Source: Candidatus Sysuiplasma superficiale (GTDB lineage Archaea > Thermoplasmatota > Thermoplasmata > Sysuiplasmatales > Sysuiplasmataceae). From it: a stretch of DNA of 64,000 nt. The translations under genes were made by a program, and so were the position numbers. Within the stretch, counting starts at the first letter, position 1. Each line of letters opens with the position of its first letter. The DNA lies in assembly GCA_019720975.1 (NCBI GenBank), contig JAGVSJ010000001.1, positions 34,400-98,399 of the forward strand, given 5' to 3'. Below, one piece after another: positions 1-64,000 of the stretch. The notes beneath the pieces were generated by a model. The model was not told where the DNA came from. It made no database searches and saw only the letters and a program-made list of their open reading frames with translations.

Positions 1-134
1 TCATTGCAATCATAGCCGTCATAGAGGAGACAGTCGCAAAACTCCGTCTTTTTAAGATACAGGACTTCCTGTCGGTATCCTTCGCACTCGCACTGCTCTC
101 CATAATCACCTACTCGCTGGGAGGGATAATTTGA
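1..134 (+). CDS. 3' end of HyfC/HycD (NuoH-like) membrane subunit of a hydrogenase-like complex (partial)
   Basis: Manual translation from position 3 gives IAIIAVIEETVAKLRLFKIQDFLSVSFALALLSIITYSLGGII*; the (E)xxxAKLRLF motif is typical of the HyfC/HycD C-terminus; stop overlaps the next start. Confidence 0.8.
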   Translation, partial: IAIIAVIEETVAKLRLFKIQDFLSVSFALALLSIITYSLGGII

Positions 135-748
135 GCAATGAAGCGCTGGCTATTCTGGGGGTGCTGATAATTGTGTCGGCACTGAGCATTCAGGTCCGCT
201 CGTACATCAGACCGGCAGTTCTCACAGTCACAACACAGTCTGTTCTTCTGGCGTTTTCAGTGGCCTATCTCGGATTGGTCCAGAAGTCCGCAGGTTTGAT
301 TCTTCTTGCGTTCCTGATATTCATTCTCAGGGGATATCTGCTTACCCGCATACTCGAAAGGAAACTGCCTGTAAGGAAGATGTTTGTGAGGGAATATTCG
401 CATGAGGCTGCGACTGTGACTGTTGCGAGTGCGGTCCTTCTGATAGTATCATTCCTCACCTACCGTTTTGCGATTTATCCTGCCATAGGCGACCCGCTGG
501 GATCCATTGGATTTGCGGTGATGCTGCAGGGATTCCTCCTAGTAATGTCGCGCAGAAACAGCTTCGCACATGTGATAGGATACATCGAGGAGGAGAACGG
601 TGTAATTTTCATGAGCTTGTCAGTTGCTCCACTCCCTCTCCTTATTGAAATAAGTGTGCTGCTGGACGTCCTTGCACTAGTGATTGTAAGCGCTGTGCTT
701 GTAAGACAGGACATAGTCCATGGTAGTGTGGAGGATCTGATTGGATGA
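131..748 (+). CDS. HyfE-like (NuoK-related) membrane subunit
   Basis: Multi-TM 205 aa; HVIGYIEEENG and LIEISVLLDV motifs; operon context. Confidence 0.8.
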   Translation: MSNEALAILGVLIIVSALSIQVRSYIRPAVLTVTTQSVLLAFSVAYLGLVQKSAGLILLAFLIFILRGYLLTRILERKLPVRKMFVREYSHEAATVTVASAVLLIVSFLTYRFAIYPAIGDPLGSIGFAVMLQGFLLVMSRRNSFAHVIGYIEEENGVIFMSLSVAPLPLLIEISVLLDVLALVIVSAVLVRQDIVHGSVEDLIG

Positions 749-2091
749 ATCTCTTAGTACTTCTTCTGATCGCGATTCCCGCCGTTTCCTCGCTTTCATA
801 CTTTTCGCGGTCTTTCAGGCCACTTTCGGCGGTTGCGGCATTTATTACGCTGTGCATTGCTGCTGTGATAAACGTATTTTCAATCTCTGTCTCCGGTTTC
901 TTTCTTGTCAATGAGATGAGCAGAATCATAGCACTGACTGTCTCAGCGGTGTATTTGCTCTCAGTAATTTTCGCACTTGGTTATCACCATCATCTGGGTG
1001 AGTCCAGAAACATGCGGCTTCATCTTTCAATGATGCATCTGTTTGCTTCCTCCATGCTGTTTTCCTTGACGGTTGACAATTATGGTCTGCTCTGGATCGG
1101 TATTGAGTCTACTACAATCACTAGTGCCCTGCTGCTAGTGATTGAGGAAAACAAACTGAATCTGGAGGCAGCCTGGAGGTATGTCGTAATTGTATCCTCA
1201 GGCCTGGCAATAAGCCTGATATCCATCATCATGATTTACAAGGCCTTCGGTACGCTCGACATATCCGTGCTGCTAGCGGAGAAGCATGTATATACACCTA
1301 TCACGGAAATTGCGGGTGCGACTGCGCTGATCGGTTTCGGAACCAAGATAGGAATAGCGCCGATGCATACGTGGCTTCCTGACGCGCACAGTGAAGCACC
1401 GTCCGAAATCAGCGCCATGTTTTCTGGTGTCCTTCTCCCGGTTGCTGCCTACGCACTCTACAGAATTTACCAGGTTACAGGTAGTCCGAGAATGGAGGCG
1501 CTCTACATCTTCTTCGCGCTGATAACAATCGCTACAGCTGCACTTATGATGCCTTCCCAGCGTTTCTACAAAAGAATGTTCGCTTATTCAACGATGGAGA
1601 ACATGGCTATGATAGTAATAGGATTAACCATTGGAGGTATTGGCTTCACTGGCGCAATTGTCCTGTTGGTATCGCATGCCTTTGGTAAGGCTGGTGCCTT
1701 CTACTCCTCAGGAAACATAATCTCTGCGACAGGTAAGAAGAGGATTGATGAAGTGAAGGGGCTGCGAGACACCATGCCCCAGAGCTGGTATGTGCTTCTC
1801 CTTTCATCTCTCGCTGTGACTGGAGCACCGCCGTCCGGTACATTCATCGGCGTGTTTCTGATTTTTCTCGGACTGGCAGATAGAGGATTGCTTGCGGTTG
1901 CTGCAATCATTGCTGTAATGATGCTTGTGACATTTGCATCTGTGAATATGAAAGTGCTCTCAATGACGCTCTCTGTGGGAAAGGATCAAGCCATACAGGA
2001 GGCAGGAAGACTTCAGAGGGCAATAGCGGTATCGTCAGTAGCCATGTCGACAGTGGTATCAGTTGCATTCCTCATTGCTGGAGGCATCTGA
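745..2091 (+). CDS. HyfF-like proton-translocating antiporter-like subunit
   Basis: LLWIGIESTT, LEAAWRY, GFGTKIGIAPMHTWLPDAHSEAPSEISA, KRMFAYST motifs of the NuoL/M/MrpD family. Confidence 0.9.
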   Translation: MNLLVLLLIAIPAVSSLSYFSRSFRPLSAVAAFITLCIAAVINVFSISVSGFFLVNEMSRIIALTVSAVYLLSVIFALGYHHHLGESRNMRLHLSMMHLFASSMLFSLTVDNYGLLWIGIESTTITSALLLVIEENKLNLEAAWRYVVIVSSGLAISLISIIMIYKAFGTLDISVLLAEKHVYTPITEIAGATALIGFGTKIGIAPMHTWLPDAHSEAPSEISAMFSGVLLPVAAYALYRIYQVTGSPRMEALYIFFALITIATAALMMPSQRFYKRMFAYSTMENMAMIVIGLTIGGIGFTGAIVLLVSHAFGKAGAFYSSGNIISATGKKRIDEVKGLRDTMPQSWYVLLLSSLAVTGAPPSGTFIGVFLIFLGLADRGLLAVAAIIAVMMLVTFASVNMKVLSMTLSVGKDQAIQEAGRLQRAIAVSSVAMSTVVSVAFLIAGGI

Positions 2092-3309
2092 ATGTCGGAC
2101 GAGAGAAAGATCCTTTCTGGAGCATTCCTCAGAGGCGAAAGATGGTATGCCGTATTCAGAAACATGAATGATATTGAGGAAACTGACTTTGGATCTCTCG
2201 AGGCCTATGAAAACTTCAGACACATCACCGGGATCGAGGATAAGGATGCGTGTGGGAAGGGGTTTGTCTATGGTCCGAGCGCAGGGGGTCTCATAGAGAC
2301 AATCAGATTCCGAATGAGGACTGACGGTGAAAGGATCGAGGATATATCACCTGATTTCTCCTACAAGAGCAGGCACCTGTCGATATCTGGTCTTGAACCT
2401 GAAGCCGCACTCCTGAGGGTTGAAAGACTCAACGGTTTCCATTCGGCGGCGTATTCAACACTCTTTTGCCGCACTGTTGAAGAGATACACAGTATCGATG
2501 TGTCCCGTGAGACACAGTTTGCAAGAATCATCATGTGCGAGCTTGAAAGAATAGCATCCCATCTCTATGTCGTGGGCAGGCTCTGCGAGGCTGCTTCTCA
2601 GAATGTGGCTACATCGCATGTATGTGTACTGCGCGAGAAGGTGCTACGCATCATTTCACGACGTTTCGGGCACAGGTACTTCTTTGGAGTAAACAGCATC
2701 GGTGGCATATCCAGGAAGCTGAATCTGGCAGGTATTGAGAAGGAGATAAACGCCGTTGCAGACGAATTTTGCGACATATGGGACCATCTTCAGATGTCAA
2801 CCATCTTCATTGACAGGATACAGAATACCTGCACCGTCAACAGAGAGTGGACTGTGGGTCCGGTTGCCAGGGCATCCGGTTTCCCAACGGATGAAAGATG
2901 GAAGGGAAAGCTCCTTCCTTATAATGAGTTGTCATTCAAGTACATACTGGAATACAATGGAGACTCACTCTCAAGAGCACTGGTGAGATCTCAGGAGATA
3001 AGCGAATCCGCTGCTATAATAGACCAGGCATGCGGCGAGGCGGAGGGTGTTCAGCCATCTGTACCTCACCGGTCTGACGCCGGGATGAGCACAGGAGAAT
3101 ATCTGGGCAGAATCGAGTCTCCCGGCGGTGAGATTGTGCTCTGGCTAAGTGAAGAACTGGGACGGATAAAGTACGGCTACATCAGGGGACCATCACTTGC
3201 CAACCTGCCTGCGTTCATCAGCGGAATCAGGGGATCTGTCTTTACAGATTTTTCATTCGGATGGGAAAGCTTTGGCATGTGGGTCGCTGAAATGGGAGGA
3301 TTGCAATGA
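2092..3309 (+). CDS. Hydrogenase-related large subunit (HyfG/HycE/NuoD-like) lacking NiFe-binding cysteines (Ehr type)
   Basis: YGPSAGGLIE, ELERIASHL, GPVARASG, IESPGGE; L1 site reads ERLNGFHS and C-terminal L2 reads DFSFGWESF, with no CxxC at either. Confidence 0.85.
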   Translation: MSDERKILSGAFLRGERWYAVFRNMNDIEETDFGSLEAYENFRHITGIEDKDACGKGFVYGPSAGGLIETIRFRMRTDGERIEDISPDFSYKSRHLSISGLEPEAALLRVERLNGFHSAAYSTLFCRTVEEIHSIDVSRETQFARIIMCELERIASHLYVVGRLCEAASQNVATSHVCVLREKVLRIISRRFGHRYFFGVNSIGGISRKLNLAGIEKEINAVADEFCDIWDHLQMSTIFIDRIQNTCTVNREWTVGPVARASGFPTDERWKGKLLPYNELSFKYILEYNGDSLSRALVRSQEISESAAIIDQACGEAEGVQPSVPHRSDAGMSTGEYLGRIESPGGEIVLWLSEELGRIKYGYIRGPSLANLPAFISGIRGSVFTDFSFGWESFGMWVAEMGGLQ

Positions 3310-3935
3310 GATCGTGGGTCTTGAGAGGACTTAGGAAAGGTGTTGTCACAACGTCCTTTCCCGCGAAAGAGGCCGAGGATGCACCACCATGGAGCACCAG
3401 ACCGGTAAGGAGGAAGAAAGGAGATGTTAGCTGCCCTGTCAACGCAGTGAGAGGAGATTCTGTCGACATGTGCAGATGTATCTCATGCGGCAGATGTTCG
3501 CCACAGTTTGAACCTGAACTCAGCATATCCACAGCAGTTGTCAACAGGACGGCCAGTGAATTTTCCCGATCGTTCCATGTCTATATCATAGACACAGGTT
3601 CATGCGGGGCATGCAACACCGAGGTTCATGCACTTTCCAATCCGGTCTATGATTTCAACAGGCTCGGAATATTCTTCACCAATACACCAAGGCATGCCGA
3701 TGCGCTCCTGATACTCGGCGTTCTGGCGAAGGGGATGGAGGATGTGTTGCTGGAGGCTTACAATGCAATGCCTTCCCCGAAGATTGTGATAGCGGCTGGT
3801 GCATGTGCAATATCCGGCGGAGTAATGGGAAACGCTGTGACAGAGAGGATTCATGCTGACATACTGGTTCCAGGATGTCCTCCCGGACCCTTTACAATTC
3901 TTGATGCGTTGATAAGGGCAAGGGGGAAACAATGA
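3306..3935 (+). CDS. HyfI/HycG/NuoB-like small Fe-S subunit with N-terminal ferredoxin-like segment
   Basis: GSCGACNTE, TPRHADALL, GACA, PGCPP; N-terminal CPVNAV...CISCGRC. Confidence 0.9.
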   Translation: MRSWVLRGLRKGVVTTSFPAKEAEDAPPWSTRPVRRKKGDVSCPVNAVRGDSVDMCRCISCGRCSPQFEPELSISTAVVNRTASEFSRSFHVYIIDTGSCGACNTEVHALSNPVYDFNRLGIFFTNTPRHADALLILGVLAKGMEDVLLEAYNAMPSPKIVIAAGACAISGGVMGNAVTERIHADILVPGCPPGPFTILDALIRARGKQ

Positions 3936-5773
3936 CGCCCCTGATATTCCTTTTCCTGCTCTCAATTCCGCCCATACTGGGAATTGCACGCAATAGTTTA
4001 TCGTATTCAGCGATGGCTGCCGCATCAGCAGCTGTTTTGATGCTCTCCTTACTGTCAGTGAATGAAAGTGCTTCTATCCTGAGGCTCAGCAGCTACATCT
4101 CATTCAGGCTGGATCCGCTCTCATCGTCATTTATGGTGATCGCTTCGGTTGTATGGGTAGCTTCATCGACATACTCCATTTCCTATGACATATCTTCAAG
4201 ATCTAACTCAATTTCCTTTTCACTCTCCATACTTTCGATGGCAGCGGTTATCCTCTCCGGTACATACTTCGCACTTCTCTTCAGCTGGGAAATGATGAGC
4301 GTGGCAGGATACTTCCAGATACTTTCGAGAAAGAACGTGGACATATCACCACCATACCTCTTCATACTCTTCAGTGAAGTGAGCACTCTTCTTCTCCTCC
4401 TGATGGCAGCTGACATCTACGCAAACACGGGCACACTGGTGATTGGACCGAGCATACCTGCTACAGCCTTCATCCTAGGCACTTTTGGTTTCGCGATCAA
4501 ACTTGGTGTCACACCCTTCTTCATTTCAGACTGGTTGCCAGAGGCACACAGCGCAGCACCCGCAAATGGCTCTGTTCTCTTCAGCGCAACTATGACAATG
4601 ACTGCGGTGTATTGCATCCTCAGGCTGATATCACTGTCCGTACCGGACATTGCCGCAGGCGTAATAATGATGGCTGCCGGTGCCTTCACACTTGTTTTCG
4701 CCTCCATCTTTGCCGCAGCAGCGGAAAATGTGAAGGCCATACCGGCCTACAGCACCGTTGAGAATGGCGGCTCGATGCTCATAGCGCTCGGAACCGTTGT
4801 GGTCGCTCTCTATTATAAGGACGCTCTCCTCGCAGCCTTCGCAACAGGCGCCGTACTCATATACGTTGGGGCACACACCTTTGGAAAAGCTGGCCTCTTC
4901 ATGTATTCCGGGATCCTTGGGAAAAGAGCAGCAAAAGGGGAACTCTCTGAGATTACAGGAGGCACAGATCCAATCTCATCGGCGGGTGGAATACTGTCGG
5001 CATCTTCCCTTGCGGGACTACTTCCGTTCGGAGGAGGTGTTGGTGAATGGATGCTTCTTGAGACACTTTTCATACTGGTTACTTCAGGTAACTACGGCAT
5101 ATCTGTAATATCCGTATTTGTGGGGGCTTCAGTAGCCCTCGGCGGTGGCATGTCACTCATATCGATGAGCAAGCTTGCAGGATTCGGAACCTCAGGAGCA
5201 CATGCGCATTCGGAGAAATCATCTGGTGCTGGTATCCTGGTATCTGGGGGCGCCGTTCTTCTTATTGGCATTCTCTCCACCTACACGATATACTTTTTCA
5301 ACAGAGCAATAGAAGAGGTTTCAGGTCAGTCGTTTGATAAACTGATCAGCGGCCTGCTTGCAGTTCCGACGGGGCTTCTCATCACATCTCCAGGGTCGCA
5401 TGGCGTATTTGGTCTTGTTTCACCTGTCTTTATCGCAACAATCATTTCAGTGTCCGCCATTGCCATGTTTGCCATAACGGCTTCAAGCAGCCGGAGACGG
5501 AAGGTAAGAGTCTGGTCTGGCGGCATAGGGGTAGAAACCGGCAGTTACGGTTCATTTGAATACTCAAATCCTGTAAGAATAATGTTCAGGCATATATTCG
5601 CGGGTGGAGTCTTGCCTGTAAACAGGGAATGGATGTTTCTGAAGAAGGGGGCGAAAATTTATTCTGCCTTTTCTGATTTTTCCGCGCGGCGAATCATGAA
5701 CAGCTCAATAGGGAGGTACATGCTCTACATTGTCGTCGCACTAGTGGCGGTACTGGTATATTCGGCGATCTGA
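3932..5773 (+). CDS. HyfB-like antiporter-like membrane subunit
   Basis: FSWEMMS, WLPEAHSAAPANGS, AYSTVENGG, GEWMLLETL; about 613 aa, hydrophobic. Confidence 0.85.
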   Translation: MTPLIFLFLLSIPPILGIARNSLSYSAMAAASAAVLMLSLLSVNESASILRLSSYISFRLDPLSSSFMVIASVVWVASSTYSISYDISSRSNSISFSLSILSMAAVILSGTYFALLFSWEMMSVAGYFQILSRKNVDISPPYLFILFSEVSTLLLLLMAADIYANTGTLVIGPSIPATAFILGTFGFAIKLGVTPFFISDWLPEAHSAAPANGSVLFSATMTMTAVYCILRLISLSVPDIAAGVIMMAAGAFTLVFASIFAAAAENVKAIPAYSTVENGGSMLIALGTVVVALYYKDALLAAFATGAVLIYVGAHTFGKAGLFMYSGILGKRAAKGELSEITGGTDPISSAGGILSASSLAGLLPFGGGVGEWMLLETLFILVTSGNYGISVISVFVGASVALGGGMSLISMSKLAGFGTSGAHAHSEKSSGAGILVSGGAVLLIGILSTYTIYFFNRAIEEVSGQSFDKLISGLLAVPTGLLITSPGSHGVFGLVSPVFIATIISVSAIAMFAITASSSRRRKVRVWSGGIGVETGSYGSFEYSNPVRIMFRHIFAGGVLPVNREWMFLKKGAKIYSAFSDFSARRIMNSSIGRYMLYIVVALVAVLVYSAI

Positions 5774-5864
5774 AACACACATTTTTGGAAGGGCAATAGA
5801 AAGGGATTGATGGAATCTTTTATCTGTCAGGGTCCACTGTTACAGTGCCACGGGTCTGATCATC

Positions 5865-6701
5865 ATGGAAGAAATACGCATAGGCCTCGTTCAGATGGCA
5901 ATGGGAAAATCACGAGGCAAAAATGTCGAGAAGGCGGTAAGAATGATAGATGAAGCGGCACGGAGGGGAGCTGATATCGTCTGTCTTCCGGAGCTCTTTG
6001 AGACCACATATTTCCCGGCAATTGAGAATGCGAATGCGGAGGCGGTCGAACTCCCCGGACGGACAGCTGAAAGACTCTCCTCATGTGCAAGGGAGAATGG
6101 TGTTACACTCATAGCCGGATCTGTATTCGAATCCTACCGCGGCAGGAGATACAACACGTCTCTCATCTTCGACTCTGAGGGAAGACAGATAGGCATTTAC
6201 AGGAAGGTGCATGTTCCACACGATCCGTATTTCTACGAAAAGAATTACTTCTCTCCCGGCCGCTCCTACAGGGTGGTAGCAACGGAGAAATGCAAGGTGG
6301 GGGTGCTGATCTGCTACGACCAGTGGTTTCCAGAAGCGGCAAGGGTGAACAAACTGCTCGGGGCCGATGTTCTCTTCTATCCCACTGCCATAGGCACTGT
6401 CAGCACAATCGAACAGACCGAGGGGGACTGGAAGGAGGCATGGAAGACCGTCCAGAGGGGGCATGCAATAGCGAACAGCATGGTGGTTGCGGCTGTAAAC
6501 CGCGTGGGCACTGAGGGCGACATGAACTTCTGGGGAGGCTCTTTCGTATGCGATCAGTTCGGAAATATCATTGCGGAGGCGGACGACAGCGAGTGTGTGA
6601 CGGTCGCAACATGCGACATAGATCTGGGAAGGAATATCGAAAAAGGGTGGGGTTTCATCCGGAACAGGAGGCCCGGCACCTATGGAAGGCTGGTTGAATG
6701 A
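5865..6701 (+). CDS. aguB: N-carbamoylputrescine amidase (carbon-nitrogen hydrolase)
   Basis: CLPELF, YRKVHVP, FYEKNYFSPG, ICYDQWFPEAAR, YPTAIG; adjacent to agmatine deiminase. Confidence 0.85.
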   Translation: MEEIRIGLVQMAMGKSRGKNVEKAVRMIDEAARRGADIVCLPELFETTYFPAIENANAEAVELPGRTAERLSSCARENGVTLIAGSVFESYRGRRYNTSLIFDSEGRQIGIYRKVHVPHDPYFYEKNYFSPGRSYRVVATEKCKVGVLICYDQWFPEAARVNKLLGADVLFYPTAIGTVSTIEQTEGDWKEAWKTVQRGHAIANSMVVAAVNRVGTEGDMNFWGGSFVCDQFGNIIAEADDSECVTVATCDIDLGRNIEKGWGFIRNRRPGTYGRLVE

Positions 6702-7732
6702 AGGCTGAAGAGGATTGCGGCAGCGGATGCGTGATGCCTGCCGAGTGGGAAACGCACGAATCCACATGGCTGGCATGGCCGAAGAATCCACTTACGTTTG
6801 AGAGCAAAATAATACATGAAGTCGAGGAAACCTATGTTGAGATCATAGAGTCACTTGCACCCGGTGAAAGGGTTGATCTCCTCGTTGACGGTGAGAAGGA
6901 TGAGGAATATGTGCTCTCCTGCCTCTCGCACACGGGAAACGTGCGCTTCCACAAAATAAGGACTGCTGATGTTTGGGTGAGGGACTACGGCCCCATATTT
7001 GTGAGGAGAATGGACAGAGCTGGCATAGTTGCAACAAAATGGATCTTCAATGCATGGGGCAGCAAATATGATGACCTTCTGCCGGACAACAATGCAGGTC
7101 TCGAGATTGCGGGAAGGGCGTCTGTCTCCGGCATTGTGGAAACAGGGATGGTCCTGGAGGGAGGGTCCATAGACGCAAACGGGAGCGGACTGATGCTGAC
7201 GACAGAACAGTGCCTGCTGAACAGAAACCGCAACCCGGGACTTGACAGGAGGCAGATATCAGAAATGCTTTCCAGATACCTTGGCACCCGAGAACTGATA
7301 TGGCTGAAGGGCGGAATAGCGGGTGATGACACAGACGGACATGTGGATGATGTTGCAAGGTTTGTTTCAGGGAACAGTGTCATATGCATGCGTGAGAAGA
7401 ATGAGCAAAGCCCGAATCACAGCATCCTGAAGGAAAATGCAGATATACTGAGGAAATTCAGGAAGGAGGACGGCGGATATCTGGATGTTGTGGAGATCCA
7501 GATGCCTGAACTTAGCGAAGGGAGTGTAGGCCTCCCCGGAAGTTATGCCAACTTCTACATAGGAAATTCGGCAGTCCTTGTTCCCGTGTTCGGCTGCAAA
7601 CAGGACGGCGCGGCAATAGACGCACTCAGGGAATTCTTCCCGCAGAAAAGGATAAAGGATATAGACTGCAGAGCGCTGATACACGGCTTTGGCGCGCTGC
7701 ACTGCATAACACAGCAGCAGCCTCTGCCCTGA
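6698..7732 (+). CDS. aguA: Agmatine deiminase (PAD family)
   Basis: MPAEWE, WVRDYGP, LEGGSID, DTDGHVD, SYANFY, GALHCITQQQP. Confidence 0.92.
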   Translation: MKAEEDCGSGCVMPAEWETHESTWLAWPKNPLTFESKIIHEVEETYVEIIESLAPGERVDLLVDGEKDEEYVLSCLSHTGNVRFHKIRTADVWVRDYGPIFVRRMDRAGIVATKWIFNAWGSKYDDLLPDNNAGLEIAGRASVSGIVETGMVLEGGSIDANGSGLMLTTEQCLLNRNRNPGLDRRQISEMLSRYLGTRELIWLKGGIAGDDTDGHVDDVARFVSGNSVICMREKNEQSPNHSILKENADILRKFRKEDGGYLDVVEIQMPELSEGSVGLPGSYANFYIGNSAVLVPVFGCKQDGAAIDALREFFPQKRIKDIDCRALIHGFGALHCITQQQPLP

Positions 7733-7752
7733 ACGGCACTGAGGTTAATTTC

Positions 7753-8679
7753 TCATTCGATGTAATCGTAGGATGTTGCCCTGTGCTTGATGAAGTCTCC
7801 TCTCTCGAGTTCCTGAAAGGCTTCAGCAAGCTGTTCCCTTGTGTTCATCACTATGGGACCGTACCATGCAATAGGTTCCCTGAGCGGTCTGCCTGACATC
7901 AGCAGGAACCTTGCACCCGTTTCGTCGGTCTTTATCCTGATCCTGTCACCACTCCTGTCATAGAGCACGACAGATCGCGGGCCTGCCCTTACATTCTTCC
8001 TTGTGTCAAATACCGCCTCCCCGTCAAGCACATAAGCAAACGATGTGTAGCCATCCCTCACGTCGTAATTTATCTCGCTGCCTGCCTTCATCGTTATATC
8101 GAGGTAATGGGCATCAACCGGCAGATTTTTCACCGGCCCTGTTATCGAGCCCAGGCCGGGAACTCCCCTGAGCTCGCCTGCTATGAGTTTCACTGCAGTT
8201 CCGTCGTCGAGTTCAACGGAAGGTATGTTGTCCCTGAGAAGGTTCCTGTAACTCGGCTCGCTCATCTTCTTTTCCGCAGGTATATTCACCCAGAGCTGGA
8301 ACCCTCTCATCTCGGTGTCCTCCTTCTCCTCGTCATGCCTCCGTGCCGCAGGCCTGGGCATTTCGGCGTGATATATGCCGCTACCGGCGCTCATCCACTG
8401 AAGATCGCCGCTCCTTATCACACCCTTTGTACCGGTGCTGTCCTCGTGATGCACTTCACCCTTCAACAGATATGTCACTGTTTCGATGCCCCTGTGAGGA
8501 TGCCAGGGAAAACCTGCCATGTACTCATGAGGATAGTGTGATCCGAAGTCATCAAAAAGGAGGAAAGGGTCGAATATATAGGCCAGCTGTGTGCTGCCAA
8601 AGCCCCTCATCAAACGCACACCCGCGCCCTCGAGTGTCGGCCTGCTCTTCAGAACCTCTGCTACAACTCTTGTTTCCAT
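7753..8679 (-). CDS. Pirin family protein
   Basis: EGAGVR, DPFLLFD, GFPWHPHRGIETVTY, QWMSAGSGIYHAE, GPIVMNT; start re-assigned to ATG 8679 (METRVV). Confidence 0.92.
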   Translation of the reverse strand: METRVVAEVLKSRPTLEGAGVRLMRGFGSTQLAYIFDPFLLFDDFGSHYPHEYMAGFPWHPHRGIETVTYLLKGEVHHEDSTGTKGVIRSGDLQWMSAGSGIYHAEMPRPAARRHDEEKEDTEMRGFQLWVNIPAEKKMSEPSYRNLLRDNIPSVELDDGTAVKLIAGELRGVPGLGSITGPVKNLPVDAHYLDITMKAGSEINYDVRDGYTSFAYVLDGEAVFDTRKNVRAGPRSVVLYDRSGDRIRIKTDETGARFLLMSGRPLREPIAWYGPIVMNTREQLAEAFQELERGDFIKHRATSYDYIE

Positions 8680-8828
8680 CCTGTCTTTCACCCTTAGCTT
8701 TGAGCCCTTACAGGTTGAATCAGCCTGTTCCTGTATAAAAACGGGTGCCCTGGGTATCAGACACAATACCAGATATAAATCCACAGATCCTGGCTGTTGG
8801 AAAGGACATGGCTGGCGGTAGCGGTATG

Positions 8829-10391
8829 TCACCGGCCGCTATGGCGCAGAACCCTGCCCCCTCTCCTTCCCGTGACCCTGCCATCACTCACCTCAAGCAC
8901 GCCATTTACAAACAGATAGACTATTCCTTCCGGGAGGAGTGTGGGTTCGCCATATGTGCTTCTGTCCCTTATTTCATTGATGTCAAAAACAACAATATCG
9001 GCAAAATAACCGTCCCGGACAAATCCCCTGTCTTCTATGGAGAATCGTTCAGCGTTCAGTGCTGATGCCTTCCGCACCATGGATTCGACTGTGTTTGTCT
9101 TCAGCTCACGGACATATCTTGAAAACGCACGTGGGAAGGTTCCGAATGCGCGCGGATGCGGATGGCCTCCTGTGAAAACAGAACTGTCGCTGCCTATCCC
9201 CGTTTTTGGATGGCTGAAGACTGCATCCACATCTCCTTCAGACATGTTGTGAACAATGATTGCAATGTCATGCCCGTTGGCTTCAAGAAGGCGCAGTACA
9301 GCCTCCGCAGGCGAGCATTTCATATCACGCGATATATCCAGTATGTTTGAATCGCTGTATTTCGAAATGGCCGGAGATGAGATGTCTTCAACAACCACTG
9401 CCTTCCAGTCTTCGCTGTCCCTCTCACTCTCCATCTCCCTCACCACCCTCTCCCTGACACTCCTGTCGGAAATTGAATGGAGCATGGAGCTGAAGCCGCC
9501 TTCCATGATGTGTTTGGGAAGAGTGATTGTCAGATCCGTGTGGCATGCAGTGTAGGGGTAGGCATCCCATGATATGCCCCTGTTCCTGGCAGATTTCCTG
9601 TCCAGATCGCCGAGTACGCCTGTGACCTTTCCCCAGTTCTTCCTTCTTGTTGATTTGAGATGTGATATCTCCAGCCTCACACCTGCCTTCCTTGACACTC
9701 TCAGCGATTCGCTTACCGAATCCTCCAGCCTGTCATCCTCGTTCCTCATGTGGGTTGCATAGATGCCGTTATGCTTCGAAACAACCGTGCAGAGCTCGGC
9801 AAGCTCCTTCCAGTCGGCAAATGATGAAGGAGTGTATTCGAGGCCCGATGAGAGGCCGAAGGCTCCGTCCCGCATGCTCTTTGAAAGCAACCTTTTCATC
9901 ACGCCAAGCTCCGCGCGTGATGGGGGTGCACCGGAAAAACCCATTGCAGCAGATCTCAGATTCCCGTGTCCCTGCAGCGGTGCGATATTTACAGCCGGGC
10001 GGAGGCCGTCAACAACGGATGCATACTCAGCCAGGCTGTCCCACCTGAGTCTCACACCTGAACGCAGATACTCTTCCCTCATCACCCTTCGGTTCAGGTC
10101 AGTGACAGGAAAGGGGGAGAATCCGCAGTTTCCGGTGACCTCGGTGGTTATGCCCTGGAGTATCCTGTTTTCGGCCTTCGGATTCTTCACAATTGCTATG
10201 TCGGAATGGGAATGGGCGTCGATGAAACCCGGCGCAATTATCAGGCCATCGGCATCAATCTCCTCCACCTTCCCCCTGATCCGGAAATCAGGATGGAGGA
10301 ACATCCTGTCACCCCTCACAAGTATTCCACTGTTCTCGTACGGTTTCGACCCCGAGCCGTCCACAATCAATCCGCCATTTATCCTGAACAC
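8829..10391 (-). CDS. N-acyl-D-amino-acid deacylase (D-aminoacylase, amidohydrolase)
   Basis: APGFIDAHSHSD, GNCGFS, ATHMRNE, SHLK, HPHPRAFGTFPR, ADIVVFD. Confidence 0.9.
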   Translation of the reverse strand: MFRINGGLIVDGSGSKPYENSGILVRGDRMFLHPDFRIRGKVEEIDADGLIIAPGFIDAHSHSDIAIVKNPKAENRILQGITTEVTGNCGFSPFPVTDLNRRVMREEYLRSGVRLRWDSLAEYASVVDGLRPAVNIAPLQGHGNLRSAAMGFSGAPPSRAELGVMKRLLSKSMRDGAFGLSSGLEYTPSSFADWKELAELCTVVSKHNGIYATHMRNEDDRLEDSVSESLRVSRKAGVRLEISHLKSTRRKNWGKVTGVLGDLDRKSARNRGISWDAYPYTACHTDLTITLPKHIMEGGFSSMLHSISDRSVRERVVREMESERDSEDWKAVVVEDISSPAISKYSDSNILDISRDMKCSPAEAVLRLLEANGHDIAIIVHNMSEGDVDAVFSHPKTGIGSDSSVFTGGHPHPRAFGTFPRAFSRYVRELKTNTVESMVRKASALNAERFSIEDRGFVRDGYFADIVVFDINEIRDRSTYGEPTLLPEGIVYLFVNGVLEVSDGRVTGRRGGRVLRHSGR

Positions 10392-10460
10392 GGATCAGGG
10401 GCTATATTCTTCCAGTATGAAATTGTATTGCTTGCTCCGTGTGAAAGGCAAACAAGAAAT

Positions 10461-11411
10461 ATGGACGCAATATTGATGCTTCCTGTGTCTGCTGCAAGGG
10501 ACAGCCTCTATTTTACTGCCATGGCATCGATGTGGGCGTTGAACTATCCTCTTTTGAAGATTGCACTCATGTATGAGGCGCCGCTCTTTGTCCTGTTTTT
10601 CAGGGTGCTCTTCGGTGCAGTGTTTTCGGTCGCAATGATAGGTGGGATCAGAAATTTTCCCAGAGGGTTGAGGGACAATGTGCTCATAATGATGACAGGA
10701 CTGATGAACTCCGCACTCTTCATGGGATTATGGTTTCTTGGGGAGAACACAGAATCCGCCTCACTTTCTTCAATAATCATCTACACCTTTCCCATAATAA
10801 ACGTCGTCCTGTCATACCTCTTCCTCGGAGAAAGCATCACCAGATTCAGGGCCGGAGGGATCGCAATCGGTTTTGCCGGACTGCTGATAATATTCGCCAA
10901 CCAGATTTCGGTGCGGCTGAATACGGGTCTCATTTACCTGGTTGCTGCAGCCATCATATGGTCTGTATCTGCTGTAATATACAAGAGATACCTCAACGGA
11001 AGGGACGTGGGCGCGGTCAATGCAATGCAGTTTGTTTATGCTGTCCCGTTCGTGCTGGTCTGGGCAGCATCAACAGAGAGATTCGTCCCGGCAGGCATCA
11101 ACACAGTTTTCCTTGCCATAATGCTCTACATGGGTTTCTTCGGTTCAGCGGTCGCATATCTTGTCTATTTCACCCTGATCCGCAGGTATGATGTCTCGCA
11201 GATCTCAGGCATGTTCTTCCTTGTTCCGGCGCTGTCTGTGATCTTCAGCTTTCTATTGCTCCATGAAACAAACAGCATCTATACTTACACCGGACTGGCT
11301 TTGATATCCCTTGGCATATATACAGGCTCCAGAAGAGGGTCAGGGGAAGAACTGAATGAGTTGCTGTCAGAGGAAATTGCTGCAGTTGAAAAGGGCATCA
11401 GGAAGCTCTGA
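10461..11411 (+). CDS. DMT/EamA family transporter
   Basis: About 10 TM segments with twofold repeat (WALNY..K; LFLGE; LLHE); start likely 10461 or 10476 rather than 10206. Confidence 0.85.
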   Translation: MDAILMLPVSAARDSLYFTAMASMWALNYPLLKIALMYEAPLFVLFFRVLFGAVFSVAMIGGIRNFPRGLRDNVLIMMTGLMNSALFMGLWFLGENTESASLSSIIIYTFPIINVVLSYLFLGESITRFRAGGIAIGFAGLLIIFANQISVRLNTGLIYLVAAAIIWSVSAVIYKRYLNGRDVGAVNAMQFVYAVPFVLVWAASTERFVPAGINTVFLAIMLYMGFFGSAVAYLVYFTLIRRYDVSQISGMFFLVPALSVIFSFLLLHETNSIYTYTGLALISLGIYTGSRRGSGEELNELLSEEIAAVEKGIRKL

Positions 11412-11416
11412 CGGAC

Positions 11417-12916
11417 TTAGTCGCTCTTCCTCCTGAGCTGGGGGAAAAGAATCACTTCCTTGATTGAATCTGTGTTGGTGAAAAGCATGCACAGCCTGTC
11501 AATGCCGATTCCGAGACCGCCTGTTGGATGCAGCCCGTATTCCATGGCAACGATATAATCCTCGTCGTACGGATGCGCCTCCTCATCGCCCACTTCCCTC
11601 CTTGCCTTCTGTCTCTCGAAATTCTGTCTCTGCTCCATGGGATTGTTGAGCTCAGAAAATGCGTTGCCAAACTCCATTCCGCAGGCAAATGGTTCGAAGC
11701 GTTCCGCAAACCGCGGATCGCCGCGCTTCTTCTTTGCAAGCGGGCTTATATCCGCGGGGTAGTCGTAAACTATGGTCGGATCGATTATGTTTTCCTGCAC
11801 TTTCTGGTCGAAGAGTTCAGCTATCAGTTCGCCGGCTGACATGTTCTCCGATAGATTCTCGAGCCTGAGTTCACGTGCGACACTCATCAGCTCTGACGCG
11901 TCTGAGAAATCAGCTTCGATTTTCCCTATTTCCCTGATAGCGTCTACCATTGTTATCCTTCTCCAGGGTGGGCTGAAATCTACCTCATGCCTGCCATATG
12001 TCAGTGTGTGACTGCCCTTCACACTGAGAAGGACATCGCTCAGCATTTTTTCCGTCAGCTCCATCATATCGTTGTAGTCTGCGTATGCCTGATAGAGTTC
12101 AAGCATTGTGAATTCGGGGTTATGTGTTGTGTCTATGTCTTCGTTTCTGAAGTCCTTGCCGATCTCGTACACCTTCTCCAAACCGCCGACTATGAGTCTC
12201 TTCAGATACAGCTCGGTCGCAATCCTCAGGTAGAAATCCTGATCAAGAAAATTATAATGTGTTACAAATGGCCTGGCAAGTGCTCCGCCGGGTATAGGCG
12301 TGAGGACCGGTGTTTCCACTTCGATGAAACCCCTGCTGTCCAGCCATCTGCGAATCTCTGAAACGATCCTGCTTCTCGTCACGAATATATTCTGCACCTC
12401 TTCATTTACGGCAAGATCAAGATAACGCATTCTGTATCTTGCCTCCACATCCCGCAGACCATGGAATTTCTCCGGAAGCGGACGCAGCGACTTTGAAAGG
12501 TAGGTAAAGGAGGTCACATAGACTGTAATTTCTCCACGCTTAGTGCGAAATACATTGCCCTCTACGCCCAGTATGTCACCTGCATCGGCATCCCTGAAAA
12601 TTGAGTAGAGAGAGGCGCCGAGAACATCTTCCTTTCCGTAAATCTGGATTGTCCCAAATCTGTCCCGGAGGTTCATGAAGCATGACTTTCCATGATCGCG
12701 GACAGACATTATCCTGCCGGCAATCCTGACCTTGTCCGGTGACGGGTCATGTCCTGCGTCTGCAAATCTTTCCCTGACATCTGCCGAAGTGTGACTCCTC
12801 CTGTATGAATAAGCAAAAGGCTCTATTCCTGCCTCTCTGAGTTTCTGTAGCTTCACGCGCCTGATTTCAACGAGTCTGTTTGTTTCCGATTCGGATCTGC
12901 CCTCTTCTCCAGACAT
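11417..12916 (-). CDS. lysS: Lysine--tRNA ligase, class II
   Basis: OB-fold N-terminus, LPEKFHGL, RYRMRYLDL, FRNEDIDTTHNPEFTMLE, GLGIGIDRL. Confidence 0.96.
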   Translation of the reverse strand: MSGEEGRSESETNRLVEIRRVKLQKLREAGIEPFAYSYRRSHTSADVRERFADAGHDPSPDKVRIAGRIMSVRDHGKSCFMNLRDRFGTIQIYGKEDVLGASLYSIFRDADAGDILGVEGNVFRTKRGEITVYVTSFTYLSKSLRPLPEKFHGLRDVEARYRMRYLDLAVNEEVQNIFVTRSRIVSEIRRWLDSRGFIEVETPVLTPIPGGALARPFVTHYNFLDQDFYLRIATELYLKRLIVGGLEKVYEIGKDFRNEDIDTTHNPEFTMLELYQAYADYNDMMELTEKMLSDVLLSVKGSHTLTYGRHEVDFSPPWRRITMVDAIREIGKIEADFSDASELMSVARELRLENLSENMSAGELIAELFDQKVQENIIDPTIVYDYPADISPLAKKKRGDPRFAERFEPFACGMEFGNAFSELNNPMEQRQNFERQKARREVGDEEAHPYDEDYIVAMEYGLHPTGGLGIGIDRLCMLFTNTDSIKEVILFPQLRRKSD

Positions 12917-13585
12917 GCTTAACACTCATCCGTTACCCTGACAACCATTGTGCCCTGAAAGCGGCCCACCTGCGGGTGCAGCAGCTACCTCAGGTTTCGC
13001 ACATATCAAGATAGGCGCATTATAAGAAAGTTGTTGAAATACAGCTGTGCGGAATTTGCGGGGAAGGTCGCTGCGATCAAATGGATGTCTGCATCCGAAT
13101 CCTCCTTCCAATAGCTCATTTGAAAAAGCTGACCGCATTGATTGCGGTGCCTGTATTTCATGCAGTAGGTGTTGGGCTGTCGGCACTGCAGAAAATGCAA
13201 TCGGTGCTCCTTTCCCAAAATCATATCAGCCGGCAGCAGCGGCAGGCATGCATGTCACCTGCATTTCCCGTGCGTGCTCCATTCTGGTGACGGTGCAGAA
13301 TCGCCTGAAAATGGAAGGCGGGGGTGCAGCAACGCTGAGAGGTGCTGATGCTGTTTCCTGAATCGGCTCTTGAAGGGACAATGAGGACGAAGAGACTTCC
13401 GCATCTTGTCAACTTGAGAAGGGATGAGGCGTCGCCTCCAGCACCCGACACACAGACAACAGAGGACGTGACAGGATGTCACAACAGCGGGCAACCCTCT
13501 CATCATGTCCGGACTGCCCCAATATCTTCATTTCTTCGTTGAGCCGGAAGGTTGAGTGGAGGAGATGCGGAGAGGGATGCAGAAA

Positions 13586-14740
13586 TCACATACCCTTCAG
13601 TGCCTGCAGCAGGTCGTCCTTGAGATCGTCAATATCTTCGATGCCCGCAGAAAGACGTATCAGCCTGCCGTTTATTCCCAGCCTTCTCCTCTCACTTTCC
13701 GGAACCGAAGCATGGGTCATGAGCGCAGGTATCTCTATCAGCGACTCAACGCCACCGAGGCTCTCAGCAAGTGCAAAAAGCTTCAGTCTCCTGACAAATT
13801 TCCTCGCGTCCGCTTCGGAGCCGCTGATTTCAAAGGACAGCATTCCGCCGAATCCGTCCGCCTGCCTGGATGCCAGGCGGTGCTGGGGGTGCGACTCAAG
13901 TCCAGGGTAGAGCACATGCGATATCTCCTTCCTTTCCTCGAGGAATGATGCCAGTTCGGCTGCATTCTCGCAGTGCCGTTGCATCCTCAGATGCAGTGTT
14001 TTGGCACCCCTCATGACGAGAAATGAGTCGAAAGGGGACGGAACGGCACCTGCAGCATTCTGGTTGAAATGAATACGTTCGAAGAGCGCATCGTCGGAGA
14101 GCATGACAGCGCCGCCAAGGACGTCGCTGTGACCGGCGATATATTTTGTCGTACTGTGAAGGACAATATCAGCTCCCAGCTTCAGCGGATGCTGAAGAAA
14201 CGGACTCATGAACGTATTGTCCACGACTGAGATTGCACCGTGTTCGTGTGCGATTTCGGATATCAGTCGTATATCGCTGACTTTCATGAGCGGATTAGAA
14301 GGACTTTCCATCCAGAGAAGGGCCGTCTTCTTCCTGAATTTCGAGCGGAGCGCGTCCGGATCGGTAAAATCGGCAAAGGTTGTGCTTATGCCGAATCCGG
14401 AAAGGACATTGACAAGAAGCCTCCTTGTCCCGCCATACAGATCCTCCGCCGCAAGGACATTATCGCCTCTCTTCAGCAAAGACAGGAAGAGCGTTGTCTC
14501 GGCGGCAAGGCCTGAGGCAAAAGCAAGCCCATGCTTCGCTCCCTCAAGGGATGCGAGTTTTGTTTCCAGCGCTGTCCTTGTGGGATTGGCGGTGCGCGTA
14601 TAGTCATATCCCCTGGTAGCCCTGCCAGGCTCAGTGCTTGCATAGGTCGTAGACATGTGTATAGGCGAAACCACGTCCCCAAAGCCGTTCCTGCAGTCGG
14701 GTTCCTCACCGCTATGAATTGCCCTTGTGGCAAACTTCAC
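13586..14740 (-). CDS. Cystathionine gamma-lyase/synthase family PLP enzyme
   Basis: YDYTRTANPTR, ESPSNP, VVDNTF, HSTTKYIAGHSD, LAESLGGVESL, RLSAGIE; GTG start with GGTGA RBS. Confidence 0.93.
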   Translation of the reverse strand: MKFATRAIHSGEEPDCRNGFGDVVSPIHMSTTYASTEPGRATRGYDYTRTANPTRTALETKLASLEGAKHGLAFASGLAAETTLFLSLLKRGDNVLAAEDLYGGTRRLLVNVLSGFGISTTFADFTDPDALRSKFRKKTALLWMESPSNPLMKVSDIRLISEIAHEHGAISVVDNTFMSPFLQHPLKLGADIVLHSTTKYIAGHSDVLGGAVMLSDDALFERIHFNQNAAGAVPSPFDSFLVMRGAKTLHLRMQRHCENAAELASFLEERKEISHVLYPGLESHPQHRLASRQADGFGGMLSFEISGSEADARKFVRRLKLFALAESLGGVESLIEIPALMTHASVPESERRRLGINGRLIRLSAGIEDIDDLKDDLLQALKGM

Positions 14741-14799
14741 AGAATCACCTGCAGCTGGATCATCTCATTAGTTAAAGATTGAGTGCCGCTGCTAGTCTG

Positions 14800-15567
14800 T
14801 CATTCAGTCTTCCATTTGGAAAGCCACCATGAAGCCTCCGGCATTCCGCTTGACTCAACAGCCTCCTTGAGTTCCGAGATATCGTAGCCAACCTTCCTGA
14901 AATCAACCGTGAACTCCCCCTTCCTCAACTCCATTATTGCGTATTCAGCTATTACTGGCCTGAAGTGCCTTCCATTTCTCCCCACCCTGTAAGGAAGGCC
15001 GACACTTCCAGGATTGATGAGCGTCATGTGACCGAAGCGACGGAGCATCTGAACGTGTGTGTGGCCTCCGGCACATATGTCGGCGTCACTGGAAGAGAAT
15101 ACCTCACCAAGGAATTCTTCGGAAGATGATGAGTCTATGACCTCAGTGCTGGAACGGGGTGAGCCATGGTAGTAGAGTATGCCGCCTGCCTCCGTATCTT
15201 CCGATATGACAGGGCTGAAGGAAGAGATGAACTTCCTCTCCTGCTCACCGAGGAGGCTTGAACACCAGACATCAACCTTCTCAATCTCCCTGTCCCTGCT
15301 GCTGTTGAACTTCCCGGCTTCAGGCCGCATTATCCTTTCGTCAGTATTTCCCATAACAATGGTGATGTCCCTTGATCTGAGTGTTTTGAGAGTGTAAAGC
15401 GGTGCAGGGCCGGTTGCAGAAACGTCGCCCAGGCACACTGTCCTGTCAGCGCCACTGGACTCTATATCCTCGAGCACTGCATCGAGCGCCACCGGGTTGC
15501 CATGTATGTCTGAAATGAGGGCAATCCTTTCCAGCTCAGCACACCTCCGCCAGCCCAGCGTTACCAT
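14800..15567 (-). CDS. Metallophosphoesterase (calcineurin-like, YfcE/PrpA type)
   Basis: ISDIHGN, CLGD, MGNTD, HGSP, GHTH, NPGSVG; start uncertain. Confidence 0.9.
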   Translation of the reverse strand: MVTLGWRRCAELERIALISDIHGNPVALDAVLEDIESSGADRTVCLGDVSATGPAPLYTLKTLRSRDITIVMGNTDERIMRPEAGKFNSSRDREIEKVDVWCSSLLGEQERKFISSFSPVISEDTEAGGILYYHGSPRSSTEVIDSSSSEEFLGEVFSSSDADICAGGHTHVQMLRRFGHMTLINPGSVGLPYRVGRNGRHFRPVIAEYAIMELRKGEFTVDFRKVGYDISELKEAVESSGMPEASWWLSKWKTE

Positions 15568-15606
15568 TGCCTTCGCGTCCCTTCCTGAGACTGGCCGGAC
15601 GGAACG

Positions 15607-16761
15607 TCAATCGCCTATCACATCCCCCTCACGGAGTATATCGGCAACCTCGGGTCTCAGTATCTCTGACGGGAGCGGTTTACCTTCCGAAAGCAGCTTC
15701 CTGATCCTGGTCTGACTTGTGCTCTCATGGAATTCATCCCCGTGAGGACAGACCTTTCTTGATGCCATGACTCCGCATTTCCTGCAGAAGAAAGTCTCCC
15801 CGTACCTTAGAGGTACGACGCCGACATCCAGCCTGTCAAATATTCTGTGGGCAGCGTATGGATCGTAAAAACTGCCGACACCTGCCTGATCCCGCCCTAT
15901 GATGTAGTGTGAACATCCATAATTTCTTCTGATTATGGCATAGAAGAGGACTGCCTTCGGCCCGGCATATCTCATTGTGATGGAGAGCGATGCGAGCATC
16001 ACACGTTCGCCAGGGTAATAACTTGATACAAACGCGTTGTATGCCCTCATTATAACATCAGGGCGGTAGTCCCCTTTTTTTAGCCGCCCAATGATCGGCT
16101 GGATGAGCAATGCGTCGACGTCCTCTCTCTCAAGTGTCAGACGCTGTATGTACTCATGTGCCGTGTGGGGCGGATTCCTTGCCTGGTACCCGGCAACACT
16201 GTGCCATCCCATCTTTTCAAAGTGTGCCCGTGTCTCCCGCGGGGTGTATTCGAATCCGCCGTGATCGAGCCTGCGCAAAAGAAGCACCTTCCCGCCGGCG
16301 GCAGTGGTGCTGAGGTTCGCAATGTCTGCCACGTTGGGATGCGATCTGTCGGTCGTTCCGTAGACACTCTTTGCAAGTGCATCCCTTGAATATTCAAACT
16401 TCTCCTCGAGCGTGAATATGGCAAATATCTTGCCTGTGCCGTCCGAGAGAGCAAGGGAATCTGACGGTCTTGCAACACTGATTGTGTGCTCATCCTCCCT
16501 GTTCGAGGGTGCGAGAAATACAGGCAGTGTCCATGGGAGGCCGCCGGGCAGTCTTTCGTTTGACAGCACACTCTCGAACTCTTCCCTGCACATGAAGCCT
16601 TCAAGCGGGCTGTATGCACCGGTGCATATCTTTTCCGCATCATACACCTGGTCTATGAACGGATGAAGGACCGGGAGCTCCTTTGCCTCATCTATAAGCT
16701 TCGCCGCATGAGACTCATCAGCGATCCTTTCAACTAGTTTCCCTCCGTACGGTTCTATCAT
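15607..16761 (-). CDS. sat: Sulfate adenylyltransferase (ATP sulfurylase)
   Basis: GAYSPLEGFM, QARNPPHTAHE, MRYAGP, RRNYGCSHYIIGRDQAGVG, Zn site CxxC..C.H. Confidence 0.96.
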   Translation of the reverse strand: MIEPYGGKLVERIADESHAAKLIDEAKELPVLHPFIDQVYDAEKICTGAYSPLEGFMCREEFESVLSNERLPGGLPWTLPVFLAPSNREDEHTISVARPSDSLALSDGTGKIFAIFTLEEKFEYSRDALAKSVYGTTDRSHPNVADIANLSTTAAGGKVLLLRRLDHGGFEYTPRETRAHFEKMGWHSVAGYQARNPPHTAHEYIQRLTLEREDVDALLIQPIIGRLKKGDYRPDVIMRAYNAFVSSYYPGERVMLASLSITMRYAGPKAVLFYAIIRRNYGCSHYIIGRDQAGVGSFYDPYAAHRIFDRLDVGVVPLRYGETFFCRKCGVMASRKVCPHGDEFHESTSQTRIRKLLSEGKPLPSEILRPEVADILREGDVIGD

Positions 16762-16787
16762 TTACATCTGTCTCCTGTGAAACGGCA

Positions 16788-18635
16788 CTAAGGTATGATG
16801 TGATGGACGGGCCTTGTATACAGTGACCATTCCCTGTTTGCCGGATTGTACCGCGATGACACAAATACATGCCAGTTCTCATCATCAACCTTCGGATAAT
16901 CAGCCCTGTAGTAATATCCTGGCCATCTCGTCTCCTTTCTGTGAAGTGTGTGACGGATGACTGCCTCCGCGACCCATATCCTGTGGTTGAGCTCCCACGC
17001 ACGCTGAAGCTGGTGCAGATCCTCCGCACCAATATGCGCGAAATCCTCCTTAAGCATGTTGAGGAGGCTTAGTCCCTTCATAAGCAGCTTCTCATTTGTC
17101 GCGTAGTATGCACTGACACCGCCGCAGTATTCATCCATTATCTTTTCAAGACGCTGCAGCCCCTGTTTTGGATAGAGGAAGTATGGGGAAACGCTGCCCC
17201 TGACAATCATATGCTTCCCGATATCATAGTTCTCAATGGGTTTGTAAACGCTCTGACGTATCGCCTCAACCATTGCGTCGTCTATATCCGGAACCATGTC
17301 CGGGTTGTCTCTTATGTACCTGACGGCTGCCTTTGCCGCCAGCCTTCCCTCTGTGAATGAACCTGAGGAGAACTTGTGTGCGCTGCCACCGACAGTGTCA
17401 CCGGCACCGAAGAGCCCTTTGACGGTTGTCATCCTGTTGTATCCCCACCTGTAGTCCTCTGGAGCGATGTCCTCCGGCCCGCTCACCCATGCGCCCGCGC
17501 AAACTGCATGTGAACCCATCACATAAGGTTCGGACATGGTGAGTTCGGAGGGGTCTTCCTTCGGGTCGATGTTCTGCGATGCCCACATGACAGCCTGCCC
17601 GACTGTCATGTCCAGGAAATCCTCCCACCCAAGTTCCTCCTTTTCCCTGGTGTCAAGTGAACGTTCTGTATGTATGTATATAGGGCCCTTCCCCGCCTTA
17701 ATCTCCTCAAGCATGAGGTGATTTCTAAGGCATGTGGGCATGGGCTTTGCATCCGCGTATTTCGAGCCTACAAACTCGCGGAGCCTGTCAATATGCGCCT
17801 TTTCATACTCCTCCCCGTATGCGTTTGTGGCCACGGATTTAAGCATGAGGAACCACGCGCCTACGGGGCCGTAACCGTCCTTGAACCTGGTGACAACGAT
17901 CCTGTTCTCCATCTGCACCATTTCTGCTCCGACCTGCATCAGCAACGCATAGGCCGAACCGTTGTTCCACGGCGGATACCATGTCCTTCCGGAACCTTCT
18001 CCTACAGAACGGGGCCTGTAGATGTGAGAGGCCCCTGCAGCTCCAACGATCACTGCCTTTGCCCTGAATATGTAGAATGTGCCGTCACGAACGTTGAAAC
18101 CGGCAGCTCCGGCAATCCTGTTCGGATCCCTCGCATCAGGAAGCAGATGTGTTATCATTACCCTGTTGTAAACCTCATCTACCGATTTCTGTGCCGCCTC
18201 CGCAATTATGGGCTTGTACGACTCTCCGTGTATCATTATCTGCCATCTTCCCTCTCTCTGGTAGTGGCCTGTCTCCTTGTTGTACATCATCGGCAGGCCC
18301 CACTCCTCGAACATGTGGACCGTCGCATCGACATGTCTCGCTACGTCATAGAGGAGGTCCTCGCGGACAAGCCCCATAAGGTCACCCCTGGCATATCGGA
18401 CAAAATCTTCCGGCCTGTTTTCCCCCCACCGCATTCCCATGTAGCAGTTTATAGCGGAAAGGCCGTGTGCAACTGCACCGCTCCTCTCGATGTTCGCCTT
18501 TTCGGCGATCACGATCTTTAGGCCGCGCCCCCAGTAGCCCGCCTCCCATGCGGCGCCACAACCGGCAAAACCGCCGCCAACTATCAGTATGTCACAGTCA
18601 ACCTTTTTCACCGAAGATGTCTTCCTGAACGGCAC
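16788..18635 (-). CDS. aprA: Adenylylsulfate (APS) reductase alpha subunit
   Basis: IVGGGFAGCG, RSGAVAHGLSAINCY, WQIMIHGESYK, RFKDGYGPVGAWF, HKFSSGSFTEGR, ETRWPGYYYRADYP. Confidence 0.97.
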   Translation of the reverse strand: MPFRKTSSVKKVDCDILIVGGGFAGCGAAWEAGYWGRGLKIVIAEKANIERSGAVAHGLSAINCYMGMRWGENRPEDFVRYARGDLMGLVREDLLYDVARHVDATVHMFEEWGLPMMYNKETGHYQREGRWQIMIHGESYKPIIAEAAQKSVDEVYNRVMITHLLPDARDPNRIAGAAGFNVRDGTFYIFRAKAVIVGAAGASHIYRPRSVGEGSGRTWYPPWNNGSAYALLMQVGAEMVQMENRIVVTRFKDGYGPVGAWFLMLKSVATNAYGEEYEKAHIDRLREFVGSKYADAKPMPTCLRNHLMLEEIKAGKGPIYIHTERSLDTREKEELGWEDFLDMTVGQAVMWASQNIDPKEDPSELTMSEPYVMGSHAVCAGAWVSGPEDIAPEDYRWGYNRMTTVKGLFGAGDTVGGSAHKFSSGSFTEGRLAAKAAVRYIRDNPDMVPDIDDAMVEAIRQSVYKPIENYDIGKHMIVRGSVSPYFLYPKQGLQRLEKIMDEYCGGVSAYYATNEKLLMKGLSLLNMLKEDFAHIGAEDLHQLQRAWELNHRIWVAEAVIRHTLHRKETRWPGYYYRADYPKVDDENWHVFVSSRYNPANREWSLYTRPVHHIIP

Positions 18636-18654
18636 CTTGCATCAACTCCGCACT

Positions 18655-19116
18655 TTATTTAATTCCCGAAGGCATTTTCCCTGCATCAGGATGCGGCAGT
18701 TCCGGAACCTTCAGATATTCGGGTTCACCTGAGAGGAGCTGGCTCTGAAGTGCCTTGCCTTCAGGCTCGGGCAATGAACGCGATGATTTAATTGAATCCC
18801 ATTTTGTAGTTCTTATCGGGAAGGTGAATTCCTTGATCCGCCCGTCTCTGTACTTGACCTTCCAGGACACTGCTCCCTTCTCCGGCTCCCTGAGCACGGT
18901 CAGCCCGTGGCCAAGAGGCGCAAAGTCAGCGTATCCTCTGACATCAATTGCATGCTCTGGACAGTACTTCACGCATGTGTAGCATTCCCAGCACATTTCA
19001 GGTTCGACGTTGTATGCACGCCGGAACTCAGGGTCTATGTGCATTATGTCACTCGGGCAGAGCTCCACACACTTGCCACATCCGTCACACATCGTCATGT
19101 AAACAAAGGTCGGCAT
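18655..19116 (-). CDS. aprB: APS reductase beta subunit (2x[4Fe-4S])
   Basis: MPTFVYMT.CDGCG.C...CPSDIMHID...RRAYN.EP.MCWECY.CVK.CP; RGYADFAPLGH. Confidence 0.97.
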   Translation of the reverse strand: MPTFVYMTMCDGCGKCVELCPSDIMHIDPEFRRAYNVEPEMCWECYTCVKYCPEHAIDVRGYADFAPLGHGLTVLREPEKGAVSWKVKYRDGRIKEFTFPIRTTKWDSIKSSRSLPEPEGKALQSQLLSGEPEYLKVPELPHPDAGKMPSGIK

Positions 19117-19128
19117 TCACTAACCTCC

Positions 19129-19923
19129 TCAATCCTCTTTTATATAACTGACAGTGGAAGGCGATGGAAGATGGGAGTATCCCTCAGCGGCATCCATCTC
19201 CCTGTGTATGGCATAAACAGGCTTGTAAATGATGTGGGGAAATTTCGACCAGGCCATGGAAAGGAAGGGGAATGCAGTCACAGGCAGATACAGAATCAGT
19301 GCTGCTTCAGTGGCGGTGACAGACCCACTCAGATCCGCCAGTTCCAGAATGAACTGGAATACCACGGCGAACATGATCGAGAAGAGGAACATGTCTGCCC
19401 TGATCGAACGGAAAATGGAATCCCTTTCGGAACGCACATTGACCCTCATAAAGAGCATTATTATTCCTCCCACAAGCAGCATGCCGTCACCGGTGTTTGT
19501 CCCGACTTCAAGCGGATTGGACAGAGGAGAGGCGTTGAGCGTCGGATAGACAAGGGCCCGGAGAAGCATTGAGAGCGCCGCAATGATGAGTCCCCAGAAA
19601 AGAAGAAGATGTGCCACGCGGCGTGTCCTGTCAAGACTCCTGTCCTTGCACGAAGCTATTTCGCCGGAGAATGCAATATTCCTGATCAGGACGCGGAAAA
19701 TCACCGATCCCCCGGACTCGCCCGAAGGTTTGCTCCTTCCATAGCTTCTCTTCCACTCCCTCTCCTGCTGGTAAGACACTATCTTCTTCCTTCCCACAGC
19801 GTCGTACAGCACGCCGAGTACAGCTCCAAGCACGAGTATGAGTACAAAGAGTCTGAAGTCCGTTGCCGAAAAAAACGGGTTTATGTCAACAGCAGCCATC
19901 TTTTGAACCCTCACCAGCATCAT
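19129..19923 (-). CDS. aprM: APS reductase membrane anchor AprM
   Basis: Five TM segments; INPF N-terminus, SGE..C..RRVAHLL..WG, RVNV..E..S.FR..RAD.F, WSKF.H..YKP, E.G..LP.P, as recalled for AprM; directly upstream of aprB. Confidence 0.85.
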   Translation of the reverse strand: MMLVRVQKMAAVDINPFFSATDFRLFVLILVLGAVLGVLYDAVGRKKIVSYQQEREWKRSYGRSKPSGESGGSVIFRVLIRNIAFSGEIASCKDRSLDRTRRVAHLLLFWGLIIAALSMLLRALVYPTLNASPLSNPLEVGTNTGDGMLLVGGIIMLFMRVNVRSERDSIFRSIRADMFLFSIMFAVVFQFILELADLSGSVTATEAALILYLPVTAFPFLSMAWSKFPHIIYKPVYAIHREMDAAEGYSHLPSPSTVSYIKED

Positions 19924-19965
19924 TCATACTTTACTTATACTTATTCAATAAAACACCCCATAATC

Positions 19966-19976
19966 TGACATTGTCC
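19966..19976. promoter_or_regulatory. Candidate operator TGACATTGTCC (10/11 match to palindrome TGACAWTGTCA) in the aprM/lrp divergent promoter
   Basis: Near-identical motifs at 21961 and 22415 in the other sulfur-cluster promoters. Confidence 0.5.
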
Positions 19977-20144
19977 TGAAAACTGTAACGCTATTCACTC
20001 AATTAAAGGTTTCAGACTTAAAATCGTGGCTCTGAAGGCCTGCACACGGCATTCGTATGATGACTGCAGAGGTGCTAAGCATGCCAAATTTCAGACAAAT
20101 GATTAATACAGGATAAGGGTAACCGGGTTTAGAGAAATATTCAC

Positions 20145-20642
20145 ATGAGAAGAGGTAAAGTGAAGGCGGACAGCGGAATCGGGCTAGATTTGCTGGATGT
20201 GAACATCATCAGGGAACTGCAGGCGGATGCCCGCATATCATACCGTGCCCTCGCCAGAAAACTTGGCGTGAGCGTAACAACCGTGAGCGGAAGGGTCAGG
20301 AGAATGAAGGATACAGGCCTAATAAGGAGCTTCACGATCATTGTAAACCCTGAGAAGGCAGGGAACGTTTACTGCACAGCACTCTACATCAGGACAGAAA
20401 ACGGTTCGGACCCGAGAAAGGTTGGCGAGGCTGTATCAGGGATAAAGGGGATATGCTACACTTACCACACACTGGGAATATACAACCTGATTGCACTTGG
20501 CAGCGCCCCAAACAAGGATGACTTTTCCTCAATGATAAGGCAGATAAATGGGCTCAAGGGAGTCAAGGAGGTAATACCGTCTGTCGTCCTCGATACAATC
20601 AAGGAGGATCCCAAGCACATAATAGCACTCGCAGGCAGATAA
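20145..20642 (+). CDS. Lrp/AsnC family transcriptional regulator
   Basis: LDLLDVNIIRELQADARISYRALARKLGVSVTTVSGRVRRM HTH plus C-terminal RAM domain; divergent from aprM. Confidence 0.93.
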   Translation: MRRGKVKADSGIGLDLLDVNIIRELQADARISYRALARKLGVSVTTVSGRVRRMKDTGLIRSFTIIVNPEKAGNVYCTALYIRTENGSDPRKVGEAVSGIKGICYTYHTLGIYNLIALGSAPNKDDFSSMIRQINGLKGVKEVIPSVVLDTIKEDPKHIIALAGR

Positions 20643-20657
20643 ACCCGCGGGCGCTCT

Positions 20658-21155
20658 TCAGAATGTTGTGTTCTTTGTAGCTCTTGCTATTATGCGCTTG
20701 GCCATCTCGCGCAGCTCTTCTGCAGCCTGTCGGTACTCATCTTCAGGCATGCCCTCCATACCCGAAACATCAGAACCAATCAGAGCATACTCCGAAAGGG
20801 TGTATATCGTAGCCTCGGGATAGAGAAAGAGGAGGAATCCCTTAACAGCCATGCTCGTGCACAGCATTAGTTCGAAATTCCCTGCCATCGCATCCGTCAA
20901 TTTTCTGCTCCTGAAACCTGAAGCGTCAATACCTGCGGCCATGAGGAAGGATGATGCTCTTGCATCCATCGGGGAGCCGTCCGAAGCAGAAAGACCCGCG
21001 GAGGAAAACTTCATTTCCTTCCCCTCACCTTCAGCCTTCAGCAGGAATTCCATGAGAGCACTTGCATTCGTGTTGGTGGTCCCGACAACCAGTATGCTCC
21101 TTACAGGTTTGCCGAACACAAGCCTTCTGACAATGTTTTCAGCCAACTGAGACAC
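20658..21155 (-). CDS. Low-molecular-weight PTP/arsenate reductase fold protein, catalytic motif degenerate
   Basis: SSAGL, MDARA, FRSRKLT, fold-typical layout; P-loop reads VVGTTNTNAS instead of VCxGNxCRS. Confidence 0.75.
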   Translation of the reverse strand: MSQLAENIVRRLVFGKPVRSILVVGTTNTNASALMEFLLKAEGEGKEMKFSSAGLSASDGSPMDARASSFLMAAGIDASGFRSRKLTDAMAGNFELMLCTSMAVKGFLLFLYPEATIYTLSEYALIGSDVSGMEGMPEDEYRQAAEELREMAKRIIARATKNTTF

Positions 21156-21433
21156 TAATCCGGAATCTCAAAGTCAATTCTCTCCATTATGTCTACCTTC
21201 CTCACTGGAATCACATTCCGGTAGGCTGGAAACATATCCGCGCCATATCTCTCTGCAAGCTTCGCATTGTCTTTGAGCAGTGCCCTCTCTCCGAGGAACA
21301 GAAAATCGTCGTCCTCCCGTATAAGCATGCCTGCAGTACGGAAAACAGCCCTGTATTCGCCACCTTGAATCCCATGCGAGCCTTCAGGCCTGAACGGCTT
21401 CGGGTCCGAGTACCTGATGTAACACACCTTCAA
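21155..21433 (-). CDS. Hypothetical protein (92 aa)
   Basis: TTG start; stop overlaps the next start; sits between dsrE and the PTP-like gene on the same strand. Confidence 0.65.
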   Translation of the reverse strand: MKVCYIRYSDPKPFRPEGSHGIQGGEYRAVFRTAGMLIREDDDFLFLGERALLKDNAKLAERYGADMFPAYRNVIPVRKVDIMERIDFEIPD

Positions 21434-21461
21434 GTATCTCGAACCCCTGCCCTGCCGGGCC

Positions 21462-21902
21462 TTAGATGAAAAGCGTTATTGCGGAAGGATCTGACGCCCA
21501 CTGAAGGAACGTCGCTGCGCCTACGACATCGGAATTAGGGAGTACGAGGTTCTCCTTTGTCGTTCCGAACAGTTTCATGGTAGGTGAACAGGCGTTGATG
21601 TGAACGCCAGAATCAGCGGCCATCTGGAGCATCTGCTGAACGGTGGGCATGCCGCCCTTTGAGATGAGCCCCTGGAGCTGCTCAGCCGTTAGACCGAGAT
21701 CCTTTGAAGGTTGAATCGTTTCGGCCTGACCTTTTGTAAGCAACTTCATTCCGCCAAATGTGAAATACATGTACACTTCCATTCCCTGCGCCGCTGCAGT
21801 TGTTGCCAGTATAAGCGCCGGATATGCCGCGTCTGTCGTCCCCTTGCTCACAACAAGAACAAGCTTATTCTTCATCTGCGTCTGCTGTTCACTACTCTGC
21901 AT
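21462..21902 (-). CDS. DsrE-family sulfurtransferase (DsrE2/DsrE3-like)
   Basis: AYPALILATTAAAQGMEVYMYFTFGG, conserved INACSPTM cysteine, VVGAATFL; divergent from tusA. Confidence 0.88.
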   Translation of the reverse strand: MQSSEQQTQMKNKLVLVVSKGTTDAAYPALILATTAAAQGMEVYMYFTFGGMKLLTKGQAETIQPSKDLGLTAEQLQGLISKGGMPTVQQMLQMAADSGVHINACSPTMKLFGTTKENLVLPNSDVVGAATFLQWASDPSAITLFI

Positions 21903-21960
21903 TTAAATTTCCCCTTGGTCACCAAACGCATTCACATTATAAGTAATTTTCAATTGTGCA

Positions 21961-21971
21961 TTACAATGTCA
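21961..21971. promoter_or_regulatory. Candidate operator TTACAATGTCA in the dsrE/tusA divergent promoter
   Basis: 10/11 match to TGACAWTGTCA. Confidence 0.5.
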
Positions 21972-22035
21972 ACAGGATTGCACCTTTCTCCGCTCCTGAA
22001 TTAAGTATTTAATCAGTGTCAGCGATTACACCGCT

Positions 22036-22269
22036 ATGTCAGATGAAGCAAAGGTATTTGACTTCAGGGGGCTGCAGTGCCCTCTGCCTGTTTTCGAAAC
22101 GAGCAAGGCGATAAAACAGATTGGTGTTGGAGAGGAGATAGTTGTCATGGCAAACGACCCTGCAGCCAGACCTGATCTGGAGGCATGGTCCAAACGCACG
22201 GGCCACCCAATACTGAATGTTGAGGACAAGGGCGACCACATCAAACTGACAATAAGGCGCTCACACTGA
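22036..22269 (+). CDS. tusA: Sulfur carrier TusA
   Basis: DFRGLQCPLP (CPxP), DPAARPDLEAW; 77 aa. Confidence 0.93.
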   Translation: MSDEAKVFDFRGLQCPLPVFETSKAIKQIGVGEEIVVMANDPAARPDLEAWSKRTGHPILNVEDKGDHIKLTIRRSH

Positions 22270-22414
22270 TTAAAGGCCATACTGTAGCGGGTTTCGGCGA
22301 ACGTAAGATTCTGTGGCGGTTTACGGGGGTGGGTGGGCAGGCATTTTTCGCAATGTGCCGAATAAGCAGCAAAACTATAATTAATAAATTGTCCATTAAG
22401 ATGTTTTAAATGAC

Positions 22415-22425
22415 TAACATTGTCA
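22415..22425. promoter_or_regulatory. Candidate operator TAACATTGTCA upstream of sHdrC1
   Basis: 10/11 match to TGACAWTGTCA, just downstream of TATA-like TTTTAAA. Confidence 0.5.
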
Positions 22426-22477
22426 GGAATTCACTTGGATTTTTCAAACGAGAGGAGGATGTTCTGCCCTGTCGATA

Positions 22478-23245
22478 ATGAAGAACCTTCCAAACAGGAA
22501 GGAAACTGATGAACCTTCAATGATACTTGCCGGAGCGAGGAAGGATGGGGACAGCACTGAACTCGCAGCCAGAATATTTTCACAGATGCGTTCGGACTTC
22601 AGGTACAGTGAATTCGTGCTTGGATGCCTGAACTGCGGCGAATGCACCACAGGCTGCCCTGCAGCCCGTTTCTATGATTTCAGCCCGCGGGAGATGCTCC
22701 AGATAGCCATGTCCGATGACCCACAGGTTCTTCTCGATGCGATGCAGGAGAAGATATGGGCCTGCTGCCAGTGCTATACCTGCAACATGCGCTGCAGGTT
22801 CGGTAATGACATCGCCGGCATCATAAGCGTGATGAGGGAACTCGCGGTAAAGAACGGTCTTGAGAGCACAAAGGAAGTTCTGAAGCCGGCAAGCAGAAGT
22901 CTCCTGAAGGTTATGACTCATGGAACGCAGGTCTCTCCTGACATGATCCAGCCTGATTTCTTCGTTGACTGGGATCCCAAGGCTGTATCCAAATCCTCCG
23001 ATCTCGCTGCACTGAGAAAGGCGATTCCTATTGATGTTCTTCAGGTAACAGACTCATCCTGGGAGGTTTCGATGCAAACAGCGCTCGAACTCGCTCAGAT
23101 ATATGAGGAGTCGGGTGTCCTCGACATGCTCAGGGCGCTGGATCCGGACCTTGTCGAGATGATACTTGACATAATTTCTGACTGGAAGGATGAGTTTGAG
23201 GATATGAAGGAGAAGTATGGCATTGAAGGAGATGCTCCAAGATGA
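22478..23245 (+). CDS. hdrC1: Sulfur-oxidizing heterodisulfide reductase-like subunit sHdrC1
   Basis: CLNCGECTTGCPAARFYDFSPRE and CCQCYTCNMRC ferredoxin motifs; first gene of the sHdr operon. Confidence 0.9.
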   Translation: MKNLPNRKETDEPSMILAGARKDGDSTELAARIFSQMRSDFRYSEFVLGCLNCGECTTGCPAARFYDFSPREMLQIAMSDDPQVLLDAMQEKIWACCQCYTCNMRCRFGNDIAGIISVMRELAVKNGLESTKEVLKPASRSLLKVMTHGTQVSPDMIQPDFFVDWDPKAVSKSSDLAALRKAIPIDVLQVTDSSWEVSMQTALELAQIYEESGVLDMLRALDPDLVEMILDIISDWKDEFEDMKEKYGIEGDAPR

Positions 23246-24510
23246 CAATGTTGAGTGCTGACCAGATAAGGAACGTAGTGAAGGCGAGGGCAGAACACAG
23301 AACGGTATCAGACAAGAAGGTTTCCGACGTCAGGGAAGAAATGTGGAAACTGCATGACAAGGGAGAACTCATCGTAATACCGATCACAGCCAGAAACAAG
23401 CCAGTGAAGGTGGAAACACTGTTCGGTTGGGAGAAGAGAATACCCACTGATCACCTATGGCATCACAAATCATGCGGTCAGTGCGGAAACATACCAGGCT
23501 ATCCGGCATCTCTACTCTGGTTCATGAATCAGTTTGAGACAAGTTATCTTAACGAACCGCACCAGACTTCATGCACGGCGTGGAACTATCACGGTACCGG
23601 TACATCGAACCCAGTTGCGCTCGCGGCTGTCGCAGTCAGAAACTGGTACCGGGCATACGAGACAGGTACCTTCCCTCTCATCCATTGCGGAACAAGCTAC
23701 GGTGACTACAAGGAAATGAGAAAGCTTCTGATTGAGAATGCTGAAATCAGGAATAAGGTAAGGGAGATAATGCACCACATGGGAAAGGAGCTTGTCATAC
23801 CCGAAGAGATTGTGCATTACAGCGAGTGGGTGCATGTCATGCGGGACAGGATAGCTTCAATGTCGAAGCATGATCTCTCAGAGATAACAGCCACTGTCCA
23901 TGAACCGTGCCACTACTACAAAATGGTCCCTGAGGATGCAATATACGACATGAATGTCAACGGCGGGCAGAGGCCAGCACCCCCCACCGCACTAATGCTC
24001 GCACTTGGCGCAAAGGTAGCCGATTACAGCACATGGTATGACTGCTGCGGCTTCGGCTTCAGGCACATACTCACCGAAAGGGAATTCACAAGATCTTTTG
24101 CAACCCTCCGAAAGATAAAGCCGATGGTCGAGGAGGCACATTCGGATGTCGCGATAACAACAGACACAGGATGTGTCACAACGCTTGACAAGAGCCAGTG
24201 GATCGGAAAGGTGCACGGCATGGATTTTATGGTGCCTGTGCTTGCGGACGTGCAGATAGCCGCACTGGCTGCCGGTGCCCATCCGTACAAGATAGTTCAG
24301 GTGCACTGGCACGCATCGCCAACGGAGAAGCTGATGGAAAAGATGGGCATTGACTACGGGAAGTACAGAGAGGATTTCATGTCATACCTTCAGGAGATAA
24401 AGAACGGCGGGAAGGTGGAGTACCTGTATGAACCGCACAGGGAAATGGAGAAGTATTTTGCAGTGAACAAAGGACAGGTAATTCCTGAAGTTGATTCAAA
24501 GACGGGGTAG
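23242..24510 (+). CDS. hdrB1: sHdrB1 (CCG-domain subunit)
   Basis: WHHKSCGQCGNIPGY, QTSCTAWNYHG, HCGTSYG, CHYYK, DCCGFGFRH, DTGCVTTLDKSQW. Confidence 0.93.
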   Translation: MTMLSADQIRNVVKARAEHRTVSDKKVSDVREEMWKLHDKGELIVIPITARNKPVKVETLFGWEKRIPTDHLWHHKSCGQCGNIPGYPASLLWFMNQFETSYLNEPHQTSCTAWNYHGTGTSNPVALAAVAVRNWYRAYETGTFPLIHCGTSYGDYKEMRKLLIENAEIRNKVREIMHHMGKELVIPEEIVHYSEWVHVMRDRIASMSKHDLSEITATVHEPCHYYKMVPEDAIYDMNVNGGQRPAPPTALMLALGAKVADYSTWYDCCGFGFRHILTEREFTRSFATLRKIKPMVEEAHSDVAITTDTGCVTTLDKSQWIGKVHGMDFMVPVLADVQIAALAAGAHPYKIVQVHWHASPTEKLMEKMGIDYGKYREDFMSYLQEIKNGGKVEYLYEPHREMEKYFAVNKGQVIPEVDSKTG

Positions 24511-24520
24511 GTGGTGGATG

Positions 24521-25585
24521 ATGGGCAAGCAGCGCTTTCTCGTCATAGGCGGGGGACCCGCCGGCCTCAGTGCCGCGCTGGATCTGCATGACGCAGGCAT
24601 GGATGTGGAACTTGTTGAGAAGGAGTCTTTCCTCGGCGGAACACCAAAGAAGCTGCATTACAGCCTCATAGCACCAGATCTCAAGCCAGTTGAGGAGGTG
24701 CTTGACCCTCTGATAAAGAAGGTGGAGGGTGCAGGGATAAGCAGGAAGCTCAATACAACTGTTTCCTCAGCAACCATAAGGGACGGTGTTGTCACTGTGA
24801 AATACGCATCTTCCGACGGCAAACAGGCTGGTGGCGGTGATTTCGATGCAGTAATACTTGCAACAGGATTCACGCACTGGGACCCGCACAAGAAGTATGA
24901 GTACGGTTATGGGCTCTACCCCGATGTCATCGACTTCAAGGATTTTGAAGCGATGCTGTCATCGGACAGGCTCGAAAGGCCATCCGACGGGAAGATGCCG
25001 AAGAGGATTGGCTGGCTGCTCTGCGTGGGCTCGAGGGACAGGCAGGTGGGAAAATTCTACTGCTGCAGGCTTGGCTGTGCTGTATCGATAAAACAGGCAA
25101 TGGAAGTGAAGAAAAGACACCCTGAGATTGACACCTATGTCTACTACATGGACATAAGAACCTATGGTTTCTGGGAGGACCAGCTGTACTGGAAATCGAT
25201 GGAGGAATACAACGTCAAATTCATTAGGGGGAGGATAGGCGCAATAAGCAGAGGTGAGAACGGTAGCCTGATCGCCATGGCCGAGGACACGATACTGCAG
25301 AGGCCAAGCGAAGTTCCGTTTGACATGCTCATCCTGACCACGGGAATGGAGGCGAGCAGCGGAACGGTGGAGATGGCAAAACTGTTCGGTGTGGATATTG
25401 AGGAGCATGGCTTTGTAAAGCCGCTTCAGGCAGACAGCATGCCCGTGCACACCAATGTGGACAGTGTATTTGTTGCCGGCACAGCCACCGGACCCAAGGC
25501 AATTCCGGATGCAATAACCGAGGGTTCGGCAGCTGCAATGAAGGCAATGAATTTTGTGAGAAGGAAGGTGCCACTGGTTGCCTGA
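24521..25585 (+). CDS. hdrA: sHdrA flavoprotein subunit (short type)
   Basis: VIGGGPAG, LATGF, CVGSRDRQVG..YCCR.GC, YYMDIRT.G, GPKAIPDAI; start ATG 24518 or 24521. Confidence 0.93.
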   Translation: MGKQRFLVIGGGPAGLSAALDLHDAGMDVELVEKESFLGGTPKKLHYSLIAPDLKPVEEVLDPLIKKVEGAGISRKLNTTVSSATIRDGVVTVKYASSDGKQAGGGDFDAVILATGFTHWDPHKKYEYGYGLYPDVIDFKDFEAMLSSDRLERPSDGKMPKRIGWLLCVGSRDRQVGKFYCCRLGCAVSIKQAMEVKKRHPEIDTYVYYMDIRTYGFWEDQLYWKSMEEYNVKFIRGRIGAISRGENGSLIAMAEDTILQRPSEVPFDMLILTTGMEASSGTVEMAKLFGVDIEEHGFVKPLQADSMPVHTNVDSVFVAGTATGPKAIPDAITEGSAAAMKAMNFVRRKVPLVA

Positions 25586-26288
25586 GATCATGCTCAACAG
25601 CTACAGGATAAGGGATATCGCGGATGCTGTTCTTGGCAGGAACTGGGAGGAAGAATTGCAGCAGTATCTTACAATGCTTGAGAGAAAGGGAGTGATTATA
25701 AGGGAGATAGTGGAGGCTGAGGAAAGGGAGAGAACAGATTACGAATCATTCATCTCACTCTTCTTTCCTGCAAGGAGATACAGAAGGGAGATACTCTCAT
25801 CAAACAAACCGGAAGTGCTCGATGACGCGATATCTTCGCTGCGCAACTGCGCGGAAACACCTGCCCTGACCGAGCTGAAATTCGCACAAATGTCCGGAGC
25901 TCCGGCCGCTGTTTTGCGCGACATGGCATACGAGGGAATGCACTTCATGTTTCCGGAAAGATACTGTCTTGCAACAAGATGGGTCTGGAATCCGGAAAGA
26001 GGGACAGGAGCGCTGCGGGATGTGATCAGAGCTGAAAAAAGGGACATGAGCTTTGAGGAAAGGCAGAAGGTGCTCAGGAACATACTCTCATCCATAAAGG
26101 TTCATGGTTACGTGTTCAGAGACTCCTTTCCACTGGATCTCATGTGTGCGCTGTACTACTCCCAGGAAGTAATAGGTGCGAAGGACCACTCAATGAACGC
26201 AGGCGGCATGGAGGCGCTCTTTCCCAGCCATGGCGCTGTTTCCGTGATGATACTGGGTCTGAGAGGTTTGAAATATGCCAATCCATGA
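25578..26288 (+). CDS. sHdrH (conserved hypothetical between hdrA and hdrC2)
   Basis: Position in hdrC1B1A-hyp-C2B2; HFMFPERYCLATRWVWNP..GTGAL motif. Confidence 0.8.
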   Translation: MPEIMLNSYRIRDIADAVLGRNWEEELQQYLTMLERKGVIIREIVEAEERERTDYESFISLFFPARRYRREILSSNKPEVLDDAISSLRNCAETPALTELKFAQMSGAPAAVLRDMAYEGMHFMFPERYCLATRWVWNPERGTGALRDVIRAEKRDMSFEERQKVLRNILSSIKVHGYVFRDSFPLDLMCALYYSQEVIGAKDHSMNAGGMEALFPSHGAVSVMILGLRGLKYANP

Positions 26289-26982
26289 AAAGAACCTGAT
26301 TGAAGAGGACAGGATACTAGAAAAGGAAAAGGCTGAGCTTGAGGGCAGGGACGTATCAGGCCAGTGGAATACATTCATAGAACAGCGCATTCTCTCCGAG
26401 TACGAGCCTGAGATATTTCAGGAGATATACTCAAGGCCTGAAGGTCGGACGATAAACAGGTGCTGGCAGTGCGGCACCTGCACTTCAGGATGCTGCATGC
26501 ACACGGATTTCGGGCTGAGGGAGTTCAATCCGAGATACTTCATCTACCTTGCACGGATCGGTGACGAAGAAGAACTGAAAAAACAGAAGGATGTCATATG
26601 GCGCTGTCTGGCGTGCAATAAATGTGTTGAGCGCTGTCCGAAGGATGTGAGGGTTGAAGAGGTTGTCCATGCCATAGACTCCTACATGAGAAAGAAGGGG
26701 TGGGCTCCTGACAACCCTGCCAGCAGATGGGATGATGAATACCTCAGGAATGTCATGAAGTCAGGGATACTGGATGAGATATCCCTCCTGCGCAATTACA
26801 TCAGGGACGAGAAGATAGAGGAATTTGATACGCACTACATGATGAAGATGGCTGTAAAGCTGCTGAAGACCGGAAGGATGAGGACAGGGCCCGTAAGACA
26901 CAGGACGAAGGGCTGGAAGAGGATAAGGAAGGTTGCTGAAGAAATACTGGAGAAGGATGGTTATGAACTCACAAAAGGATGA
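26275..26982 (+). CDS. hdrC2: sHdrC2
   Basis: MPIHEK start, RCWQCGTCTSGC, WRCLACNKCVERCPKDV. Confidence 0.92.
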   Translation: MPIHEKNLIEEDRILEKEKAELEGRDVSGQWNTFIEQRILSEYEPEIFQEIYSRPEGRTINRCWQCGTCTSGCCMHTDFGLREFNPRYFIYLARIGDEEELKKQKDVIWRCLACNKCVERCPKDVRVEEVVHAIDSYMRKKGWAPDNPASRWDDEYLRNVMKSGILDEISLLRNYIRDEKIEEFDTHYMMKMAVKLLKTGRMRTGPVRHRTKGWKRIRKVAEEILEKDGYELTKG

Positions 26983-27874
26983 ACTGGCATTCTATCCCGG
27001 CTGTTCCCTCGACGGAATGGGGAAGGCATACAGGAAGACGTCGGAGCTGGTGAACCGCGACCTCGGGATTGAGATGAGGGAGATAGTGAATTACAACTGC
27101 TGCGGCGCGGCGGAGGTGAAGACCGCAAGCTACGACCTTTCAGTTTTCCTGCCCGGCAGGAATCTTGCGCTCGCAAAGCAGATGGGATCAAGTGCTGTGG
27201 TTGCACCCTGCAACGGCTGTGTCTTCTCGCTCGGCAGGGCGAACCGCGCGATAGCGGAGGATTCAGGGACGCGGGAGAGGATCAATTCATATCTGAACCG
27301 TGCGGGAGCTCCCTCGTATGAAGGGGATGTCGAGGTGAAACACATAATAGAGGTCATTTACGAGAGGGCGGGAATTGAAGGCGTGAAGAAGAAGGTAAGG
27401 CGCCCGCTTACCGGCATACATGTGGCCTGCTATTATGGCTGTCTGTACACCAGGCCGAAGATCTATACAGGTGCGGGGACAGGCAGGAAGGATAACCCGG
27501 AACACCCGCACTTCATGGATGATCTGATGTCCGCGATAGGCGCAGAAGTGGTGGACTTTCCGCTCAAGACTGTCTGCTGCGGCGGAGGGCATGCAATAGC
27601 AGACAGGGAGGTGTCCGTGGGGTTCAGCGCTGCAATACTGAATGAGGCGGCAAGGGCGGGGGCCGATTTTGTTGTGACAATGTGCCCGCTCGGGCACATG
27701 AACATAGAGGCGAACATTCCTGCGATAGTGAAGCAGTACGGAATGGAGGTCGTGAGGCCTGTGGTCTACTTTACGCAGCTGATGGCGCTCGCTTTCGGTC
27801 ACAGCAGGAGGGAGGCGAGGCTTTCCGACAATTTCTCCGAAGCGGGAAAAGTTTTACAGGAGAAGGGATTCTAG
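26963..27874 (+). CDS. hdrB2: sHdrB2
   Basis: FYPGCSL, NCCGA, APCNGC, YYGCLY.RP, KTVCCGG, CPLGH; start re-assigned to ATG 26963. Confidence 0.92.
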   Translation: MNSQKDELAFYPGCSLDGMGKAYRKTSELVNRDLGIEMREIVNYNCCGAAEVKTASYDLSVFLPGRNLALAKQMGSSAVVAPCNGCVFSLGRANRAIAEDSGTRERINSYLNRAGAPSYEGDVEVKHIIEVIYERAGIEGVKKKVRRPLTGIHVACYYGCLYTRPKIYTGAGTGRKDNPEHPHFMDDLMSAIGAEVVDFPLKTVCCGGGHAIADREVSVGFSAAILNEAARAGADFVVTMCPLGHMNIEANIPAIVKQYGMEVVRPVVYFTQLMALAFGHSRREARLSDNFSEAGKVLQEKGF

Positions 27875-27886
27875 TATGGTGATTGT

Positions 27887-28336
27887 ATGGCATTCATAAA
27901 CGGGTGCGAACTGCCGGATGATCTGTTCTACTTTGTTGAGGGGAATCAGATGTCCTGGGTGAGGTTCGAAGGGAATGAGGCGGTCATTGGTCTGACAGAT
28001 CCTGCACAGACCAGAGCGGGGAAGATTGTGGTGATAAGGGTAAAGGGAGAGGGAACTACCAGACCGAAGGGAAAACCACTTGCCACCATTGAAAGCGGAA
28101 AGTGGGCCGGCGCCGTTATATCGCCTCTCACAGGAACGGTTGTAAGGGCAAATGAACAGCTGGCATCCAGTCCCGAACTGATAAACAACGATCCGTACGG
28201 ACAGGGCTGGATTGTGCGCATTAGTGTCGCGAATCAGGAGGAAAAGGCGGCCCTGCTGAATGGCGAGAAGGCGATGGAGAAATACAGGGAACTTATTGCG
28301 AAGGACAACATACGATGCATGAGATGCAAGCAGTGA
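27887..28336 (+). CDS. lbpA: Lipoate-binding protein LbpA (GcvH-like)
   Basis: IESGKW lipoyl-lysine motif, INNDPYGQGW, N-terminal GCELP and C-terminal CMRC cysteines typical of LbpA. Confidence 0.9.
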   Translation: MAFINGCELPDDLFYFVEGNQMSWVRFEGNEAVIGLTDPAQTRAGKIVVIRVKGEGTTRPKGKPLATIESGKWAGAVISPLTGTVVRANEQLASSPELINNDPYGQGWIVRISVANQEEKAALLNGEKAMEKYRELIAKDNIRCMRCKQ

Positions 28337-28337
28337 G

Positions 28338-28724
28338 GTGATGTGTCTGGCGGATGTTGAAGGCAAAAAACTTCTGATAGTGATGACAACAGGGCCGGAG
28401 GATCCGGAGAAGACGTATGCGCCGTTCTATACAGCCGCGCTTTCGGCTGCGATGGAGGTTGACACTTCAATGTACTTCCTCATGCACGCCCCCAAACTTC
28501 TCAAAAACGGTTCAGCGGAGCAGGTGAAACTCAAGAAAGGGGGAACGCTCAAGCAGTTCATAAACATGGCTCTCGAGGGAGGGGTCAAATTCTACGCATG
28601 CGAGGAGAGCCTGAGGAGCCTCTGTGAAATTGACCCCGCTGATGTTATCGAAGGTGTGAAGATAGTGGGCTCATCGACACTGGCGGATCTCGCCCTTGAA
28701 GCTGATTCGGTACTGAGCTTCTGA
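28338..28724 (+). CDS. DsrE-family protein
   Basis: MTTGPEDP...APFY.A..AAM, FYACEESL conserved cysteine, ADSVLSF. Confidence 0.85.
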   Translation: MMCLADVEGKKLLIVMTTGPEDPEKTYAPFYTAALSAAMEVDTSMYFLMHAPKLLKNGSAEQVKLKKGGTLKQFINMALEGGVKFYACEESLRSLCEIDPADVIEGVKIVGSSTLADLALEADSVLSF

Positions 28725-28731
28725 GGTTTGC

Positions 28732-29853
28732 ATGGAGGAGCTTGGCGTCATCAGGCTCGGGGCAGTGGACGGCTACACGATGACCAATGCATTCGCCGTG
28801 TTGGCCGGTTCAGTAAGTGAGGGGGAGAGGGGTGACACACTTGTTGTCTGTCATTCCGAGAAACCTTTCGCCAATGTTGGCTTCCACCAGGAGGCTCTGG
28901 AGGAGATTGATATAGACTACTGCACAAGGAATTCCATTCCAGTTGTCAGGAGACTGATAGGCGGAGGAGCGATTGCTGACGGGCCCTGGGAGGAGGATTA
29001 TTTCTTCATAACATCCCTGGATTCACCGGTGACCTCCGGCACAATCGGTGACTATTACGGCAGGATGCTCGAACCCGTGGCTGCAGTGCTCGGCAGATTT
29101 GGCGTGTATGCCTCCAGGCAGGGATTGAATGACCTTGCAGTGAATGGGAGAAAGATAAGCGCCAACGGGGCCGTTGACATTGAAGGCGCAAGGGTTCTCA
29201 CGGGGGACATACTGCTTGACCTCGACATCAACATCATGGCGGGCATACTGAAGGTGCCGGATGCCAAATTCAGGGACAAGATGGCTGCATCCATGAGCGA
29301 GCACCTGACGTCAATGCGCATCGAACTGGGGAGGGAGATAAAGAGGGAGGATGTCGCAGAATCATTGATCGAGGCTTTCGGAAGGGGATACAGCAGAGTT
29401 CAGGAAACATCACTTTCAGACTACGAAAAGAAGAGACTGAAAGGTCTTATAGACGAACACAGCAAACCGGAATGGGTTTTTTCAAGGGACAGCGTACGCA
29501 GCGAACTGATGTCGGACAGGCGCGTCGTAAAGATCAAGGAGGATACGTTCCTCTGCCAGGCTGATTACAAGGCACAGAAGCTCATCAGGGTGACAATGCT
29601 TGCGGAGGACGGGAGGATTGCGAACATCATCATATCAGGTGACTTCTTCACTGTGCCGGTGAGCTGGTCCGTTGGAAGGATTGAGAATGCACTTGCGGGG
29701 ACGGAGCTGACACAGAGTGCAATCATCGCGAAGATCACGAAGGTTCTGTCAGAGGAGCATGTAACTGTTCTGGGCGCATCGCCTGAGGACTTCACACGCG
29801 CAATACTCGAGGCGGCAAAACATCCTGCCATCAGGAGGGGCGGGGGCACTTGA
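28732..29853 (+). CDS. Lipoate:protein ligase (LplA-like with C-terminal accessory domain)
   Basis: NVGFHQ...EID, VVRRLIGGGA, NDL.VNGRKISANGA, C-terminal ISGDFF domain. Confidence 0.9.
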   Translation: MEELGVIRLGAVDGYTMTNAFAVLAGSVSEGERGDTLVVCHSEKPFANVGFHQEALEEIDIDYCTRNSIPVVRRLIGGGAIADGPWEEDYFFITSLDSPVTSGTIGDYYGRMLEPVAAVLGRFGVYASRQGLNDLAVNGRKISANGAVDIEGARVLTGDILLDLDINIMAGILKVPDAKFRDKMAASMSEHLTSMRIELGREIKREDVAESLIEAFGRGYSRVQETSLSDYEKKRLKGLIDEHSKPEWVFSRDSVRSELMSDRRVVKIKEDTFLCQADYKAQKLIRVTMLAEDGRIANIIISGDFFTVPVSWSVGRIENALAGTELTQSAIIAKITKVLSEEHVTVLGASPEDFTRAILEAAKHPAIRRGGGT

Positions 29854-30944
29854 CTGATTCAGACCCTGCTGAAGCAATATCGCGTGTTCCGCATCCGGAG
29901 GAGAATGCGACTCTCGCCAGCATGGGATGGATCTGGAATGTTGATGTGAAAGAGCGGAAGGTGAAGGTCACTGTTTCTGTGCCGGGTAAATACCCCTTCA
30001 CGTCTGTGATTGAAAACGACATAACGGCAGTACTTGAGGAGAAAGGTTACAGCGCAGAGGTGGAGTTCGCACAGGCGGCTGAGAAGGAAGAGCCGGGAAA
30101 GGTGAAGAGGAAGGTGGAGCTGCCTGTCGTCGGACAGGGCGGGGGAACTCACACCGGCATTGATGCGCTCCCGAGGCAGGGCATACGGAACATAATAGCT
30201 GTAGCATCCGGCAAGGGCGGTGTCGGAAAGAGCTTCATGACGGCTGTTCTGGGTACGCATCTCTCAATGCTCGGCTACAGGACAGCGATAATAGATGCCG
30301 ACATAACGGGACCCTGCATCTCAAGGATGTTCGGTCTCTCTGCGCTTCCAGGCATGGGGGAGGACGGGAAGATTGAACCACTCGTCTCACAGGGCGGGCT
30401 GCGCATCATGTCCATAGACGTTATAATGGACAGGTTCAGAACGCCGCTGATATGGAGAGGGCCGCTCATAAACAGCGCGATCAGAGGGCTGTTCTCTGAG
30501 ACAAGGTGGGGGGACATACATTATCTGCTGGTTGACCTTCCGCCGGGAACTTCGGATGCACCGCTCACTGTGTTCCAGTCAATGAAGCCGGACGGAGTGG
30601 TCTTCGTCACAAGTCCCATGGAGATAGCGAGATCTGTTGTTTCAAGGGCTGTGTCGATGGCGAAGGAGATGCATGTGCCTGTGATTGGTTTCGTGGAGAA
30701 CATGTCACATCTCGTGCTTCCGGGCAACAAGACAATCAATATCTTCGGCAGGGAGAGCAGCGAAAGGGCCGCTGCTGAGTTCGGGATACCCTTCCTCGGT
30801 TCCATTCCAATAGACACAGCGGTGAGTGCGCTCTCGGACCGGGGAGAGATCGAACTGTACAGGAACAGCGAACTGTTCACCATAATAAGAAGGATGAGGT
30901 TCAGACTCGCAGAACTTCATTCTGCGCGCAAGGAGAGTGTGTGA
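29850..30944 (+). CDS. Mrp/ApbC/NBP35 Fe-S cluster carrier ATPase with N-terminal DUF59-like domain
   Basis: AVASGKGGVGKS, DADITGP, WRGP, DLPPGTSD, GFVENMS. Confidence 0.9.
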   Translation: MTDSDPAEAISRVPHPEENATLASMGWIWNVDVKERKVKVTVSVPGKYPFTSVIENDITAVLEEKGYSAEVEFAQAAEKEEPGKVKRKVELPVVGQGGGTHTGIDALPRQGIRNIIAVASGKGGVGKSFMTAVLGTHLSMLGYRTAIIDADITGPCISRMFGLSALPGMGEDGKIEPLVSQGGLRIMSIDVIMDRFRTPLIWRGPLINSAIRGLFSETRWGDIHYLLVDLPPGTSDAPLTVFQSMKPDGVVFVTSPMEIARSVVSRAVSMAKEMHVPVIGFVENMSHLVLPGNKTINIFGRESSERAAAEFGIPFLGSIPIDTAVSALSDRGEIELYRNSELFTIIRRMRFRLAELHSARKESV

Positions 30945-31139
30945 TTGAGGGTCAGGGTAATCTCAAGGATCGGCGATCCGTTCCTTTCTCCGCATGCGCC
31001 CTCTGCGGACATTGGCAGGGAGCATATGGAGGTGCTCAACAGTCTCTTCTTTGACGGTAGCGTGGACATCGGCGGCGTGGTCGAGATTGACGGCACGAGA
31101 TATGTGTGCACTGCCTCCGGCTGGGTAAGGGAGGTGTAA
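30945..31139 (+). CDS. Small hypothetical protein (64 aa)
   Basis: Fills the gap exactly between mrp and the dsrE-like gene; ends with a GGAGGTG RBS for the next gene. Confidence 0.6.
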   Translation: MRVRVISRIGDPFLSPHAPSADIGREHMEVLNSLFFDGSVDIGGVVEIDGTRYVCTASGWVREV

Positions 31140-31142
31140 CCG

Positions 31143-31487
31143 GTGCGTATCCTGTGTCTCCTCTTCACCTCGCCGGTGCAGCACAGGGGACCGGAGCACA
31201 TGCTCAAGCTTGTGGAGGAGATGACAGGAAAGGGGAACAGAGTAGAGTTGTTTTTGCTCGGGGACGGGGTATACAATTCATCAGCCGCCCTTGCAACAAA
31301 GAAAGGTGCCCCGGTGGTTCTGGCTCTGTCGCAGATGCGGGGAATAAGGATAACCGATTGCTCAACATGCGCTGGAATGCGCGGTGTCGATGAGCTGATT
31401 GGCAATGCACGCCTCGGAACGCTCGAGGATCTGACTGAGGAAATGGAGAGAGCCGATGTTATTCTCAGTTATACCGGTGAGGAATGA
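31143..31487 (+). CDS. DsrE/TusD-like sulfur relay subunit
   Basis: LFLLGDGVY, DCSTCAGMRG, GTLEDL....ADVILSY. Confidence 0.8.
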   Translation: MRILCLLFTSPVQHRGPEHMLKLVEEMTGKGNRVELFLLGDGVYNSSAALATKKGAPVVLALSQMRGIRITDCSTCAGMRGVDELIGNARLGTLEDLTEEMERADVILSYTGEE

Positions 31488-31828
31488 TGAATGCCACTGT
31501 TGTTCTGACCAAACCTCCTCTTTCCACATCCCATTTCACCGAAGCACTGCGGGTCTCCCTCATGCTTTCCGCGCTCGGCCATCGGGTGAACCTTGTATTG
31601 ATTGATGAAGGTGTCCTTATACTGCTGGAAAAATCGGGAAGCAGTTTCGGCAACGAAACACTGCGGAATGCGGAGGGTGTTGAGGGTCTCGAAATACTGA
31701 TACACAGAGGGTCTCTTGAACGTCTTCTCCATGGACAGGACAGAGACTGCGGCAGGAAGGGCTACAGGATAGTGGATTCGGCAGAACTCGCCCGTATATT
31801 GCTCTCAACAAAGACGCTGGTGTTCTGA
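31484..31828 (+). CDS. DsrF/TusC-like subunit
   Basis: LTKPP.....EALR, LVLIDEGV, SLERL; follows the DsrE-like gene. Confidence 0.7.
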   Translation: MMNATVVLTKPPLSTSHFTEALRVSLMLSALGHRVNLVLIDEGVLILLEKSGSSFGNETLRNAEGVEGLEILIHRGSLERLLHGQDRDCGRKGYRIVDSAELARILLSTKTLVF

Positions 31829-32112
31829 TGGCTGCGGTAATATACCTGAGGAGAAGGCTCAACCCGGAATCGCAGTGGATGGATGTCATAGCCGAGATAT
31901 GTTCCATCACTGGCACAACGATAATACTTGAGGGTGCCTCACTCTTTTCACTCGACAGCATCAGAAGCGCTCTGGAAAGAAGAGGTGCCACGGCGCGCAT
32001 CTGTGCCGTTGATGGCGGATACCGGGCCATCGCTGATAAACAGGCTGATATTGTTGCGTACCAGGACATCGCCTCACTCATCGAGATGGCTGATAGTGTC
32101 ATCTCCTTCTGA
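31828..32112 (+). CDS. DsrH/TusB-like subunit
   Basis: 94 aa; C-terminal VAYQDIASLIEMADSVISF resembles DsrH; third gene of the trio. Confidence 0.55.
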   Translation: MAAVIYLRRRLNPESQWMDVIAEICSITGTTIILEGASLFSLDSIRSALERRGATARICAVDGGYRAIADKQADIVAYQDIASLIEMADSVISF

Positions 32113-32179
32113 TGATCTTTCGGCCGTATAATGAGCCGGTGGAGTCCTCCCTGAAAACACATCTAATATATGCTGCCGC

Positions 32180-34843
32180 ATGCGGAAGCGGGAGATGAGC
32201 AAAGTACAGGGACATACAGGGTTCGGGGAACTAAGATCGGACGTGAGGCTGTTGTCGTCGATCCTGGGCCGAACCATTGAGGAGGTGGAAGGAAGAGAGG
32301 CTTTCGAGCTCGTCGAAAGATGCAGAAAATCAGCAGTGCGGTCGAGGAAAGGTGATCGCAGCGCCTCAAGGGAGCTTGAAAATATAATGCGCGGTCTTCG
32401 CCCCGAACAGCTCAGGCTTGTGGCAAGGGCATTCACCGCGTACTTTGAGATAGTGAATGTTGCAGAGGATGTGTCGAGGATCAGAGCACTTGAGAGAGGG
32501 AGGAAGGAGGGGAGCCTTGACAGCACAGTATCCGGAATGGTGAAATCGATGTCTGAAATCGGAATGAGCGCTGGCGATGTGCTGCGCTTCTTCTCATCCC
32601 TGGATCTCTGTTTTGTCTTCACCCCCCATCCGACAGAGGCAAGGCGGAAGACCCAGATAGAGAAGATGAGAAGACTGGAAGAGGCGCTCCTCGACATGCA
32701 TTCCGGCTCCGGGGAAGACTGCAGGGAGAGGATTGAGGAGGAGATAGCCGAACTCTGGGGAAGCGATGAACTCAGACACAGGAAGGCTGTCATGGATGAT
32801 GAGCTCAAGGCAGCGCTCTACTTCTTCGACATAAACGTCATCGAAGCCATACCTGTGTTCTACAGAAGGATCAGAAGGGCAATAGGAGAGCATTTCCCGG
32901 CATTTGAGGGCAGAGTACCCACGTTCATAAGGTACGGGTCATGGATAGGATCGGATGCCGACGGAAACCCGTCTGTCGATGCTTTGACACTGCATTCAGC
33001 TCTCAGGACGCAGCGCAAAATACTTTTCAGGAAGTACACAGAGATGCTCAATTCACTGATATCGCACCTCTCCATTTCAACACGATATGCCCGCATAAAT
33101 GAGGAAATGGAGCAACTCTTCCAGTCATTCAGGAGACAATTTCCGGAAGTGTGGAATGAGATTTCTGCAATAAATGAGAACGAGCCTTACAGAGCAATGT
33201 GCAGCTTCCTGATTGCCCGCCTTGCTGAAACAGAGAGGAATGGTGAGAGGCGCTTCAGGGATGGAGATGAGTTTCTCTCCTGCCTCAGGGTCATGCAGAG
33301 AAGCCTGTATGAGAGCGGATGGAAGCATGCGGCCGGCGGAAAACTTGAGGATCTGATACGTGCAGCGGAGACGTTTTCACTGCATATGGCATCGATGGAT
33401 ATCCGCGTCCATTCGCTGGAGCAGGCCGTGACAGTAAGCAAGCTTGTCCGGAACATCACAGGTGAGGATTACGATGCGATGGATGATGTAAGAAAGATTG
33501 GAGTGCTCAAGGAACTCATCCGGACAGGCGGATGCAGCGCCGCCATTGAGACTGAGGGTGACAGACTGATCGGAATGCTTGAGGCGGCTGGTAAGGCGCT
33601 TTCCGAGTTCGGAAAGGGATGCATCGGCTCTTACATAATAAGCGACACACATTCAGAGGTTCAGGTATTTGAAGCGGTGTTCCTTGAGAAGGTGTGCGGC
33701 CTCTGGAGCGATGGGAACGGCATTCCCGTTGTGCCGCTGTTTGAGAGGTATTCTGATCTCAGACAAAGCGCCAAGATAATCGATGTGCTTTTCAGGGACA
33801 TTCTCTACAGTGATTTCCTCCGTGCCACAGGCGGAATACAGGAAGTGATGATAGGTTATTCCGACAGCAACAAGGATGCCGGCTATGTGACCTCAAGATG
33901 GCTGATATACAGGGCGCAGAGAGACATAATGGACAGGGCGGCAAAGGCTGGAGTACAGATCCGCTTTTTCCATGGCAGAGGGGGTTCAATAAGCAGGGGA
34001 GGTGGCCCCACATACCTCGCACTTGTATCCCAGCCGGCTGAAACCGCCATGTGCGGACTGAAATTCACCGAACAGGGCGAAGTGGTGTGGAGCAGATACC
34101 ACGACAGCGAAATCACCATGAGGGAATATGAGCAGACGCTGAGCGCAATATTCGCCCTGAGGACGGGAAGGAAAAGTGTAGAAAGAAGGTGGGTTGATGA
34201 GATGGAGAAAGTTTCAGAAAGATCATACACCGCCTACCGGAAACTCATGGAGTGCAGACTTCTGCCTGTCTATTTCGGGGAAACAACACCTCTCCGTTAC
34301 ATACACTCGCTGAATATGGGCACCAGACCTGCCGCCAGAGGGGAAGGCGGCATACGCGACCTCAGGGCCATACCGTGGGTCTTCTCATGGACGCAGAACA
34401 GGCACCTGATATCAGGATGGTACGGTGCCGGTTACGGCTTCTCCTCCGTCCCGACATACAGGCTATCGGAGATGAGCAGGCGCTGGGACTTCTTCAGATC
34501 GCTCATAGACATGCTATGCATGACGCTTGCAAAGGCAGACATGGAGGTCGCATCACTATACTCCGCACTTTCACCATCATCCCGCTCTGTTTTCAATGAG
34601 ATAAGGAAGGAATACAGGAGGACCGTGAGAACAGTCAGCCGGATTACGGGAAGCGGTGTGCTCCTTGCAGGAAACAGAACACTCAGGGAAAGCATAGCAC
34701 TCAGGAATCCGTATGTGGATGTGCTGAACAGGGTGCAGGTAGAACTGGAGCGCAGGTTGAGATCGGAGAGAGATGCGGAACTGGAAAGAATAATGCTGCT
34801 GACAATCAAGGGGATAGCCTACGGAATGAGGAACACCGGCTGA
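32180..34843 (+). CDS. ppc: Phosphoenolpyruvate carboxylase, bacterial/plant type
   Basis: FTPHPTEA, VPLFE, QEVMIGYSDSNKDAG, FHGRGGSISRGGGP, TEQGE, LRAIPWVFSWTQNR, C-terminal MRNTG; 887 aa. Confidence 0.96.
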   Translation: MRKREMSKVQGHTGFGELRSDVRLLSSILGRTIEEVEGREAFELVERCRKSAVRSRKGDRSASRELENIMRGLRPEQLRLVARAFTAYFEIVNVAEDVSRIRALERGRKEGSLDSTVSGMVKSMSEIGMSAGDVLRFFSSLDLCFVFTPHPTEARRKTQIEKMRRLEEALLDMHSGSGEDCRERIEEEIAELWGSDELRHRKAVMDDELKAALYFFDINVIEAIPVFYRRIRRAIGEHFPAFEGRVPTFIRYGSWIGSDADGNPSVDALTLHSALRTQRKILFRKYTEMLNSLISHLSISTRYARINEEMEQLFQSFRRQFPEVWNEISAINENEPYRAMCSFLIARLAETERNGERRFRDGDEFLSCLRVMQRSLYESGWKHAAGGKLEDLIRAAETFSLHMASMDIRVHSLEQAVTVSKLVRNITGEDYDAMDDVRKIGVLKELIRTGGCSAAIETEGDRLIGMLEAAGKALSEFGKGCIGSYIISDTHSEVQVFEAVFLEKVCGLWSDGNGIPVVPLFERYSDLRQSAKIIDVLFRDILYSDFLRATGGIQEVMIGYSDSNKDAGYVTSRWLIYRAQRDIMDRAAKAGVQIRFFHGRGGSISRGGGPTYLALVSQPAETAMCGLKFTEQGEVVWSRYHDSEITMREYEQTLSAIFALRTGRKSVERRWVDEMEKVSERSYTAYRKLMECRLLPVYFGETTPLRYIHSLNMGTRPAARGEGGIRDLRAIPWVFSWTQNRHLISGWYGAGYGFSSVPTYRLSEMSRRWDFFRSLIDMLCMTLAKADMEVASLYSALSPSSRSVFNEIRKEYRRTVRTVSRITGSGVLLAGNRTLRESIALRNPYVDVLNRVQVELERRLRSERDAELERIMLLTIKGIAYGMRNTG

Positions 34844-34851
34844 CTTCCCTT

Positions 34852-35565
34852 TCAGCCTATTATCCTGCTGAATGGATTCGACTGGAATTCAACGTATTCT
34901 TCGCTTCGCCTGTGCAGTATTTTGAATGAGAATGAATGTTCACTGACATTGAGTTCGGCAGTCTCGACACCGGCACTCTTCAGCTTTGATATGAGGTAGG
35001 AGGCATATTCGCCGCACCTCATTTTCCTCTCCTCAAGCCTCTTCAGAACTTTCTCTGAAGGATAGTAGTGCTTGAATTTGCCGTTTTGAACCTCTATTAC
35101 TGCACCAATATGTGTCAGCTTTCTGAGGAAATAACCCGTGGTATTCTGAGTCAGATCGAGGGAGCTCTTTATCTCCTTCTGTGTCATTCCGGGCTTTTCG
35201 AAAACCTTCCTGAATATCATGTTGGAGTTATCGTCATTCAGGACTGTAAGGAGCAGTGTCTCCGACGGCTCAAGATAGTTGCATGGATAGAAAACGGATT
35301 TGTTGTCCACCCTGTCTTCGGTTATGAACTCAGCCCTCTTCAGGGCACTCAGATGCCACTTCACCGTGTTGGGCGTGAGACCGACAACCCGGGAGATCTT
35401 CGACACGCTTGAGGCGGGATAGAGGTAAAGTGCCTGCAGTATCCTCTTTCTGTTGCCTGTAAGCAGTCTGCCTCCGCCTGCACCGGGTGCCCTGGATTCG
35501 CGGATAGGCGCTCTAATCTCTGTCATATCATCGCTCTTGGCGTTATGAAACCGGTGTTCAGACAA
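34852..35565 (-). CDS. Tandem winged-HTH (ArsR/MarR-like) transcription regulator
   Basis: RKRILQAL...P....I...GL..NTVKWHL..L and a second PGMTQKEI......NTT.Y.L HTH. Confidence 0.8.
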   Translation of the reverse strand: MSEHRFHNAKSDDMTEIRAPIRESRAPGAGGGRLLTGNRKRILQALYLYPASSVSKISRVVGLTPNTVKWHLSALKRAEFITEDRVDNKSVFYPCNYLEPSETLLLTVLNDDNSNMIFRKVFEKPGMTQKEIKSSLDLTQNTTGYFLRKLTHIGAVIEVQNGKFKHYYPSEKVLKRLEERKMRCGEYASYLISKLKSAGVETAELNVSEHSFSFKILHRRSEEYVEFQSNPFSRIIG

Positions 35566-35708
35566 TCTTACCGCGATTCAACCTACCGGACAGTTTATAT
35601 TACTTATCTGATGGATTTCACCAATGAGAATCCAGAGGACGGCCGTCCAGATCCTGCCCTGCAGTTCCTGGAATAGATTTAATTGGTAAATGCGGCATAT
35701 TTGCTTTC

Positions 35709-37070
35709 ATGTGCCGGCGGAAAAGTCGCATACTGATAGCCATGGCTCTTGCTCTTGCCTTCGCATTCTGCGTTTTCGAAACAGGATATGCGGGCCTTGG
35801 CAGTGCCTCGGCGCTGACGTCCAATTCCCCCGGACTTGTCGTCGTCAATTTTGACATTGGAGTTGATCAGGGTTCGGCAAACTACGTTCAGAGCGCGTCG
35901 TCATACGCCATATCGTCGCACGACAATATCGTTATTGTCATGAACACTCCCGGTGGTCTCCTGGATGATATGCTCACCATCGTTTCCGCGATACAGGACG
36001 TTCAATCTCATGGTCTCAGAGTCTATACCTACGTCCCTCCTGACGGCGCTGCCGCGTCAGCGGGAAGTTACATAGCGCTTGCAACGAACGCCATCTACAT
36101 GGGAAACGGTTCTGTGATAGGCCCCTCAACACCCTATATCATAGGCGGAACATCCCTCGAGGAACAGCATGTGAAGAACTTTTCAGTGGCCTACATAGGG
36201 GCACTCGCGTCCAGGAACGGCTACAATGTGTCTGCTGCTGAAAACATGGCGGAGAACAACGTGGCGTACAATGCCAGCAATGCCGCGGCAATAGGCCTGA
36301 TAACTGGAAAAGCGCAGACATTTGACCAGTTTCTGTTCCTGGCAGGGCTCCAGGGAAGCACCGTCATAAACCTTTCCGAACCGCTCTACGACACATTCCT
36401 CAGCACTGTGAGCAACGCAACTCTCGACGGTCTATTTTTCATCGTCGGTGCCGTTGCAATATTCATAGATCTTTTCCACAGGACACTTTTCCTGACCTTC
36501 TTCGGTGCAATAATGATAGCACTTGGCCTGCTGGGTGCGGAGGTGATAGGTGCCCCTGTCGTCGCTGTTCTGGTGCTGGCGGCTGCGGCCGTGCTCATAT
36601 TCATTGAGGTGAAAGCAGGGCATGGACTCTTTGCAATATCAGGCATACTCCTGGGTCTTCTCGGAACATGGCTGCTTGCAGGCAACAGCATCGGTTATTC
36701 GAAACACCTTCCGGCAGGCTATTCGCCCTCGCCATTTGGTCTCCTCGAGTACCTGCTGATGGGGCTGGTGGCCGGACTGCTGATAATCGGTGCTGTCTAC
36801 ATAGCCAAGATCAGAAGGGTGATGATGGACAGCCCGAGGCTCGTAGGCGTGCACCGGGTCATCGGCGCCACAGGATGGTCCACCACCGAACTCATGCCCG
36901 GTTCTGATGGCGTCTGCAACGTACTCTCTGAAGACTGGACATGTTTTTCTGACAGACCGATACCGAAGAACACAAGGATAAGGGTCATAGAGTACAGGGA
37001 CGGGAAGATAAGGGTTGAGCCTGCTGATGGTTCCGAGCAGAAGACTGCGGGAAAAGCGGAAAAGAGCTGA
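35709..37070 (+). CDS. nfeD: Long-form NfeD (ClpP-like serine protease domain, TM region, OB fold)
   Basis: Signal peptide, MNTPGG, AASAGSYIALA, IGPSTP, TM block, C-terminal EDW..S..PI OB domain. Confidence 0.88.
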   Translation: MCRRKSRILIAMALALAFAFCVFETGYAGLGSASALTSNSPGLVVVNFDIGVDQGSANYVQSASSYAISSHDNIVIVMNTPGGLLDDMLTIVSAIQDVQSHGLRVYTYVPPDGAAASAGSYIALATNAIYMGNGSVIGPSTPYIIGGTSLEEQHVKNFSVAYIGALASRNGYNVSAAENMAENNVAYNASNAAAIGLITGKAQTFDQFLFLAGLQGSTVINLSEPLYDTFLSTVSNATLDGLFFIVGAVAIFIDLFHRTLFLTFFGAIMIALGLLGAEVIGAPVVAVLVLAAAAVLIFIEVKAGHGLFAISGILLGLLGTWLLAGNSIGYSKHLPAGYSPSPFGLLEYLLMGLVAGLLIIGAVYIAKIRRVMMDSPRLVGVHRVIGATGWSTTELMPGSDGVCNVLSEDWTCFSDRPIPKNTRIRVIEYRDGKIRVEPADGSEQKTAGKAEKS

Positions 37071-37093
37071 CAGAATTCATCCGGTGATGGCGG

Positions 37094-37525
37094 TTATCTC
37101 TTCTTCGCCACCCTGAGGGTGACCTTGTCCGGTTCCACTGAAATAACTGTTATTTCGTCGCCCTCCTTTATCTGCTCATCGGAGACAGCCGTCCAGAATT
37201 CGTTGTCCACGTCTACCACCCCTTTCACGCCTGCACCGAAGGAATTTCTGGCCTTTCCGGTCTTTCCTGTCTTTGTGTCCCTGTTGTAATATTTTTTTGT
37301 TATCTTCCTTGTACCTGTGGTTTTGAAACCGTACGCAAGCCCTATGCCCAGAATAAGCAGTATAACGCCTGTGAATATTGACCCCACATTCCCCTGGAAT
37401 GAGCCGGTGATGGTGAAGTAGATGCCAGCGATGATTATCGCCATCACAATAAGGAAGGGTCTTATGCCGAAGAGGAAGAGCCTGTCGATTACCGTGTCCT
37501 TCCTGCCGGAACTGCCATCACTCAA
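37094..37525 (-). CDS. Short NfeD-like protein (TM plus C-terminal OB fold)
   Basis: GVVDVDNEFWTAVSDEQIKEGDEITVI; downstream of stomatin; probable TTG start at 37525. Confidence 0.8.
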   Translation of the reverse strand: MSDGSSGRKDTVIDRLFLFGIRPFLIVMAIIIAGIYFTITGSFQGNVGSIFTGVILLILGIGLAYGFKTTGTRKITKKYYNRDTKTGKTGKARNSFGAGVKGVVDVDNEFWTAVSDEQIKEGDEITVISVEPDKVTLRVAKKR

Positions 37526-38456
37526 CCTTTTCTGCCTCCGCTTCCGCATCCCTTATCATTGACTTTATGGGCGAAAGCAGCTGTGTGAACTCGGCGGGCA
37601 GTATGAACTTTGTGGCGGCACTGCTGCCAAGCGCCTTGAGAGTGTCAAGGTACTGCAGCGTCAGTGTCTTCTGGTCAATTGTGCGGGCAGCGCTGAAGAC
37701 GGTTGTAAGTGCCTGGGCATAACCTTCTGCCTTCAGTATCGCTGACTGTTTCTCTCCTTCGGCCCTCAGTATGGCGCTCTGCCTGTCTCCTTCTGCCACA
37801 GTAATAGTTGCGGACTTTTTGCCTTCCGCCTCTGTGACGACGGCACGCCTTGTCCGTTCGGCGGACATCTGGAGTATCATCGCATCTGACACGTTCTTCG
37901 GTGGGAGTATCTCCCTTATCTCAACGTTCGTGACCTTTACGCCCCACCTCGTGGTCACTTCATCCAGCTTTGTCCTGAGTATTGAATTTATCTCTTCCCT
38001 CTTTGAGAGAACCTCATCCAGATTTATGTCACCGATGACAGCTCTCAGCGTCGTAGTAGCAATACCAATCGCTGCCCCTTCAAAATTGTTGACCTGAATG
38101 ACCGAATCGGCTGCGCTTATGACCTTGAAATAGATGATGAAATCGATATCCACCGGGGCATTGTCCTTTGTGATACAGGTCTGATGAGGAATCTGTAGGA
38201 ACCGCTCCCTGAGGTCAACCCTCACAGGCCTGTCGACACCAGGTATTATGAAAACAATTCCGGGACCCTTTTCAGACTGGGCCTTCCCGAGCCTGAAATT
38301 GACTATTCGTTCGTATTCCTTGACTATCTTGATCATTGCTGCAAGGAATATCAGCACGATTATGAGAACAACAATTCCGCCTGCAAAGACACCTAGAGAT
38401 GTCGATGACTGAAGCAGTGCATATCCGAAAACAGAAATAAAAGCAGCTTCCAACAT
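37518..38456 (-). CDS. SPFH/band 7 stomatin-like protein
   Basis: IVKEYER...RLG, ITKDN, TTLRAVIG...LDEVLS.R, WGVKVTNVEI, QMSAER. Confidence 0.93.
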   Translation of the reverse strand: MLEAAFISVFGYALLQSSTSLGVFAGGIVVLIIVLIFLAAMIKIVKEYERIVNFRLGKAQSEKGPGIVFIIPGVDRPVRVDLRERFLQIPHQTCITKDNAPVDIDFIIYFKVISAADSVIQVNNFEGAAIGIATTTLRAVIGDINLDEVLSKREEINSILRTKLDEVTTRWGVKVTNVEIREILPPKNVSDAMILQMSAERTRRAVVTEAEGKKSATITVAEGDRQSAILRAEGEKQSAILKAEGYAQALTTVFSAARTIDQKTLTLQYLDTLKALGSSAATKFILPAEFTQLLSPIKSMIRDAEAEAEKVE

Positions 38457-38601
38457 TATTATCCCTCACTTCGACATTGCATCCATGCTTTAACATCTTT
38501 TGCATATGTTTTATAAGTGCCGCAAAGCCCGACGGGAAATCAACGCAAGAGGTTAAGTTTCGATTAAGTTTTTATAACGTGTCCAACATAATGTCTGACG
38601 G

Positions 38602-39195
38602 ATGGGAAGGCGATTGTTCAAAGGTGCAGCTGAAAGGACACCCTCACATATCAGGAAAGGCAGGATGAATTCCTGGAGGCATGAGAATGCGCACGCGCAT
38701 CTCACCCTGATGGGCGCCGCTGAAAAGGCCGTTCTCGTTTACATCGTTGCGGTTCTCATACCGTTCGGTTATATTGCTGCTGTGGAGTATTCAACGCCCA
38801 TCCTCGGCCAGGCGCTCACATGGACATATTTCAACATATTCCCATGGAACTTCGTTATATTTTCGTTCTTCTTTCTGATAGGCCTGTCAATGATATTCTG
38901 GGCACTTTCCTACACCCAGGGAAGAGGCGCTGAAAGACTCCTGACTGAGGGTCCTTACTCCTACACGAGGAATCCGAAGGGGTTCGGCTATGTGCTCATG
39001 CTCATAGGGCTTGGAGTGCTGCTGCAGTCTGCTGTGGCCATTTTCATGATCACACCGGCAATTGCCATTATGTATTTCCTTTACCTGAAACTGCTGCAGG
39101 AGCCTTTCATGAGGCATAGATACGGCGCAATCTACGATGAGTACAGGGCATCAGTTCCTCTACTGCTGCCCATCAGGCTGGCATACAGGAAATGA
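38602..39195 (+). CDS. Isoprenylcysteine carboxyl methyltransferase/PEMT family membrane protein
   Basis: LLTEGPYSYTRNP and E..M..RYG..Y.EYR..VP; true start likely 38665 or 38710. Confidence 0.8.
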   Translation: MGRRLFKGAAERTPSHIRKGRMNSWRHENAHAHLTLMGAAEKAVLVYIVAVLIPFGYIAAVEYSTPILGQALTWTYFNIFPWNFVIFSFFFLIGLSMIFWALSYTQGRGAERLLTEGPYSYTRNPKGFGYVLMLIGLGVLLQSAVAIFMITPAIAIMYFLYLKLLQEPFMRHRYGAIYDEYRASVPLLLPIRLAYRK

Positions 39196-39229
39196 GAAGA
39201 GATACTGAAGCTTCCTGTAAAGGTGTCCT

Positions 39230-40120
39230 TCAGTAACCCCTTTCCTGCATCCGCTGTTCCTGCGCGAGCGTCGATATCTCAACGCCTGGCATCGATTCAC
39301 CGAGTCCCTTGGAGACCTCGGCGACAATCGACGGCTCGTCAAAGTGGAGTGTTGCCTCCACGATAGCCTTCGCCATCCTTGCAGGGTTCTTCGCCTTGAA
39401 TATACCGCTTCCAACGAATATGCCGTCGCTGCCCAGCATCATCATCAGTGCAGCATCGGCAGGGGAGGCTATCCCTCCAGCCGCGAAATTGACGACGGGA
39501 AGTCTCTGAAGCTTTGCAGTTTCCCTGACAAGTTCAAACGGTGCGTTGATCTCCCTCGATACCGTCCTGAGCTCCTCATCGGACATGCCTTTCAGTGACC
39601 GTATCTTTCCCATTACGATCTTCTGATGCCTCACTGCCTCGATGATGTTGCCGGTTCCCGGCTCTCCCTTTGTTCTGATCATCGCTGCACCCTCCGATAT
39701 GCGCCTTAGCGCCTCCCCGAGATCCCTGGCTCCGCATACAAAGGGAACAGTGAAGGATGTCTTGTCAACATGGTGGAAAGGATCGGCCGGTGTGAGAACC
39801 TCACTCTCATCTATCATATCCACACCGAGAGACTGGAGAACGAGCGCCTCCGCAACGTGCCCGATACGGCATTTGGCCATCACAGGAATGGTGACGGCAT
39901 CGATTATTTCCATAACCTTCAGCGGATCGGCCATCCTAGCTACGCCGCCAGCTGCACGTATGTCTGCAGGCACACGCTCAAGTGCCATCACAGCCACTGC
40001 ACCAGCCTCTTCGGCTATTGCAGCCTGTTCTGCATTCGTGACGTCCATGATGACGCCACCTTTCTGCATGCTCGCAAATCCCCTCTTGATGAGCTCAGTT
40101 CCATGCTTTAGGGATGCCAA
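39230..40120 (-). CDS. pdxS: Pyridoxal 5'-phosphate synthase lyase subunit
   Basis: [43 protein letters not shown]; start may be ATT at 40138 (see findings). Confidence 0.97.
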
Positions 40121-40368
40121 ATCAAGATTGACCGGAATGGTTTCACCTTCCTTTCTACGAGATTAAGTTAATATGCAGCACTTATTTATGAACGTGTGCA
40201 GGGAGCGGTGCAGCACTGGCGCTTTCCGCCATCGGTTTAACGAATCACCACATGCGCATGCTGGATTCGCAATTGGCAGGCTGTTTCGGCACCGCTTTGT
40301 GTTCCATAACACGCAGCAGGCGCTTCCAAGTGTACAGTTTTTTAAGTGAGGAGTCATTCGCTCTCATT

Positions 40369-41526
40369 ATGCCGGGGAGAATGGAGACTGTTGCTGAATC
40401 TGGTACTGTGAAGGTCGCCGACAAGGTGAAGGAGCTCAGGTCCAAAGGAATCGAGATCATTTCATTCTCAATCGGTGAACCGGATTTTCCGACACCAGGG
40501 CATATAGTTGAGGCGGGAATTGAGGCGCTCAAGTCCGGCTTCACGAAATACACTCCCTCTGCAGGCATACCTGAACTGAGGGAGGCAATAGCTGCCAAGC
40601 TCCGTGATGAGAATCACATCGACGCAGGTGCGAATGAAATAATTGTTACGCCTACAAAGCAGGCACTGTTTATGACCATTCTTGCTCTGGTGGAAAGAGG
40701 TTCCGAAGTAATTATGCCTGACCCTGCCTGGGTTTCCTACGACCCGATGGTGAGGATTGCAGAGGGCAGACCGGTTCCTGTCAGGGCTGATGAGGAAACT
40801 GGCTTCCGGCTGACGCCTGAACTTGTGGCTGAAAAGATCACAGAGAAAACCAGGATGATTGTAATGAATTCGCCGAGTAACCCCACAGGTGCGGTTGCGG
40901 AGAGGGAGGATGTGAAGGGCATATGCGATCTCGCGGAAGATCACAATATAATAATTCTGAGTGACGAGATTTATGAGAAGATCATCTACGATGCACAGAA
41001 TTATTCACCTGCATCCTTCCCCGGTATGAAGGAAAGGGTTGTGACGGTTAACGGCTTCTCAAAGACATATTCGATGACCGGCTGGAGGCTCGGATATCTT
41101 CACGCAGACAGGAAGCTGATTGGTGACATACAGAAGATCCAGACGCACTCAATAACTTGTGCCACATCCTTTGTCCAGAAGGCAGGAATAGCGGCACTGA
41201 AAGGGCCGAAGGAACCCGCAGAGGCGATGGTGGCTGAGTTCAGAAAGAGAAGGGACTACGTGGTGGGCAGGATTGGGGAGATTGATTCATTATCAGTTGT
41301 CAAACCCAGAGGAGCCTTCTATGTCTTTCCAAGATATCATGGAAGCATGAACTCCGAGGAAATGGGTGAATATCTGCTGGAAAAGGCTCACGTCGCCGTC
41401 ACTCCGGGCTCATCGTTTGGCAGATTCGGCGAGAAGCATTTCAGAATATCCTACGCAACAGACATGGAAAGCCTGAAAAGGGGCATGGATGGGATCGCTG
41501 AAGCACTTGAGTCTGTGCCGAGGTAA
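40369..41526 (+). CDS. Class I/II PLP aminotransferase (aspartate aminotransferase-like)
   Basis: IGEPDFPTP, NSPSNPTG, SDEIYE, NGFSKTYSMTGWRLG, RISYA; start re-assigned to ATG 40369. Confidence 0.93.
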   Translation: MPGRMETVAESGTVKVADKVKELRSKGIEIISFSIGEPDFPTPGHIVEAGIEALKSGFTKYTPSAGIPELREAIAAKLRDENHIDAGANEIIVTPTKQALFMTILALVERGSEVIMPDPAWVSYDPMVRIAEGRPVPVRADEETGFRLTPELVAEKITEKTRMIVMNSPSNPTGAVAEREDVKGICDLAEDHNIIILSDEIYEKIIYDAQNYSPASFPGMKERVVTVNGFSKTYSMTGWRLGYLHADRKLIGDIQKIQTHSITCATSFVQKAGIAALKGPKEPAEAMVAEFRKRRDYVVGRIGEIDSLSVVKPRGAFYVFPRYHGSMNSEEMGEYLLEKAHVAVTPGSSFGRFGEKHFRISYATDMESLKRGMDGIAEALESVPR

Positions 41527-41534
41527 GACGCCTT

Positions 41535-41717
41535 TCATCTCATCTCAGGCGGGAGCATATTGGGAATGGAGTCCTCCACCGGATAAGTGTTCCCGCATTT
41601 CGTGCATCTTATCGTGCCAGATACAATCTCCTCGCCTTCCCTCCTATCGACCGTCAGTTCGAGTGGATGATGCTTGCAGACCGGGCAGGCGAGTATATCC
41701 ATGAGTTTAGGCTTCAC
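41535..41717 (-). CDS. Trm112-like methyltransferase activator
   Basis: LMDILACPVCK...L.L......GTIRCTKCG.TYPVEDSIPNMLPP. Confidence 0.9.
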   Translation of the reverse strand: MKPKLMDILACPVCKHHPLELTVDRREGEEIVSGTIRCTKCGNTYPVEDSIPNMLPPEMR

Positions 41718-41849
41718 GACTCACTTATTTCCCTCCATATCTAAAAGGTTTGCACAAAAAGTGCTCTCCACCTGAAAGCTACGGGCACGGGTGAAATACG
41801 CAACTGTGCGCTGGCGATAGCTATCTAAAGATGCACTGCGTACAGCACA

Positions 41850-41911
41850 TGCCACCGTGACGAGAAACCCAGCGCTGATTAAGTGATGAGTGACGGGCGA
41901 GCCGAGTGGCA
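41850..41911 (+). ncRNA. C/D-box methylation guide sRNA
   Basis: Terminal stem TGCCAC/GTGGCA; C GTGACGA (41857-63), guide GAAACCCAGCG, D' CTGA (41875-78), C' GTGATGA (41883-89), guide GTGACGGGCGAG, D CCGA (41902-05); both guides are complementary to universally conserved rRNA segments. Confidence 0.85.
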
Positions 41912-42003
41912 GCTGACACCGGGCCGTGCATAAGACACGCTGTTCTTCTCTCTGCTTTTGAGGGAATACAGTTAATTAAATGAATTAATCTTGAAGTCCA
42001 CAG

Positions 42004-42714
42004 ATGAATCAGCATGCCCAGGCTGAGGTTGTGGCGGAGGCAAGGAATGTAAGCAAGAGCTACATCATCGGAGAGAGGACAGTTACCGTTCTGAAGAATA
42101 TCAACCTTTCATTCAGAAGAGGTGAATTTGTTTCGATAATGGGGCCCTCAGGCTCCGGAAAGAGCACTCTTCTGAACTGCATGTCAGGACTGGACAGGGC
42201 AAGTGAAGGGGAGATAATAATAGCAGGCAGAAACATCAATGAGATGAGTGACCGTGAGATGAGCCTTTTCAGGGCAAGCAGAATGGGTTTTGTTTTCCAG
42301 AACTATGCACTTCTCCCGGTCTTCAATGTCGTTGAGAACGTTGAGCTTCCGGCGCTTGTCGCAGGTGTGCCTGGAGCCCTTGCCAGAAAGAGGGCAATGG
42401 ACATACTGGAATTTGTTGGCATACAGGATAGAGCAGACTTCAGACCGGATCAGCTTTCGGGGGGTGAACAGCAGAGGGTTGCAATAGCAAGAGCACTGGT
42501 CAACGAACCGGAGATAATATGGGCTGATGAACCCACAGGAAATCTTGACAGTGCAGGAGGCGGCGTCGTCCTTGAGCTCTTCCGAAGACTTAACAGGGAA
42601 AGGAAATCCACTGTCGTTGTGGTGACACACAACGAATACGTTGCAGGCTTTTCGAACAGAAAGATCAGGATCAGGGATGGATTGATAACAGTGGACACGG
42701 GGGTGGAGCGGTAA
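42004..42714 (+). CDS. ABC transporter ATP-binding protein (LolD/MacB-like)
   Basis: GPSGSGKS, LSGGEQQRVAIARAL, ADEPTGNLD, VVTH. Confidence 0.95.
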   Translation: MNQHAQAEVVAEARNVSKSYIIGERTVTVLKNINLSFRRGEFVSIMGPSGSGKSTLLNCMSGLDRASEGEIIIAGRNINEMSDREMSLFRASRMGFVFQNYALLPVFNVVENVELPALVAGVPGALARKRAMDILEFVGIQDRADFRPDQLSGGEQQRVAIARALVNEPEIIWADEPTGNLDSAGGGVVLELFRRLNRERKSTVVVVTHNEYVAGFSNRKIRIRDGLITVDTGVER

Positions 42715-42715
42715 A

Positions 42716-45646
42716 GTGAATGCTGACGCTTCAACCATTCTTGTTCTTGCTTTCGCGGCCATAACAGTTTTCTCCCTGCTCATAACGTCAAGAAATTTGG
42801 CCGTTGTCAGGCTGTTCCTCAGAAACGCCATGGGCAACAGGAAGAGGATGGTGCTCATAATTGCGGGCCTGATGATAGGCTCGGCGATGATAAGTGGGGC
42901 ACTTGTGATGAGGAGCAGCATGCTTGAACTGAGCAGCAACCTTGTTGCGCTGAGTTACGGCCACATCGACGAGACGGTCACCGATGCCGGAAATTCGTTG
43001 TACGGCAATATATTCAATTATTCAGCCTACACAGCATTCAACAGGAGCATCGCGCAGTACAGCGATGTTGCTGCCGCAGTGCCTATGATCTACGAGACCG
43101 TCAGCGTATTCGACAACAGCACCGGCGTTCCGTACCAGGACTTAGGATTCGTGGGGACGCCATGGTGGTCCAACAGCGTGCTTGGAAATTTTGTTTCCAT
43201 AAATGGCAGCATCGTCACATCCCTCCCTGTTGGAGGTATCATGATTGACCAGCTTGCGGCATCGCAGCTCGGCGCCAGGGCAGGGAACAGTCTGACCGTG
43301 TATTTCGGTCCATCTGTCCATTACACAGGGAGGGTCTACGCTGTTGTAAAGGACAACTACCGCGGATATTTTGATTCAGGCTACAACATATTCATGAGAC
43401 TCAGAGGTGCCCAGTCGGCCGGCAACTACCCCTCAGGCATCAGCATGATTGCTGTCTCCAACCGTGGAGGCGTCCTTTCATCGGCCGGACTTTCGGACAG
43501 GGTGATGTCCGAAATCAACCTGACGCTTGCCTCAGTGAACCTGAATTACGGACTGTCACTCTCAGCTCATGCGTTGCTTGCGGACCAGCTGAACACCATA
43601 CATTCCGAGATCAGCGATCTTGCAGATCTCTATCTTGCACTGAGCCTCTTCGCTGTTGCGGCGGGGCTCATACTCGTTGTAACCATATTCTACATGCTTG
43701 CGGAGGAAAGAGTGAAGGATCTGGGTATACTCAGGGCGATAGGTGTGAGCAGGAGCAGGATAACCGGTGGCTTCATTTCCGAGGGTTTCGTATACACGCT
43801 CATTTCATCATTCGCCGGTTCACTGCTTGGAGTTGCTATAGGTTTCGCAATGATGTTTGGTTTCGTTCAGCTGTTCGGCCAGACGTTTTCAGAGCCCGTC
43901 AGAGCCACCGGAATACTTCTTTCATCATTCACCGTCACTCCGGGTGACATAATTTCGGGCTTCTCGGCGGGAGGAATAGCGACTTTTGCAGTCATAGTGA
44001 TCGCGAGCTACAGGACGGGAAGGATGAGTGTGGTTGACGCCATAAGGAGAATTGCTGCACAGCCTAAGGGCGTTGCCCACCGTGGCACAGCCACAGCTTC
44101 CTCCTTAATCCTCCTCTCACTGATTGTCACTGCCGCAGGATACCTCTCAGATTCGCTGGAACTTTTGATGCTGGGAATTTCTCTTGTAATCCTTTCCTCC
44201 TTCTGGCTCATATTCCGCTTATCGGGACGCGACGTGGTAGCGGGAATCGCCGGCCTCGCACTTGTCCTGTTCTGGGGGCTTCCGCAGTCATGGGATGTCT
44301 TCCCCCGGAGTTTTTCCTACAGCTACTACATTTATGTTGAGTCAGGAATCTTTCTCGTTTCCGGGGGTATACTGATATTCTTTGCGGCAGAACCGCTGCT
44401 CATGAAACTGGTAAGGGGATCCGGGAGAAGGAGAGGTATGGCATCACTGCGCCTCGCCATGTCCTTCACAACACAGAAAAAGGTAAGGACCGCCATCTCC
44501 CTGGCGCTCTTCTCTTTTGTCATATTCGGGATTGTATCTGTGTCTGTTCTCGGGAGCATGCTAGATCAGGCGGCGGTGCAGACCGTTGCGAAGCAGAGCG
44601 GCGGCTACAATTTTGTGCTCTACAGCGGAGACGGAGCAAACATCACGTCCACTGTTGAAGGTAACAGCACGCTGTCACGCTACATTTCGGAGGCAAGCCT
44701 GATTTATGACACTACAACCACATTCACTGCCGGCGGCCACGGACTCTTCATTTACCCCCTCGTGGGAATCACATCCTGGAACGGAAGCAGCAGCTTCTTC
44801 GTCCAGAACAGATACAGGTTTTACAGCTATCTTCCACGCTACGCATCAGGAGAGGCCGTATGGAATGCAGTCAGAAACAATTCGTCTCTCGCTGTGGTGG
44901 ATATGACACTCGCTGGCGTGAAGCAGGGGGATTTTGCGCAGGGAATAAGGGTGAATACCAGAGTGGGCCTCGGACAGACAGTCACGGTTTACGGCATCAA
45001 CAGGACAGAGAGAGAGGTCACTGTCATAGGCATACTTGATGAATTCGGTTTTCAGGGCGTCTTCGCAAATGCTGCGCTTATGGGGTCACTCGGATTGAAG
45101 AGGAATGCGTATCCTGTGCTCTTCATCAGGATTGCGCGCGACGTCTCTCCGACTGCTGCTTCGATACAGCTGAGGAAGGCTCTCACTGACTACAACCCTG
45201 TGCTTCTCAACCTCAACCTGATAGCGGAGCAGCTGACCATGGACATAGATGGTATAGTGGAAATGACCGAAATTTTCATCGCCATGGGGCTGGTCGCAGG
45301 CACTGCCGGCCTAGGAATTATTGCTATGCGTTCTGTTACTGAGAGATACCAGAGCATCGGTCTTCTCCGTGCTCTTGGCTTTACAAGAAAGCTCGTCTCT
45401 TTCTCCTTCCTGTCGGAATTCATTTTCATCGCCCTTTCGGGTTCTGCCATAGGTGTGGTGATGAGTCTGATCAACGGCAACATTATAGCGGGGAGGCTGA
45501 GTTCACTCCTCACATTCACCTATTCGGCCGTCGACATACTTCTGCTGGTTGCACTCTCCGTCCTCCTCACTGTCCTGGCTGTGCTCAGTTCGGTGAAGGC
45601 CGTATCAGCGATTGAACCTTCTGCATCACTCAGATACATAGAGTGA
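42716..45646 (+). CDS. ABC transporter permease (duplicated FtsX/MacB-like)
   Basis: Two ER...GxLRAxG motifs, large extracellular domains rich in N-glycosylation sequons. Confidence 0.88.
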   Translation: MNADASTILVLAFAAITVFSLLITSRNLAVVRLFLRNAMGNRKRMVLIIAGLMIGSAMISGALVMRSSMLELSSNLVALSYGHIDETVTDAGNSLYGNIFNYSAYTAFNRSIAQYSDVAAAVPMIYETVSVFDNSTGVPYQDLGFVGTPWWSNSVLGNFVSINGSIVTSLPVGGIMIDQLAASQLGARAGNSLTVYFGPSVHYTGRVYAVVKDNYRGYFDSGYNIFMRLRGAQSAGNYPSGISMIAVSNRGGVLSSAGLSDRVMSEINLTLASVNLNYGLSLSAHALLADQLNTIHSEISDLADLYLALSLFAVAAGLILVVTIFYMLAEERVKDLGILRAIGVSRSRITGGFISEGFVYTLISSFAGSLLGVAIGFAMMFGFVQLFGQTFSEPVRATGILLSSFTVTPGDIISGFSAGGIATFAVIVIASYRTGRMSVVDAIRRIAAQPKGVAHRGTATASSLILLSLIVTAAGYLSDSLELLMLGISLVILSSFWLIFRLSGRDVVAGIAGLALVLFWGLPQSWDVFPRSFSYSYYIYVESGIFLVSGGILIFFAAEPLLMKLVRGSGRRRGMASLRLAMSFTTQKKVRTAISLALFSFVIFGIVSVSVLGSMLDQAAVQTVAKQSGGYNFVLYSGDGANITSTVEGNSTLSRYISEASLIYDTTTTFTAGGHGLFIYPLVGITSWNGSSSFFVQNRYRFYSYLPRYASGEAVWNAVRNNSSLAVVDMTLAGVKQGDFAQGIRVNTRVGLGQTVTVYGINRTEREVTVIGILDEFGFQGVFANAALMGSLGLKRNAYPVLFIRIARDVSPTAASIQLRKALTDYNPVLLNLNLIAEQLTMDIDGIVEMTEIFIAMGLVAGTAGLGIIAMRSVTERYQSIGLLRALGFTRKLVSFSFLSEFIFIALSGSAIGVVMSLINGNIIAGRLSSLLTFTYSAVDILLLVALSVLLTVLAVLSSVKAVSAIEPSASLRYIE

Positions 45647-45722
45647 ACATTATGGCTGACATCTGTCAGACGGAATCGATACAATTATAAGCATCCACTT
45701 CCATAACGGGAACGGGATTGGG

Positions 45723-46205
45723 ATGCCGATAGCAGCCGAGATGATACTCAGGAACAGCGTGCTGAGGACGCACTGGCTTAAAAGGGTTGCAGCAGGGGTG
45801 GTTGACATAGTCACCGTGTTTGTGCCTGTCTGGGCCGTGGGCATTACATTTGGGTTCAGCAGGCTCTATTTCGACATATTTGTAGGGATAGCCTCCGGCG
45901 TCTGCTGGTTCATCTACAGCACTTTTGCCGAGTACTATTACGGATTCACGCTCGGTAAGAAGATAATGATGCTTCGCATATCATCGGAGAAGGGAGAGGT
46001 GATGCTCCACGAAACTGCGTTCAGGAACATATCCAAACTATTCTGGTACATACTTCTGCCTCTCGACCTTCTGCTCGGCTTCTTCACGTACGGCGATCCG
46101 AGACAGAGATTCAGCGACAGGGTATTTGGCACTACAATTGTTTCGGCGCAGCCTGCAAGTTCGCTCATAAAGGTCAAACTCAGGAAGACGAGTTTTAACC
46201 ACTGA
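45723..46205 (+). CDS. RDD family membrane protein
   Basis: KRVAAGVVD, TLGKKIM.LRI, RN, QRFSD...GT. Confidence 0.85.
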   Translation: MPIAAEMILRNSVLRTHWLKRVAAGVVDIVTVFVPVWAVGITFGFSRLYFDIFVGIASGVCWFIYSTFAEYYYGFTLGKKIMMLRISSEKGEVMLHETAFRNISKLFWYILLPLDLLLGFFTYGDPRQRFSDRVFGTTIVSAQPASSLIKVKLRKTSFNH

Positions 46206-46211
46206 GGTCCG

Positions 46212-46934
46212 CTACTCGAAGAGGGTGAAACCCTCTGATGTCACAGTATACTGGAGTATTTTAGTTCTCTCAGGATAGCTCTTAACCTTGCTAACTATGA
46301 AGTTGTTTTCGAACTTCTTGCCCACGCGTTCCCTCTCCAGCTCAATCAGTGTATCGCAGAGTGCGTCAATTGCATTCTGTGTCTTGCTGTCAAAAAGATC
46401 CTTTGTCATGGTTGCAAGCATCACTCCCCTGCATCGCTTGTTGTACGCCTTCAGAGTCCTGAGTGCACTGAGCACCTCTTCGACACCGTAATTGTCCAGG
46501 AAGAAATCGAGCGAATCTATTGTTATCCGGAAAGGAGGGGTTATCTTGAAAATCTCATGTGTGAGATAAGTGAGGAAATTGAACGGCCTTTCACCCTCTG
46601 GCTCGCTGTCGAAAACGTCATTGACTTTAATCCCCTCCTGCCTGTACCTTGTCACCTTCAGTTTCTTGAGCAGGACCGAGTCATAATACTTATCACCTAT
46701 ATCCACAATTGTTATCTCCTTATTCCAACCGAAGCGCTTTATTGTGCTCAAAACCTCTTCACTGCTGTCCATCGTTGAGAAGTAGTAGCTCTTTTCCTCA
46801 CCTGCGGAAGCAAATTGCATCGCAAGAACACCCAGACCGGAGCCTGGATGACCGACAACTGAGCATAGTGACCCCTCTGCAAACCCGCCGCCCAGTGCAG
46901 CGTCAAGATTTTTGATCCCTGAGACAAAAGGCAT
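46212..46934 (-). CDS. KaiC/RAD55-like protein with degenerate Walker A
   Basis: SGIKNLDAALGGG, GHPGSGLG (no Lys), ITIDSL, DTLIEL. Confidence 0.8.
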   Translation of the reverse strand: MPFVSGIKNLDAALGGGFAEGSLCSVVGHPGSGLGVLAMQFASAGEEKSYYFSTMDSSEEVLSTIKRFGWNKEITIVDIGDKYYDSVLLKKLKVTRYRQEGIKVNDVFDSEPEGERPFNFLTYLTHEIFKITPPFRITIDSLDFFLDNYGVEEVLSALRTLKAYNKRCRGVMLATMTKDLFDSKTQNAIDALCDTLIELERERVGKKFENNFIVSKVKSYPERTKILQYTVTSEGFTLFE

Positions 46935-47500
46935 TATTCTCCTCCGAAGCGCACAAGTTTGTCGCTGACAAGGCCGAGGAGTGTGCTGACTTCCTGCGTC
47001 TGCTGTTCCTTTATGCTCAGCATGAGTATCATCGCACCCCTGGAACGAAGACTGTTCACAAGTATATGCAGAAACTCGCCCATTATCTTCCAGTCGTTGT
47101 GAATATGAAGCGTGTTGATTGAATCGAGTATGACAAGCACATTCCTGCCATTTGATTTTCTGCGAAGGAACTCTACCTTCAACATTATATTTTCGAGCAT
47201 TGTCGGGCTCTCGATGAGTATTATGTTTTCCTCCCTGCTCTGCTGCCCTGTCATCATGTTGGATATGCAGTCTATGAACTTCACGCCGCCCGTATCGACT
47301 CCGATGAGATCCATAGCGCTGATTATTGCCTTTGCAGGAACGGTGGATGCAACATATATGACATCAACGCCGCGTGAACTGTGATTCAGCATGCCCTTGA
47401 TCGCGTCGAAGTAGACGTCGGCTCCTATCTCCAGCGACGTGGAAGTGCTGGGCTCGAGCTTCTCTATTTCGGCAGCGACCTGCGTTGCTATGTCGTTCAT
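46934..47500 (-). CDS. Inactivated RecA/KaiC-fold protein
   Basis: VKFIDC, VILDSINTL, SDKLV; no Walker A; between two KaiC-like genes. Confidence 0.65.
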   Translation of the reverse strand: MNDIATQVAAEIEKLEPSTSTSLEIGADVYFDAIKGMLNHSSRGVDVIYVASTVPAKAIISAMDLIGVDTGGVKFIDCISNMMTGQQSREENIILIESPTMLENIMLKVEFLRRKSNGRNVLVILDSINTLHIHNDWKIMGEFLHILVNSLRSRGAMILMLSIKEQQTQEVSTLLGLVSDKLVRFGGE

Positions 47501-48276
47501 GACTGATTCCCCTTGAGTAGAGGAACAAGGAGTGTTCCCGCTGTTGTGAGATCCAGAACGTACTTTGCCCTCGAATGTGATGTCCCTCTCATCTTTATCA
47601 CCTGGAGAGTTCGCAGCATGTCGCCGTTCCTCTCCAGATTTCCCATGAGTATCACGCCGTCAGCTATTGCCTCTTCAACACCGTATTTTGAGTAGGATGC
47701 GTCAGCTGCTGTGAGTTCTGAAATAAGAAGAGATGTTGTTCCCAGACCGGACAGCATCTTGCTGAGGCCGAGCATGAGGTTTCGCAGCTTTTCCTGAGTA
47801 TCAAGCTGATATGCGACAGATGTTATCGAATCTATGACAAGCCTGCGCGCGCGTGTCTCACGCGCAAGGTCGCCGATTGCCGCGACGAGAAGATCTACAT
47901 CTTCGAGGCTCATCCTGTCCCTGTTGAATCCCAGTTTCGAGTATATCGCGGATATATCGATGAATGTGAGCTTTCCCGACTTTATCAGTTCACGCCTGAA
48001 AAAATCATATGGAATCATGTTGGCTATGAGCTTTTCAAACGGTTCAGTGACCGAGAGATAGAGTCCGTTCTCTCCGGCTATTGCACCATGGAGGAGGTAT
48101 TCAAGGGACACGGATGTCTTGCCTGTACCGCAGTTGCCTGTCAGAAGAACGGTGTTATTGCGCGGAATACCTCCTCCCAGTATGCTGTCCAGGCCCTCTA
48201 TTCCTGTAAGGCATTTTTCCCTTCCAATGCCTACACCCTCTGCCCCTTCCATCTGGGAGACCGATTTCATCCGCAC
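47497..48276 (-). CDS. Single-domain KaiC-like ATPase
   Basis: TGIEGLDSILGGG, GNCGTGKT, LVIDS, ISE, ADGVI, RTLQVIKMRGT. Confidence 0.9.
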   Translation of the reverse strand: MRMKSVSQMEGAEGVGIGREKCLTGIEGLDSILGGGIPRNNTVLLTGNCGTGKTSVSLEYLLHGAIAGENGLYLSVTEPFEKLIANMIPYDFFRRELIKSGKLTFIDISAIYSKLGFNRDRMSLEDVDLLVAAIGDLARETRARRLVIDSITSVAYQLDTQEKLRNLMLGLSKMLSGLGTTSLLISELTAADASYSKYGVEEAIADGVILMGNLERNGDMLRTLQVIKMRGTSHSRAKYVLDLTTAGTLLVPLLKGNQS

Positions 48277-48459
48277 ACAGGGTTCATTTGACAGTCTTTA
48301 CGATTATCAAGCTTTTTACAACAGTGACGGCAACTGATAATCTATGTCCCGCGCCAGAGAGTGCCATCTGCAGGAAAAGTAATTGATGCTGCGACGCCAT
48401 CCGCCACCTCGGGCTGAATGATTCGACTTGGAGTTCCAGGCCTGATATGAGGTTTGGTG

Positions 48460-49089
48460 ATGGTTACGGCGACCGGAAGCGATGGAGAGGAAAGGGAGGG
48501 CAGTGAGCCGGTTATGGTGGTTGAGAATTGTGAGGAAGAGCTGTCCGACTGGCTGCTCTCCGAATACAGGCACTGTGCAGAACTCTGGCCGGGAACAGTA
48601 TTTACAAAAGTTAAGAGGAAGCAGGACAGGAGGATAATCAGTGATTTCGCGGTGGCCAGACAGGAAGATGCACTTACGTTCACTGGAGGGAGGGGATGCA
48701 TCATACTCGACCATAAGGCAGAAAAGACACTAACCAGGAGCGAGATGTTCAGCCACAGATACCTGATTGTGGGTGGCATACTCGGTTATGACAGACCCCT
48801 GGGAAGGACTGCAAAGCTGATCACACGAAGATTCGATCCGCGTAAAAACATCACAAGGAACATGGGTACGGTGCAGATGACCATTGACAGTGCTGTCTTT
48901 GTTGCAAGGGCCATGCTTCTCGGCGCTTCACTGAAAGATATAGAGATCACGGAACGGGTGGAGGTGAAATGGGATGACACTCATTCCACCATTCTCCCTT
49001 ACGGATATCCTCTGATTGATGGCCGGGTAATAATAACCCCCGGCCTTCTGGATGTCCTGAGCAAAGGATGGGGAGGTAGGGGGAAATGA
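48460..49089 (+). CDS. Sfm1-like SPOUT methyltransferase
   Basis: VEN.EEELS.WLL.EYRH, IILD, LIVGGILG, RNMG.VQM.ID.A, LPY.YP; start 48454, 48460 or 48514 uncertain. Confidence 0.8.
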   Translation: MVTATGSDGEEREGSEPVMVVENCEEELSDWLLSEYRHCAELWPGTVFTKVKRKQDRRIISDFAVARQEDALTFTGGRGCIILDHKAEKTLTRSEMFSHRYLIVGGILGYDRPLGRTAKLITRRFDPRKNITRNMGTVQMTIDSAVFVARAMLLGASLKDIEITERVEVKWDDTHSTILPYGYPLIDGRVIITPGLLDVLSKGWGGRGK

Positions 49090-49091
49090 CG

Positions 49092-50015
49092 TCAGAACCT
49101 TGTCCTGTGCAAATTCCTGCCCGAGGGCATCTCCTTAACAGCGGGTGACCAGTAACCCATATCATAGGCAAGTTTCTGCAGCCGCCTGATCCTCTGTTCA
49201 ATCGGAGGATGTGTTGACATGATGTTCATCATAGTGCTGCGCATCCTCCCGCTACCGACAATATAGAGGGAAGAGGATGAAGGGCTAACAGGAAGGGGAT
49301 GGGCACTGTTTATGTTTTCGAGCTTCTGAAGAGCCGAGGCAAGGGAAAGCGGATCGCCGATGGTTCTTGCTCCAACGATATCTGCCTCCGTCTCTCTCCT
49401 CCTTGAGATTGCCAGCTGGAGCAGGGCCGCAGCCAGAGGGACGGTGACCATCATAACCAGCAGACCGATGAGCCCGGTCTGGTTTCTTCTTCCGCCGAAG
49501 ATGGCTGCAAAGAAAAGCGAATTTGCAGCCCATGATATCGCACCGGCTATCGTTGCGGCAATGCTCATGACAAGTATGTCCCTGTCCTTGATGTGTGCCA
49601 TTTCATGCGCAATCACGCCTCTGAGTTCCCTGTCGTCCAGTACATTGAGGAGGCCAGAAGTGGCGCAGACAACAGCGTTGGAAGGATTCCTTCCAGTTGC
49701 AAACGCGTTGGGGGAAGTAAAACTTGAGATGGCAATTTTGGGCATAGGAAGATTGTAGGTCTGTGATACCTGCCTCACAGCCGAATAGAGACGGGGAGCC
49801 TCCGCCTCACTGACAAACCTTGCCCTGTTTGCTGAAAGAACGAGTTTTGTTGCAAAGAAATAGGTGAAGACATTGATGGCTGCTGAGATGAAGAGAAACA
49901 CCAGTGCACCGAGAATCGGCGATCCATAGAAGAGGTAACCTACAAAAGAGCCTATAATCAGGAATAGGCCGGTGAGTATCAGGAAAAGAACGGCAGTTCC
50001 TATTCTTGGTCCCAT
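49092..50015 (-). CDS. htpX: Membrane zinc protease HtpX (M48)
   Basis: PNAFATGRNP, GVIAHEMAH (HExxH), SRRRE..AD, STHPP...RI. Confidence 0.93.
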   Translation of the reverse strand: MGPRIGTAVLFLILTGLFLIIGSFVGYLFYGSPILGALVFLFISAAINVFTYFFATKLVLSANRARFVSEAEAPRLYSAVRQVSQTYNLPMPKIAISSFTSPNAFATGRNPSNAVVCATSGLLNVLDDRELRGVIAHEMAHIKDRDILVMSIAATIAGAISWAANSLFFAAIFGGRRNQTGLIGLLVMMVTVPLAAALLQLAISRRRETEADIVGARTIGDPLSLASALQKLENINSAHPLPVSPSSSSLYIVGSGRMRSTMMNIMSTHPPIEQRIRRLQKLAYDMGYWSPAVKEMPSGRNLHRTRF

Positions 50016-50311
50016 TTGCCATACCTCCCGATCCGTCCTACCATGAACCTGTATTTCAAGCTATTTCTGAATATTATTCGGTATTTGGCAATACCCATAC
50101 CCCGCCGAAAGCATATTTTCGCACGATTCCGTCATGTCTGGAGCGGGAATAGGAAAAAACCATATGGTTTCGCAAGCACGATTGAGGCGCTGAATGCGCC
50201 ATGCCTAATTTTCGCATCGGCAGTATTAAAATACAAAGGACATACTGACTTCAACTTACTGTGACCGGGCCAGAAGTGCGGGCCACGGAATAATGCATCG
50301 GGAGTAATAAA

Positions 50312-51565
50312 ATGGCAGAACAACTTGATCAATTTGAAATTGCGGTTGAGCAGATAAAGAAGGCTGCTAAGATACTGAATCTGGACAGGGGAATGGTTGA
50401 GATACTGACGCACCCCAAGAGAGAACTCACGGTCAATTTTCCCGTGAGGATGGATGACGATTCGGTGCGTGTTTTCACCGGCTACCGTGTTCAGTACAAC
50501 TATTCAAGGGGACCGTGCAAGGGGGGCGTCAGATACCACCCCAATGTGACACTAAACGAAGTCAGGGCTCTTGCAGCCTGGATGACCTGGAAGACGGCAG
50601 TTGTCAACCTTCCGTACGGAGGAGCGAAGGGAGGTGTCGTTGTTGATCCGAAGAAGCTCAGCAGAAACGAACTGGAGAGACTGACAAGGAGGTATACATC
50701 AGAGATAAGCATAATAATCGGACCTGAGAAGGATATACCGGCACCTGACGTTTATACCGATTCTCAGACAATGGCATGGATGATGGACACATTCAGCATG
50801 ATTAAGGGATATTCTGTCCCGGGTGTAGTGACCGGTAAACCATTGAGCGTTGGCGGTTCGGAAGGCAGAGGGGAAGCGACGGCAAGGGGCGCGATGTACG
50901 TTGCACGTGCTGCTGCAGAGACCGCAGGAATAGATACCAGGAAGGCGACTGTTGCTGTACAGGGCTTCGGAAACGCCGGATCTATAGGTGCCAGACTCTT
51001 CAGAAGCGAACTTGGCGCAAAGATTGTGGCCATAAGCGACAGCAAAGGAGCCATCTACAACAAGGATGGCATCGACATACCCAAGCTGGAGCAGTATAAG
51101 GCCAGAACAGGTTCAGTCGTAAACTTCCCGGGCACGAAGAATATGTCGAATGAAGAACTTCTGACCCTTGATGTGGACATACTGGTTCCCGCAGCACTGG
51201 AGAACCAGATAACGGAGAAGAATGCGTCCAAGATCAAGGCAAAGATGATTGTGGAGGAGGCGAACGGTCCTACGACGCCAAAGGCGGATGAGATACTCTT
51301 CAAGAATGACGTTATGCTGCTACCCGATGTGCTTGCAAATGCAGGCGGCGTGACAGTGAGTTATTTCGAATGGGTACAGGACATACAGAGCTTCTTCTGG
51401 TCGCTCGATGAAGTAAATCAGAAGCTGGAAAGGGTGATGACGTCAGCCTACAGGGACATACTTCCGATATCACAGAAGGAGAACATTGACATGAGGACAG
51501 CGGCATATGCGTATGCAGTGAAGAAAGTGGTTGATGCCCACACTGCAAGGGGACTCTGGCCCTGA
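50312..51565 (+). CDS. gdhA: Glutamate dehydrogenase
   Basis: GPCKGGVRYHP, MTWK, GGAKGG, DIPAPD, QGFGNAG, EANGP, NAGGVTVSYFEW. Confidence 0.96.
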   Translation: MAEQLDQFEIAVEQIKKAAKILNLDRGMVEILTHPKRELTVNFPVRMDDDSVRVFTGYRVQYNYSRGPCKGGVRYHPNVTLNEVRALAAWMTWKTAVVNLPYGGAKGGVVVDPKKLSRNELERLTRRYTSEISIIIGPEKDIPAPDVYTDSQTMAWMMDTFSMIKGYSVPGVVTGKPLSVGGSEGRGEATARGAMYVARAAAETAGIDTRKATVAVQGFGNAGSIGARLFRSELGAKIVAISDSKGAIYNKDGIDIPKLEQYKARTGSVVNFPGTKNMSNEELLTLDVDILVPAALENQITEKNASKIKAKMIVEEANGPTTPKADEILFKNDVMLLPDVLANAGGVTVSYFEWVQDIQSFFWSLDEVNQKLERVMTSAYRDILPISQKENIDMRTAAYAYAVKKVVDAHTARGLWP

Positions 51566-51634
51566 AACGGTGATACGTGCCGCCGAAATGGATATTTTCA
51601 AACCACTTAATTTTACATTTCCTGCATTATCCGG

Positions 51635-52198
51635 TCAGATCAGTTTGAGCAGATCAGATTTCGTAATGATCCCGGATATCTTTCCCTTCCTCTGCACAAG
51701 CACAGCTGGACTGTGCGTCAGAAGCGCAGCAACGGATTCCACAGGCGTATCTTCGGTTATCACAGGATAGGCATCATTCATTACTTCCTCCACCTTTACC
51801 CTGGACAGCTCATCCAGGCCCATCCCTTCCCTCAGCTTGTTAAGTATTATCTCCTCCGATATGCTTCCTATTACACTTTCGCCGCTCATCACTGGCAGCT
51901 GGGAATATCCTCTCTTCTTCATCAGTTCAGAGACAGCAGCAAGAGTGGAATCATTGCTCACTGATACCACCGATGGATGCAGAACGTCCTTTGCCGTCTT
52001 CCTCAGTTTGCGGGATCGTCCTTCAGCCTCAAGCGTGTTGAAGACCCTGGTAACAATTTCATAACTTGCCGAGATGCTCTTTCGCTCGAGTTTTGCAATT
52101 GTTGACTGACTCACGTTTGCGGCCTTTGCCAGCTGGCTCTGAGTCATATCAAGCTGTTTTCGCATCTTCTTTATGTCCTCTATTCTTGGGAATGGCAT
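51635..52198 (-). CDS. XRE-HTH plus CBS-pair transcriptional regulator (archaeal type)
   Basis: RKQLDMTQSQLAKAANVSQSTIAKLE; YSQLPV and GIITKSD CBS motifs. Confidence 0.9.
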   Translation of the reverse strand: MPFPRIEDIKKMRKQLDMTQSQLAKAANVSQSTIAKLERKSISASYEIVTRVFNTLEAEGRSRKLRKTAKDVLHPSVVSVSNDSTLAAVSELMKKRGYSQLPVMSGESVIGSISEEIILNKLREGMGLDELSRVKVEEVMNDAYPVITEDTPVESVAALLTHSPAVLVQRKGKISGIITKSDLLKLI

Positions 52199-52421
52199 AG
52201 TCTAACAGATTGCAAAACAGCTATTAATTCGTATTCGAATATGCGCATTCCTGACTCTGCCTCAAGCCAAGTTTATGGATGTCTGAAGTGCAGTTGAATG
52301 GTTTTCTGATGTTCAAAGGTAATTATTCCTTTCCGAATTTTTGTAACAGCGACTGATTTATTAAACATCAATGATTGTGCTGAAAATGACAGCGTTCAAT
52401 GAAACAGCGTACAGTTCGGAA

Positions 52422-53672
52422 ATGACATTCGTCGATGCACTTGTGTGCAAAGAATGCGGCAAGAGATTCCCGCCTGGGATAAGGAATGCTTGCGATGAAT
52501 GTTTCGCTCCGCTTGAAGTCAGGTACAGCATTGAATCTGTCAGGGAAATCTTCAGCCGGAAATTCATTGCCTCTGGACCTCAGAGCATCTGGAGATACTG
52601 GCCCGTTCTGCCTGCCGGACGGTTCGAAGGGGAAAAGGGGCTGAACCCGGGAATGACACCGCTGCGCGACTGCAGGAACCTTGCAAAGAAACTTGGTGTG
52701 AAGAGGCTGCTTGTGAAGGATGATACGGTGAACCCGACGTACTCATTCAAGGACAGGCCGGTGGCTGTCTCCATCTCAAAGATATTCGAGTTCGGATTGA
52801 ATGGCGCGGGATGCGCATCGACAGGGAATCTCGCAGGAGCCACCGCTGCAGCTTCGGCGAAGTATGGAATACCATGCTATGTTCTGATACCCTCAGGAAC
52901 GGACAGAGGGAAGGTGATTTCTGCACTTGCTTACGGTGCCACTGTCCTGGAAGTGAACGGAACATACGATGACGCTAACCGGCTTTCCAACCTCATCGCC
53001 GACAGGCATAGCATAGGTTTCGTCAATATCAATCTCAGACCGTACTATGTAGAGGGTTCAAAAACAATTGCGATGGAAACTGTTGAGCAGCTCGGCTGGG
53101 ATACCCCGGACAGCGTGATTGTCCCAATGGGTTCAGGCGCGCTGTTGACAGCTGTAAGCAAAGGACTGGAGGAACTGAAGGAAATTGGCCTGATACCTGA
53201 TTCAGAAGTACAGATATGTGGTGCCCAGCCTTCAGGGTGTTCGACAATAGCGGCAGCTTACATCTCTGGCAGGGACAGCATCATACCGGTCGAGAAACCA
53301 GAAACTGTAGCTGAGTCACTTGCCATAGGCGATCCAGCTTCAGGGTATGAGGCACTTTCCATAATAAGGAAGAGCGGCGGTTTCGCAGATGCACCTGAAG
53401 ACAGCGAGATTGTTGAAGGACAGCTCCTCCTGGCCAGGCATGAGGGAATTTTCGCGGAACCTGCCGGAGGGACGGTTATTGCCTCTCTGAAGAGGAAGAT
53501 AGAGGATGGCACAATTTCAAATGATCAGACTGTAGTCTGCCTGATAACAGGCAACGGCCTGAAGACATTGAGGCATCTGGAGGACGGATCTGCAGGTAAA
53601 ACGGTGAGCATCGGGAACAGCATTCAGGGCCTCGATGGTTTGTTTGAAAGCAATGGCAGGAGAGTGAACTGA
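52422..53672 (+). CDS. thrC: Threonine synthase-like PLP enzyme with N-terminal zinc ribbon
   Basis: CKECG...CDECFAPL, NPTYSFKDR, ASTGN, EGSKT, PMGSG, TGNGLK; start likely ATG 52422. Confidence 0.85.
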   Translation: MTFVDALVCKECGKRFPPGIRNACDECFAPLEVRYSIESVREIFSRKFIASGPQSIWRYWPVLPAGRFEGEKGLNPGMTPLRDCRNLAKKLGVKRLLVKDDTVNPTYSFKDRPVAVSISKIFEFGLNGAGCASTGNLAGATAAASAKYGIPCYVLIPSGTDRGKVISALAYGATVLEVNGTYDDANRLSNLIADRHSIGFVNINLRPYYVEGSKTIAMETVEQLGWDTPDSVIVPMGSGALLTAVSKGLEELKEIGLIPDSEVQICGAQPSGCSTIAAAYISGRDSIIPVEKPETVAESLAIGDPASGYEALSIIRKSGGFADAPEDSEIVEGQLLLARHEGIFAEPAGGTVIASLKRKIEDGTISNDQTVVCLITGNGLKTLRHLEDGSAGKTVSIGNSIQGLDGLFESNGRRVN

Positions 53673-53950
53673 TGGTGACTGTGAATTTTTCATCTGCAAT
53701 GCAATCGGTAACAGGCGGGAACAGGGAGATGGAGATAGACTTTGAGGGTACGGTTGATGCACTCTTTGCCAGACTTTCATCCATACTTGGGGATGAGTTC
53801 AGGAGGAGGGTCTGCGAGGATGGAAACAGGGTTAGAAGGTACATCAACGTATATGTCGACGGAAAGGACATAAGATTCCTCGAAGGCCAGAAGACGCTCC
53901 TTGGAAAGAACTCTGTGGTGGATATAGTTCCTGCTGTTTCAGGCGGTTGA
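53672..53950 (+). CDS. Ubiquitin-like sulfur carrier (MoaD/ThiS/SAMP/CysO family)
   Basis: RRYINVYVDGKDIRF, C-terminal PAVSGG; start overlaps the thrC stop. Confidence 0.92.
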   Translation: MVTVNFSSAMQSVTGGNREMEIDFEGTVDALFARLSSILGDEFRRRVCEDGNRVRRYINVYVDGKDIRFLEGQKTLLGKNSVVDIVPAVSGG

Positions 53951-53971
53951 CTGGAAAAATGAATTTTCGCA

Positions 53972-54943
53972 ATGACAGATTATATACCTGGCACTCATAG
54001 CCACTCTGTGCACTGGACCAGGGCGGCTGCCGTCGTGCTGCTTTTCGTTCTCCTCACAGCTCAGCTAACTGGCAGCGTTGGTGCCACTGACGTCAGAGTT
54101 TATGTCAGCACTGCCCGGAATCTGGCGTACTGGAATTCGACAACTGTGGATTACATCAATATAACGTATTCTCAGAGCAACGTGCAACTCAGAAGTGCAG
54201 GCAGTTCATTTATGTTCAAGGGGATAGTCAGCGGAAATGGAAAAGGAATGGCGGCACAGGTCACAGGCATCGCAAAAACACTTTCAGCCTTCAACAGCAC
54301 AGTAACACTCCATGGCTACAATGTAACCGTCAGAATACAGGGAGTTGCGACGGCTGAAGGCATTCGAGTAATTGCCTTTACGTATCTCAACATGTCTGTC
54401 GGGTGGCTGACCGATGGAACTGTGGGCGAATACAACATGAGCTGGAAGTCCCTTGACTATCAGGGACCTGTGACAGTCAGTGGAACAAACGGGACATATG
54501 TCAATGCTGATTCCCCCGCCTCCTTCTTCAGTTCAATAAAGTGGCTGTCGATATTCAGCGGCAACTATACCAGACTGGCGCATTACAACACGCTGAACTT
54601 CACGGCGCTTTCTCTTCAGCTGTCTGACTGGAACAGGGTCTATGAAAGCAGCAGCGGGCTCACACTGTATTCATTCAATCCAGCCGCTTGCACCTGCATG
54701 AATTTCACACTGGCTGCTACATATCATAACAGCACAATAAACTGCAGTGCTTCATTCCAGAGTGACCCCTCCGCACTCATCGCAACCACAGGGAGAAGTT
54801 ATGCCATAGGCAACACGATCTACACGGTACAGGGTTCAGGTTCATCGATATACAACTTCGCCATTGCTTCCGCCGTGATTGCGGCAGTGATATTTTTCAT
54901 GACAGCACTTGCAGTGAGGAGAGGAAGAAAGCGCCTAAAATGA
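53972..54943 (+). CDS. Hypothetical membrane-anchored surface protein
   Basis: N-terminal signal/TM segment, S/T/N/Y-rich body with many N-x-S/T sequons, C-terminal TM plus RRGRKRLK. Confidence 0.75.
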   Translation: MTDYIPGTHSHSVHWTRAAAVVLLFVLLTAQLTGSVGATDVRVYVSTARNLAYWNSTTVDYINITYSQSNVQLRSAGSSFMFKGIVSGNGKGMAAQVTGIAKTLSAFNSTVTLHGYNVTVRIQGVATAEGIRVIAFTYLNMSVGWLTDGTVGEYNMSWKSLDYQGPVTVSGTNGTYVNADSPASFFSSIKWLSIFSGNYTRLAHYNTLNFTALSLQLSDWNRVYESSSGLTLYSFNPAACTCMNFTLAATYHNSTINCSASFQSDPSALIATTGRSYAIGNTIYTVQGSGSSIYNFAIASAVIAAVIFFMTALAVRRGRKRLK

Positions 54944-55030
54944 ATGGCGATAGGAAGACAGGGGACAGAAGGACTGCGGCCCACACACCAGGGCAAAGTT
55001 AATTAGAGAACATGGGTAATATGCCAGTGT

Positions 55031-55201
55031 ATGAGTGTGCAGTGTGAGGATTGCCAGATGCCGCTGGAACTTATTGATCTGAAGAGGTTCAGCGACCTAA
55101 TGCATCCCGGCGGTTTCATCATTCTGTGCCGGGACTGTTCAGAAGGACGGGGCTTGAAATGGGAAAAGGGCAAACTGTGTGAACCGTCGAAGGATGACTG
55201 A
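55031..55201 (+). CDS. Small CxxC...CxxC zinc-finger protein (56 aa; not in ORF track)
   Basis: MSVQCEDCQMPLELIDLKRFSDLMHPGGFIILCRDCSEGRGLKWEKGKLCEPSKDD*; TATA-like AAAGTTAATTA about 25 nt upstream. Confidence 0.7.
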   Translation: MSVQCEDCQMPLELIDLKRFSDLMHPGGFIILCRDCSEGRGLKWEKGKLCEPSKDD

Positions 55202-55246
55202 TGACAGTTCACTGGTGTCCTTTGCAATTGTTGTTTCCTTAAGGCA

Positions 55247-57340
55247 TTATTTTCCTGCCGCCCTCAGCAGTTCTGTCTCACTGCCTGCAGGCGCAGAACA
55301 CGAATTTCCCCTGCAAAGGAATGCAAATGTGCGGTGTTTGCGGGCAGTCTGTTCAATCATTGCCCTTATCGTATCGGAGTACATGGAATGTTGAGAGGCT
55401 GATGCGTCCACTGCGATCAGCTCCTTTCCGGGGAGATAGAGCATGCCGGCTGCGCTGAGCAGTTCATCGTACCTCTGATCGCCAGGCGTTCCAACGACAA
55501 CAACGGATGCAACACCGTTTATCTGCAAGTCCGCGGCCTGAAACATCGAGCCCGAATAGGAGCCAGTCCCTGCACAGTATGGCATCGCAGCGCTGAGTAT
55601 CTTCTCCGAGTGACTGAGGTAGATGCTTCTACCGGTGATTGCCTCCAGTCTCTGGAAGAAAATTGCCGCTGCAGCATTCGGTGATGCGTTCGGTGCATCG
55701 AAGAGAGGTGTATTGTCTATGGCGGAGAGGGATGGATTGCCATCAAAGGATGTGCCTCTTTCCCTGTCTGAAAGGAGACCGGAGGGTGTTGTGTATCTAC
55801 CCGCAAGCAGATCGGCGACCGATATTGCAGCCTCAAGGAAGACAGCATCACCATGAAAACAGAAGGCATCAAGCAGTGCGAGTCCTGACTGAACCTGATC
55901 CTCGAGCATCCCGTGCGAGTTACATGGACGGCTGATAACATGTGCAAAACCCGTATCGGCACTGAACGAATGCCTGAGTGCATATTCCAGAAAGCTTCTG
56001 CAGGTGGCGGCAATGGTTGTGTCTCCGAAAGTTCTTGAATACTCATATATTGAAGAAATTATCATGCCGTTCCAGTTTGCGAAGACTGTCCTGTCCACTT
56101 TCGGAGCAGGCCTCTTTTCCCTCTCACGGAGAAGCAGCTTATTCGCCCTCTCAATCAGTTCGGCACATTTTCCCGGTGAGATCGAAAGTTGCGCTGCAAG
56201 CGAGTCTGTCGTCATTGCCCTGAAAAGCACGTGCCTGTCCCTTCTATCATGCATCTCCGCCCTGCCATGGAGATGGTAATAGAGAGAAGCAGCTTCCCAC
56301 TCCCTCCCGCCAAGCACAGAAGCCGCTTCGGACGGGGTCCATGTCCAGTAGTCTCCGTCATCGCCCGGGAAAGAATCGGCATCCTGACTTGCATAGAAGC
56401 CGTTGTCTCCTTTCAGCACTGTTGTAAGAAAATACAGAGTGTTCCTTGCGGTCCTCCTGTAATCCTCATCCCTGAAGAGCTGATATCCGTGGAGGTAGTT
56501 GCGCAGGAGACCGGCATTGTCGTACGACATCTTTTCAAAGTGTGGAACTATCCATTTCTCATCCGTTGAATATCTGTGAAAACCACCGCCAAGCTGATCG
56601 TTTATGCCACCTGACTGCATCCTGTTGAGTGTCATTACAATAACAGGCAGAGTTTCAGTGCTTCCCCTGCTGAATGAAGCCATAAGGAACTCGACAGCAC
56701 CCGCATGGGGGAATTTAGGCATATGGCCGAACCCGCCATTGATTGTATCTGCCTCGCCAAGCATCTCATGCATCGCAGCTTTGAGGACAGAGTGTTTCAT
56801 CTCTGCGCTCCCACCCCTTTCCATTTCAGCCTTCAGCGAGGCTATGACTCTCTGTCCAATTTCAGCCGCGTCTGCCTGATTTTTTGTGTAATAATCGTAG
56901 ACCCTCTCCAGCACCTCGTCAAAACCCGGAAGATCACCGGCAGGTTCAGGAGGAAAATAGGTTCCCCCGTAAAATGGCCTGCCTTCGTGATCTGTGAAAA
57001 CAGTCAGAGGCCATCCGCCCTGCCCTGTCATTGCATTCACCGCTTTCTGATAGCGGGAATCCACGTCGGGCCTCTCATCCCTATCTATCTTCACCGCGAC
57101 AAACTTCTCGTTTATGATCTTCGCTATCTTTTGATTTTCATATGTTCCCTCATCCATGACATGGCACCAGTGGCACCATGCAGCCCCGATATCCAGCAGA
57201 ACTGGCTTCCCTTCTCTCTTCGCCTTCTCAAAGGCTTCGCTGCACCATGGAAACCATTCCACAGGCTGATAGGCAGCCTCTCTGAGGTAGGTGCTTTGTT
57301 CGCTGATGAGCCTGTTTGACCTTTTTCCTTTCTCTGCCAT
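55247..57340 (-). CDS. YyaL/SPATA20-like thioredoxin-domain protein
   Basis: [46 protein letters not shown]. Confidence 0.92.
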
Positions 57341-57509
57341 TGAAGTGCCATCTGCTTAACTTTTAGATATCACTATTGTAGCTCAGTTCAGTAGCAGAAC
57401 AGAGATTATGTATGGTTAGGTAAGAAAAAATTGAAAAAATTGGTACTTGAACCATCATTGTGAAAAATAGAAGGGAAAAATTATTTCGCCCTTCAGAAAA
57501 TTCAGGTTC

Positions 57510-57566
57510 TCACTTCTTTGCTTTCTTTGCCTTTTTTGCTGTCTTTGCTTTTTTCTTAGCGGGCAA
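57510..57566 (-). CDS. 18-aa Lys/Ala-rich peptide (M)PAKKKAKTAKKAKKAKK (not in ORF track)
   Basis: TTG start 6 nt after a GGAGTGA RBS, upstream AAAATTATATTT TATA-like box, downstream oligo-T tracts on the minus strand. Confidence 0.7.
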   Translation of the reverse strand: MPAKKKAKTAKKAKKAKK

Positions 57567-57751
57567 ACACAATCACTCCATACACGTATCAACATTCATA
57601 CAAATATAATTTTGCAAAATATATCTTTGAGTGGATGACGGTTTGCATGTAATGAAAATAATTACGTCTGAAAGGAAAAATGTGAAAAGCGAAGGAAAAA
57701 ATGTTATGCGGAAAGGTTTGAAATATGCTTGATAAGGGCCGATGATTATTT

Positions 57752-59080
57752 TCAGTCGGTCTGTGAAACCTGACTCTTCCTGAATATATCATTCACACCG
57801 GTACCAGTGTTGGCATTGCGGGAGAAAATGGCAGCAAGATAGTCCGAACATTCAGAGAGGGCGGCTTCGAAAGCTTCATCACTCCCCGACAGTGATGCTC
57901 CATGGAGAGATGAGGATACATGGCATATCAACTCCCTTAACGGTCCGGTCTGGTCATATTTCACTGAGAGTGCAGATATGAACGAAGCTATCTTCTGCTC
58001 AACATCATGACTGTGTTTTCCGGTGAGGATCGAGATAACGTGCTGAGAGTGGCCTGCTGTTATCGCATCGAGTGCACTTTCAAGAGCGTACTGACCTTGA
58101 TTTTCAGCCGCCGGAGGGGCGAACTGAGTGGCAAGCTGGGTCAGGTGGGCTGCAGAGAGCAGCAGTTCCATTGTGGATATTCCGCTTTTCTCATCATCAG
58201 TTCTTTCCATTTCCAGGGCAGCATGAAGGTTCTGAATCAGAAACTCGAACTGACCCTTCCTGTTTGACTGAAGTGAATGTCTCAGCGCTTCAGTGAAAAG
58301 CAAACCGCTGATATGCTGCACGGCTACGCCGTCCATTAACTGTGATTTGATGACATTTACAGCGACATCAGATATGCCTGCCCTGACTGCATATATTACC
58401 TTCATGTCCTCTCTTTCATCTGGTATGAAACTGTTTTCAGCCACTCTCTCCGAAGGAAAATCATCCTTCCTGAGTCCCTTCAGTATCGCTGAAAAGTCTG
58501 ATGACACAGGCGTTCCGCACAGGCACCCGGACATCAGCACAGAGCCGTTCTCAAGTGTATCTTCATGCTCACTTATGCACCTCAGTGAGTTGAGAATTGT
58601 GAGGGGCGGCCCCGAAAATGAATACCGTCTGGAAGACTCTTCCCGGAATATATGAAAGAGCTCCTCTTTCATTCCCCTTGACGCCATTTCGGCAGCGATG
58701 CGTTCAGAACGTCCTCCCTCTCCAGAATTGAGGGCGTCGACAAGTTCCATCATCAGCTGATTTCGCGTAAGGGAACCTCCCGACTCACCAATTGCGGCAT
58801 GGTAATCCCTGCCCGCAATGAGGGAAGCGGCATGCAGAAGGGGAAGCTGTGTCTGAAGGCCTTCAAGGTAAGTGTTTATGTGCTTAGAATTGTGGACTAT
58901 CCTCAGCGGGAGGTAGAAATCATCCGAACGGCGGACTGACGCTGATGCACAGGCGATTATGTCGAAATTTCGAGTGTATCCAAGCACCCGGAAAGCCAGG
59001 ACCGCTGCGGCCACTGCCTCTTCACGTTTACCGTGGAGAATCTTACGGTATATCCTTTCGTCGAAAGAGCTTTCATCCAT
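57752..59080 (-). CDS. Hypothetical alpha-helical protein with internal repeats
   Basis: 442-aa ORF with recurring L.dAl.aG....a helices; no recognised catalytic motif. Confidence 0.7.
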   Translation of the reverse strand: MDESSFDERIYRKILHGKREEAVAAAVLAFRVLGYTRNFDIIACASASVRRSDDFYLPLRIVHNSKHINTYLEGLQTQLPLLHAASLIAGRDYHAAIGESGGSLTRNQLMMELVDALNSGEGGRSERIAAEMASRGMKEELFHIFREESSRRYSFSGPPLTILNSLRCISEHEDTLENGSVLMSGCLCGTPVSSDFSAILKGLRKDDFPSERVAENSFIPDEREDMKVIYAVRAGISDVAVNVIKSQLMDGVAVQHISGLLFTEALRHSLQSNRKGQFEFLIQNLHAALEMERTDDEKSGISTMELLLSAAHLTQLATQFAPPAAENQGQYALESALDAITAGHSQHVISILTGKHSHDVEQKIASFISALSVKYDQTGPLRELICHVSSSLHGASLSGSDEAFEAALSECSDYLAAIFSRNANTGTGVNDIFRKSQVSQTD

Positions 59081-59134
59081 AAACTTGCTGTGGAAAAGTG
59101 TGACTGTTCTTAAAACAGCTGCGTATCCCCAGGA

Positions 59135-59617
59135 TCAGCCTGTTTTCTTCCTCTCTTTTGCCCTTTCAATCCTCAGGTTTCTTCTCTTCTCTCCCTCAGC
59201 GTAAAGCCTCCTTTCCTCGTCTGTCGTGAGAATGAGCCTTGGAGCAGGTTTGGGATGACCGTCCCTGTCAAGCGAAACGAGGGTGACAATTGAATCGCCG
59301 GCATGCTGGCGTTCCCCTGTCATGAGGTTTTCTGCAGTGACACTGACAAATACCTCCATCGAACTGTTGCCCACATAAGTCAGTTTTGCGTCCAGGGAAA
59401 GAAGATCGCCGACATGTACAGGATAGAGAAAGTCCATATGCTCTATCGAGGCTGTGACTACGTTAGAGTTGCAGTGCCTGAGCGCAACCAGGCCTGATAC
59501 CTCATCAACCATTTTCAGTATTGTGCCACCGAAGACATTTCCAGCAATATTTGCGTCAGTTGGCATCATCACCCTCGATATATGTGATGCACTGTCAGAT
59601 ACTTTCTTTTCGGGCAT
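59135..59617 (-). CDS. Acyl-CoA thioesterase (hotdog fold, YciA-like)
   Basis: MMPTDANIAGNVFGG.ILK.VDE, VTAS, VGNSSMEV; start ATG 59617 with GGTGA RBS. Confidence 0.92.
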   Translation of the reverse strand: MPEKKVSDSASHISRVMMPTDANIAGNVFGGTILKMVDEVSGLVALRHCNSNVVTASIEHMDFLYPVHVGDLLSLDAKLTYVGNSSMEVFVSVTAENLMTGERQHAGDSIVTLVSLDRDGHPKPAPRLILTTDEERRLYAEGEKRRNLRIERAKERKKTG

Positions 59618-59847
59618 GAAATCACCTTGACGCATTATACAGTGATTGAATATAATGTCATGCAGGGATAGAATGGGCAGGGGCCCTCACTGTGAGGCAG
59701 AGAGGTGGTTAAAGGCCGGCACGCATCTCAGAATTGCGTTCAAGATTCCGGCGGAAAAGACCTGCAAAACTGGTGGAGTTCCATCGATTCAGAAAATTTA
59801 ATTACGGGGCGCGTACTCATTCGTAGAAAACCGTGAGTAGTGAAGGG

Positions 59848-59940
59848 ATGCTTACAGCAGGCTACGTGGTGGTAATCGTTTTCGTAATACTGACAATCTC
59901 CTACCTTACATACGCTCTGCTTCACCCTGAAAAATTCTGA
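59848..59940 (+). CDS. kdpF: K+-transporting ATPase subunit F (30 aa; not in ORF track)
   Basis: MLTAGYVVVIVFVILTISYLTYALLHPEKF*; single TM with the YL.YAL..PE.F signature immediately upstream of kdpA. Confidence 0.9.
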   Translation: MLTAGYVVVIVFVILTISYLTYALLHPEKF

Positions 59941-59952
59941 AGGGATATTAAT

Positions 59953-61644
59953 TTGATACCGATCGTATCCTTCATTCAGATTGCCTTTCTCCTCTTCCTT
60001 ATCCTTCTCCTGTCAAAGCTGTTGGGCGGCTACATGGCGAGACTATACCTTGGTAAGAGGATGGCCGTAGACCGTTTCATGCTGCCTGTTGAGAACGCAA
60101 TATACAGGATTCTCGGTGTGAATCCGAAGATCGAAATGGACTGGAAGGAGTATCTGAAAGCGCTTCTGCTGACTAACCTTTCCTTCGGCGTGGTCTCATT
60201 TCTTGTTCTGTATTTCCAGCAGCTGCTGCCCCTCAACCCAAATCACGTCGGGAGTTTGCCGCTGCTTCTCAACCTGACAACAGTATCTTCCTTTCTTACA
60301 AACACAAATATACAGCACTACACGGGTGAACTGCAGCTCAGCTATTTCTCGCAGATGGGCGCGATCACATTTCTTATGTTTGTTTCTGCCGCGACAGGAA
60401 TTGTTGCTGCTGTCGCCTTCATCCGGGGGATTGTGAACCAGAATTCTAAGGTTGGAAATTTCTATAAGGACTTTGTAACAACCATCACCCGTATACTCAT
60501 ACCGATCAGCGCTGTCGAAGCAATTGTATTCATATATCTGGGGATGCCCCAGACCTTCCAGGCCGCGATCATAGCCCACACCATCGACATGGGAAATCAG
60601 TACATCTTTAGGGGACCGGTTGCAAGCCTTGAATCGATAAAGTTTCTCGGCACGAACGGAGGAGGCTTCTTCGGTGCCGACTCTTCCTATCCGTTTGAAA
60701 ACCCTGGCCCTGTTTCCAATTATCTTGAACTGATATCTGAGGCTGTGATCCCTTTCGGGCTGATATTTTCATTCGGTCACATCATAAGGAATCCGAAACA
60801 GGCAAGGGTGCTTATTGCGGTAACCGTCTCCATCCTTCTGATAGCAGTGGGCATATCACTCTATGCTGAATACCTGCCAAATCACATTATCTCCGGTCTG
60901 CCTGTGAATCAGTCGTCCGGAAACTGGGCCGGGAAGGATACGCGTTTCTCAATTGCTGAATCAACATTCAGCCTCATATTGAACACCTACACAATGACAG
61001 GGGGACCCAACGTGAATATAAATCAGATGAGTCCCCTCTCGATAGGAGTTGCAATTTTCGGAATGGAACTGCAGGGAACTCCGGGAGGCGTTGGCACAGG
61101 ACTGATAACGCTCCTGGTATACATGATGCTGGCAGTTTTCATCTCCGGCCTTATGGTTGGCCGGACTCCGGAATTCATAGGTAAGAAGATCTCGACCGGT
61201 GTGATGCGTTATGCCGTTATTTTTGTTCTCCTTCATCCAATACTCATACTCATACCGACTGCGATAACCATCCTTTCAGGTTTTTCAAGATTCATCTTCC
61301 TCCCTCCAAATGAGGCGTTCACAGCGCTGCTGTACGAGTTCACATCAGCTGCCGCAAACAACGGTTCGGCCATGGGCGGTGTTGTGTCGCCTCAGAATTC
61401 TGCCTTTTTTTATATTGCAGAGGCAGCGGTGATGATTATAGGAAGATATGCACCAATTGCCATTGCACTATCCATATGCGGCGTCCTTTCGTCTACCAAG
61501 ATTTCGTCGCAGGCAAAAACTGTTATGATGACAGACGATCCTGTTTTCGGCGTCTTTCTCTTCGGTTTTATAATTGTTATGAGCGCACTGCTGTTCCTGC
61601 CAGTTCTGGTGCTAGGGCCGCTTGCCGGCTTCCTGGGGGGATGA
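59953..61644 (+). CDS. kdpA: K+-transporting ATPase subunit A
   Basis: SFLTNTNIQHY, LGTNGGGFFG, PFENP, LMVGRTPE, SAAANNGS. Confidence 0.96.
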   Translation: MIPIVSFIQIAFLLFLILLLSKLLGGYMARLYLGKRMAVDRFMLPVENAIYRILGVNPKIEMDWKEYLKALLLTNLSFGVVSFLVLYFQQLLPLNPNHVGSLPLLLNLTTVSSFLTNTNIQHYTGELQLSYFSQMGAITFLMFVSAATGIVAAVAFIRGIVNQNSKVGNFYKDFVTTITRILIPISAVEAIVFIYLGMPQTFQAAIIAHTIDMGNQYIFRGPVASLESIKFLGTNGGGFFGADSSYPFENPGPVSNYLELISEAVIPFGLIFSFGHIIRNPKQARVLIAVTVSILLIAVGISLYAEYLPNHIISGLPVNQSSGNWAGKDTRFSIAESTFSLILNTYTMTGGPNVNINQMSPLSIGVAIFGMELQGTPGGVGTGLITLLVYMMLAVFISGLMVGRTPEFIGKKISTGVMRYAVIFVLLHPILILIPTAITILSGFSRFIFLPPNEAFTALLYEFTSAAANNGSAMGGVVSPQNSAFFYIAEAAVMIIGRYAPIAIALSICGVLSSTKISSQAKTVMMTDDPVFGVFLFGFIIVMSALLFLPVLVLGPLAGFLGG

Positions 61645-61645
61645 C

Positions 61646-63685
61646 ATGGCAGGGACAGCCGATCTGAACAGATTGAGAAAGAAGTTCTTCATTGACGCAG
61701 TTTACGGCTCATTGAAGGGGTTCGATCCAAGGATTGCAGTCAGGAATCCTGTCATGTTTGTCGTATACATCAGCACGGTATTCGTTGCCATGATAACATT
61801 CCTCCCCGGTCTGTTTACAGGCATGATAGGGAAGGGGTACGGTTTCTCCTACTACGTGGCAATCTTCCTCATACTGATTGCAACACTCTGGTTTGCGAAT
61901 TTCTCTGAGGCTTTCGCTGACGCTCAGGGCAAGGCAAATGCAGAATCCCTTCGCAGTCTTAAATCTGAGACAACCGCAAGACTGCTTTCTGCAGACGGCA
62001 GAATAGAGGAGGTAAGGACTGAAAAACTGAGGAAGGGAGACATCATACTGTTGCGGGAGGGGGACACAGTACCCATAGACGGTCAGGTGGTTGAAGGGGC
62101 CCTCGTCGTCAATGAATCAATGATGACAGGTGAGTCAGAGCCCCAGGTCAAGGAGACAGGGGGAGACAAGGACTCTGTTCTTGGCGGAACCACTGTTGTC
62201 TCCGGACAAGGGAAGATAAAGGTAAGCAATGATCCTGGAAGTACCTTCCTTGACCAGATGATAAGTCTTGTTGAGGGTGCGAACAGGCAGAAAACACAGA
62301 ATGAAATGGCGCTTTCCCAGCTGCTGGTAGCACTCAGCCTTGTCCTTGTGATAGTCATCGCGACAGTTATACCGGTCGCAGCTTTCTTCAGATTCACCGT
62401 CGACATGGGTGCACTGATAGCCCTCCTGGTCTGTCTTCTGCCGACAACAATTGGAGCCCTTCTGCCTGCAATAAGGATTGCCGGTGTCAACAGGGTGGTG
62501 AAATACAACGTCATAGCGAAGTCCGGAAAGGCTGTGGAAACTTCTGGCGATGTGGACGTCCTTCTCCTTGACAAGACGGGCACGATAACCATTGGCAACA
62601 GGGTCGCAACACGAATAATACCCGCACCCGGAAAGGATGAGGCAACCGTGCTCAGATACGCATATCTCTCGTCTGCAATGGATACGACACCGGAGGGCAT
62701 GTCAACAATGAAGCTTGCATATGCAAAGGGCGCGAGAATAGACAAGAGCATTCTTTCCCAGATAAAACCTATCCGCTTCACAGCTGAAACAAGAATGAGC
62801 GGTTCTGACTTAGGCGATGAGCGCATAAGAAAGGGTTCTGCCGACGCAATGGAGAAGAATGGGACAGTCATACCCGAAGATATCAGAAGGGAGATTCACA
62901 GCGCAGCAATGGAGGGCTCAACACCTCTGCTCCTTGCCGTGAACAACGAAGTTCTCGGCCTCATCATCCTTCAGGACCTCATGAAACCGGGAATAGATGC
63001 GAGGATACATGAACTGAAGAATATGGGAATACGGACGATAATGGTTACAGGCGATAACTTCCTGACAGCCCAGACGATAGCAAAGAAGTCAGGTGTCGAT
63101 GAGTTCAGGGCGGAAGCCAAACCCCAGGACAAACTCGAAATCATAACAAGGGAGCAGGGAAGAGGACATCTCATTGCCATGACAGGTGACGGTTCGAATG
63201 ACGCACCGGCACTTGCTCAGGCAGATGTCGGACTTGCGATGAATTCGGGAACTGCTGTGGCAAAGGAGGCAGCAAATATGGTTGATCTTGACTCGGACCC
63301 CACAAAACTCATTGAGATAGTTGCGCTTGGAAAGCAGCTGCTAATAACACGCGGGGCGCTGACAACATTCAGCATTACAAACGATGTTGCGAAATACTTC
63401 GCAATAATACCTGCCATGTTTGCTGCGTACCTTCCCTCACTTGAGGCTGTAAATATACTGGGAATACAATCTCCCCAGATCGCAATACTTTCCACACTCC
63501 TTTTCAATGCGATAGTCATACCAATGCTGATTCCCATAGCCATGAGAGGAGTGAGGTTCGAGGCTACTGGCCCCATAGCACTCCTGAGACGGAATATAAT
63601 TCTATACGGAGGGGGCGGCCTGCTTTCTGCATTTGTAGGAATAAAACTCATAGCAATTCTGATGGGGGTAGTCCTTCATGTCTGA
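61646..63685 (+). CDS. kdpB: K+-transporting ATPase subunit B
   Basis: RNPVMF, TGES, DKTGTIT.GNR, KGS, TGDG.NDAPALA, TRGALTTFS; start ATG 61646. Confidence 0.97.
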   Translation: MAGTADLNRLRKKFFIDAVYGSLKGFDPRIAVRNPVMFVVYISTVFVAMITFLPGLFTGMIGKGYGFSYYVAIFLILIATLWFANFSEAFADAQGKANAESLRSLKSETTARLLSADGRIEEVRTEKLRKGDIILLREGDTVPIDGQVVEGALVVNESMMTGESEPQVKETGGDKDSVLGGTTVVSGQGKIKVSNDPGSTFLDQMISLVEGANRQKTQNEMALSQLLVALSLVLVIVIATVIPVAAFFRFTVDMGALIALLVCLLPTTIGALLPAIRIAGVNRVVKYNVIAKSGKAVETSGDVDVLLLDKTGTITIGNRVATRIIPAPGKDEATVLRYAYLSSAMDTTPEGMSTMKLAYAKGARIDKSILSQIKPIRFTAETRMSGSDLGDERIRKGSADAMEKNGTVIPEDIRREIHSAAMEGSTPLLLAVNNEVLGLIILQDLMKPGIDARIHELKNMGIRTIMVTGDNFLTAQTIAKKSGVDEFRAEAKPQDKLEIITREQGRGHLIAMTGDGSNDAPALAQADVGLAMNSGTAVAKEAANMVDLDSDPTKLIEIVALGKQLLITRGALTTFSITNDVAKYFAIIPAMFAAYLPSLEAVNILGIQSPQIAILSTLLFNAIVIPMLIPIAMRGVRFEATGPIALLRRNIILYGGGGLLSAFVGIKLIAILMGVVLHV

Positions 63686-64000
63686 TACGAGAAGATCTGG
63701 TGTGCTCAGACCGGTTGTAATGCTGACAGTGCTGATGTTCGTCCTTTGCGGCTTTGCCTATCCTGCATTCGTTGCGGCTGCTGGCAGTGCCCTGGGACTC
63801 GGTTGGCAGGAGAATGGCAGCCTGATAAAGATGAACGGAACTGTAGTGGCGTCTGAACTCATCGGTGAGAAGTTCAGCTCACCGATGTATTTCTGGCCGA
63901 GAGTTTCCGCGGTGAATTACAATTCTTTGAATGGCTCGGGCGGTTCCTCCATAGGCATAGCCACGCTCGAATTCTACAATCAGACTAAAAACTACACCGA
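63678..64000 (+). CDS. kdpC: K+-transporting ATPase subunit C (partial, runs off window)
   Basis: Manual translation MSDTRRSGVLRPVVML...GFAYP...NGSLI...SELIGEKF...YFWPR.SA. Confidence 0.92.
   Translation, partial: MSDTRRSGVLRPVVMLTVLMFVLCGFAYPAFVAAAGSALGLGWQENGSLIKMNGTVVASELIGEKFSSPMYFWPRVSAVNYNSLNGSGGSSIGIATLEFYNQTKNYT

Follow-up and report, generated by a model that had tools for sequence, protein, structure and literature searches.

Gene content of the cluster

In the window, meaning the whole stretch of 64,000 nucleotides that was analysed, the genes for sulfur metabolism lie in two divergent sets. The minus-strand set (14800-19923) comprises genes for a metallophosphoesterase, Sat, AprA, AprB and an AprM-like protein. 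After aprM follow an Lrp/AsnC regulator gene, a degenerate LMW-phosphatase-like gene, the gene for a 92-aa protein (h92) and dsrE2, and the plus-strand set comprises tusA, shdrC1B1A-hyp-C2B2, lbpA, dsrE3, a lipoate ligase gene, mrp and a DsrEFH-like trio. Each gene class named in the initial annotation was recovered in Pfam and NCBIfam searches. The block of 13586-32112 drawn there holds for the sulfur genes but not at its left edge, because 13586-14740 encodes a Cys/Met-metabolism PLP enzyme (PF01053, E 1e-147) and 14800-15567 the metallophosphoesterase; thus, the sulfur block proper is 14800 (or 15607) to 32112. The adjacency of the PLP gene to the cluster is not kept in the two same-genus genomes G020 and G042, and a reading of this gene as a leftmost sat was rejected on its PF01053 match. 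Four further genes had not been named before: those for the AsnC regulator (20145-20642), the LMW-phosphatase-like protein (20658-21155), h92 (21155-21433) and the last member of the trio (31828-32112).

The ATP sulfurylase gene sat (15607-16761, minus strand) matches PF01747 and PF14306, and NF003166 with 405.9 bits (cut-off 387). The product of aprA (16788-18635, minus) reaches 972 bits against TIGR02061 (cut-off 642) and 744 bits against the solved AprA structures 2fja/1jnr. It is 69-73% identical to the enzymes of Thiobacillus, Burkholderiales, Sulfuriferula and Pelomicrobium and to similar enzymes, and about 52% identical to those AprA proteins of its own class whose genes are trailed by two HdrA-like (QmoAB-like) genes, from which it is also separate in the AprA tree. 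Judged by identity and tree, AprA groups with the oxidative, AprM-linked enzymes of sulfur oxidisers. AprB (18655-19116, minus; TIGR02060 178 bits, cut-off 136; PF12139) carries two CxxCxxCxxxC motifs. Directly upstream of aprB lies the gene for the AprM-like membrane anchor (19129-19923, minus), which has four to five hydrophobic segments. In 60 of 61 bacterial aprMBA loci, the product of the equivalent gene is 29-38% identical to it. Its match to the QmoC model covers the C-terminal membrane part of that model (50 bits, far under the cut-off of 300). Downstream of sat, the YfcE/SapH-like metallophosphoesterase (minus strand; PF12850, E 1.5e-18; top PDB sequence match 3qfm, E 5e-20) has homologues adjoining sat or aprM in loci L004, L005, L007, L008, L012 and L014, and at the cluster in G020 and G042.

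On the plus strand, shdrC1 (22478-23245; Fer4 families and HdrC models) and shdrC2 (26275-26982; Fer4 families) each encode two CxxCxxCxxxC motifs. The CCG domain is found in the product of shdrB1 (23242-24510) and twice in that of shdrB2 (26933-27874; TIGR03288 174 bits, under cut-off), and the product of shdrA (24491-25585), a protein of 364 aa with exactly four Cys, matches FAD/pyridine-nucleotide-disulfide oxidoreductase families and, in part, HdrA models. The ‘hyp’ gene (sHdrH, 25578-26288, plus) gave no family match in Pfam and NCBIfam searches and was recognised by its position between hdrA and hdrC2, a slot that is kept in relatives with 27-56% identity. LbpA (27887-28336, plus; PF01597, GCV_H, E 4e-36) retains the lipoate-binding protein's Lys72 within ESGKW, as do 11 of 11 homologues. 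The LplA-type lipoate-protein ligase (28732-29853, plus; PF21948 and PF10437; TIGR00545 133 bits, under cut-off) has its catalytic and C-terminal domains fused in one protein, and the Mrp/ApbC-type Fe-S carrier (29850-30944, plus) matches PF10609 (E 3e-74), PF01883 and NF041136 (256 bits, under cut-off).

The sulfur carriers keep their cysteines. TusA (22036-22269, plus; PF01206, E 3e-20) has a CPLP motif with Cys15 conserved in 18/18 homologues; a minus-strand ORF at 22026-22280 is the antisense of this gene and was rejected. There are four DsrE-family genes, encoding DsrE2 (21462-21902, minus; PF13686, E 4e-26; Cys105 in 29/29 homologues), DsrE3 (28338-28724, plus; PF02635, E 2e-16; Cys88 in 20/20), a DsrE/TusD-like subunit (31143-31487, plus; PF02635, E 2e-7; Cys73 and Cys76 in 11/11) and a DsrF/TusC-like subunit (31484-31828, plus; PF02635, E 9e-7; TIGR03010 E 2e-6, under cut-off). 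The trio is completed by a plus-strand gene whose product has no match in Pfam or NCBIfam searches, and whose AF2 model (pLDDT 89) is DsrH/TusB-like, with chains B/C of DsrEFH 2hy5, YchN 1jx7 and TusBCD 2d1p_C as top Foldseek matches (E 1e-3 to 3e-3, TM 0.59-0.69). In addition, the minus-strand LMW-phosphatase-like protein (PF01451, E 1e-8; closest PDB matches 4egs and YwlE phosphatases) has the P-loop VGxxNxxAS in 8/8 homologues, and thus the catalytic Cys and Arg are missing. All 15 homologues of h92, which is encoded on the minus strand, have dsrE2 or tusA as a neighbour; 19 residues are invariant among them, and no Cys is conserved. Searches of Pfam and NCBIfam gave no match for h92, and its AF2 model, a small beta-barrel (pLDDT 89), gave no Foldseek match at E <= 1e-3 and generic Sm/SH3-like matches with VIA Z <= 6.5. 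The metallophosphoesterase, the phosphatase-like protein and h92 might each have some role in the sulfur pathway.

Regulator gene and promoter motif

The regulator gene (plus strand; PF13412, PF13404, PF01037) is divergent from aprM, and its place beside aprM is kept in L004, L006 and L011 and also in G020 and G042, while in L061 it lies 3' of sat. A palindromic, operator-like motif is common to three promoter gaps: the aprM/asnC gap (19965-19975), the dsrE2/tusA gap (21962-21972) and the gap upstream of shdrC1 (22414-22424). The positions are matched in G020 (L086:3349, L086:5377 and L086:5876, respectively) and in G042 (L089:3594, L089:1538 and L089:968, respectively); the second site also has an equivalent at L092:10927. 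The pattern YTRACATTGTM, which was chosen post hoc and derived from the same sites that are counted, has three matches in the 64-kb window against 0.26 expected, all in promoter gaps of the cluster. The co-regulation proposed in the initial annotation thus gains some support from this motif, and the divergent operon sets are probably controlled jointly, as a single regulon, by the Lrp/AsnC regulator whose gene separates them and which would bind at these sites. The one RNA library, X17, yielded no more than small contigs of low depth on aprM and dsrE2, and these may be DNA carry-over.

Host genome and recurrence of the linkage

The cluster lies on a 228-kb contig of a MAG that is 95.2% complete with 5.6% contamination. 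The contig also bears a tRNA-Cys gene that is interrupted by an intron at the canonical site, and the genome contains an archaeal 16S fragment and two TFB genes. By AprA, the nearest named records are L005 (87%) and L004 (86%, with nearly identical gene order), labelled as Thermoplasmata or Methanomassiliicoccales archaeon. The archaeal, Thermoplasmatota-like origin proposed earlier agrees with all of this, and the host, an uncultured acid-mine archaeon, belongs to the class Thermoplasmata, judged from its nearest named relatives. Three facts could be taken to mean that a fragment of a bacterial sulfur oxidiser was misassembled into an archaeal genome or placed in its bin by mistake: the approximately 70% identity of AprA to proteobacterial enzymes, the contamination of the MAG, and the flanking LysRS and PEPC genes of types common in bacteria. 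Such an artefact is extremely improbable and already largely refuted, since, beyond the length of the contig and its tRNA-Cys, the gene order from metallophosphoesterase to PEPC is common to G020 and G042, running on over about 27 kb of flank in the latter, and the junctions are bridged by contigs from independent metagenomes of other studies (run X5, 19471-24657; run X7, 14806-20867). Moreover, LysRS adjoins the cluster in a second genus of the family (L091, L104), the closest relatives of AprA and HdrB1 are from archaeal MAGs, and the correlation between the tetranucleotide profiles of the cluster and of the remaining genome (r = 0.944) falls inside the range of the genome's own 20-kb chunks (5th percentile 0.917).

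The arrangement is not peculiar to one genome but recurs in many public archaeal MAGs. This sHdrB1 occurs in 19 of 401 genomes of the class, each of which also has AprA over cut-off, and in 16 of them the two genes are 1-15 kb apart on one contig. The linkage is also present in MAGs of Marsarchaeota and non-AOA Nitrososphaeria, and sHdr core genes lie within 10 kb of 7 of 19 archaeal AprA loci (Thermoplasmata, Nitrososphaeria, Marsarchaeota), and of 0 of 61 bacterial ones. As for possible reductive partners, 14 of the 19 genomes with sHdrB1 and AprA show no NIR_SIR protein, a tandem DsrAB-like pair is present in 4 of the 18 other than the one studied here (G217, G229, G235 and G265), and G020 has a single NIR_SIR protein of 630 aa.

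Direction of the pathway

We consider it probable (about 0.72) that the cluster encodes a self-contained cytoplasmic pathway in which sulfane sulfur would be fully oxidised via sulfite and APS to sulfate. Persulfide sulfur, perhaps supplied by a tandem rhodanese encoded elsewhere on the contig, would be relayed along TusA, DsrE2, DsrE3 and the DsrEFH-like trio to the type I sHdr (C1B1A-H-C2B2), which with lipoylated LbpA would turn the bound sulfur into sulfite. LbpA may be lipoylated by the ligase of the cluster, and Mrp may deliver Fe-S clusters. AprBA would then form APS from sulfite and AMP and, by way of its AprM-like anchor, transfer two electrons to the quinone pool, with quinol re-oxidised by the cytochrome bd oxidase present in the genome, and Sat would turn APS and pyrophosphate into ATP and sulfate by substrate-level phosphorylation. 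The route from S0 to sulfate put forward in the initial annotation is consistent with the AprM-type AprA, the bd oxidase and the lack of partners for other routes: in this genome, at 95% completeness and 5.6% contamination, no NIR_SIR domain (11 of 14 control genomes positive), HdrA paralog (tblastn), DsrC, SoxZ or molybdopterin oxidoreductase, including the sulfur- and polysulfide-reductase types, was found. A point against this route is that no heme-copper oxidase was found. In the search for SOR the control was silent.

AprBA and Sat are reversible enzymes, and they could instead work in a reductive or assimilatory role, from the activation of sulfate to the formation of sulfite, with sHdr serving another purpose. 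Relatives of the same class join aprBA to QmoAB-like and DsrAB-like genes, and in G052, of the same family, aprMBA-sat occurs with a DsrAB-like pair while sHdrB1 was not found with the query used, and therefore the Apr module appears able to pair with either partner. In published MAG surveys (PMC11094006, PMC10833072), aprAB-sat genes in Thermoplasmata and Nitrososphaeria are likewise read as dissimilatory sulfate reduction. For the genome studied here such a use is nonetheless quite unlikely: without a NIR_SIR-domain protein it has nothing recognisable to reduce sulfite further, without an HdrA paralog it has no QmoAB, and its AprA is of the sulfur-oxidiser type and is linked, in the 16 genomes noted above, to the sulfite-producing sHdr system. 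Reductive dsrAB and qmoABC elsewhere in the genome, which would have pointed the other way, did not appear.

Somewhat less remote, though still doubtful, is that AprBA-Sat mainly detoxify sulfite from thiosulfate, organosulfur compounds or sHdr, or draw ATP from it. The host would then be a heterotroph for which sulfur compounds are no more than a supplement or are disproportionated, and the electrons would end up in an anaerobic process, for example the reduction of sulfur by the Mbx/Ehr-like, hydrogenase-like membrane complex at 131-5773, 8 kb upstream of the cluster. The large subunit of this complex is without any CxxC motif, the bd oxidase is the only terminal oxidase of the two types searched for, the rhodanese could split thiosulfate, and sHdr of Hyphomicrobium is, according to PMC10332631, a supplementary electron source for a heterotroph. 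Against this, the presence of the complete sHdr-LbpA system together with five genes for carriers points to a sustained flux and not to detoxification alone, the Mbx-like complex is only putative in role and is not beside the cluster in G020 or G042, and no molybdoenzyme of the sulfur- or polysulfide-reductase type was found in the genome. Complete oxidation to sulfate stays our preferred reading.

With regard to known systems, the initial annotation had held that this combination is not known from characterised archaea, and our literature search, outside supplements and the paper on the order Sysuiplasmatales, likewise found no description of the sHdr-Apr linkage; one survey restricts archaeal type I sHdr to Thermoproteota. 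By its sequence, the sHdr of the cluster is orthologous to that of known sulfur oxidisers: sHdrB1 shares 56-58% identity with the HdrB proteins of Acidithiobacillus ferrooxidans, Sulfodiicoccus acidiphilus, Acidianus sp. HS-5 and Sulfolobales archaeon HS-7.

Gene content of the sulfur block

Contig C1 (JAGVSJ010000001.1), of which the window covers positions 34400-98399, is 227,735 bases long and belongs to a MAG (G000) of 2.06 Mb in 100 contigs, which is estimated to be 95.2% complete and 5.6% contaminated. The ORF listing and the Pfam and NCBIfam scans confirmed the gene content of the sulfane-sulfur-to-sulfate block described in the initial annotation, but its boundaries needed correction: the start had been set at 13586, where the gene at 13586-14740 encodes a PLP enzyme of Cys/Met metabolism and not sat. 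This gene was rejected as a cluster member, as it adjoins the cluster only in L005, a locus of a Thermoplasmata archaeon, and is absent there in the two other genomes of the genus (G020 and G042). The block begins on the minus strand with genes for a metallophosphoesterase (14800-15567), sat (15607-16761; PUA-like and ATP-sulfurylase domains; NF003166, 405.9 bits, cut-off 387), aprA (16788-18635; TIGR02061, 972 bits, cut-off 642) and aprB (18655-19116; TIGR02060, 178 bits, cut-off 136; PF12139, E 3e-28), the product of which has two ferredoxin motifs. Directly upstream of aprB lies the gene for an AprM-like membrane protein (19129-19923, minus strand) with 4-5 hydrophobic segments, whose match to the QmoC model is confined to the C-terminal membrane part (50 bits, cut-off 300). 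A gene for an Lrp/AsnC regulator (20145-20642, plus strand) is followed on the minus strand by those for a low-molecular-weight (LMW) phosphatase-like protein (20658-21155), a 92-aa protein without family (h92, 21155-21433) and a DsrE2-like protein (21462-21902). The rest of the block is on the plus strand and consists of tusA (22036-22269), shdrC1, B1, A, hyp, C2 and B2 (22478-27874, with HdrC, HdrB and HdrA family matches), lbpA (27887-28336; GCV_H, E 4e-36), a DsrE3-like gene (28338-28724), a gene for a fused lipoate-protein ligase of the LplA type (28732-29853), mrp/apbC (29850-30944) and three small overlapping genes (31143-32112). To the right, the gene for PEP carboxylase (PEPC) follows at 32180. 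The flanks are formed by a class II bacterial-type lysyl-tRNA synthetase (11417-12925; TIGR00499, 626 bits) and this bacterial-type PEPC (32180-34843; PF00311), both of which are kept beside the cluster in relatives. Rfam and ARAGORN gave no match in the 64-kb window.

[quoted passage not shown] The lipoyl-lysine of LbpA, Lys72, lies in the motif ESGKW in 11/11 homologues from related loci, and the LplA-type ligase gene is found 400 bp downstream of lbpA; neither lipS1 nor lipS2 is evident within the cluster. The CPxP cysteine of TusA is present, and the carrier cysteines are invariant across the homologues from related loci.

The three small genes look like a DsrEFH/TusBCD-type trio because of their family matches and the AlphaFold and Foldseek matches of the third gene, whose product is assigned as a subunit by predicted fold alone. 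The first and the second gene each have a Pfam DsrE match, with Cys73 and Cys76 of the first invariant, and the TusD and TusC models match the trio below their cut-offs. The third gene (31828-32112) has no sequence-family match; its AlphaFold model has a pLDDT of 89, and the best Foldseek matches are chains B and C of DsrEFH (2hy5), YchN and chain C of TusBCD (E 1e-3 to 3e-3). Searches of the PDB by phmmer with the DsrH-like and DsrE-like proteins gave no match below E 0.1. DsrC/TusE (PF04358) has no match in G000, while the control matched in E. coli; since neither DsrC/TusE nor DsrAB was found in the genome, the sulfur acceptor of the trio must be something else. Outside the window, at about 212.0-213.5 kb of C1 (L106:1048-1890 and L106:1893-2549), there is a gene for a 280-aa tandem rhodanese convergent with one for a 218-aa protein, in which a GcvH/LbpA-like domain is fused to a TusA domain. 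The naturally fused LbpA-TusA protein, encoded next to a thiosulfate-sulfurtransferase-like gene, may indicate where sulfur enters the pathway. A ThiS-ThiF-rhodanese gene on contig C90 was rejected as a part of sulfur oxidation, being biosynthetic.

In the LMW-phosphatase-like protein the Cys and Arg of the P-loop are lost, and the loop reads VGxxNxxAS in 8/8 homologues. The protein h92 has 19 invariant residues, none of them Cys, and is predicted to form a small beta-barrel; Foldseek gave no PDB match for it at E <= 1e-3, VIA-align gave generic small-barrel matches only (Z <= 6.5), and the matches in the ESM Atlas were rejected, as they are unnamed, mostly viral clusters with scores of 0.90-0.91, which is chance level. 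The nearest PDB entry to the metallophosphoesterase is 3qfm, presumably an Ap4A hydrolase/phosphodiesterase of Streptococcus pneumoniae; if this is correct, the enzyme could conceivably act in the turnover of APS or another such adenylate. Should the proposed route work, the conserved accessory genes would be candidates for components still missing from the sHdr and APS pathways.

In the 64-kb window there are three matches to the near-palindrome YTRACATTGTM, at 19965 (aprM/asnC), 21962 (dsrE2/tusA) and 22414 (upstream of shdrC1), that is, only in the three promoter gaps of the cluster; the expected count is 0.26 and three sites were reached in 0 of 100 shuffles, a count that is biased because the pattern was written after the sites had been seen. 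Independent support comes from the presence of the motif in the equivalent three gaps of G020 and G042 and in one gap of a further related locus (L092). The obvious candidate for a regulator acting at the three sites is the product of the Lrp/AsnC gene located between the operons. Other short repeats in 19880-22500 look like chance pairs and were discarded. In the RNA library X17 most of the cluster is without cover, and 3 of 7 records matched over 31-34 letters only.

Archaeal host and direction of the pathway

Several lines of evidence make it very unlikely that the block is a chimera or a bacterial contaminant, either of which would have undone the initial annotation. The genome contains an archaeal 16S fragment and two TFB genes, and C1 itself carries eight tRNA genes, including one for tRNA-Cys that is interrupted by an intron at the canonical 37/38 position. 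The tetranucleotide profile of the cluster correlates with that of the other contigs at r = 0.944 (5th percentile for the genome's own 20-kb pieces, 0.917). In G020 and G042 the gene order is the same from the metallophosphoesterase to PEPC, with protein identities of 50-91% except for the DsrH-like gene (29-31%), and in G042 the synteny runs seven genes further to the right; the lysyl-tRNA synthetase gene also lies beside the cluster in another genus of the family (L091 and L104). Moreover, the 10-kb stretch from sat to hdrA is near-identical (0.87-0.98 of sampled words) in ten public runs from six studies, all of them metagenomes of mine tailings or mine drainage, four of which are perhaps from the source sample; X7 and X8 have identical figures, are perhaps one data set filed twice, and were counted once. 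Single contigs span 19471-24657 in X5 and 14806-20867 in X7, runs not flagged as the source, with 4-5 differing letters. The nearest named AprA records are those of MAGs, namely of a Thermoplasmata archaeon (L005, 87% identity) and of a Methanomassiliicoccales archaeon (L004, 86%), the latter with a gene order nearly that of the window, followed at 71-75% by a group labelled Candidatus Sysuiplasmataceae, Thermoplasmata, Marsarchaeota, Thermoprotei and Nitrososphaeria. The labels of the nearest named MAGs thus support the earlier description of the host as Thermoplasmatota-like.

As had been proposed initially, an oxidative cytoplasmic route from sulfane sulfur via sulfite and APS to sulfate is the most likely reading of these sequences, with a probability of about 0.7, because nothing recognisable reduces sulfite further and the sulfite-producing sHdr adjoins. 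Along this route AprBA would convert sulfite and AMP to APS, the electrons would be passed via AprM to quinone and then to bd oxidase, and APS and pyrophosphate would yield ATP and sulfate. The AprA is of the AprM type: after the close archaeal relatives it is 69-73% identical to the proteins of Thiobacillus, Sulfuriferula, Pelomicrobium, Sedimenticola and other sulfur oxidisers. A reductive dsrAB together with qmo elsewhere in the genome would have pointed the other way, and neither was found in G000 (95% complete): DsrAB/NIR_SIR (PF01077) has no match there, while the control matched in 11/14 genomes, and tblastn (E <= 1e-5) detected no second HdrA-like gene (QmoA/QmoB). The same domain is present in 17 of the 39 other AprA-positive genomes of the class and missing altogether from 14 of the 19 genomes with both sHdrB1 and AprA. 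The counter-evidence comes from relatives. A tandem DsrAB-like pair exists in 4 of the 18 other genomes with sHdrB1 and AprA (G217, G229, G235 and G265), a single 630-aa NIR_SIR protein is encoded in G020, and in G052, another member of the family, aprMBA-sat is accompanied by a DsrAB-like pair, and the window query found no sHdrB1.

G000 encodes a cytochrome bd oxidase, and no heme-copper oxidase, SoxZ or molybdopterin oxidoreductase was found in it. A small molybdoenzyme of the sulfite-oxidase family is encoded on contig C24 (91332-91763, L110) as a 195-aa ORF, and could provide a second, direct route of sulfite oxidation. At the left end of the window (131-5773) there are six genes for a membrane complex related to hydrogenase-4, Mbh and complex I; among its subunits are HyfB/F-like antiporters and NuoB-like and NuoD-like proteins. 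The large subunit contains no CxxC motif, so the NiFe-binding cysteine pairs are missing, and the complex resembles energy-converting ones of the Mbx/Ehr type and not a hydrogenase.

Recurrence of the linkage and its evolution

Among 401 genomes of the class, including G000 and the unpublished G097 and G301 (both with sub-threshold AprA matches only), AprA was recognised by the curated cut-off in 40 and sHdrB1, at E <= 1e-40 to that of the window, in 19, all of which are within the 40. These 19 genomes fall into two families, the window's own (f1, 8/10 genomes) and a second one (f10, 11/59). In 16 of them hdrB1 and aprA are 1-15 kb apart on one contig, and in the remaining three, whose assemblies are fragmented, the two genes are on separate contigs. 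In a species-representative collection, the top 80 loci by AprA similarity comprise 19 archaeal and 61 bacterial ones. Core sHdr genes are located within the 10-kb flanks of seven of the archaeal loci, L004, L008, L012 and L014 in Thermoplasmata, L009 and L050 in Nitrososphaeria/Thaumarchaeota and L061 in Marsarchaeota; five further archaeal loci have sHdr accessory genes only, and no sHdr gene lies within the 10-kb flanks of any of the 61 bacterial loci. These tallies indicate that the block is a recurrent archaeal arrangement and not peculiar to this genome. Two members of f10, G265 (contig C12) and G229, have two aprBA copies per genome. On a single contig of G265 there are a DsrAB-like pair (4825-6666), aprBA (26515-28299), hdrB1 (at 40616) and a second, deep-branching aprBA (42913-44697), which directly adjoins hdrC1. 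In the f10-type clade (L069, L075, L079, L080, L081, G090, G104 and G265) the window query detected no AprM homologue upstream of aprB, and mrp, DsrE/F-like genes, the 92-aa gene, tusA and dsrE2 are located there instead.

A quick maximum-likelihood tree of AprA (LG+G4) was rooted on two QmoAB-linked sequences and had 49 rows, namely 28 archaeal ones, the window and every third bacterial row (20/61), the bacterial rows being those most similar to an archaeal query, with no named sulfate-reducer or Chlorobi sequences. The bacterial AprM-type AprA form one clade (SH-aLRT 97), which is sister to one Thermoplasmata clade and nested among archaeal clades. Constraining the 23 archaeal AprM-type rows to group together lowers the log-likelihood by 45 units and is disfavoured (p-AU 0.033), for a clade that was named after the tree had been seen. 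In view of the biased sampling and the post hoc test, an archaeal origin of the bacterial module is kept only as part of the boldest reading, which we consider unlikely as a whole: the block would be an old archaeal invention and a mobile module, the Apr part of which gave rise to the proteobacterial AprM-type enzymes, and would form a single Lrp regulon with three hitherto undescribed accessory proteins. It would have moved among acidophilic Thermoplasmata, Marsarchaeota and non-AOA Nitrososphaeria; the SapH-like phosphoesterase would act on APS or a related adenylate, the catalytically dead LMW-PTP fold would bind an anion or persulfide, and the 92-aa beta-barrel would be the third accessory protein. 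If this were true, sulfur oxidation in archaea would extend beyond the Sulfolobaceae to these lineages; members of the Sulfolobaceae are described in the available part of a 2024 mBio paper (PMC11323534) as the only archaea known to oxidise elemental sulfur.

The initial annotation had also regarded the combination of sHdr with AprMBA-Sat as unfamiliar in archaea. No published description of such a linked archaeal set was found in the available parts of the literature searched, a body of texts without supplements and without the Sysuiplasmatales paper (PMC8552897), although the linkage recurs in MAGs of several archaeal lineages. The sections available of PMC12220078, PMC13500833 and PMC10332631 do not mention an sHdr-Apr linkage. 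As far as the accessible passages go, aprAB-sat in non-AOA Nitrososphaeria and Thermoplasmata has been read as sulfate reduction (PMC10833072 and PMC11094006), with the aprAB carriers given as aerobes or facultative anaerobes (PMC10833072). Sat/AprAB is treated as a possible sulfite-oxidising route in general in the passages of PMC9326234. A model for Sulfolobales is drawn with Hdr, LbpA, APS reductase and ATP sulfurylase, for which biochemical evidence is said to be lacking, in the part available of PMC8551704; AprM is treated in bacteria only in that of PMC10504309; and for another order of Thermoplasmatota the excerpt of PMC9287336 proposes sulfite oxidation via an enzyme of the sulfite-oxidase family, not via Apr. 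The families of all the parts and, from bacteria, the logic of the pathway are already known. What is new is that type I sHdr has a Thermoplasmata host and is physically linked to aprMBA-sat, a linkage conserved across several archaeal lineages, together with the operator-like motif common to the promoter gaps and the set of conserved accessory genes. Two families of Thermoplasmata-like archaea, which abound in mine tailings and mine drainage, carry a complete linked set of genes for a route from sulfane sulfur to sulfate. If the route works, these archaea would take a direct part in generating acid and sulfate in mine waste, and they would be misassigned wherever archaeal aprAB-sat is scored as sulfate reduction, as is commonly done; owing to the tight linkage, the genes would furthermore form a compact set from which the whole pathway could be reconstituted in a heterologous host.

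Comparison with known systems

The block resembles the type I sHdr-LbpA systems of Hyphomicrobium denitrificans, Aquifex aeolicus, Acidithiobacillus and Sulfolobales in the order shdrC1B1A-hyp-C2B2 followed by lbpA, in the dedicated lipoate ligase and in the TusA and DsrE-type carriers with conserved cysteines, and its HdrB1 is 56-58% identical to the Sulfolobales and Acidithiobacillus proteins. It differs in its Thermoplasmata-like archaeal host, as archaeal type I sHdr was recorded in Thermoproteota only, and Thermoplasmatota with type II only, in the GTDB R207 survey in the available text of PMC11094781, and in the direct linkage of sHdr to aprMBA-sat. Its candidate regulator is of the Lrp/AsnC family and not, like the bacterial sHdrR in the accessible descriptions, of the ArsR type, and the DsrEFH-like trio, the degenerate LMW-PTP-like gene and h92 are additions to the known systems. 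The trio shares with DsrEFH/TusBCD an arrangement of three small genes in a row, whose stops and starts overlap, two invariant Cys in the first protein and a predicted DsrH/TusB-like fold of the third, but its sequence scores are all below the family cut-offs.

The APS module is similar to the proteobacterial sat-aprMBA of Allochromatium vinosum and Thiobacillus, with an AprM-like anchor directly upstream of aprBA and identities of 69-73% for AprA and 62-72% for AprB. The AprM-like protein is 29-38% identical to the product of the equivalent gene directly upstream of aprB in 60 of the 61 bacterial loci. Sat is in one transcription unit with aprMBA, as in A. vinosum (available part of PMC3779200). 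Unlike in Proteobacteria, the host is an archaeon, a metallophosphoesterase gene is attached, the sulfite-producing partner is the sHdr next door and not rDsr, and sat lies immediately downstream of aprA; a sat-like gene occurs in the flanks of 9/61 bacterial loci (34-41% identical) and is adjacent at high identity in 0/61.

With the reductive Sat-AprBA-QmoAB(C) and DsrAB system of the Archaeoglobus type the block shares the enzyme families of AprBA and Sat, and its AprA scores 744 bits against the solved AprA 2fja/1jnr, presumably that of Archaeoglobus fulgidus. G000 differs from four reductive-type relatives of the class (G380, G126, G352 and G284) in having no DsrAB-like pair and no QmoAB-like genes; in these relatives AprA is about 52% identical to that of the window and the DsrAB-like pair lies 3-10 kb from aprBA. 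The same distance between aprBA and a tandem DsrAB-like pair was observed in all six such genomes from other families (G224:C14, G200:C6, G380:C7, G352:C5, G126:C4 and G284:C20), and two HdrA-like (QmoAB-like) genes follow aprBA in G380 and G126. Within one archaeal class, the Apr module thus has two kinds of physically linked partner, which are DsrAB-like genes (in some genomes together with QmoAB-like ones) or sHdr. If the proposed route works, this would be a natural setting in which to compare what determines the direction of APS reductase.

Follow-up and report, generated by a model that had tools for sequence, protein, structure and literature searches.

Examination of the window, a 64,000-nucleotide stretch of the genome of Candidatus Sysuiplasma superficiale, reveals four closely spaced genes on the minus strand in the order aprM-aprB-aprA-sat, with gaps of 12, 19 and 26 nt. 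The first (aprM, 19129..19923) codes for a 264 aa protein with five transmembrane helices, a relative of the QmoC/NarI membrane domains that we identify as the membrane anchor of APS reductase, and lies directly upstream of aprB on the same strand. Next come the genes for the beta subunit of APS reductase, which has two [4Fe-4S] motifs and shows the indels of lineage I (aprB, 18655..19116, 153 aa), for the alpha (FAD) subunit (aprA, 16788..18635, 615 aa) and for an archaeal/Thermus-type ATP sulfurylase that carries a Cys3-His pattern (sat, 15607..16761, 384 aa). A previous sequence-only reading had described the same four genes in this interval, and the motifs it quoted are present. Because its homologues begin at Met9 of the window ORF, the true start of aprM is probably at 19899, giving a protein of 256 aa. 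Metatranscriptome contigs from one library cover 19236-19676 at 99-100% identity and low depth, a weak hint of aprM expression for which DNA carry-over is a possible source. A YfcE-like metallophosphoesterase gene (14800..15567, minus strand) lies 39 nt past sat and is a possible fifth gene of the operon; a metallophosphoesterase also follows sat in another locus (L017). Two genes further downstream in the window there is a gene for a cystathionine gamma-synthase/lyase, and on the other side a Lrp/AsnC-type regulator (20145..20642, plus strand) is divergent from aprM across a 221 nt spacer. The genome is archaeal, as shown by its partial archaeal SSU rRNA (460.8 bits).

About 2 kb from this operon starts a type-I sHdr-LbpA cluster on the plus strand, preceded by a minus-strand gene for a DsrE2-like sulfur carrier (21462..21902, by family match). 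Its first gene encodes the sulfur carrier TusA (22036..22269), followed by the type-I sHdr subunits C1 (22478-23245), B1 (23242-24510) and A (24491-25585), a hypothetical protein (25578-26288), C2 (26275-26982) and B2 (26933-27874), and then by the GcvH-like LbpA (27887-28336), a DsrE-like protein (28338-28724), an LplA-like lipoate-protein ligase (28732-29853) and Mrp/ApbC (29850-30944). Two small ORFs come next, one without a family (31143-31487) and one with a faint TusC-like match far below the cut-off (31484-31828, E 2.1e-6). With the subunits typed by order and family matches, the arrangement matches that of type-I sHdr-LbpA systems (shdrC1B1AHC2B2 with LbpA and sulfur carriers; order compared with PMC11094781). 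Six genomes of the window's order have sHdrA on the same contig as aprM, within ~5-7 kb of it, and in L017 the aprMBA-sat and sHdr clusters are collinear.

Both catalytic subunits are recovered well above the family cut-offs (AprA, 972.2 bits on TIGR02061, cut-off 641.75; AprB, 177.9 bits on TIGR02060, cut-off 135.65). Residues L59, N63, W219, R250 and H376 of AprA align with Leu-A70, Asn-A74, Trp-A234, Arg-A265 and His-A398 of the A. fulgidus enzyme, the roles of which are given by Meyer and Kuever (2008, PMC2211403), who also treat the aprMBA genes of the 'Apr lineage I' sulfur-oxidizing Proteobacteria. AprB contains cysteines at positions 10, 13, 16, 20, 42, 45, 48 and 52, with Trp43 as the electron-transfer tryptophan. 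The assignment of this AprB to the lineage-I pattern in the sequence-only reading is confirmed by its indels. Only two residues separate Cys13 from Cys16, as against 7-8 in 60 of the 62 AprBs without AprM, and this short spacing is confined to 11 AprM-linked AprBs and the AprBs of two other Thermoplasmata (L054 and L057). The elongated charged loop after Cys-B13 is missing, which is a lineage-I feature, and a 2-residue insertion occurs in all 11 AprBs with AprM upstream and in none of the 62 without AprM. This insertion is in the beta-sheet segment, where the span is 9 residues long (EPEKGAVSW in the window; 11/11 AprM-linked AprBs, 0/62 others), and we read it as the loop between elements 8 and 9 in the AprB description of PMC2211403. 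AprA shares 70-73% identity with its proteobacterial lineage-I counterparts and falls in an AprM-linked clade with Thiobacillus, Sulfuriferula and Pelomicrobium (support 100/100 in a careful 40-row tree; a clade of 27 rows with 100 SH-aLRT in another tree). By sequence, the locus thus belongs to the AprM-linked 'lineage I' on the evidence of AprA, AprB and AprM alike.

Compared separately, the four proteins divide in their affinities: AprBA and AprM belong to the AprM-linked oxidizer clade, and Sat groups within an all-archaeal clade (100/99). Sat (405.9 bits on NF003166, cut-off 387) combines a PUA-like domain (PF14306, 125.2 bits) with an ATP-sulfurylase domain (PF01747, 268.8 bits) and displays the motifs QARNPPH at 193, GRDQAG at 289 and C-x2-C-x8-C-x-H at 326. 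Its best solved relatives are the zinc-binding enzyme of Thermus thermophilus (1V47, 301 bits) and that of Methanothermococcus thermolithotrophicus (8A8D, 296.5 bits); the match to Allochromatium Sat (4DNX) reaches 166 bits. The earlier impression that Sat, placed behind aprA, is unlike that of proteobacterial oxidizers thus holds. Membership of the separate bacterial clade formed by the Sat proteins beside proteobacterial aprMBA (L006 and L007) was considered and rejected, given its archaeal position. Like 1V47 and 8A8D, the window Sat is short, lacks an APS-kinase domain and has three cysteines and one histidine; the two solved enzymes have an assimilatory or an unclear role, whereas the window sat lies inside an apr operon.

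The wider gene content favours sulfite oxidation to sulfate, because the genome, a metagenome-assembled one (95.17% complete, 5.62% contamination) from which all absences are read, has no match for dsrA and no siroheme (NIR_SIR-family) sulfite reductase of any kind, and contains a cytochrome bd (CydA, 354.5 bits), and because sHdr-LbpA lies beside the operon. Full-length qmoC is likewise missing from this assembly: nothing passes the cut-off of the qmoC profile, and its best match is AprM itself (49.5 bits). A search for heme-copper oxidases gave no match in the assembly, so respiration would depend on cytochrome bd alone. Together these observations make it likely that aprMBA-sat constitutes the cytoplasmic sulfite-to-sulfate branch of a sulfur-oxidizing archaeon, fed by sHdr and linked by AprM to quinone. 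In the mechanism that we propose, sHdr-LbpA, together with the carriers TusA and DsrE, would supply sulfite, which AprBA would combine with AMP to form APS. The two electrons would pass through the iron-sulfur clusters of AprB, presumably docked on AprM, to the five-helix membrane protein and thence to the quinone pool, which cytochrome bd oxidase could reoxidize; Sat would convert APS and pyrophosphate to sulfate and ATP.

This oxidative direction, inferred from gene content, has to be weighed against a reductive one, in which sulfate would be activated by Sat and the resulting APS reduced to sulfite by AprMBA at the expense of quinol, to serve either assimilation or respiration. Both Apr and Sat can work in reverse, one of the closest solved relatives of Sat is the assimilatory Methanothermococcus enzyme, and a gene of cystathionine metabolism lies nearby; moreover, an APS kinase gene (cysC) comes right after sat in L066, which suggests that the cassette can serve PAPS-dependent or assimilatory routes in some hosts. 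However, the lack of dsrA and NIR_SIR sulfite reductases in this 95%-complete genome would leave sulfite without a reductive sink, the operon adjoins a sulfite-producing cluster, and it is with sulfur oxidizers that the AprBA/AprM clade is associated (PMC2211403). We thus regard a reductive role as decidedly unlikely, and oxidation of sulfite as the probable function of the operon.

The sequence-only reading had offered two accounts of how the locus arose, a mosaic assembled by horizontal transfer or a deep archaeal branch of AprM. The second fits better, because the AprM and AprA trees agree, with the archaeal and proteobacterial sequences as separate sister clades in both, because AprA and AprM occur in 10/10 genomes of the window's order (3 genera) and AprM in 0/400 other sampled genomes of the phylum, and because 3 other archaeal loci (one labelled Thaumarchaeota, two 'archaeon') have the genes in the same aprMBA-sat order. 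The named carriers of archaeal AprM are Thermoplasmatota/Methanomassiliicoccales-labelled MAGs, Thermoprotei, Marsarchaeota, Nitrososphaerota and Conexivisphaerales; their AprMs are all annotated hypothetical, and we found no paper in the literature describing an archaeal AprM. That an aprMBA from a proteobacterium was recently joined to a resident archaeal sat would agree with the high AprA identity beside an archaeal-type Sat, and with the absence of AprM from the other sampled genomes of the phylum. We nevertheless consider this very unlikely, since identity between the window AprM and those of Proteobacteria is no more than 23-33%, the tree topologies, distribution and gene order described above speak against it, and the GC content of the operon (0.52-0.53) lies inside the range of the window (0.47-0.54). 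The locus is thus better interpreted, from these comparisons, as an inherited archaeal branch.

The shape of the trees makes the origin of lineage-I Apr itself a testable question. When the AprA tree is rooted, Archaea make up each outgroup in turn of the AprM-linked clade, first AprM-less Thermoplasmata and then Thermoproteales, and in the QmoC-rooted AprM tree the branch of the archaeal L066/P0144 diverges below the point where the proteobacterial and archaeal core clades separate. A tentative scenario, which we hold to be possible but not the probable one, is that lineage-I APS reductase arose in Archaea, passed once to Proteobacteria and spread there among sulfur oxidizers, each domain using its own Sat. 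The AprBA of L054 and L057 belongs to the same AprA super-clade as that of the window (100/100) and has the same short AprB Cys13-Cys16 spacing; unlike the window AprB, theirs lacks the 2-residue insertion, and no AprM-like gene turned up anywhere in their genomes. The aprBA of L057 is flanked by genes for ETF, an ETF-QO-like protein, Mrp and DsrE.

The sequence-only reading had taken the membrane protein preceding aprB for a five-helix AprM. An AlphaFold2 model (mean pLDDT 75) predicts long hydrophobic helices at 20-44, 95-125, 137-159, 174-199 and 202-226, with mean hydropathies of 0.99-1.78. When archaeal homologues of this protein alone are used to make a profile (257 positions), it matches along its full length, at about positions 6-255, the ~250-aa ORF that in 7 proteobacterial loci stands directly 5' of aprB (E 1e-30 to 1e-46), whereas ~400-aa QmoC ORFs match weakly (E 3e-12 to 3e-4) and over the membrane half only, from about position 80. 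Members of the Thiobacillus and Casimicrobiaceae AprM clusters bear the NCBI name 'adenylyl-sulfate reductase', and AprM is monophyletic against QmoC (100 SH-aLRT in a quick tree of 35 AprM and 10 QmoC rows). The sole family-library matches of the window AprM are to qmoC NF038018 (E 2.9e-13, positions 196-356 of 360, about 50 bits against a cut-off of 300) and TcuB (E 6.5e-6). The Pfam family PF27541 'CitB' is present on some AprM homologues. QmoC was rejected as its identity on account of that low score, a length of 264 aa, as against about 360-400 aa for QmoC, without the N-terminal HdrC-like FeS domain, and the presence of only two of the four conserved membrane-domain histidines. That the protein is a QmoC or TcuB-like one, truncated independently and resembling AprM by chance, could account for those library and CitB matches, but is extremely unlikely in view of the far higher AprM score along the whole length, including the N-terminal helix and loop, the monophyly of AprM, and the loss, common to the window protein and AprM, of the same two histidines. 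On sequence grounds the protein is an AprM orthologue and not QmoC.

The two retained histidines, His105 and His230, are kept in 37/37 AprM and 10/10 QmoC sequences; the other two of QmoC correspond to Ser86 and Tyr212 in the window and are histidine in 0/37 and 5/37 AprMs. Positively charged residues (K+R) number 11 in loop 1, 4 in loop 3 and 4 at the C-terminus, with 0 in each of the other three segments, which predicts that the former three are inside and the latter outside. NarI has a five-helix topology with the N-terminus out and the C-terminus in. His105 and His230 could hold a single heme b close to the cytoplasmic side of the membrane, and the kinship of AprM with the QmoC/NarI membrane domains, together with its one conserved histidine pair, yields a testable cofactor hypothesis.

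AprM has hitherto been treated as a proteobacterial device, and a well-conserved archaeal branch is now apparent. Since archaeal AprM is annotated hypothetical, gene surveys scoring only AprBA and Qmo will mis-assign its carriers. With type-I sHdr adjoining and no sulfite reductase found in the assembly, the gene set sketches a path from sulfite to sulfate that would follow sHdr, which is relevant to acid generation as the host is an uncultured acid-mine archaeon.

Among known systems, QmoABC of sulfate reducers and lineage-II oxidizers contains in QmoC a membrane domain homologous to the AprM core (residues about 73-236), the two having in common one histidine pair, R101, G111, R160 and K227; AprM differs in lacking the FeS domain and two of the four histidines. 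In structure, the AprM model comes closest to NarI (PDB 1Q16 chain C) and EtfD (9OJN), but the similarity is modest (VIA Z 8.9 and 9.8; Foldseek E 0.015-0.4), with Z scores in the range common for helical bundles, and AprM has one candidate bis-His site only. The Allochromatium vinosum study (Parey et al. 2013, PMC3779200) reports for AprM no similarity to known domains and describes a sat-aprMBA operon; the window differs in having sat after aprA rather than before aprM. The order that the sequence-only reading called usual stands for Allochromatium. Of the 7 proteobacterial loci, 2 have a divergent sat upstream and 5 have none in the examined flank. With proteobacterial lineage I the window shares aprM directly before aprBA, a five-helix AprM, the high AprA identity, an AprB without the Qmo-type loop and with a beta-sheet insertion, and the proposed role in sulfite oxidation with electrons passed to the membrane; it differs in its archaeal host, its divergent AprM and its position beside sHdr instead of rDsr. 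The archaeal aprMBA is a real and conserved extension of a system described so far in sulfur-oxidizing bacteria.

Four tightly packed ORFs on the minus strand, running from 19923 to 15607, bear out the gene order aprMBA-sat read from the sequence: a 264-aa ORF for a membrane protein, the proposed aprM (19923-19129), is followed by AprB (19116-18655, 153 aa; NCBIfam TIGR02060, 177.9 bits against a cut-off of 135.65), AprA (18635-16788, 615 aa; TIGR02061, 972.2 bits against 641.75) and Sat (16761-15607, 384 aa; NF003166, 405.9 bits against 387). The intervening gaps are 12, 19 and 26 nt, and a metallophosphoesterase gene begins 39 nt after sat. This YfcE-like gene (14800-15567, minus strand) is also next after sat in the archaeal locus L017 (10041-10736), and its product might act on a nucleotide or on pyrophosphate. 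Across seven proteobacterial and three archaeal loci, no shared ORF of 60-200 aa turned up at 150 nt or less from the stop of aprA. Sigma-70 promoter and terminator scans, which do not apply to archaea, remained at shuffle level (6 versus 4.6 and 5 versus 4.3, respectively). Upstream of aprM (19925-20000, minus strand) lies a TATA-like A/T-rich stretch, about 30-45 nt before the ATG of Met9 at 19899, which fits a short-leader transcript that would begin near Met9 and not at the first ATG. One metatranscriptome library has contigs over 19236-19676 within aprM (380 nt with four differences and 91 nt with none, at a depth of 2-4), a weak hint that aprM is transcribed, DNA carry-over being possible in this library; over aprB, aprA and sat it holds only short conserved pieces from other organisms, which is no evidence of absence.

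The identity of the membrane protein as AprM had to be weighed against QmoC, the membrane subunit of the alternative Qmo partner. Pfam gave only a sub-threshold match to Cation_ATPase_C (20.6 bits), which was judged a chance likeness of membrane helices. Among NCBIfam profiles, qmoC was matched at E 2.9e-13 and 50 bits, the cut-off being 300, over residues 73-236 of the protein and 196-356 of the 360 profile positions, i.e. the membrane half; TcuB was matched at E 6.5e-6. The Pfam family PF27541, present in some homologs, is named CitB in the Atlas listing. A sequence search of solved structures returned no match at E <= 1, and a word-based search recovered 11 close homologs, all annotated as hypothetical. 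A profile built from ten of these 11 and searched against 1.84 billion representatives matched 165 proteins at E <= 0.001. Organism names are attached to five of the best ten matches, and each is archaeal (Thermoprotei, Nitrososphaerota twice, Marsarchaeota and Conexivisphaerales), and lower-ranked matches include Thiobacillus and Casimicrobiaceae clusters with the NCBI name 'adenylyl-sulfate reductase'.

A direct test came from 80 named loci around AprA homologs, searched with the archaeal-only profile. In seven proteobacterial loci (L003-L008 and L012) it matches an ORF of about 250 aa just before aprB at E 1e-30 to 1e-46, and in the archaeal loci L017, L023 and L066 it matches at E 1e-19 to 4e-48, whereas 15 QmoC ORFs (about 370-450 aa, about 3.5 kb downstream of aprA) reach only E 3e-12 to 3e-4. 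The AprM matches cover positions ~6 to ~255 of 257, whereas those to QmoC start near 80. Identity of the window protein to proteobacterial AprM is 23-33%, and a quick-method tree, with ten QmoC membrane domains as its root, gathers the 35 AprM rows into a single clade (100 SH-aLRT). Given full-length matches to proteobacterial AprM, weaker and partial ones to QmoC, and this monophyly, the membrane protein is AprM and not QmoC. The most divergent AprM is that of L066. A second AprM-like gene lies away from aprBA in the Thaumarchaeota MAG of L023 (L110, G414:C1:54853-55515; E 7.5e-26).

An alignment of 37 AprM and ten QmoC sequences showed four histidines kept in all QmoC proteins, at window positions 86, 105, 212 and 230, of which only His105 and His230 are kept in AprM (37/37); position 86 is never His, and of the 37 residues at position 212, 27 are Tyr, five His and four Phe. 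His105 is located near the start of helix 2 and His230 shortly after the end of helix 5. Counts of Lys plus Arg, 11, 4 and 4 in loop 1, loop 3 and the C-terminus (inside) and 0 in each of the other three segments (outside), would place both near the cytoplasmic face. We infer that AprM binds one AprB-proximal heme b, the candidate site presumably being the proximal one by analogy with NarI. An AlphaFold2 model (mean pLDDT 75) finds its best structural matches in EtfD (Z 9.8), superoxide oxidase (Z 9.6) and NarI (Z 8.9), while Foldseek returned nothing at E <= 0.001, with EtfD and NarI at E 0.015-0.4; the modeled likenesses are consistent with the predicted heme, short of deciding it. Complex prediction with AprB and AprM gave no call (score 0.01, mark 0.32), which weighs neither for nor against binding.

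The description of Ca. Sysuiplasmatales reportedly mentions reduced sulfur compound oxidation in its abstract, so aprAB and sat of this order may already be listed there. Literature on AprM with Thermoplasmata, judged by title and abstract, yielded no work about archaeal AprM. AprM is presented as a feature of sulfur-oxidizing bacteria in the excerpts of PMC10504309, PMC2211403, PMC3779200 and PMC3333476, and as lacking similarity to known domains in that of PMC3779200.

The assignment of AprB to lineage I, the AprM-linked type of sulfur oxidizers, is likewise upheld. Among 73 AprB sequences from the loci, 11 encoded after an AprM gene and 62 not, a two-residue insertion (window span EPEKGAVSW at 77) is present in 11/11 of the former and 0/62 of the latter. 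The two-residue Cys13-Cys16 spacing is seen only in these 11, one of which (L004) is truncated at its N-terminus, and in the AprM-less Thermoplasmata loci L054 and L057. In the available text of PMC2211403, Meyer and Kuever connect both features with lineage I and with whether Qmo or AprM is used. Against 2FJA, the enzyme of A. fulgidus, AprA aligns at 743.8 bits, and its L59, N63, W219, R250 and H376 occupy the positions of Leu-A70, Asn-A74, Trp-A234, Arg-A265 and His-A398, the roles of which are taken from the same portion of PMC2211403.

AprA does not branch with reductive lineages, falling inside the AprM-linked clade in both trees. In a 90-row tree the window is in a 27-row clade with 100 SH-aLRT and a long stem. 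A careful 40-row tree took sulfate-reducer and lineage-II rows as its root. In it, the Thermoproteales locus L028 is sister to L054, L057 and the AprM-linked rows (97/97); L054 and L057 pair (100/100) as sister to the AprM-linked rows (100/100); and the latter form one clade (93/99) of two halves, namely AprM-linked archaea (78/87) and the protein cluster P0023 with Proteobacteria (94/92; Proteobacteria alone 100/99). The same groups appear in the AprM tree, indicating that aprM and aprA travelled together. The whole genomes of L054 and L057 gave no AprM-like gene at E <= 0.001, and in the single Thermoproteales genome searched the top AprM score was 18.9 bits. In L057 (3867-13043) ETF alpha/beta-like, ETF-QO-like flavoprotein, Mrp/NUBPL and DsrE-like genes surround aprBA, a setting that looks like type-II sHdr and suggests that ETF, not AprM, is the electron outlet of AprBA there.

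As reconstructed, the AprM-linked clade of archaea is sister to that of Proteobacteria and the outgroups are archaeal, a topology that favors an archaeal origin of AprM-linked Apr, short of establishing it. A nesting of Proteobacteria inside lineage-I archaea is unsupported by the AU test, since a constraint that kept the 14 lineage-I archaeal AprA rows in one clade, with Proteobacteria excluded, was retained at p 0.105. Placing all 15 archaeal rows in one clade was rejected at p 7e-35, a value that arises only on adding L028. Both groups were defined with the tree already known.

The Sat had appeared unlike that of proteobacterial oxidizers, and this proved correct. Among solved structures it is closest to 1V47, the zinc-binding enzyme of Thermus (301.1 bits), and to Methanothermococcus 8A8D (296.5 bits), whereas Allochromatium Sat, for which the PMC3779200 excerpt gives the PDB code 4DNX, scores only 166.2 bits. 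In a careful 45-row tree it sits in a 15-row all-archaeal clade (100/99) with Thermoplasmata as basal members, whereas the Sats adjoining proteobacterial aprMBA (L006, L007) fall in a bacterial clade shared with lineage-II oxidizer Sats. It has three Cys and one His (C326-x2-C-x8-C-x-H), the combination described as a zinc motif in that part of the Allochromatium paper (PMC3779200). The Sats of L017, L023 and L066 score 491-532 bits against it, and those of all other loci at most 259. With midpoint rooting, Apr-linked Sats of Thermoprotei, Nitrososphaerota and Conexivisphaerales lie inside the clade with Thermoplasmata basal, which hints that the cassette passed from Thermoplasmatota to these groups. 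In 'archaeon Maxine3' the aprMBA-sat cassette has an APS kinase gene (PF01583, 176.4 bits) right after sat (L066:10206-10868).

The aprM-aprB-aprA-sat arrangement is also that of L017, L023 and L066. AprA (over its cut-off) and AprM are each present in 10/10 species genomes, from three genera, of Sysuiplasmatales, the window's order. Among 400 other genomes of the phylum, evenly sampled, none has AprM at E <= 1e-10, and AprA occurs in ten, all of the same class. Operon GC is unremarkable. These observations together point to long residence in the order and away from a recent mosaic; of the two origins offered by the sequence-only reading, the mosaic assembled by transfer is the less favored.

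The host genome (2.06 Mb in 100 contigs; 95.17% complete, 5.62% contamination) is archaeal by its partial SSU rRNA, and, among homologs with names, the nearest bear the labels Candidatus Thermoplasmatota archaeon and Methanomassiliicoccales archaeon. Metagenomes labelled mine tailings or mine drainage contain almost all of the stretch, with at least half of its words in five rows (X8-X12) from five studies, seven possible-source rows being set aside. The window also encodes a hydrogenase-4/Mrp-like membrane complex (131-5773, plus strand; HyfF-like 447 bits, HyfB-like 388 bits, plus a NuoD-like subunit that falls well short of its cut-off) and, within this archaeal genome, a class-II lysyl-tRNA synthetase (11417-12925, minus strand; 679 bits) and a bacterial-type PEP carboxylase (32180-34843, plus strand; 775 bits on NF000584).

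Searches of this genome found no dsrA, NIR_SIR-family sulfite reductase, full-length qmoC or heme-copper oxidase, and detected cytochrome bd subunit I at 354.5 bits. Given the adjoining sulfite-producing sHdr-LbpA system (the sulfur-oxidizing Hdr-like system with its GcvH-like protein) and no sulfite sink but Apr, an oxidative reading is the most economical. AprBA would convert sulfite and AMP to APS, AprM would pass the electrons from APS formation to quinone, and Sat would turn APS into ATP and sulfate.

In L017, sHdr genes, LbpA, DsrE, ligase, Mrp, aprMBA, sat and the metallophosphoesterase are collinear on one strand. Within the window's order sHdrA is found at E <= 1e-60 in 8/10 genomes, and in six the gene shares a contig with aprM, the two being no more than about 5-7 kb apart. 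The window has a complete type-I sHdr arrangement at 22036-31828 (plus strand): TusA, C1, B1, A, a hypothetical gene, C2, B2, LbpA, DsrE, lipoate ligase and Mrp. In the available part of PMC11094781, archaeal type I is reported only in Thermoproteota, and Thermoplasmatota appear with type II; the type-I system described here belongs to a genome with Thermoplasmatota as its nearest named relatives.
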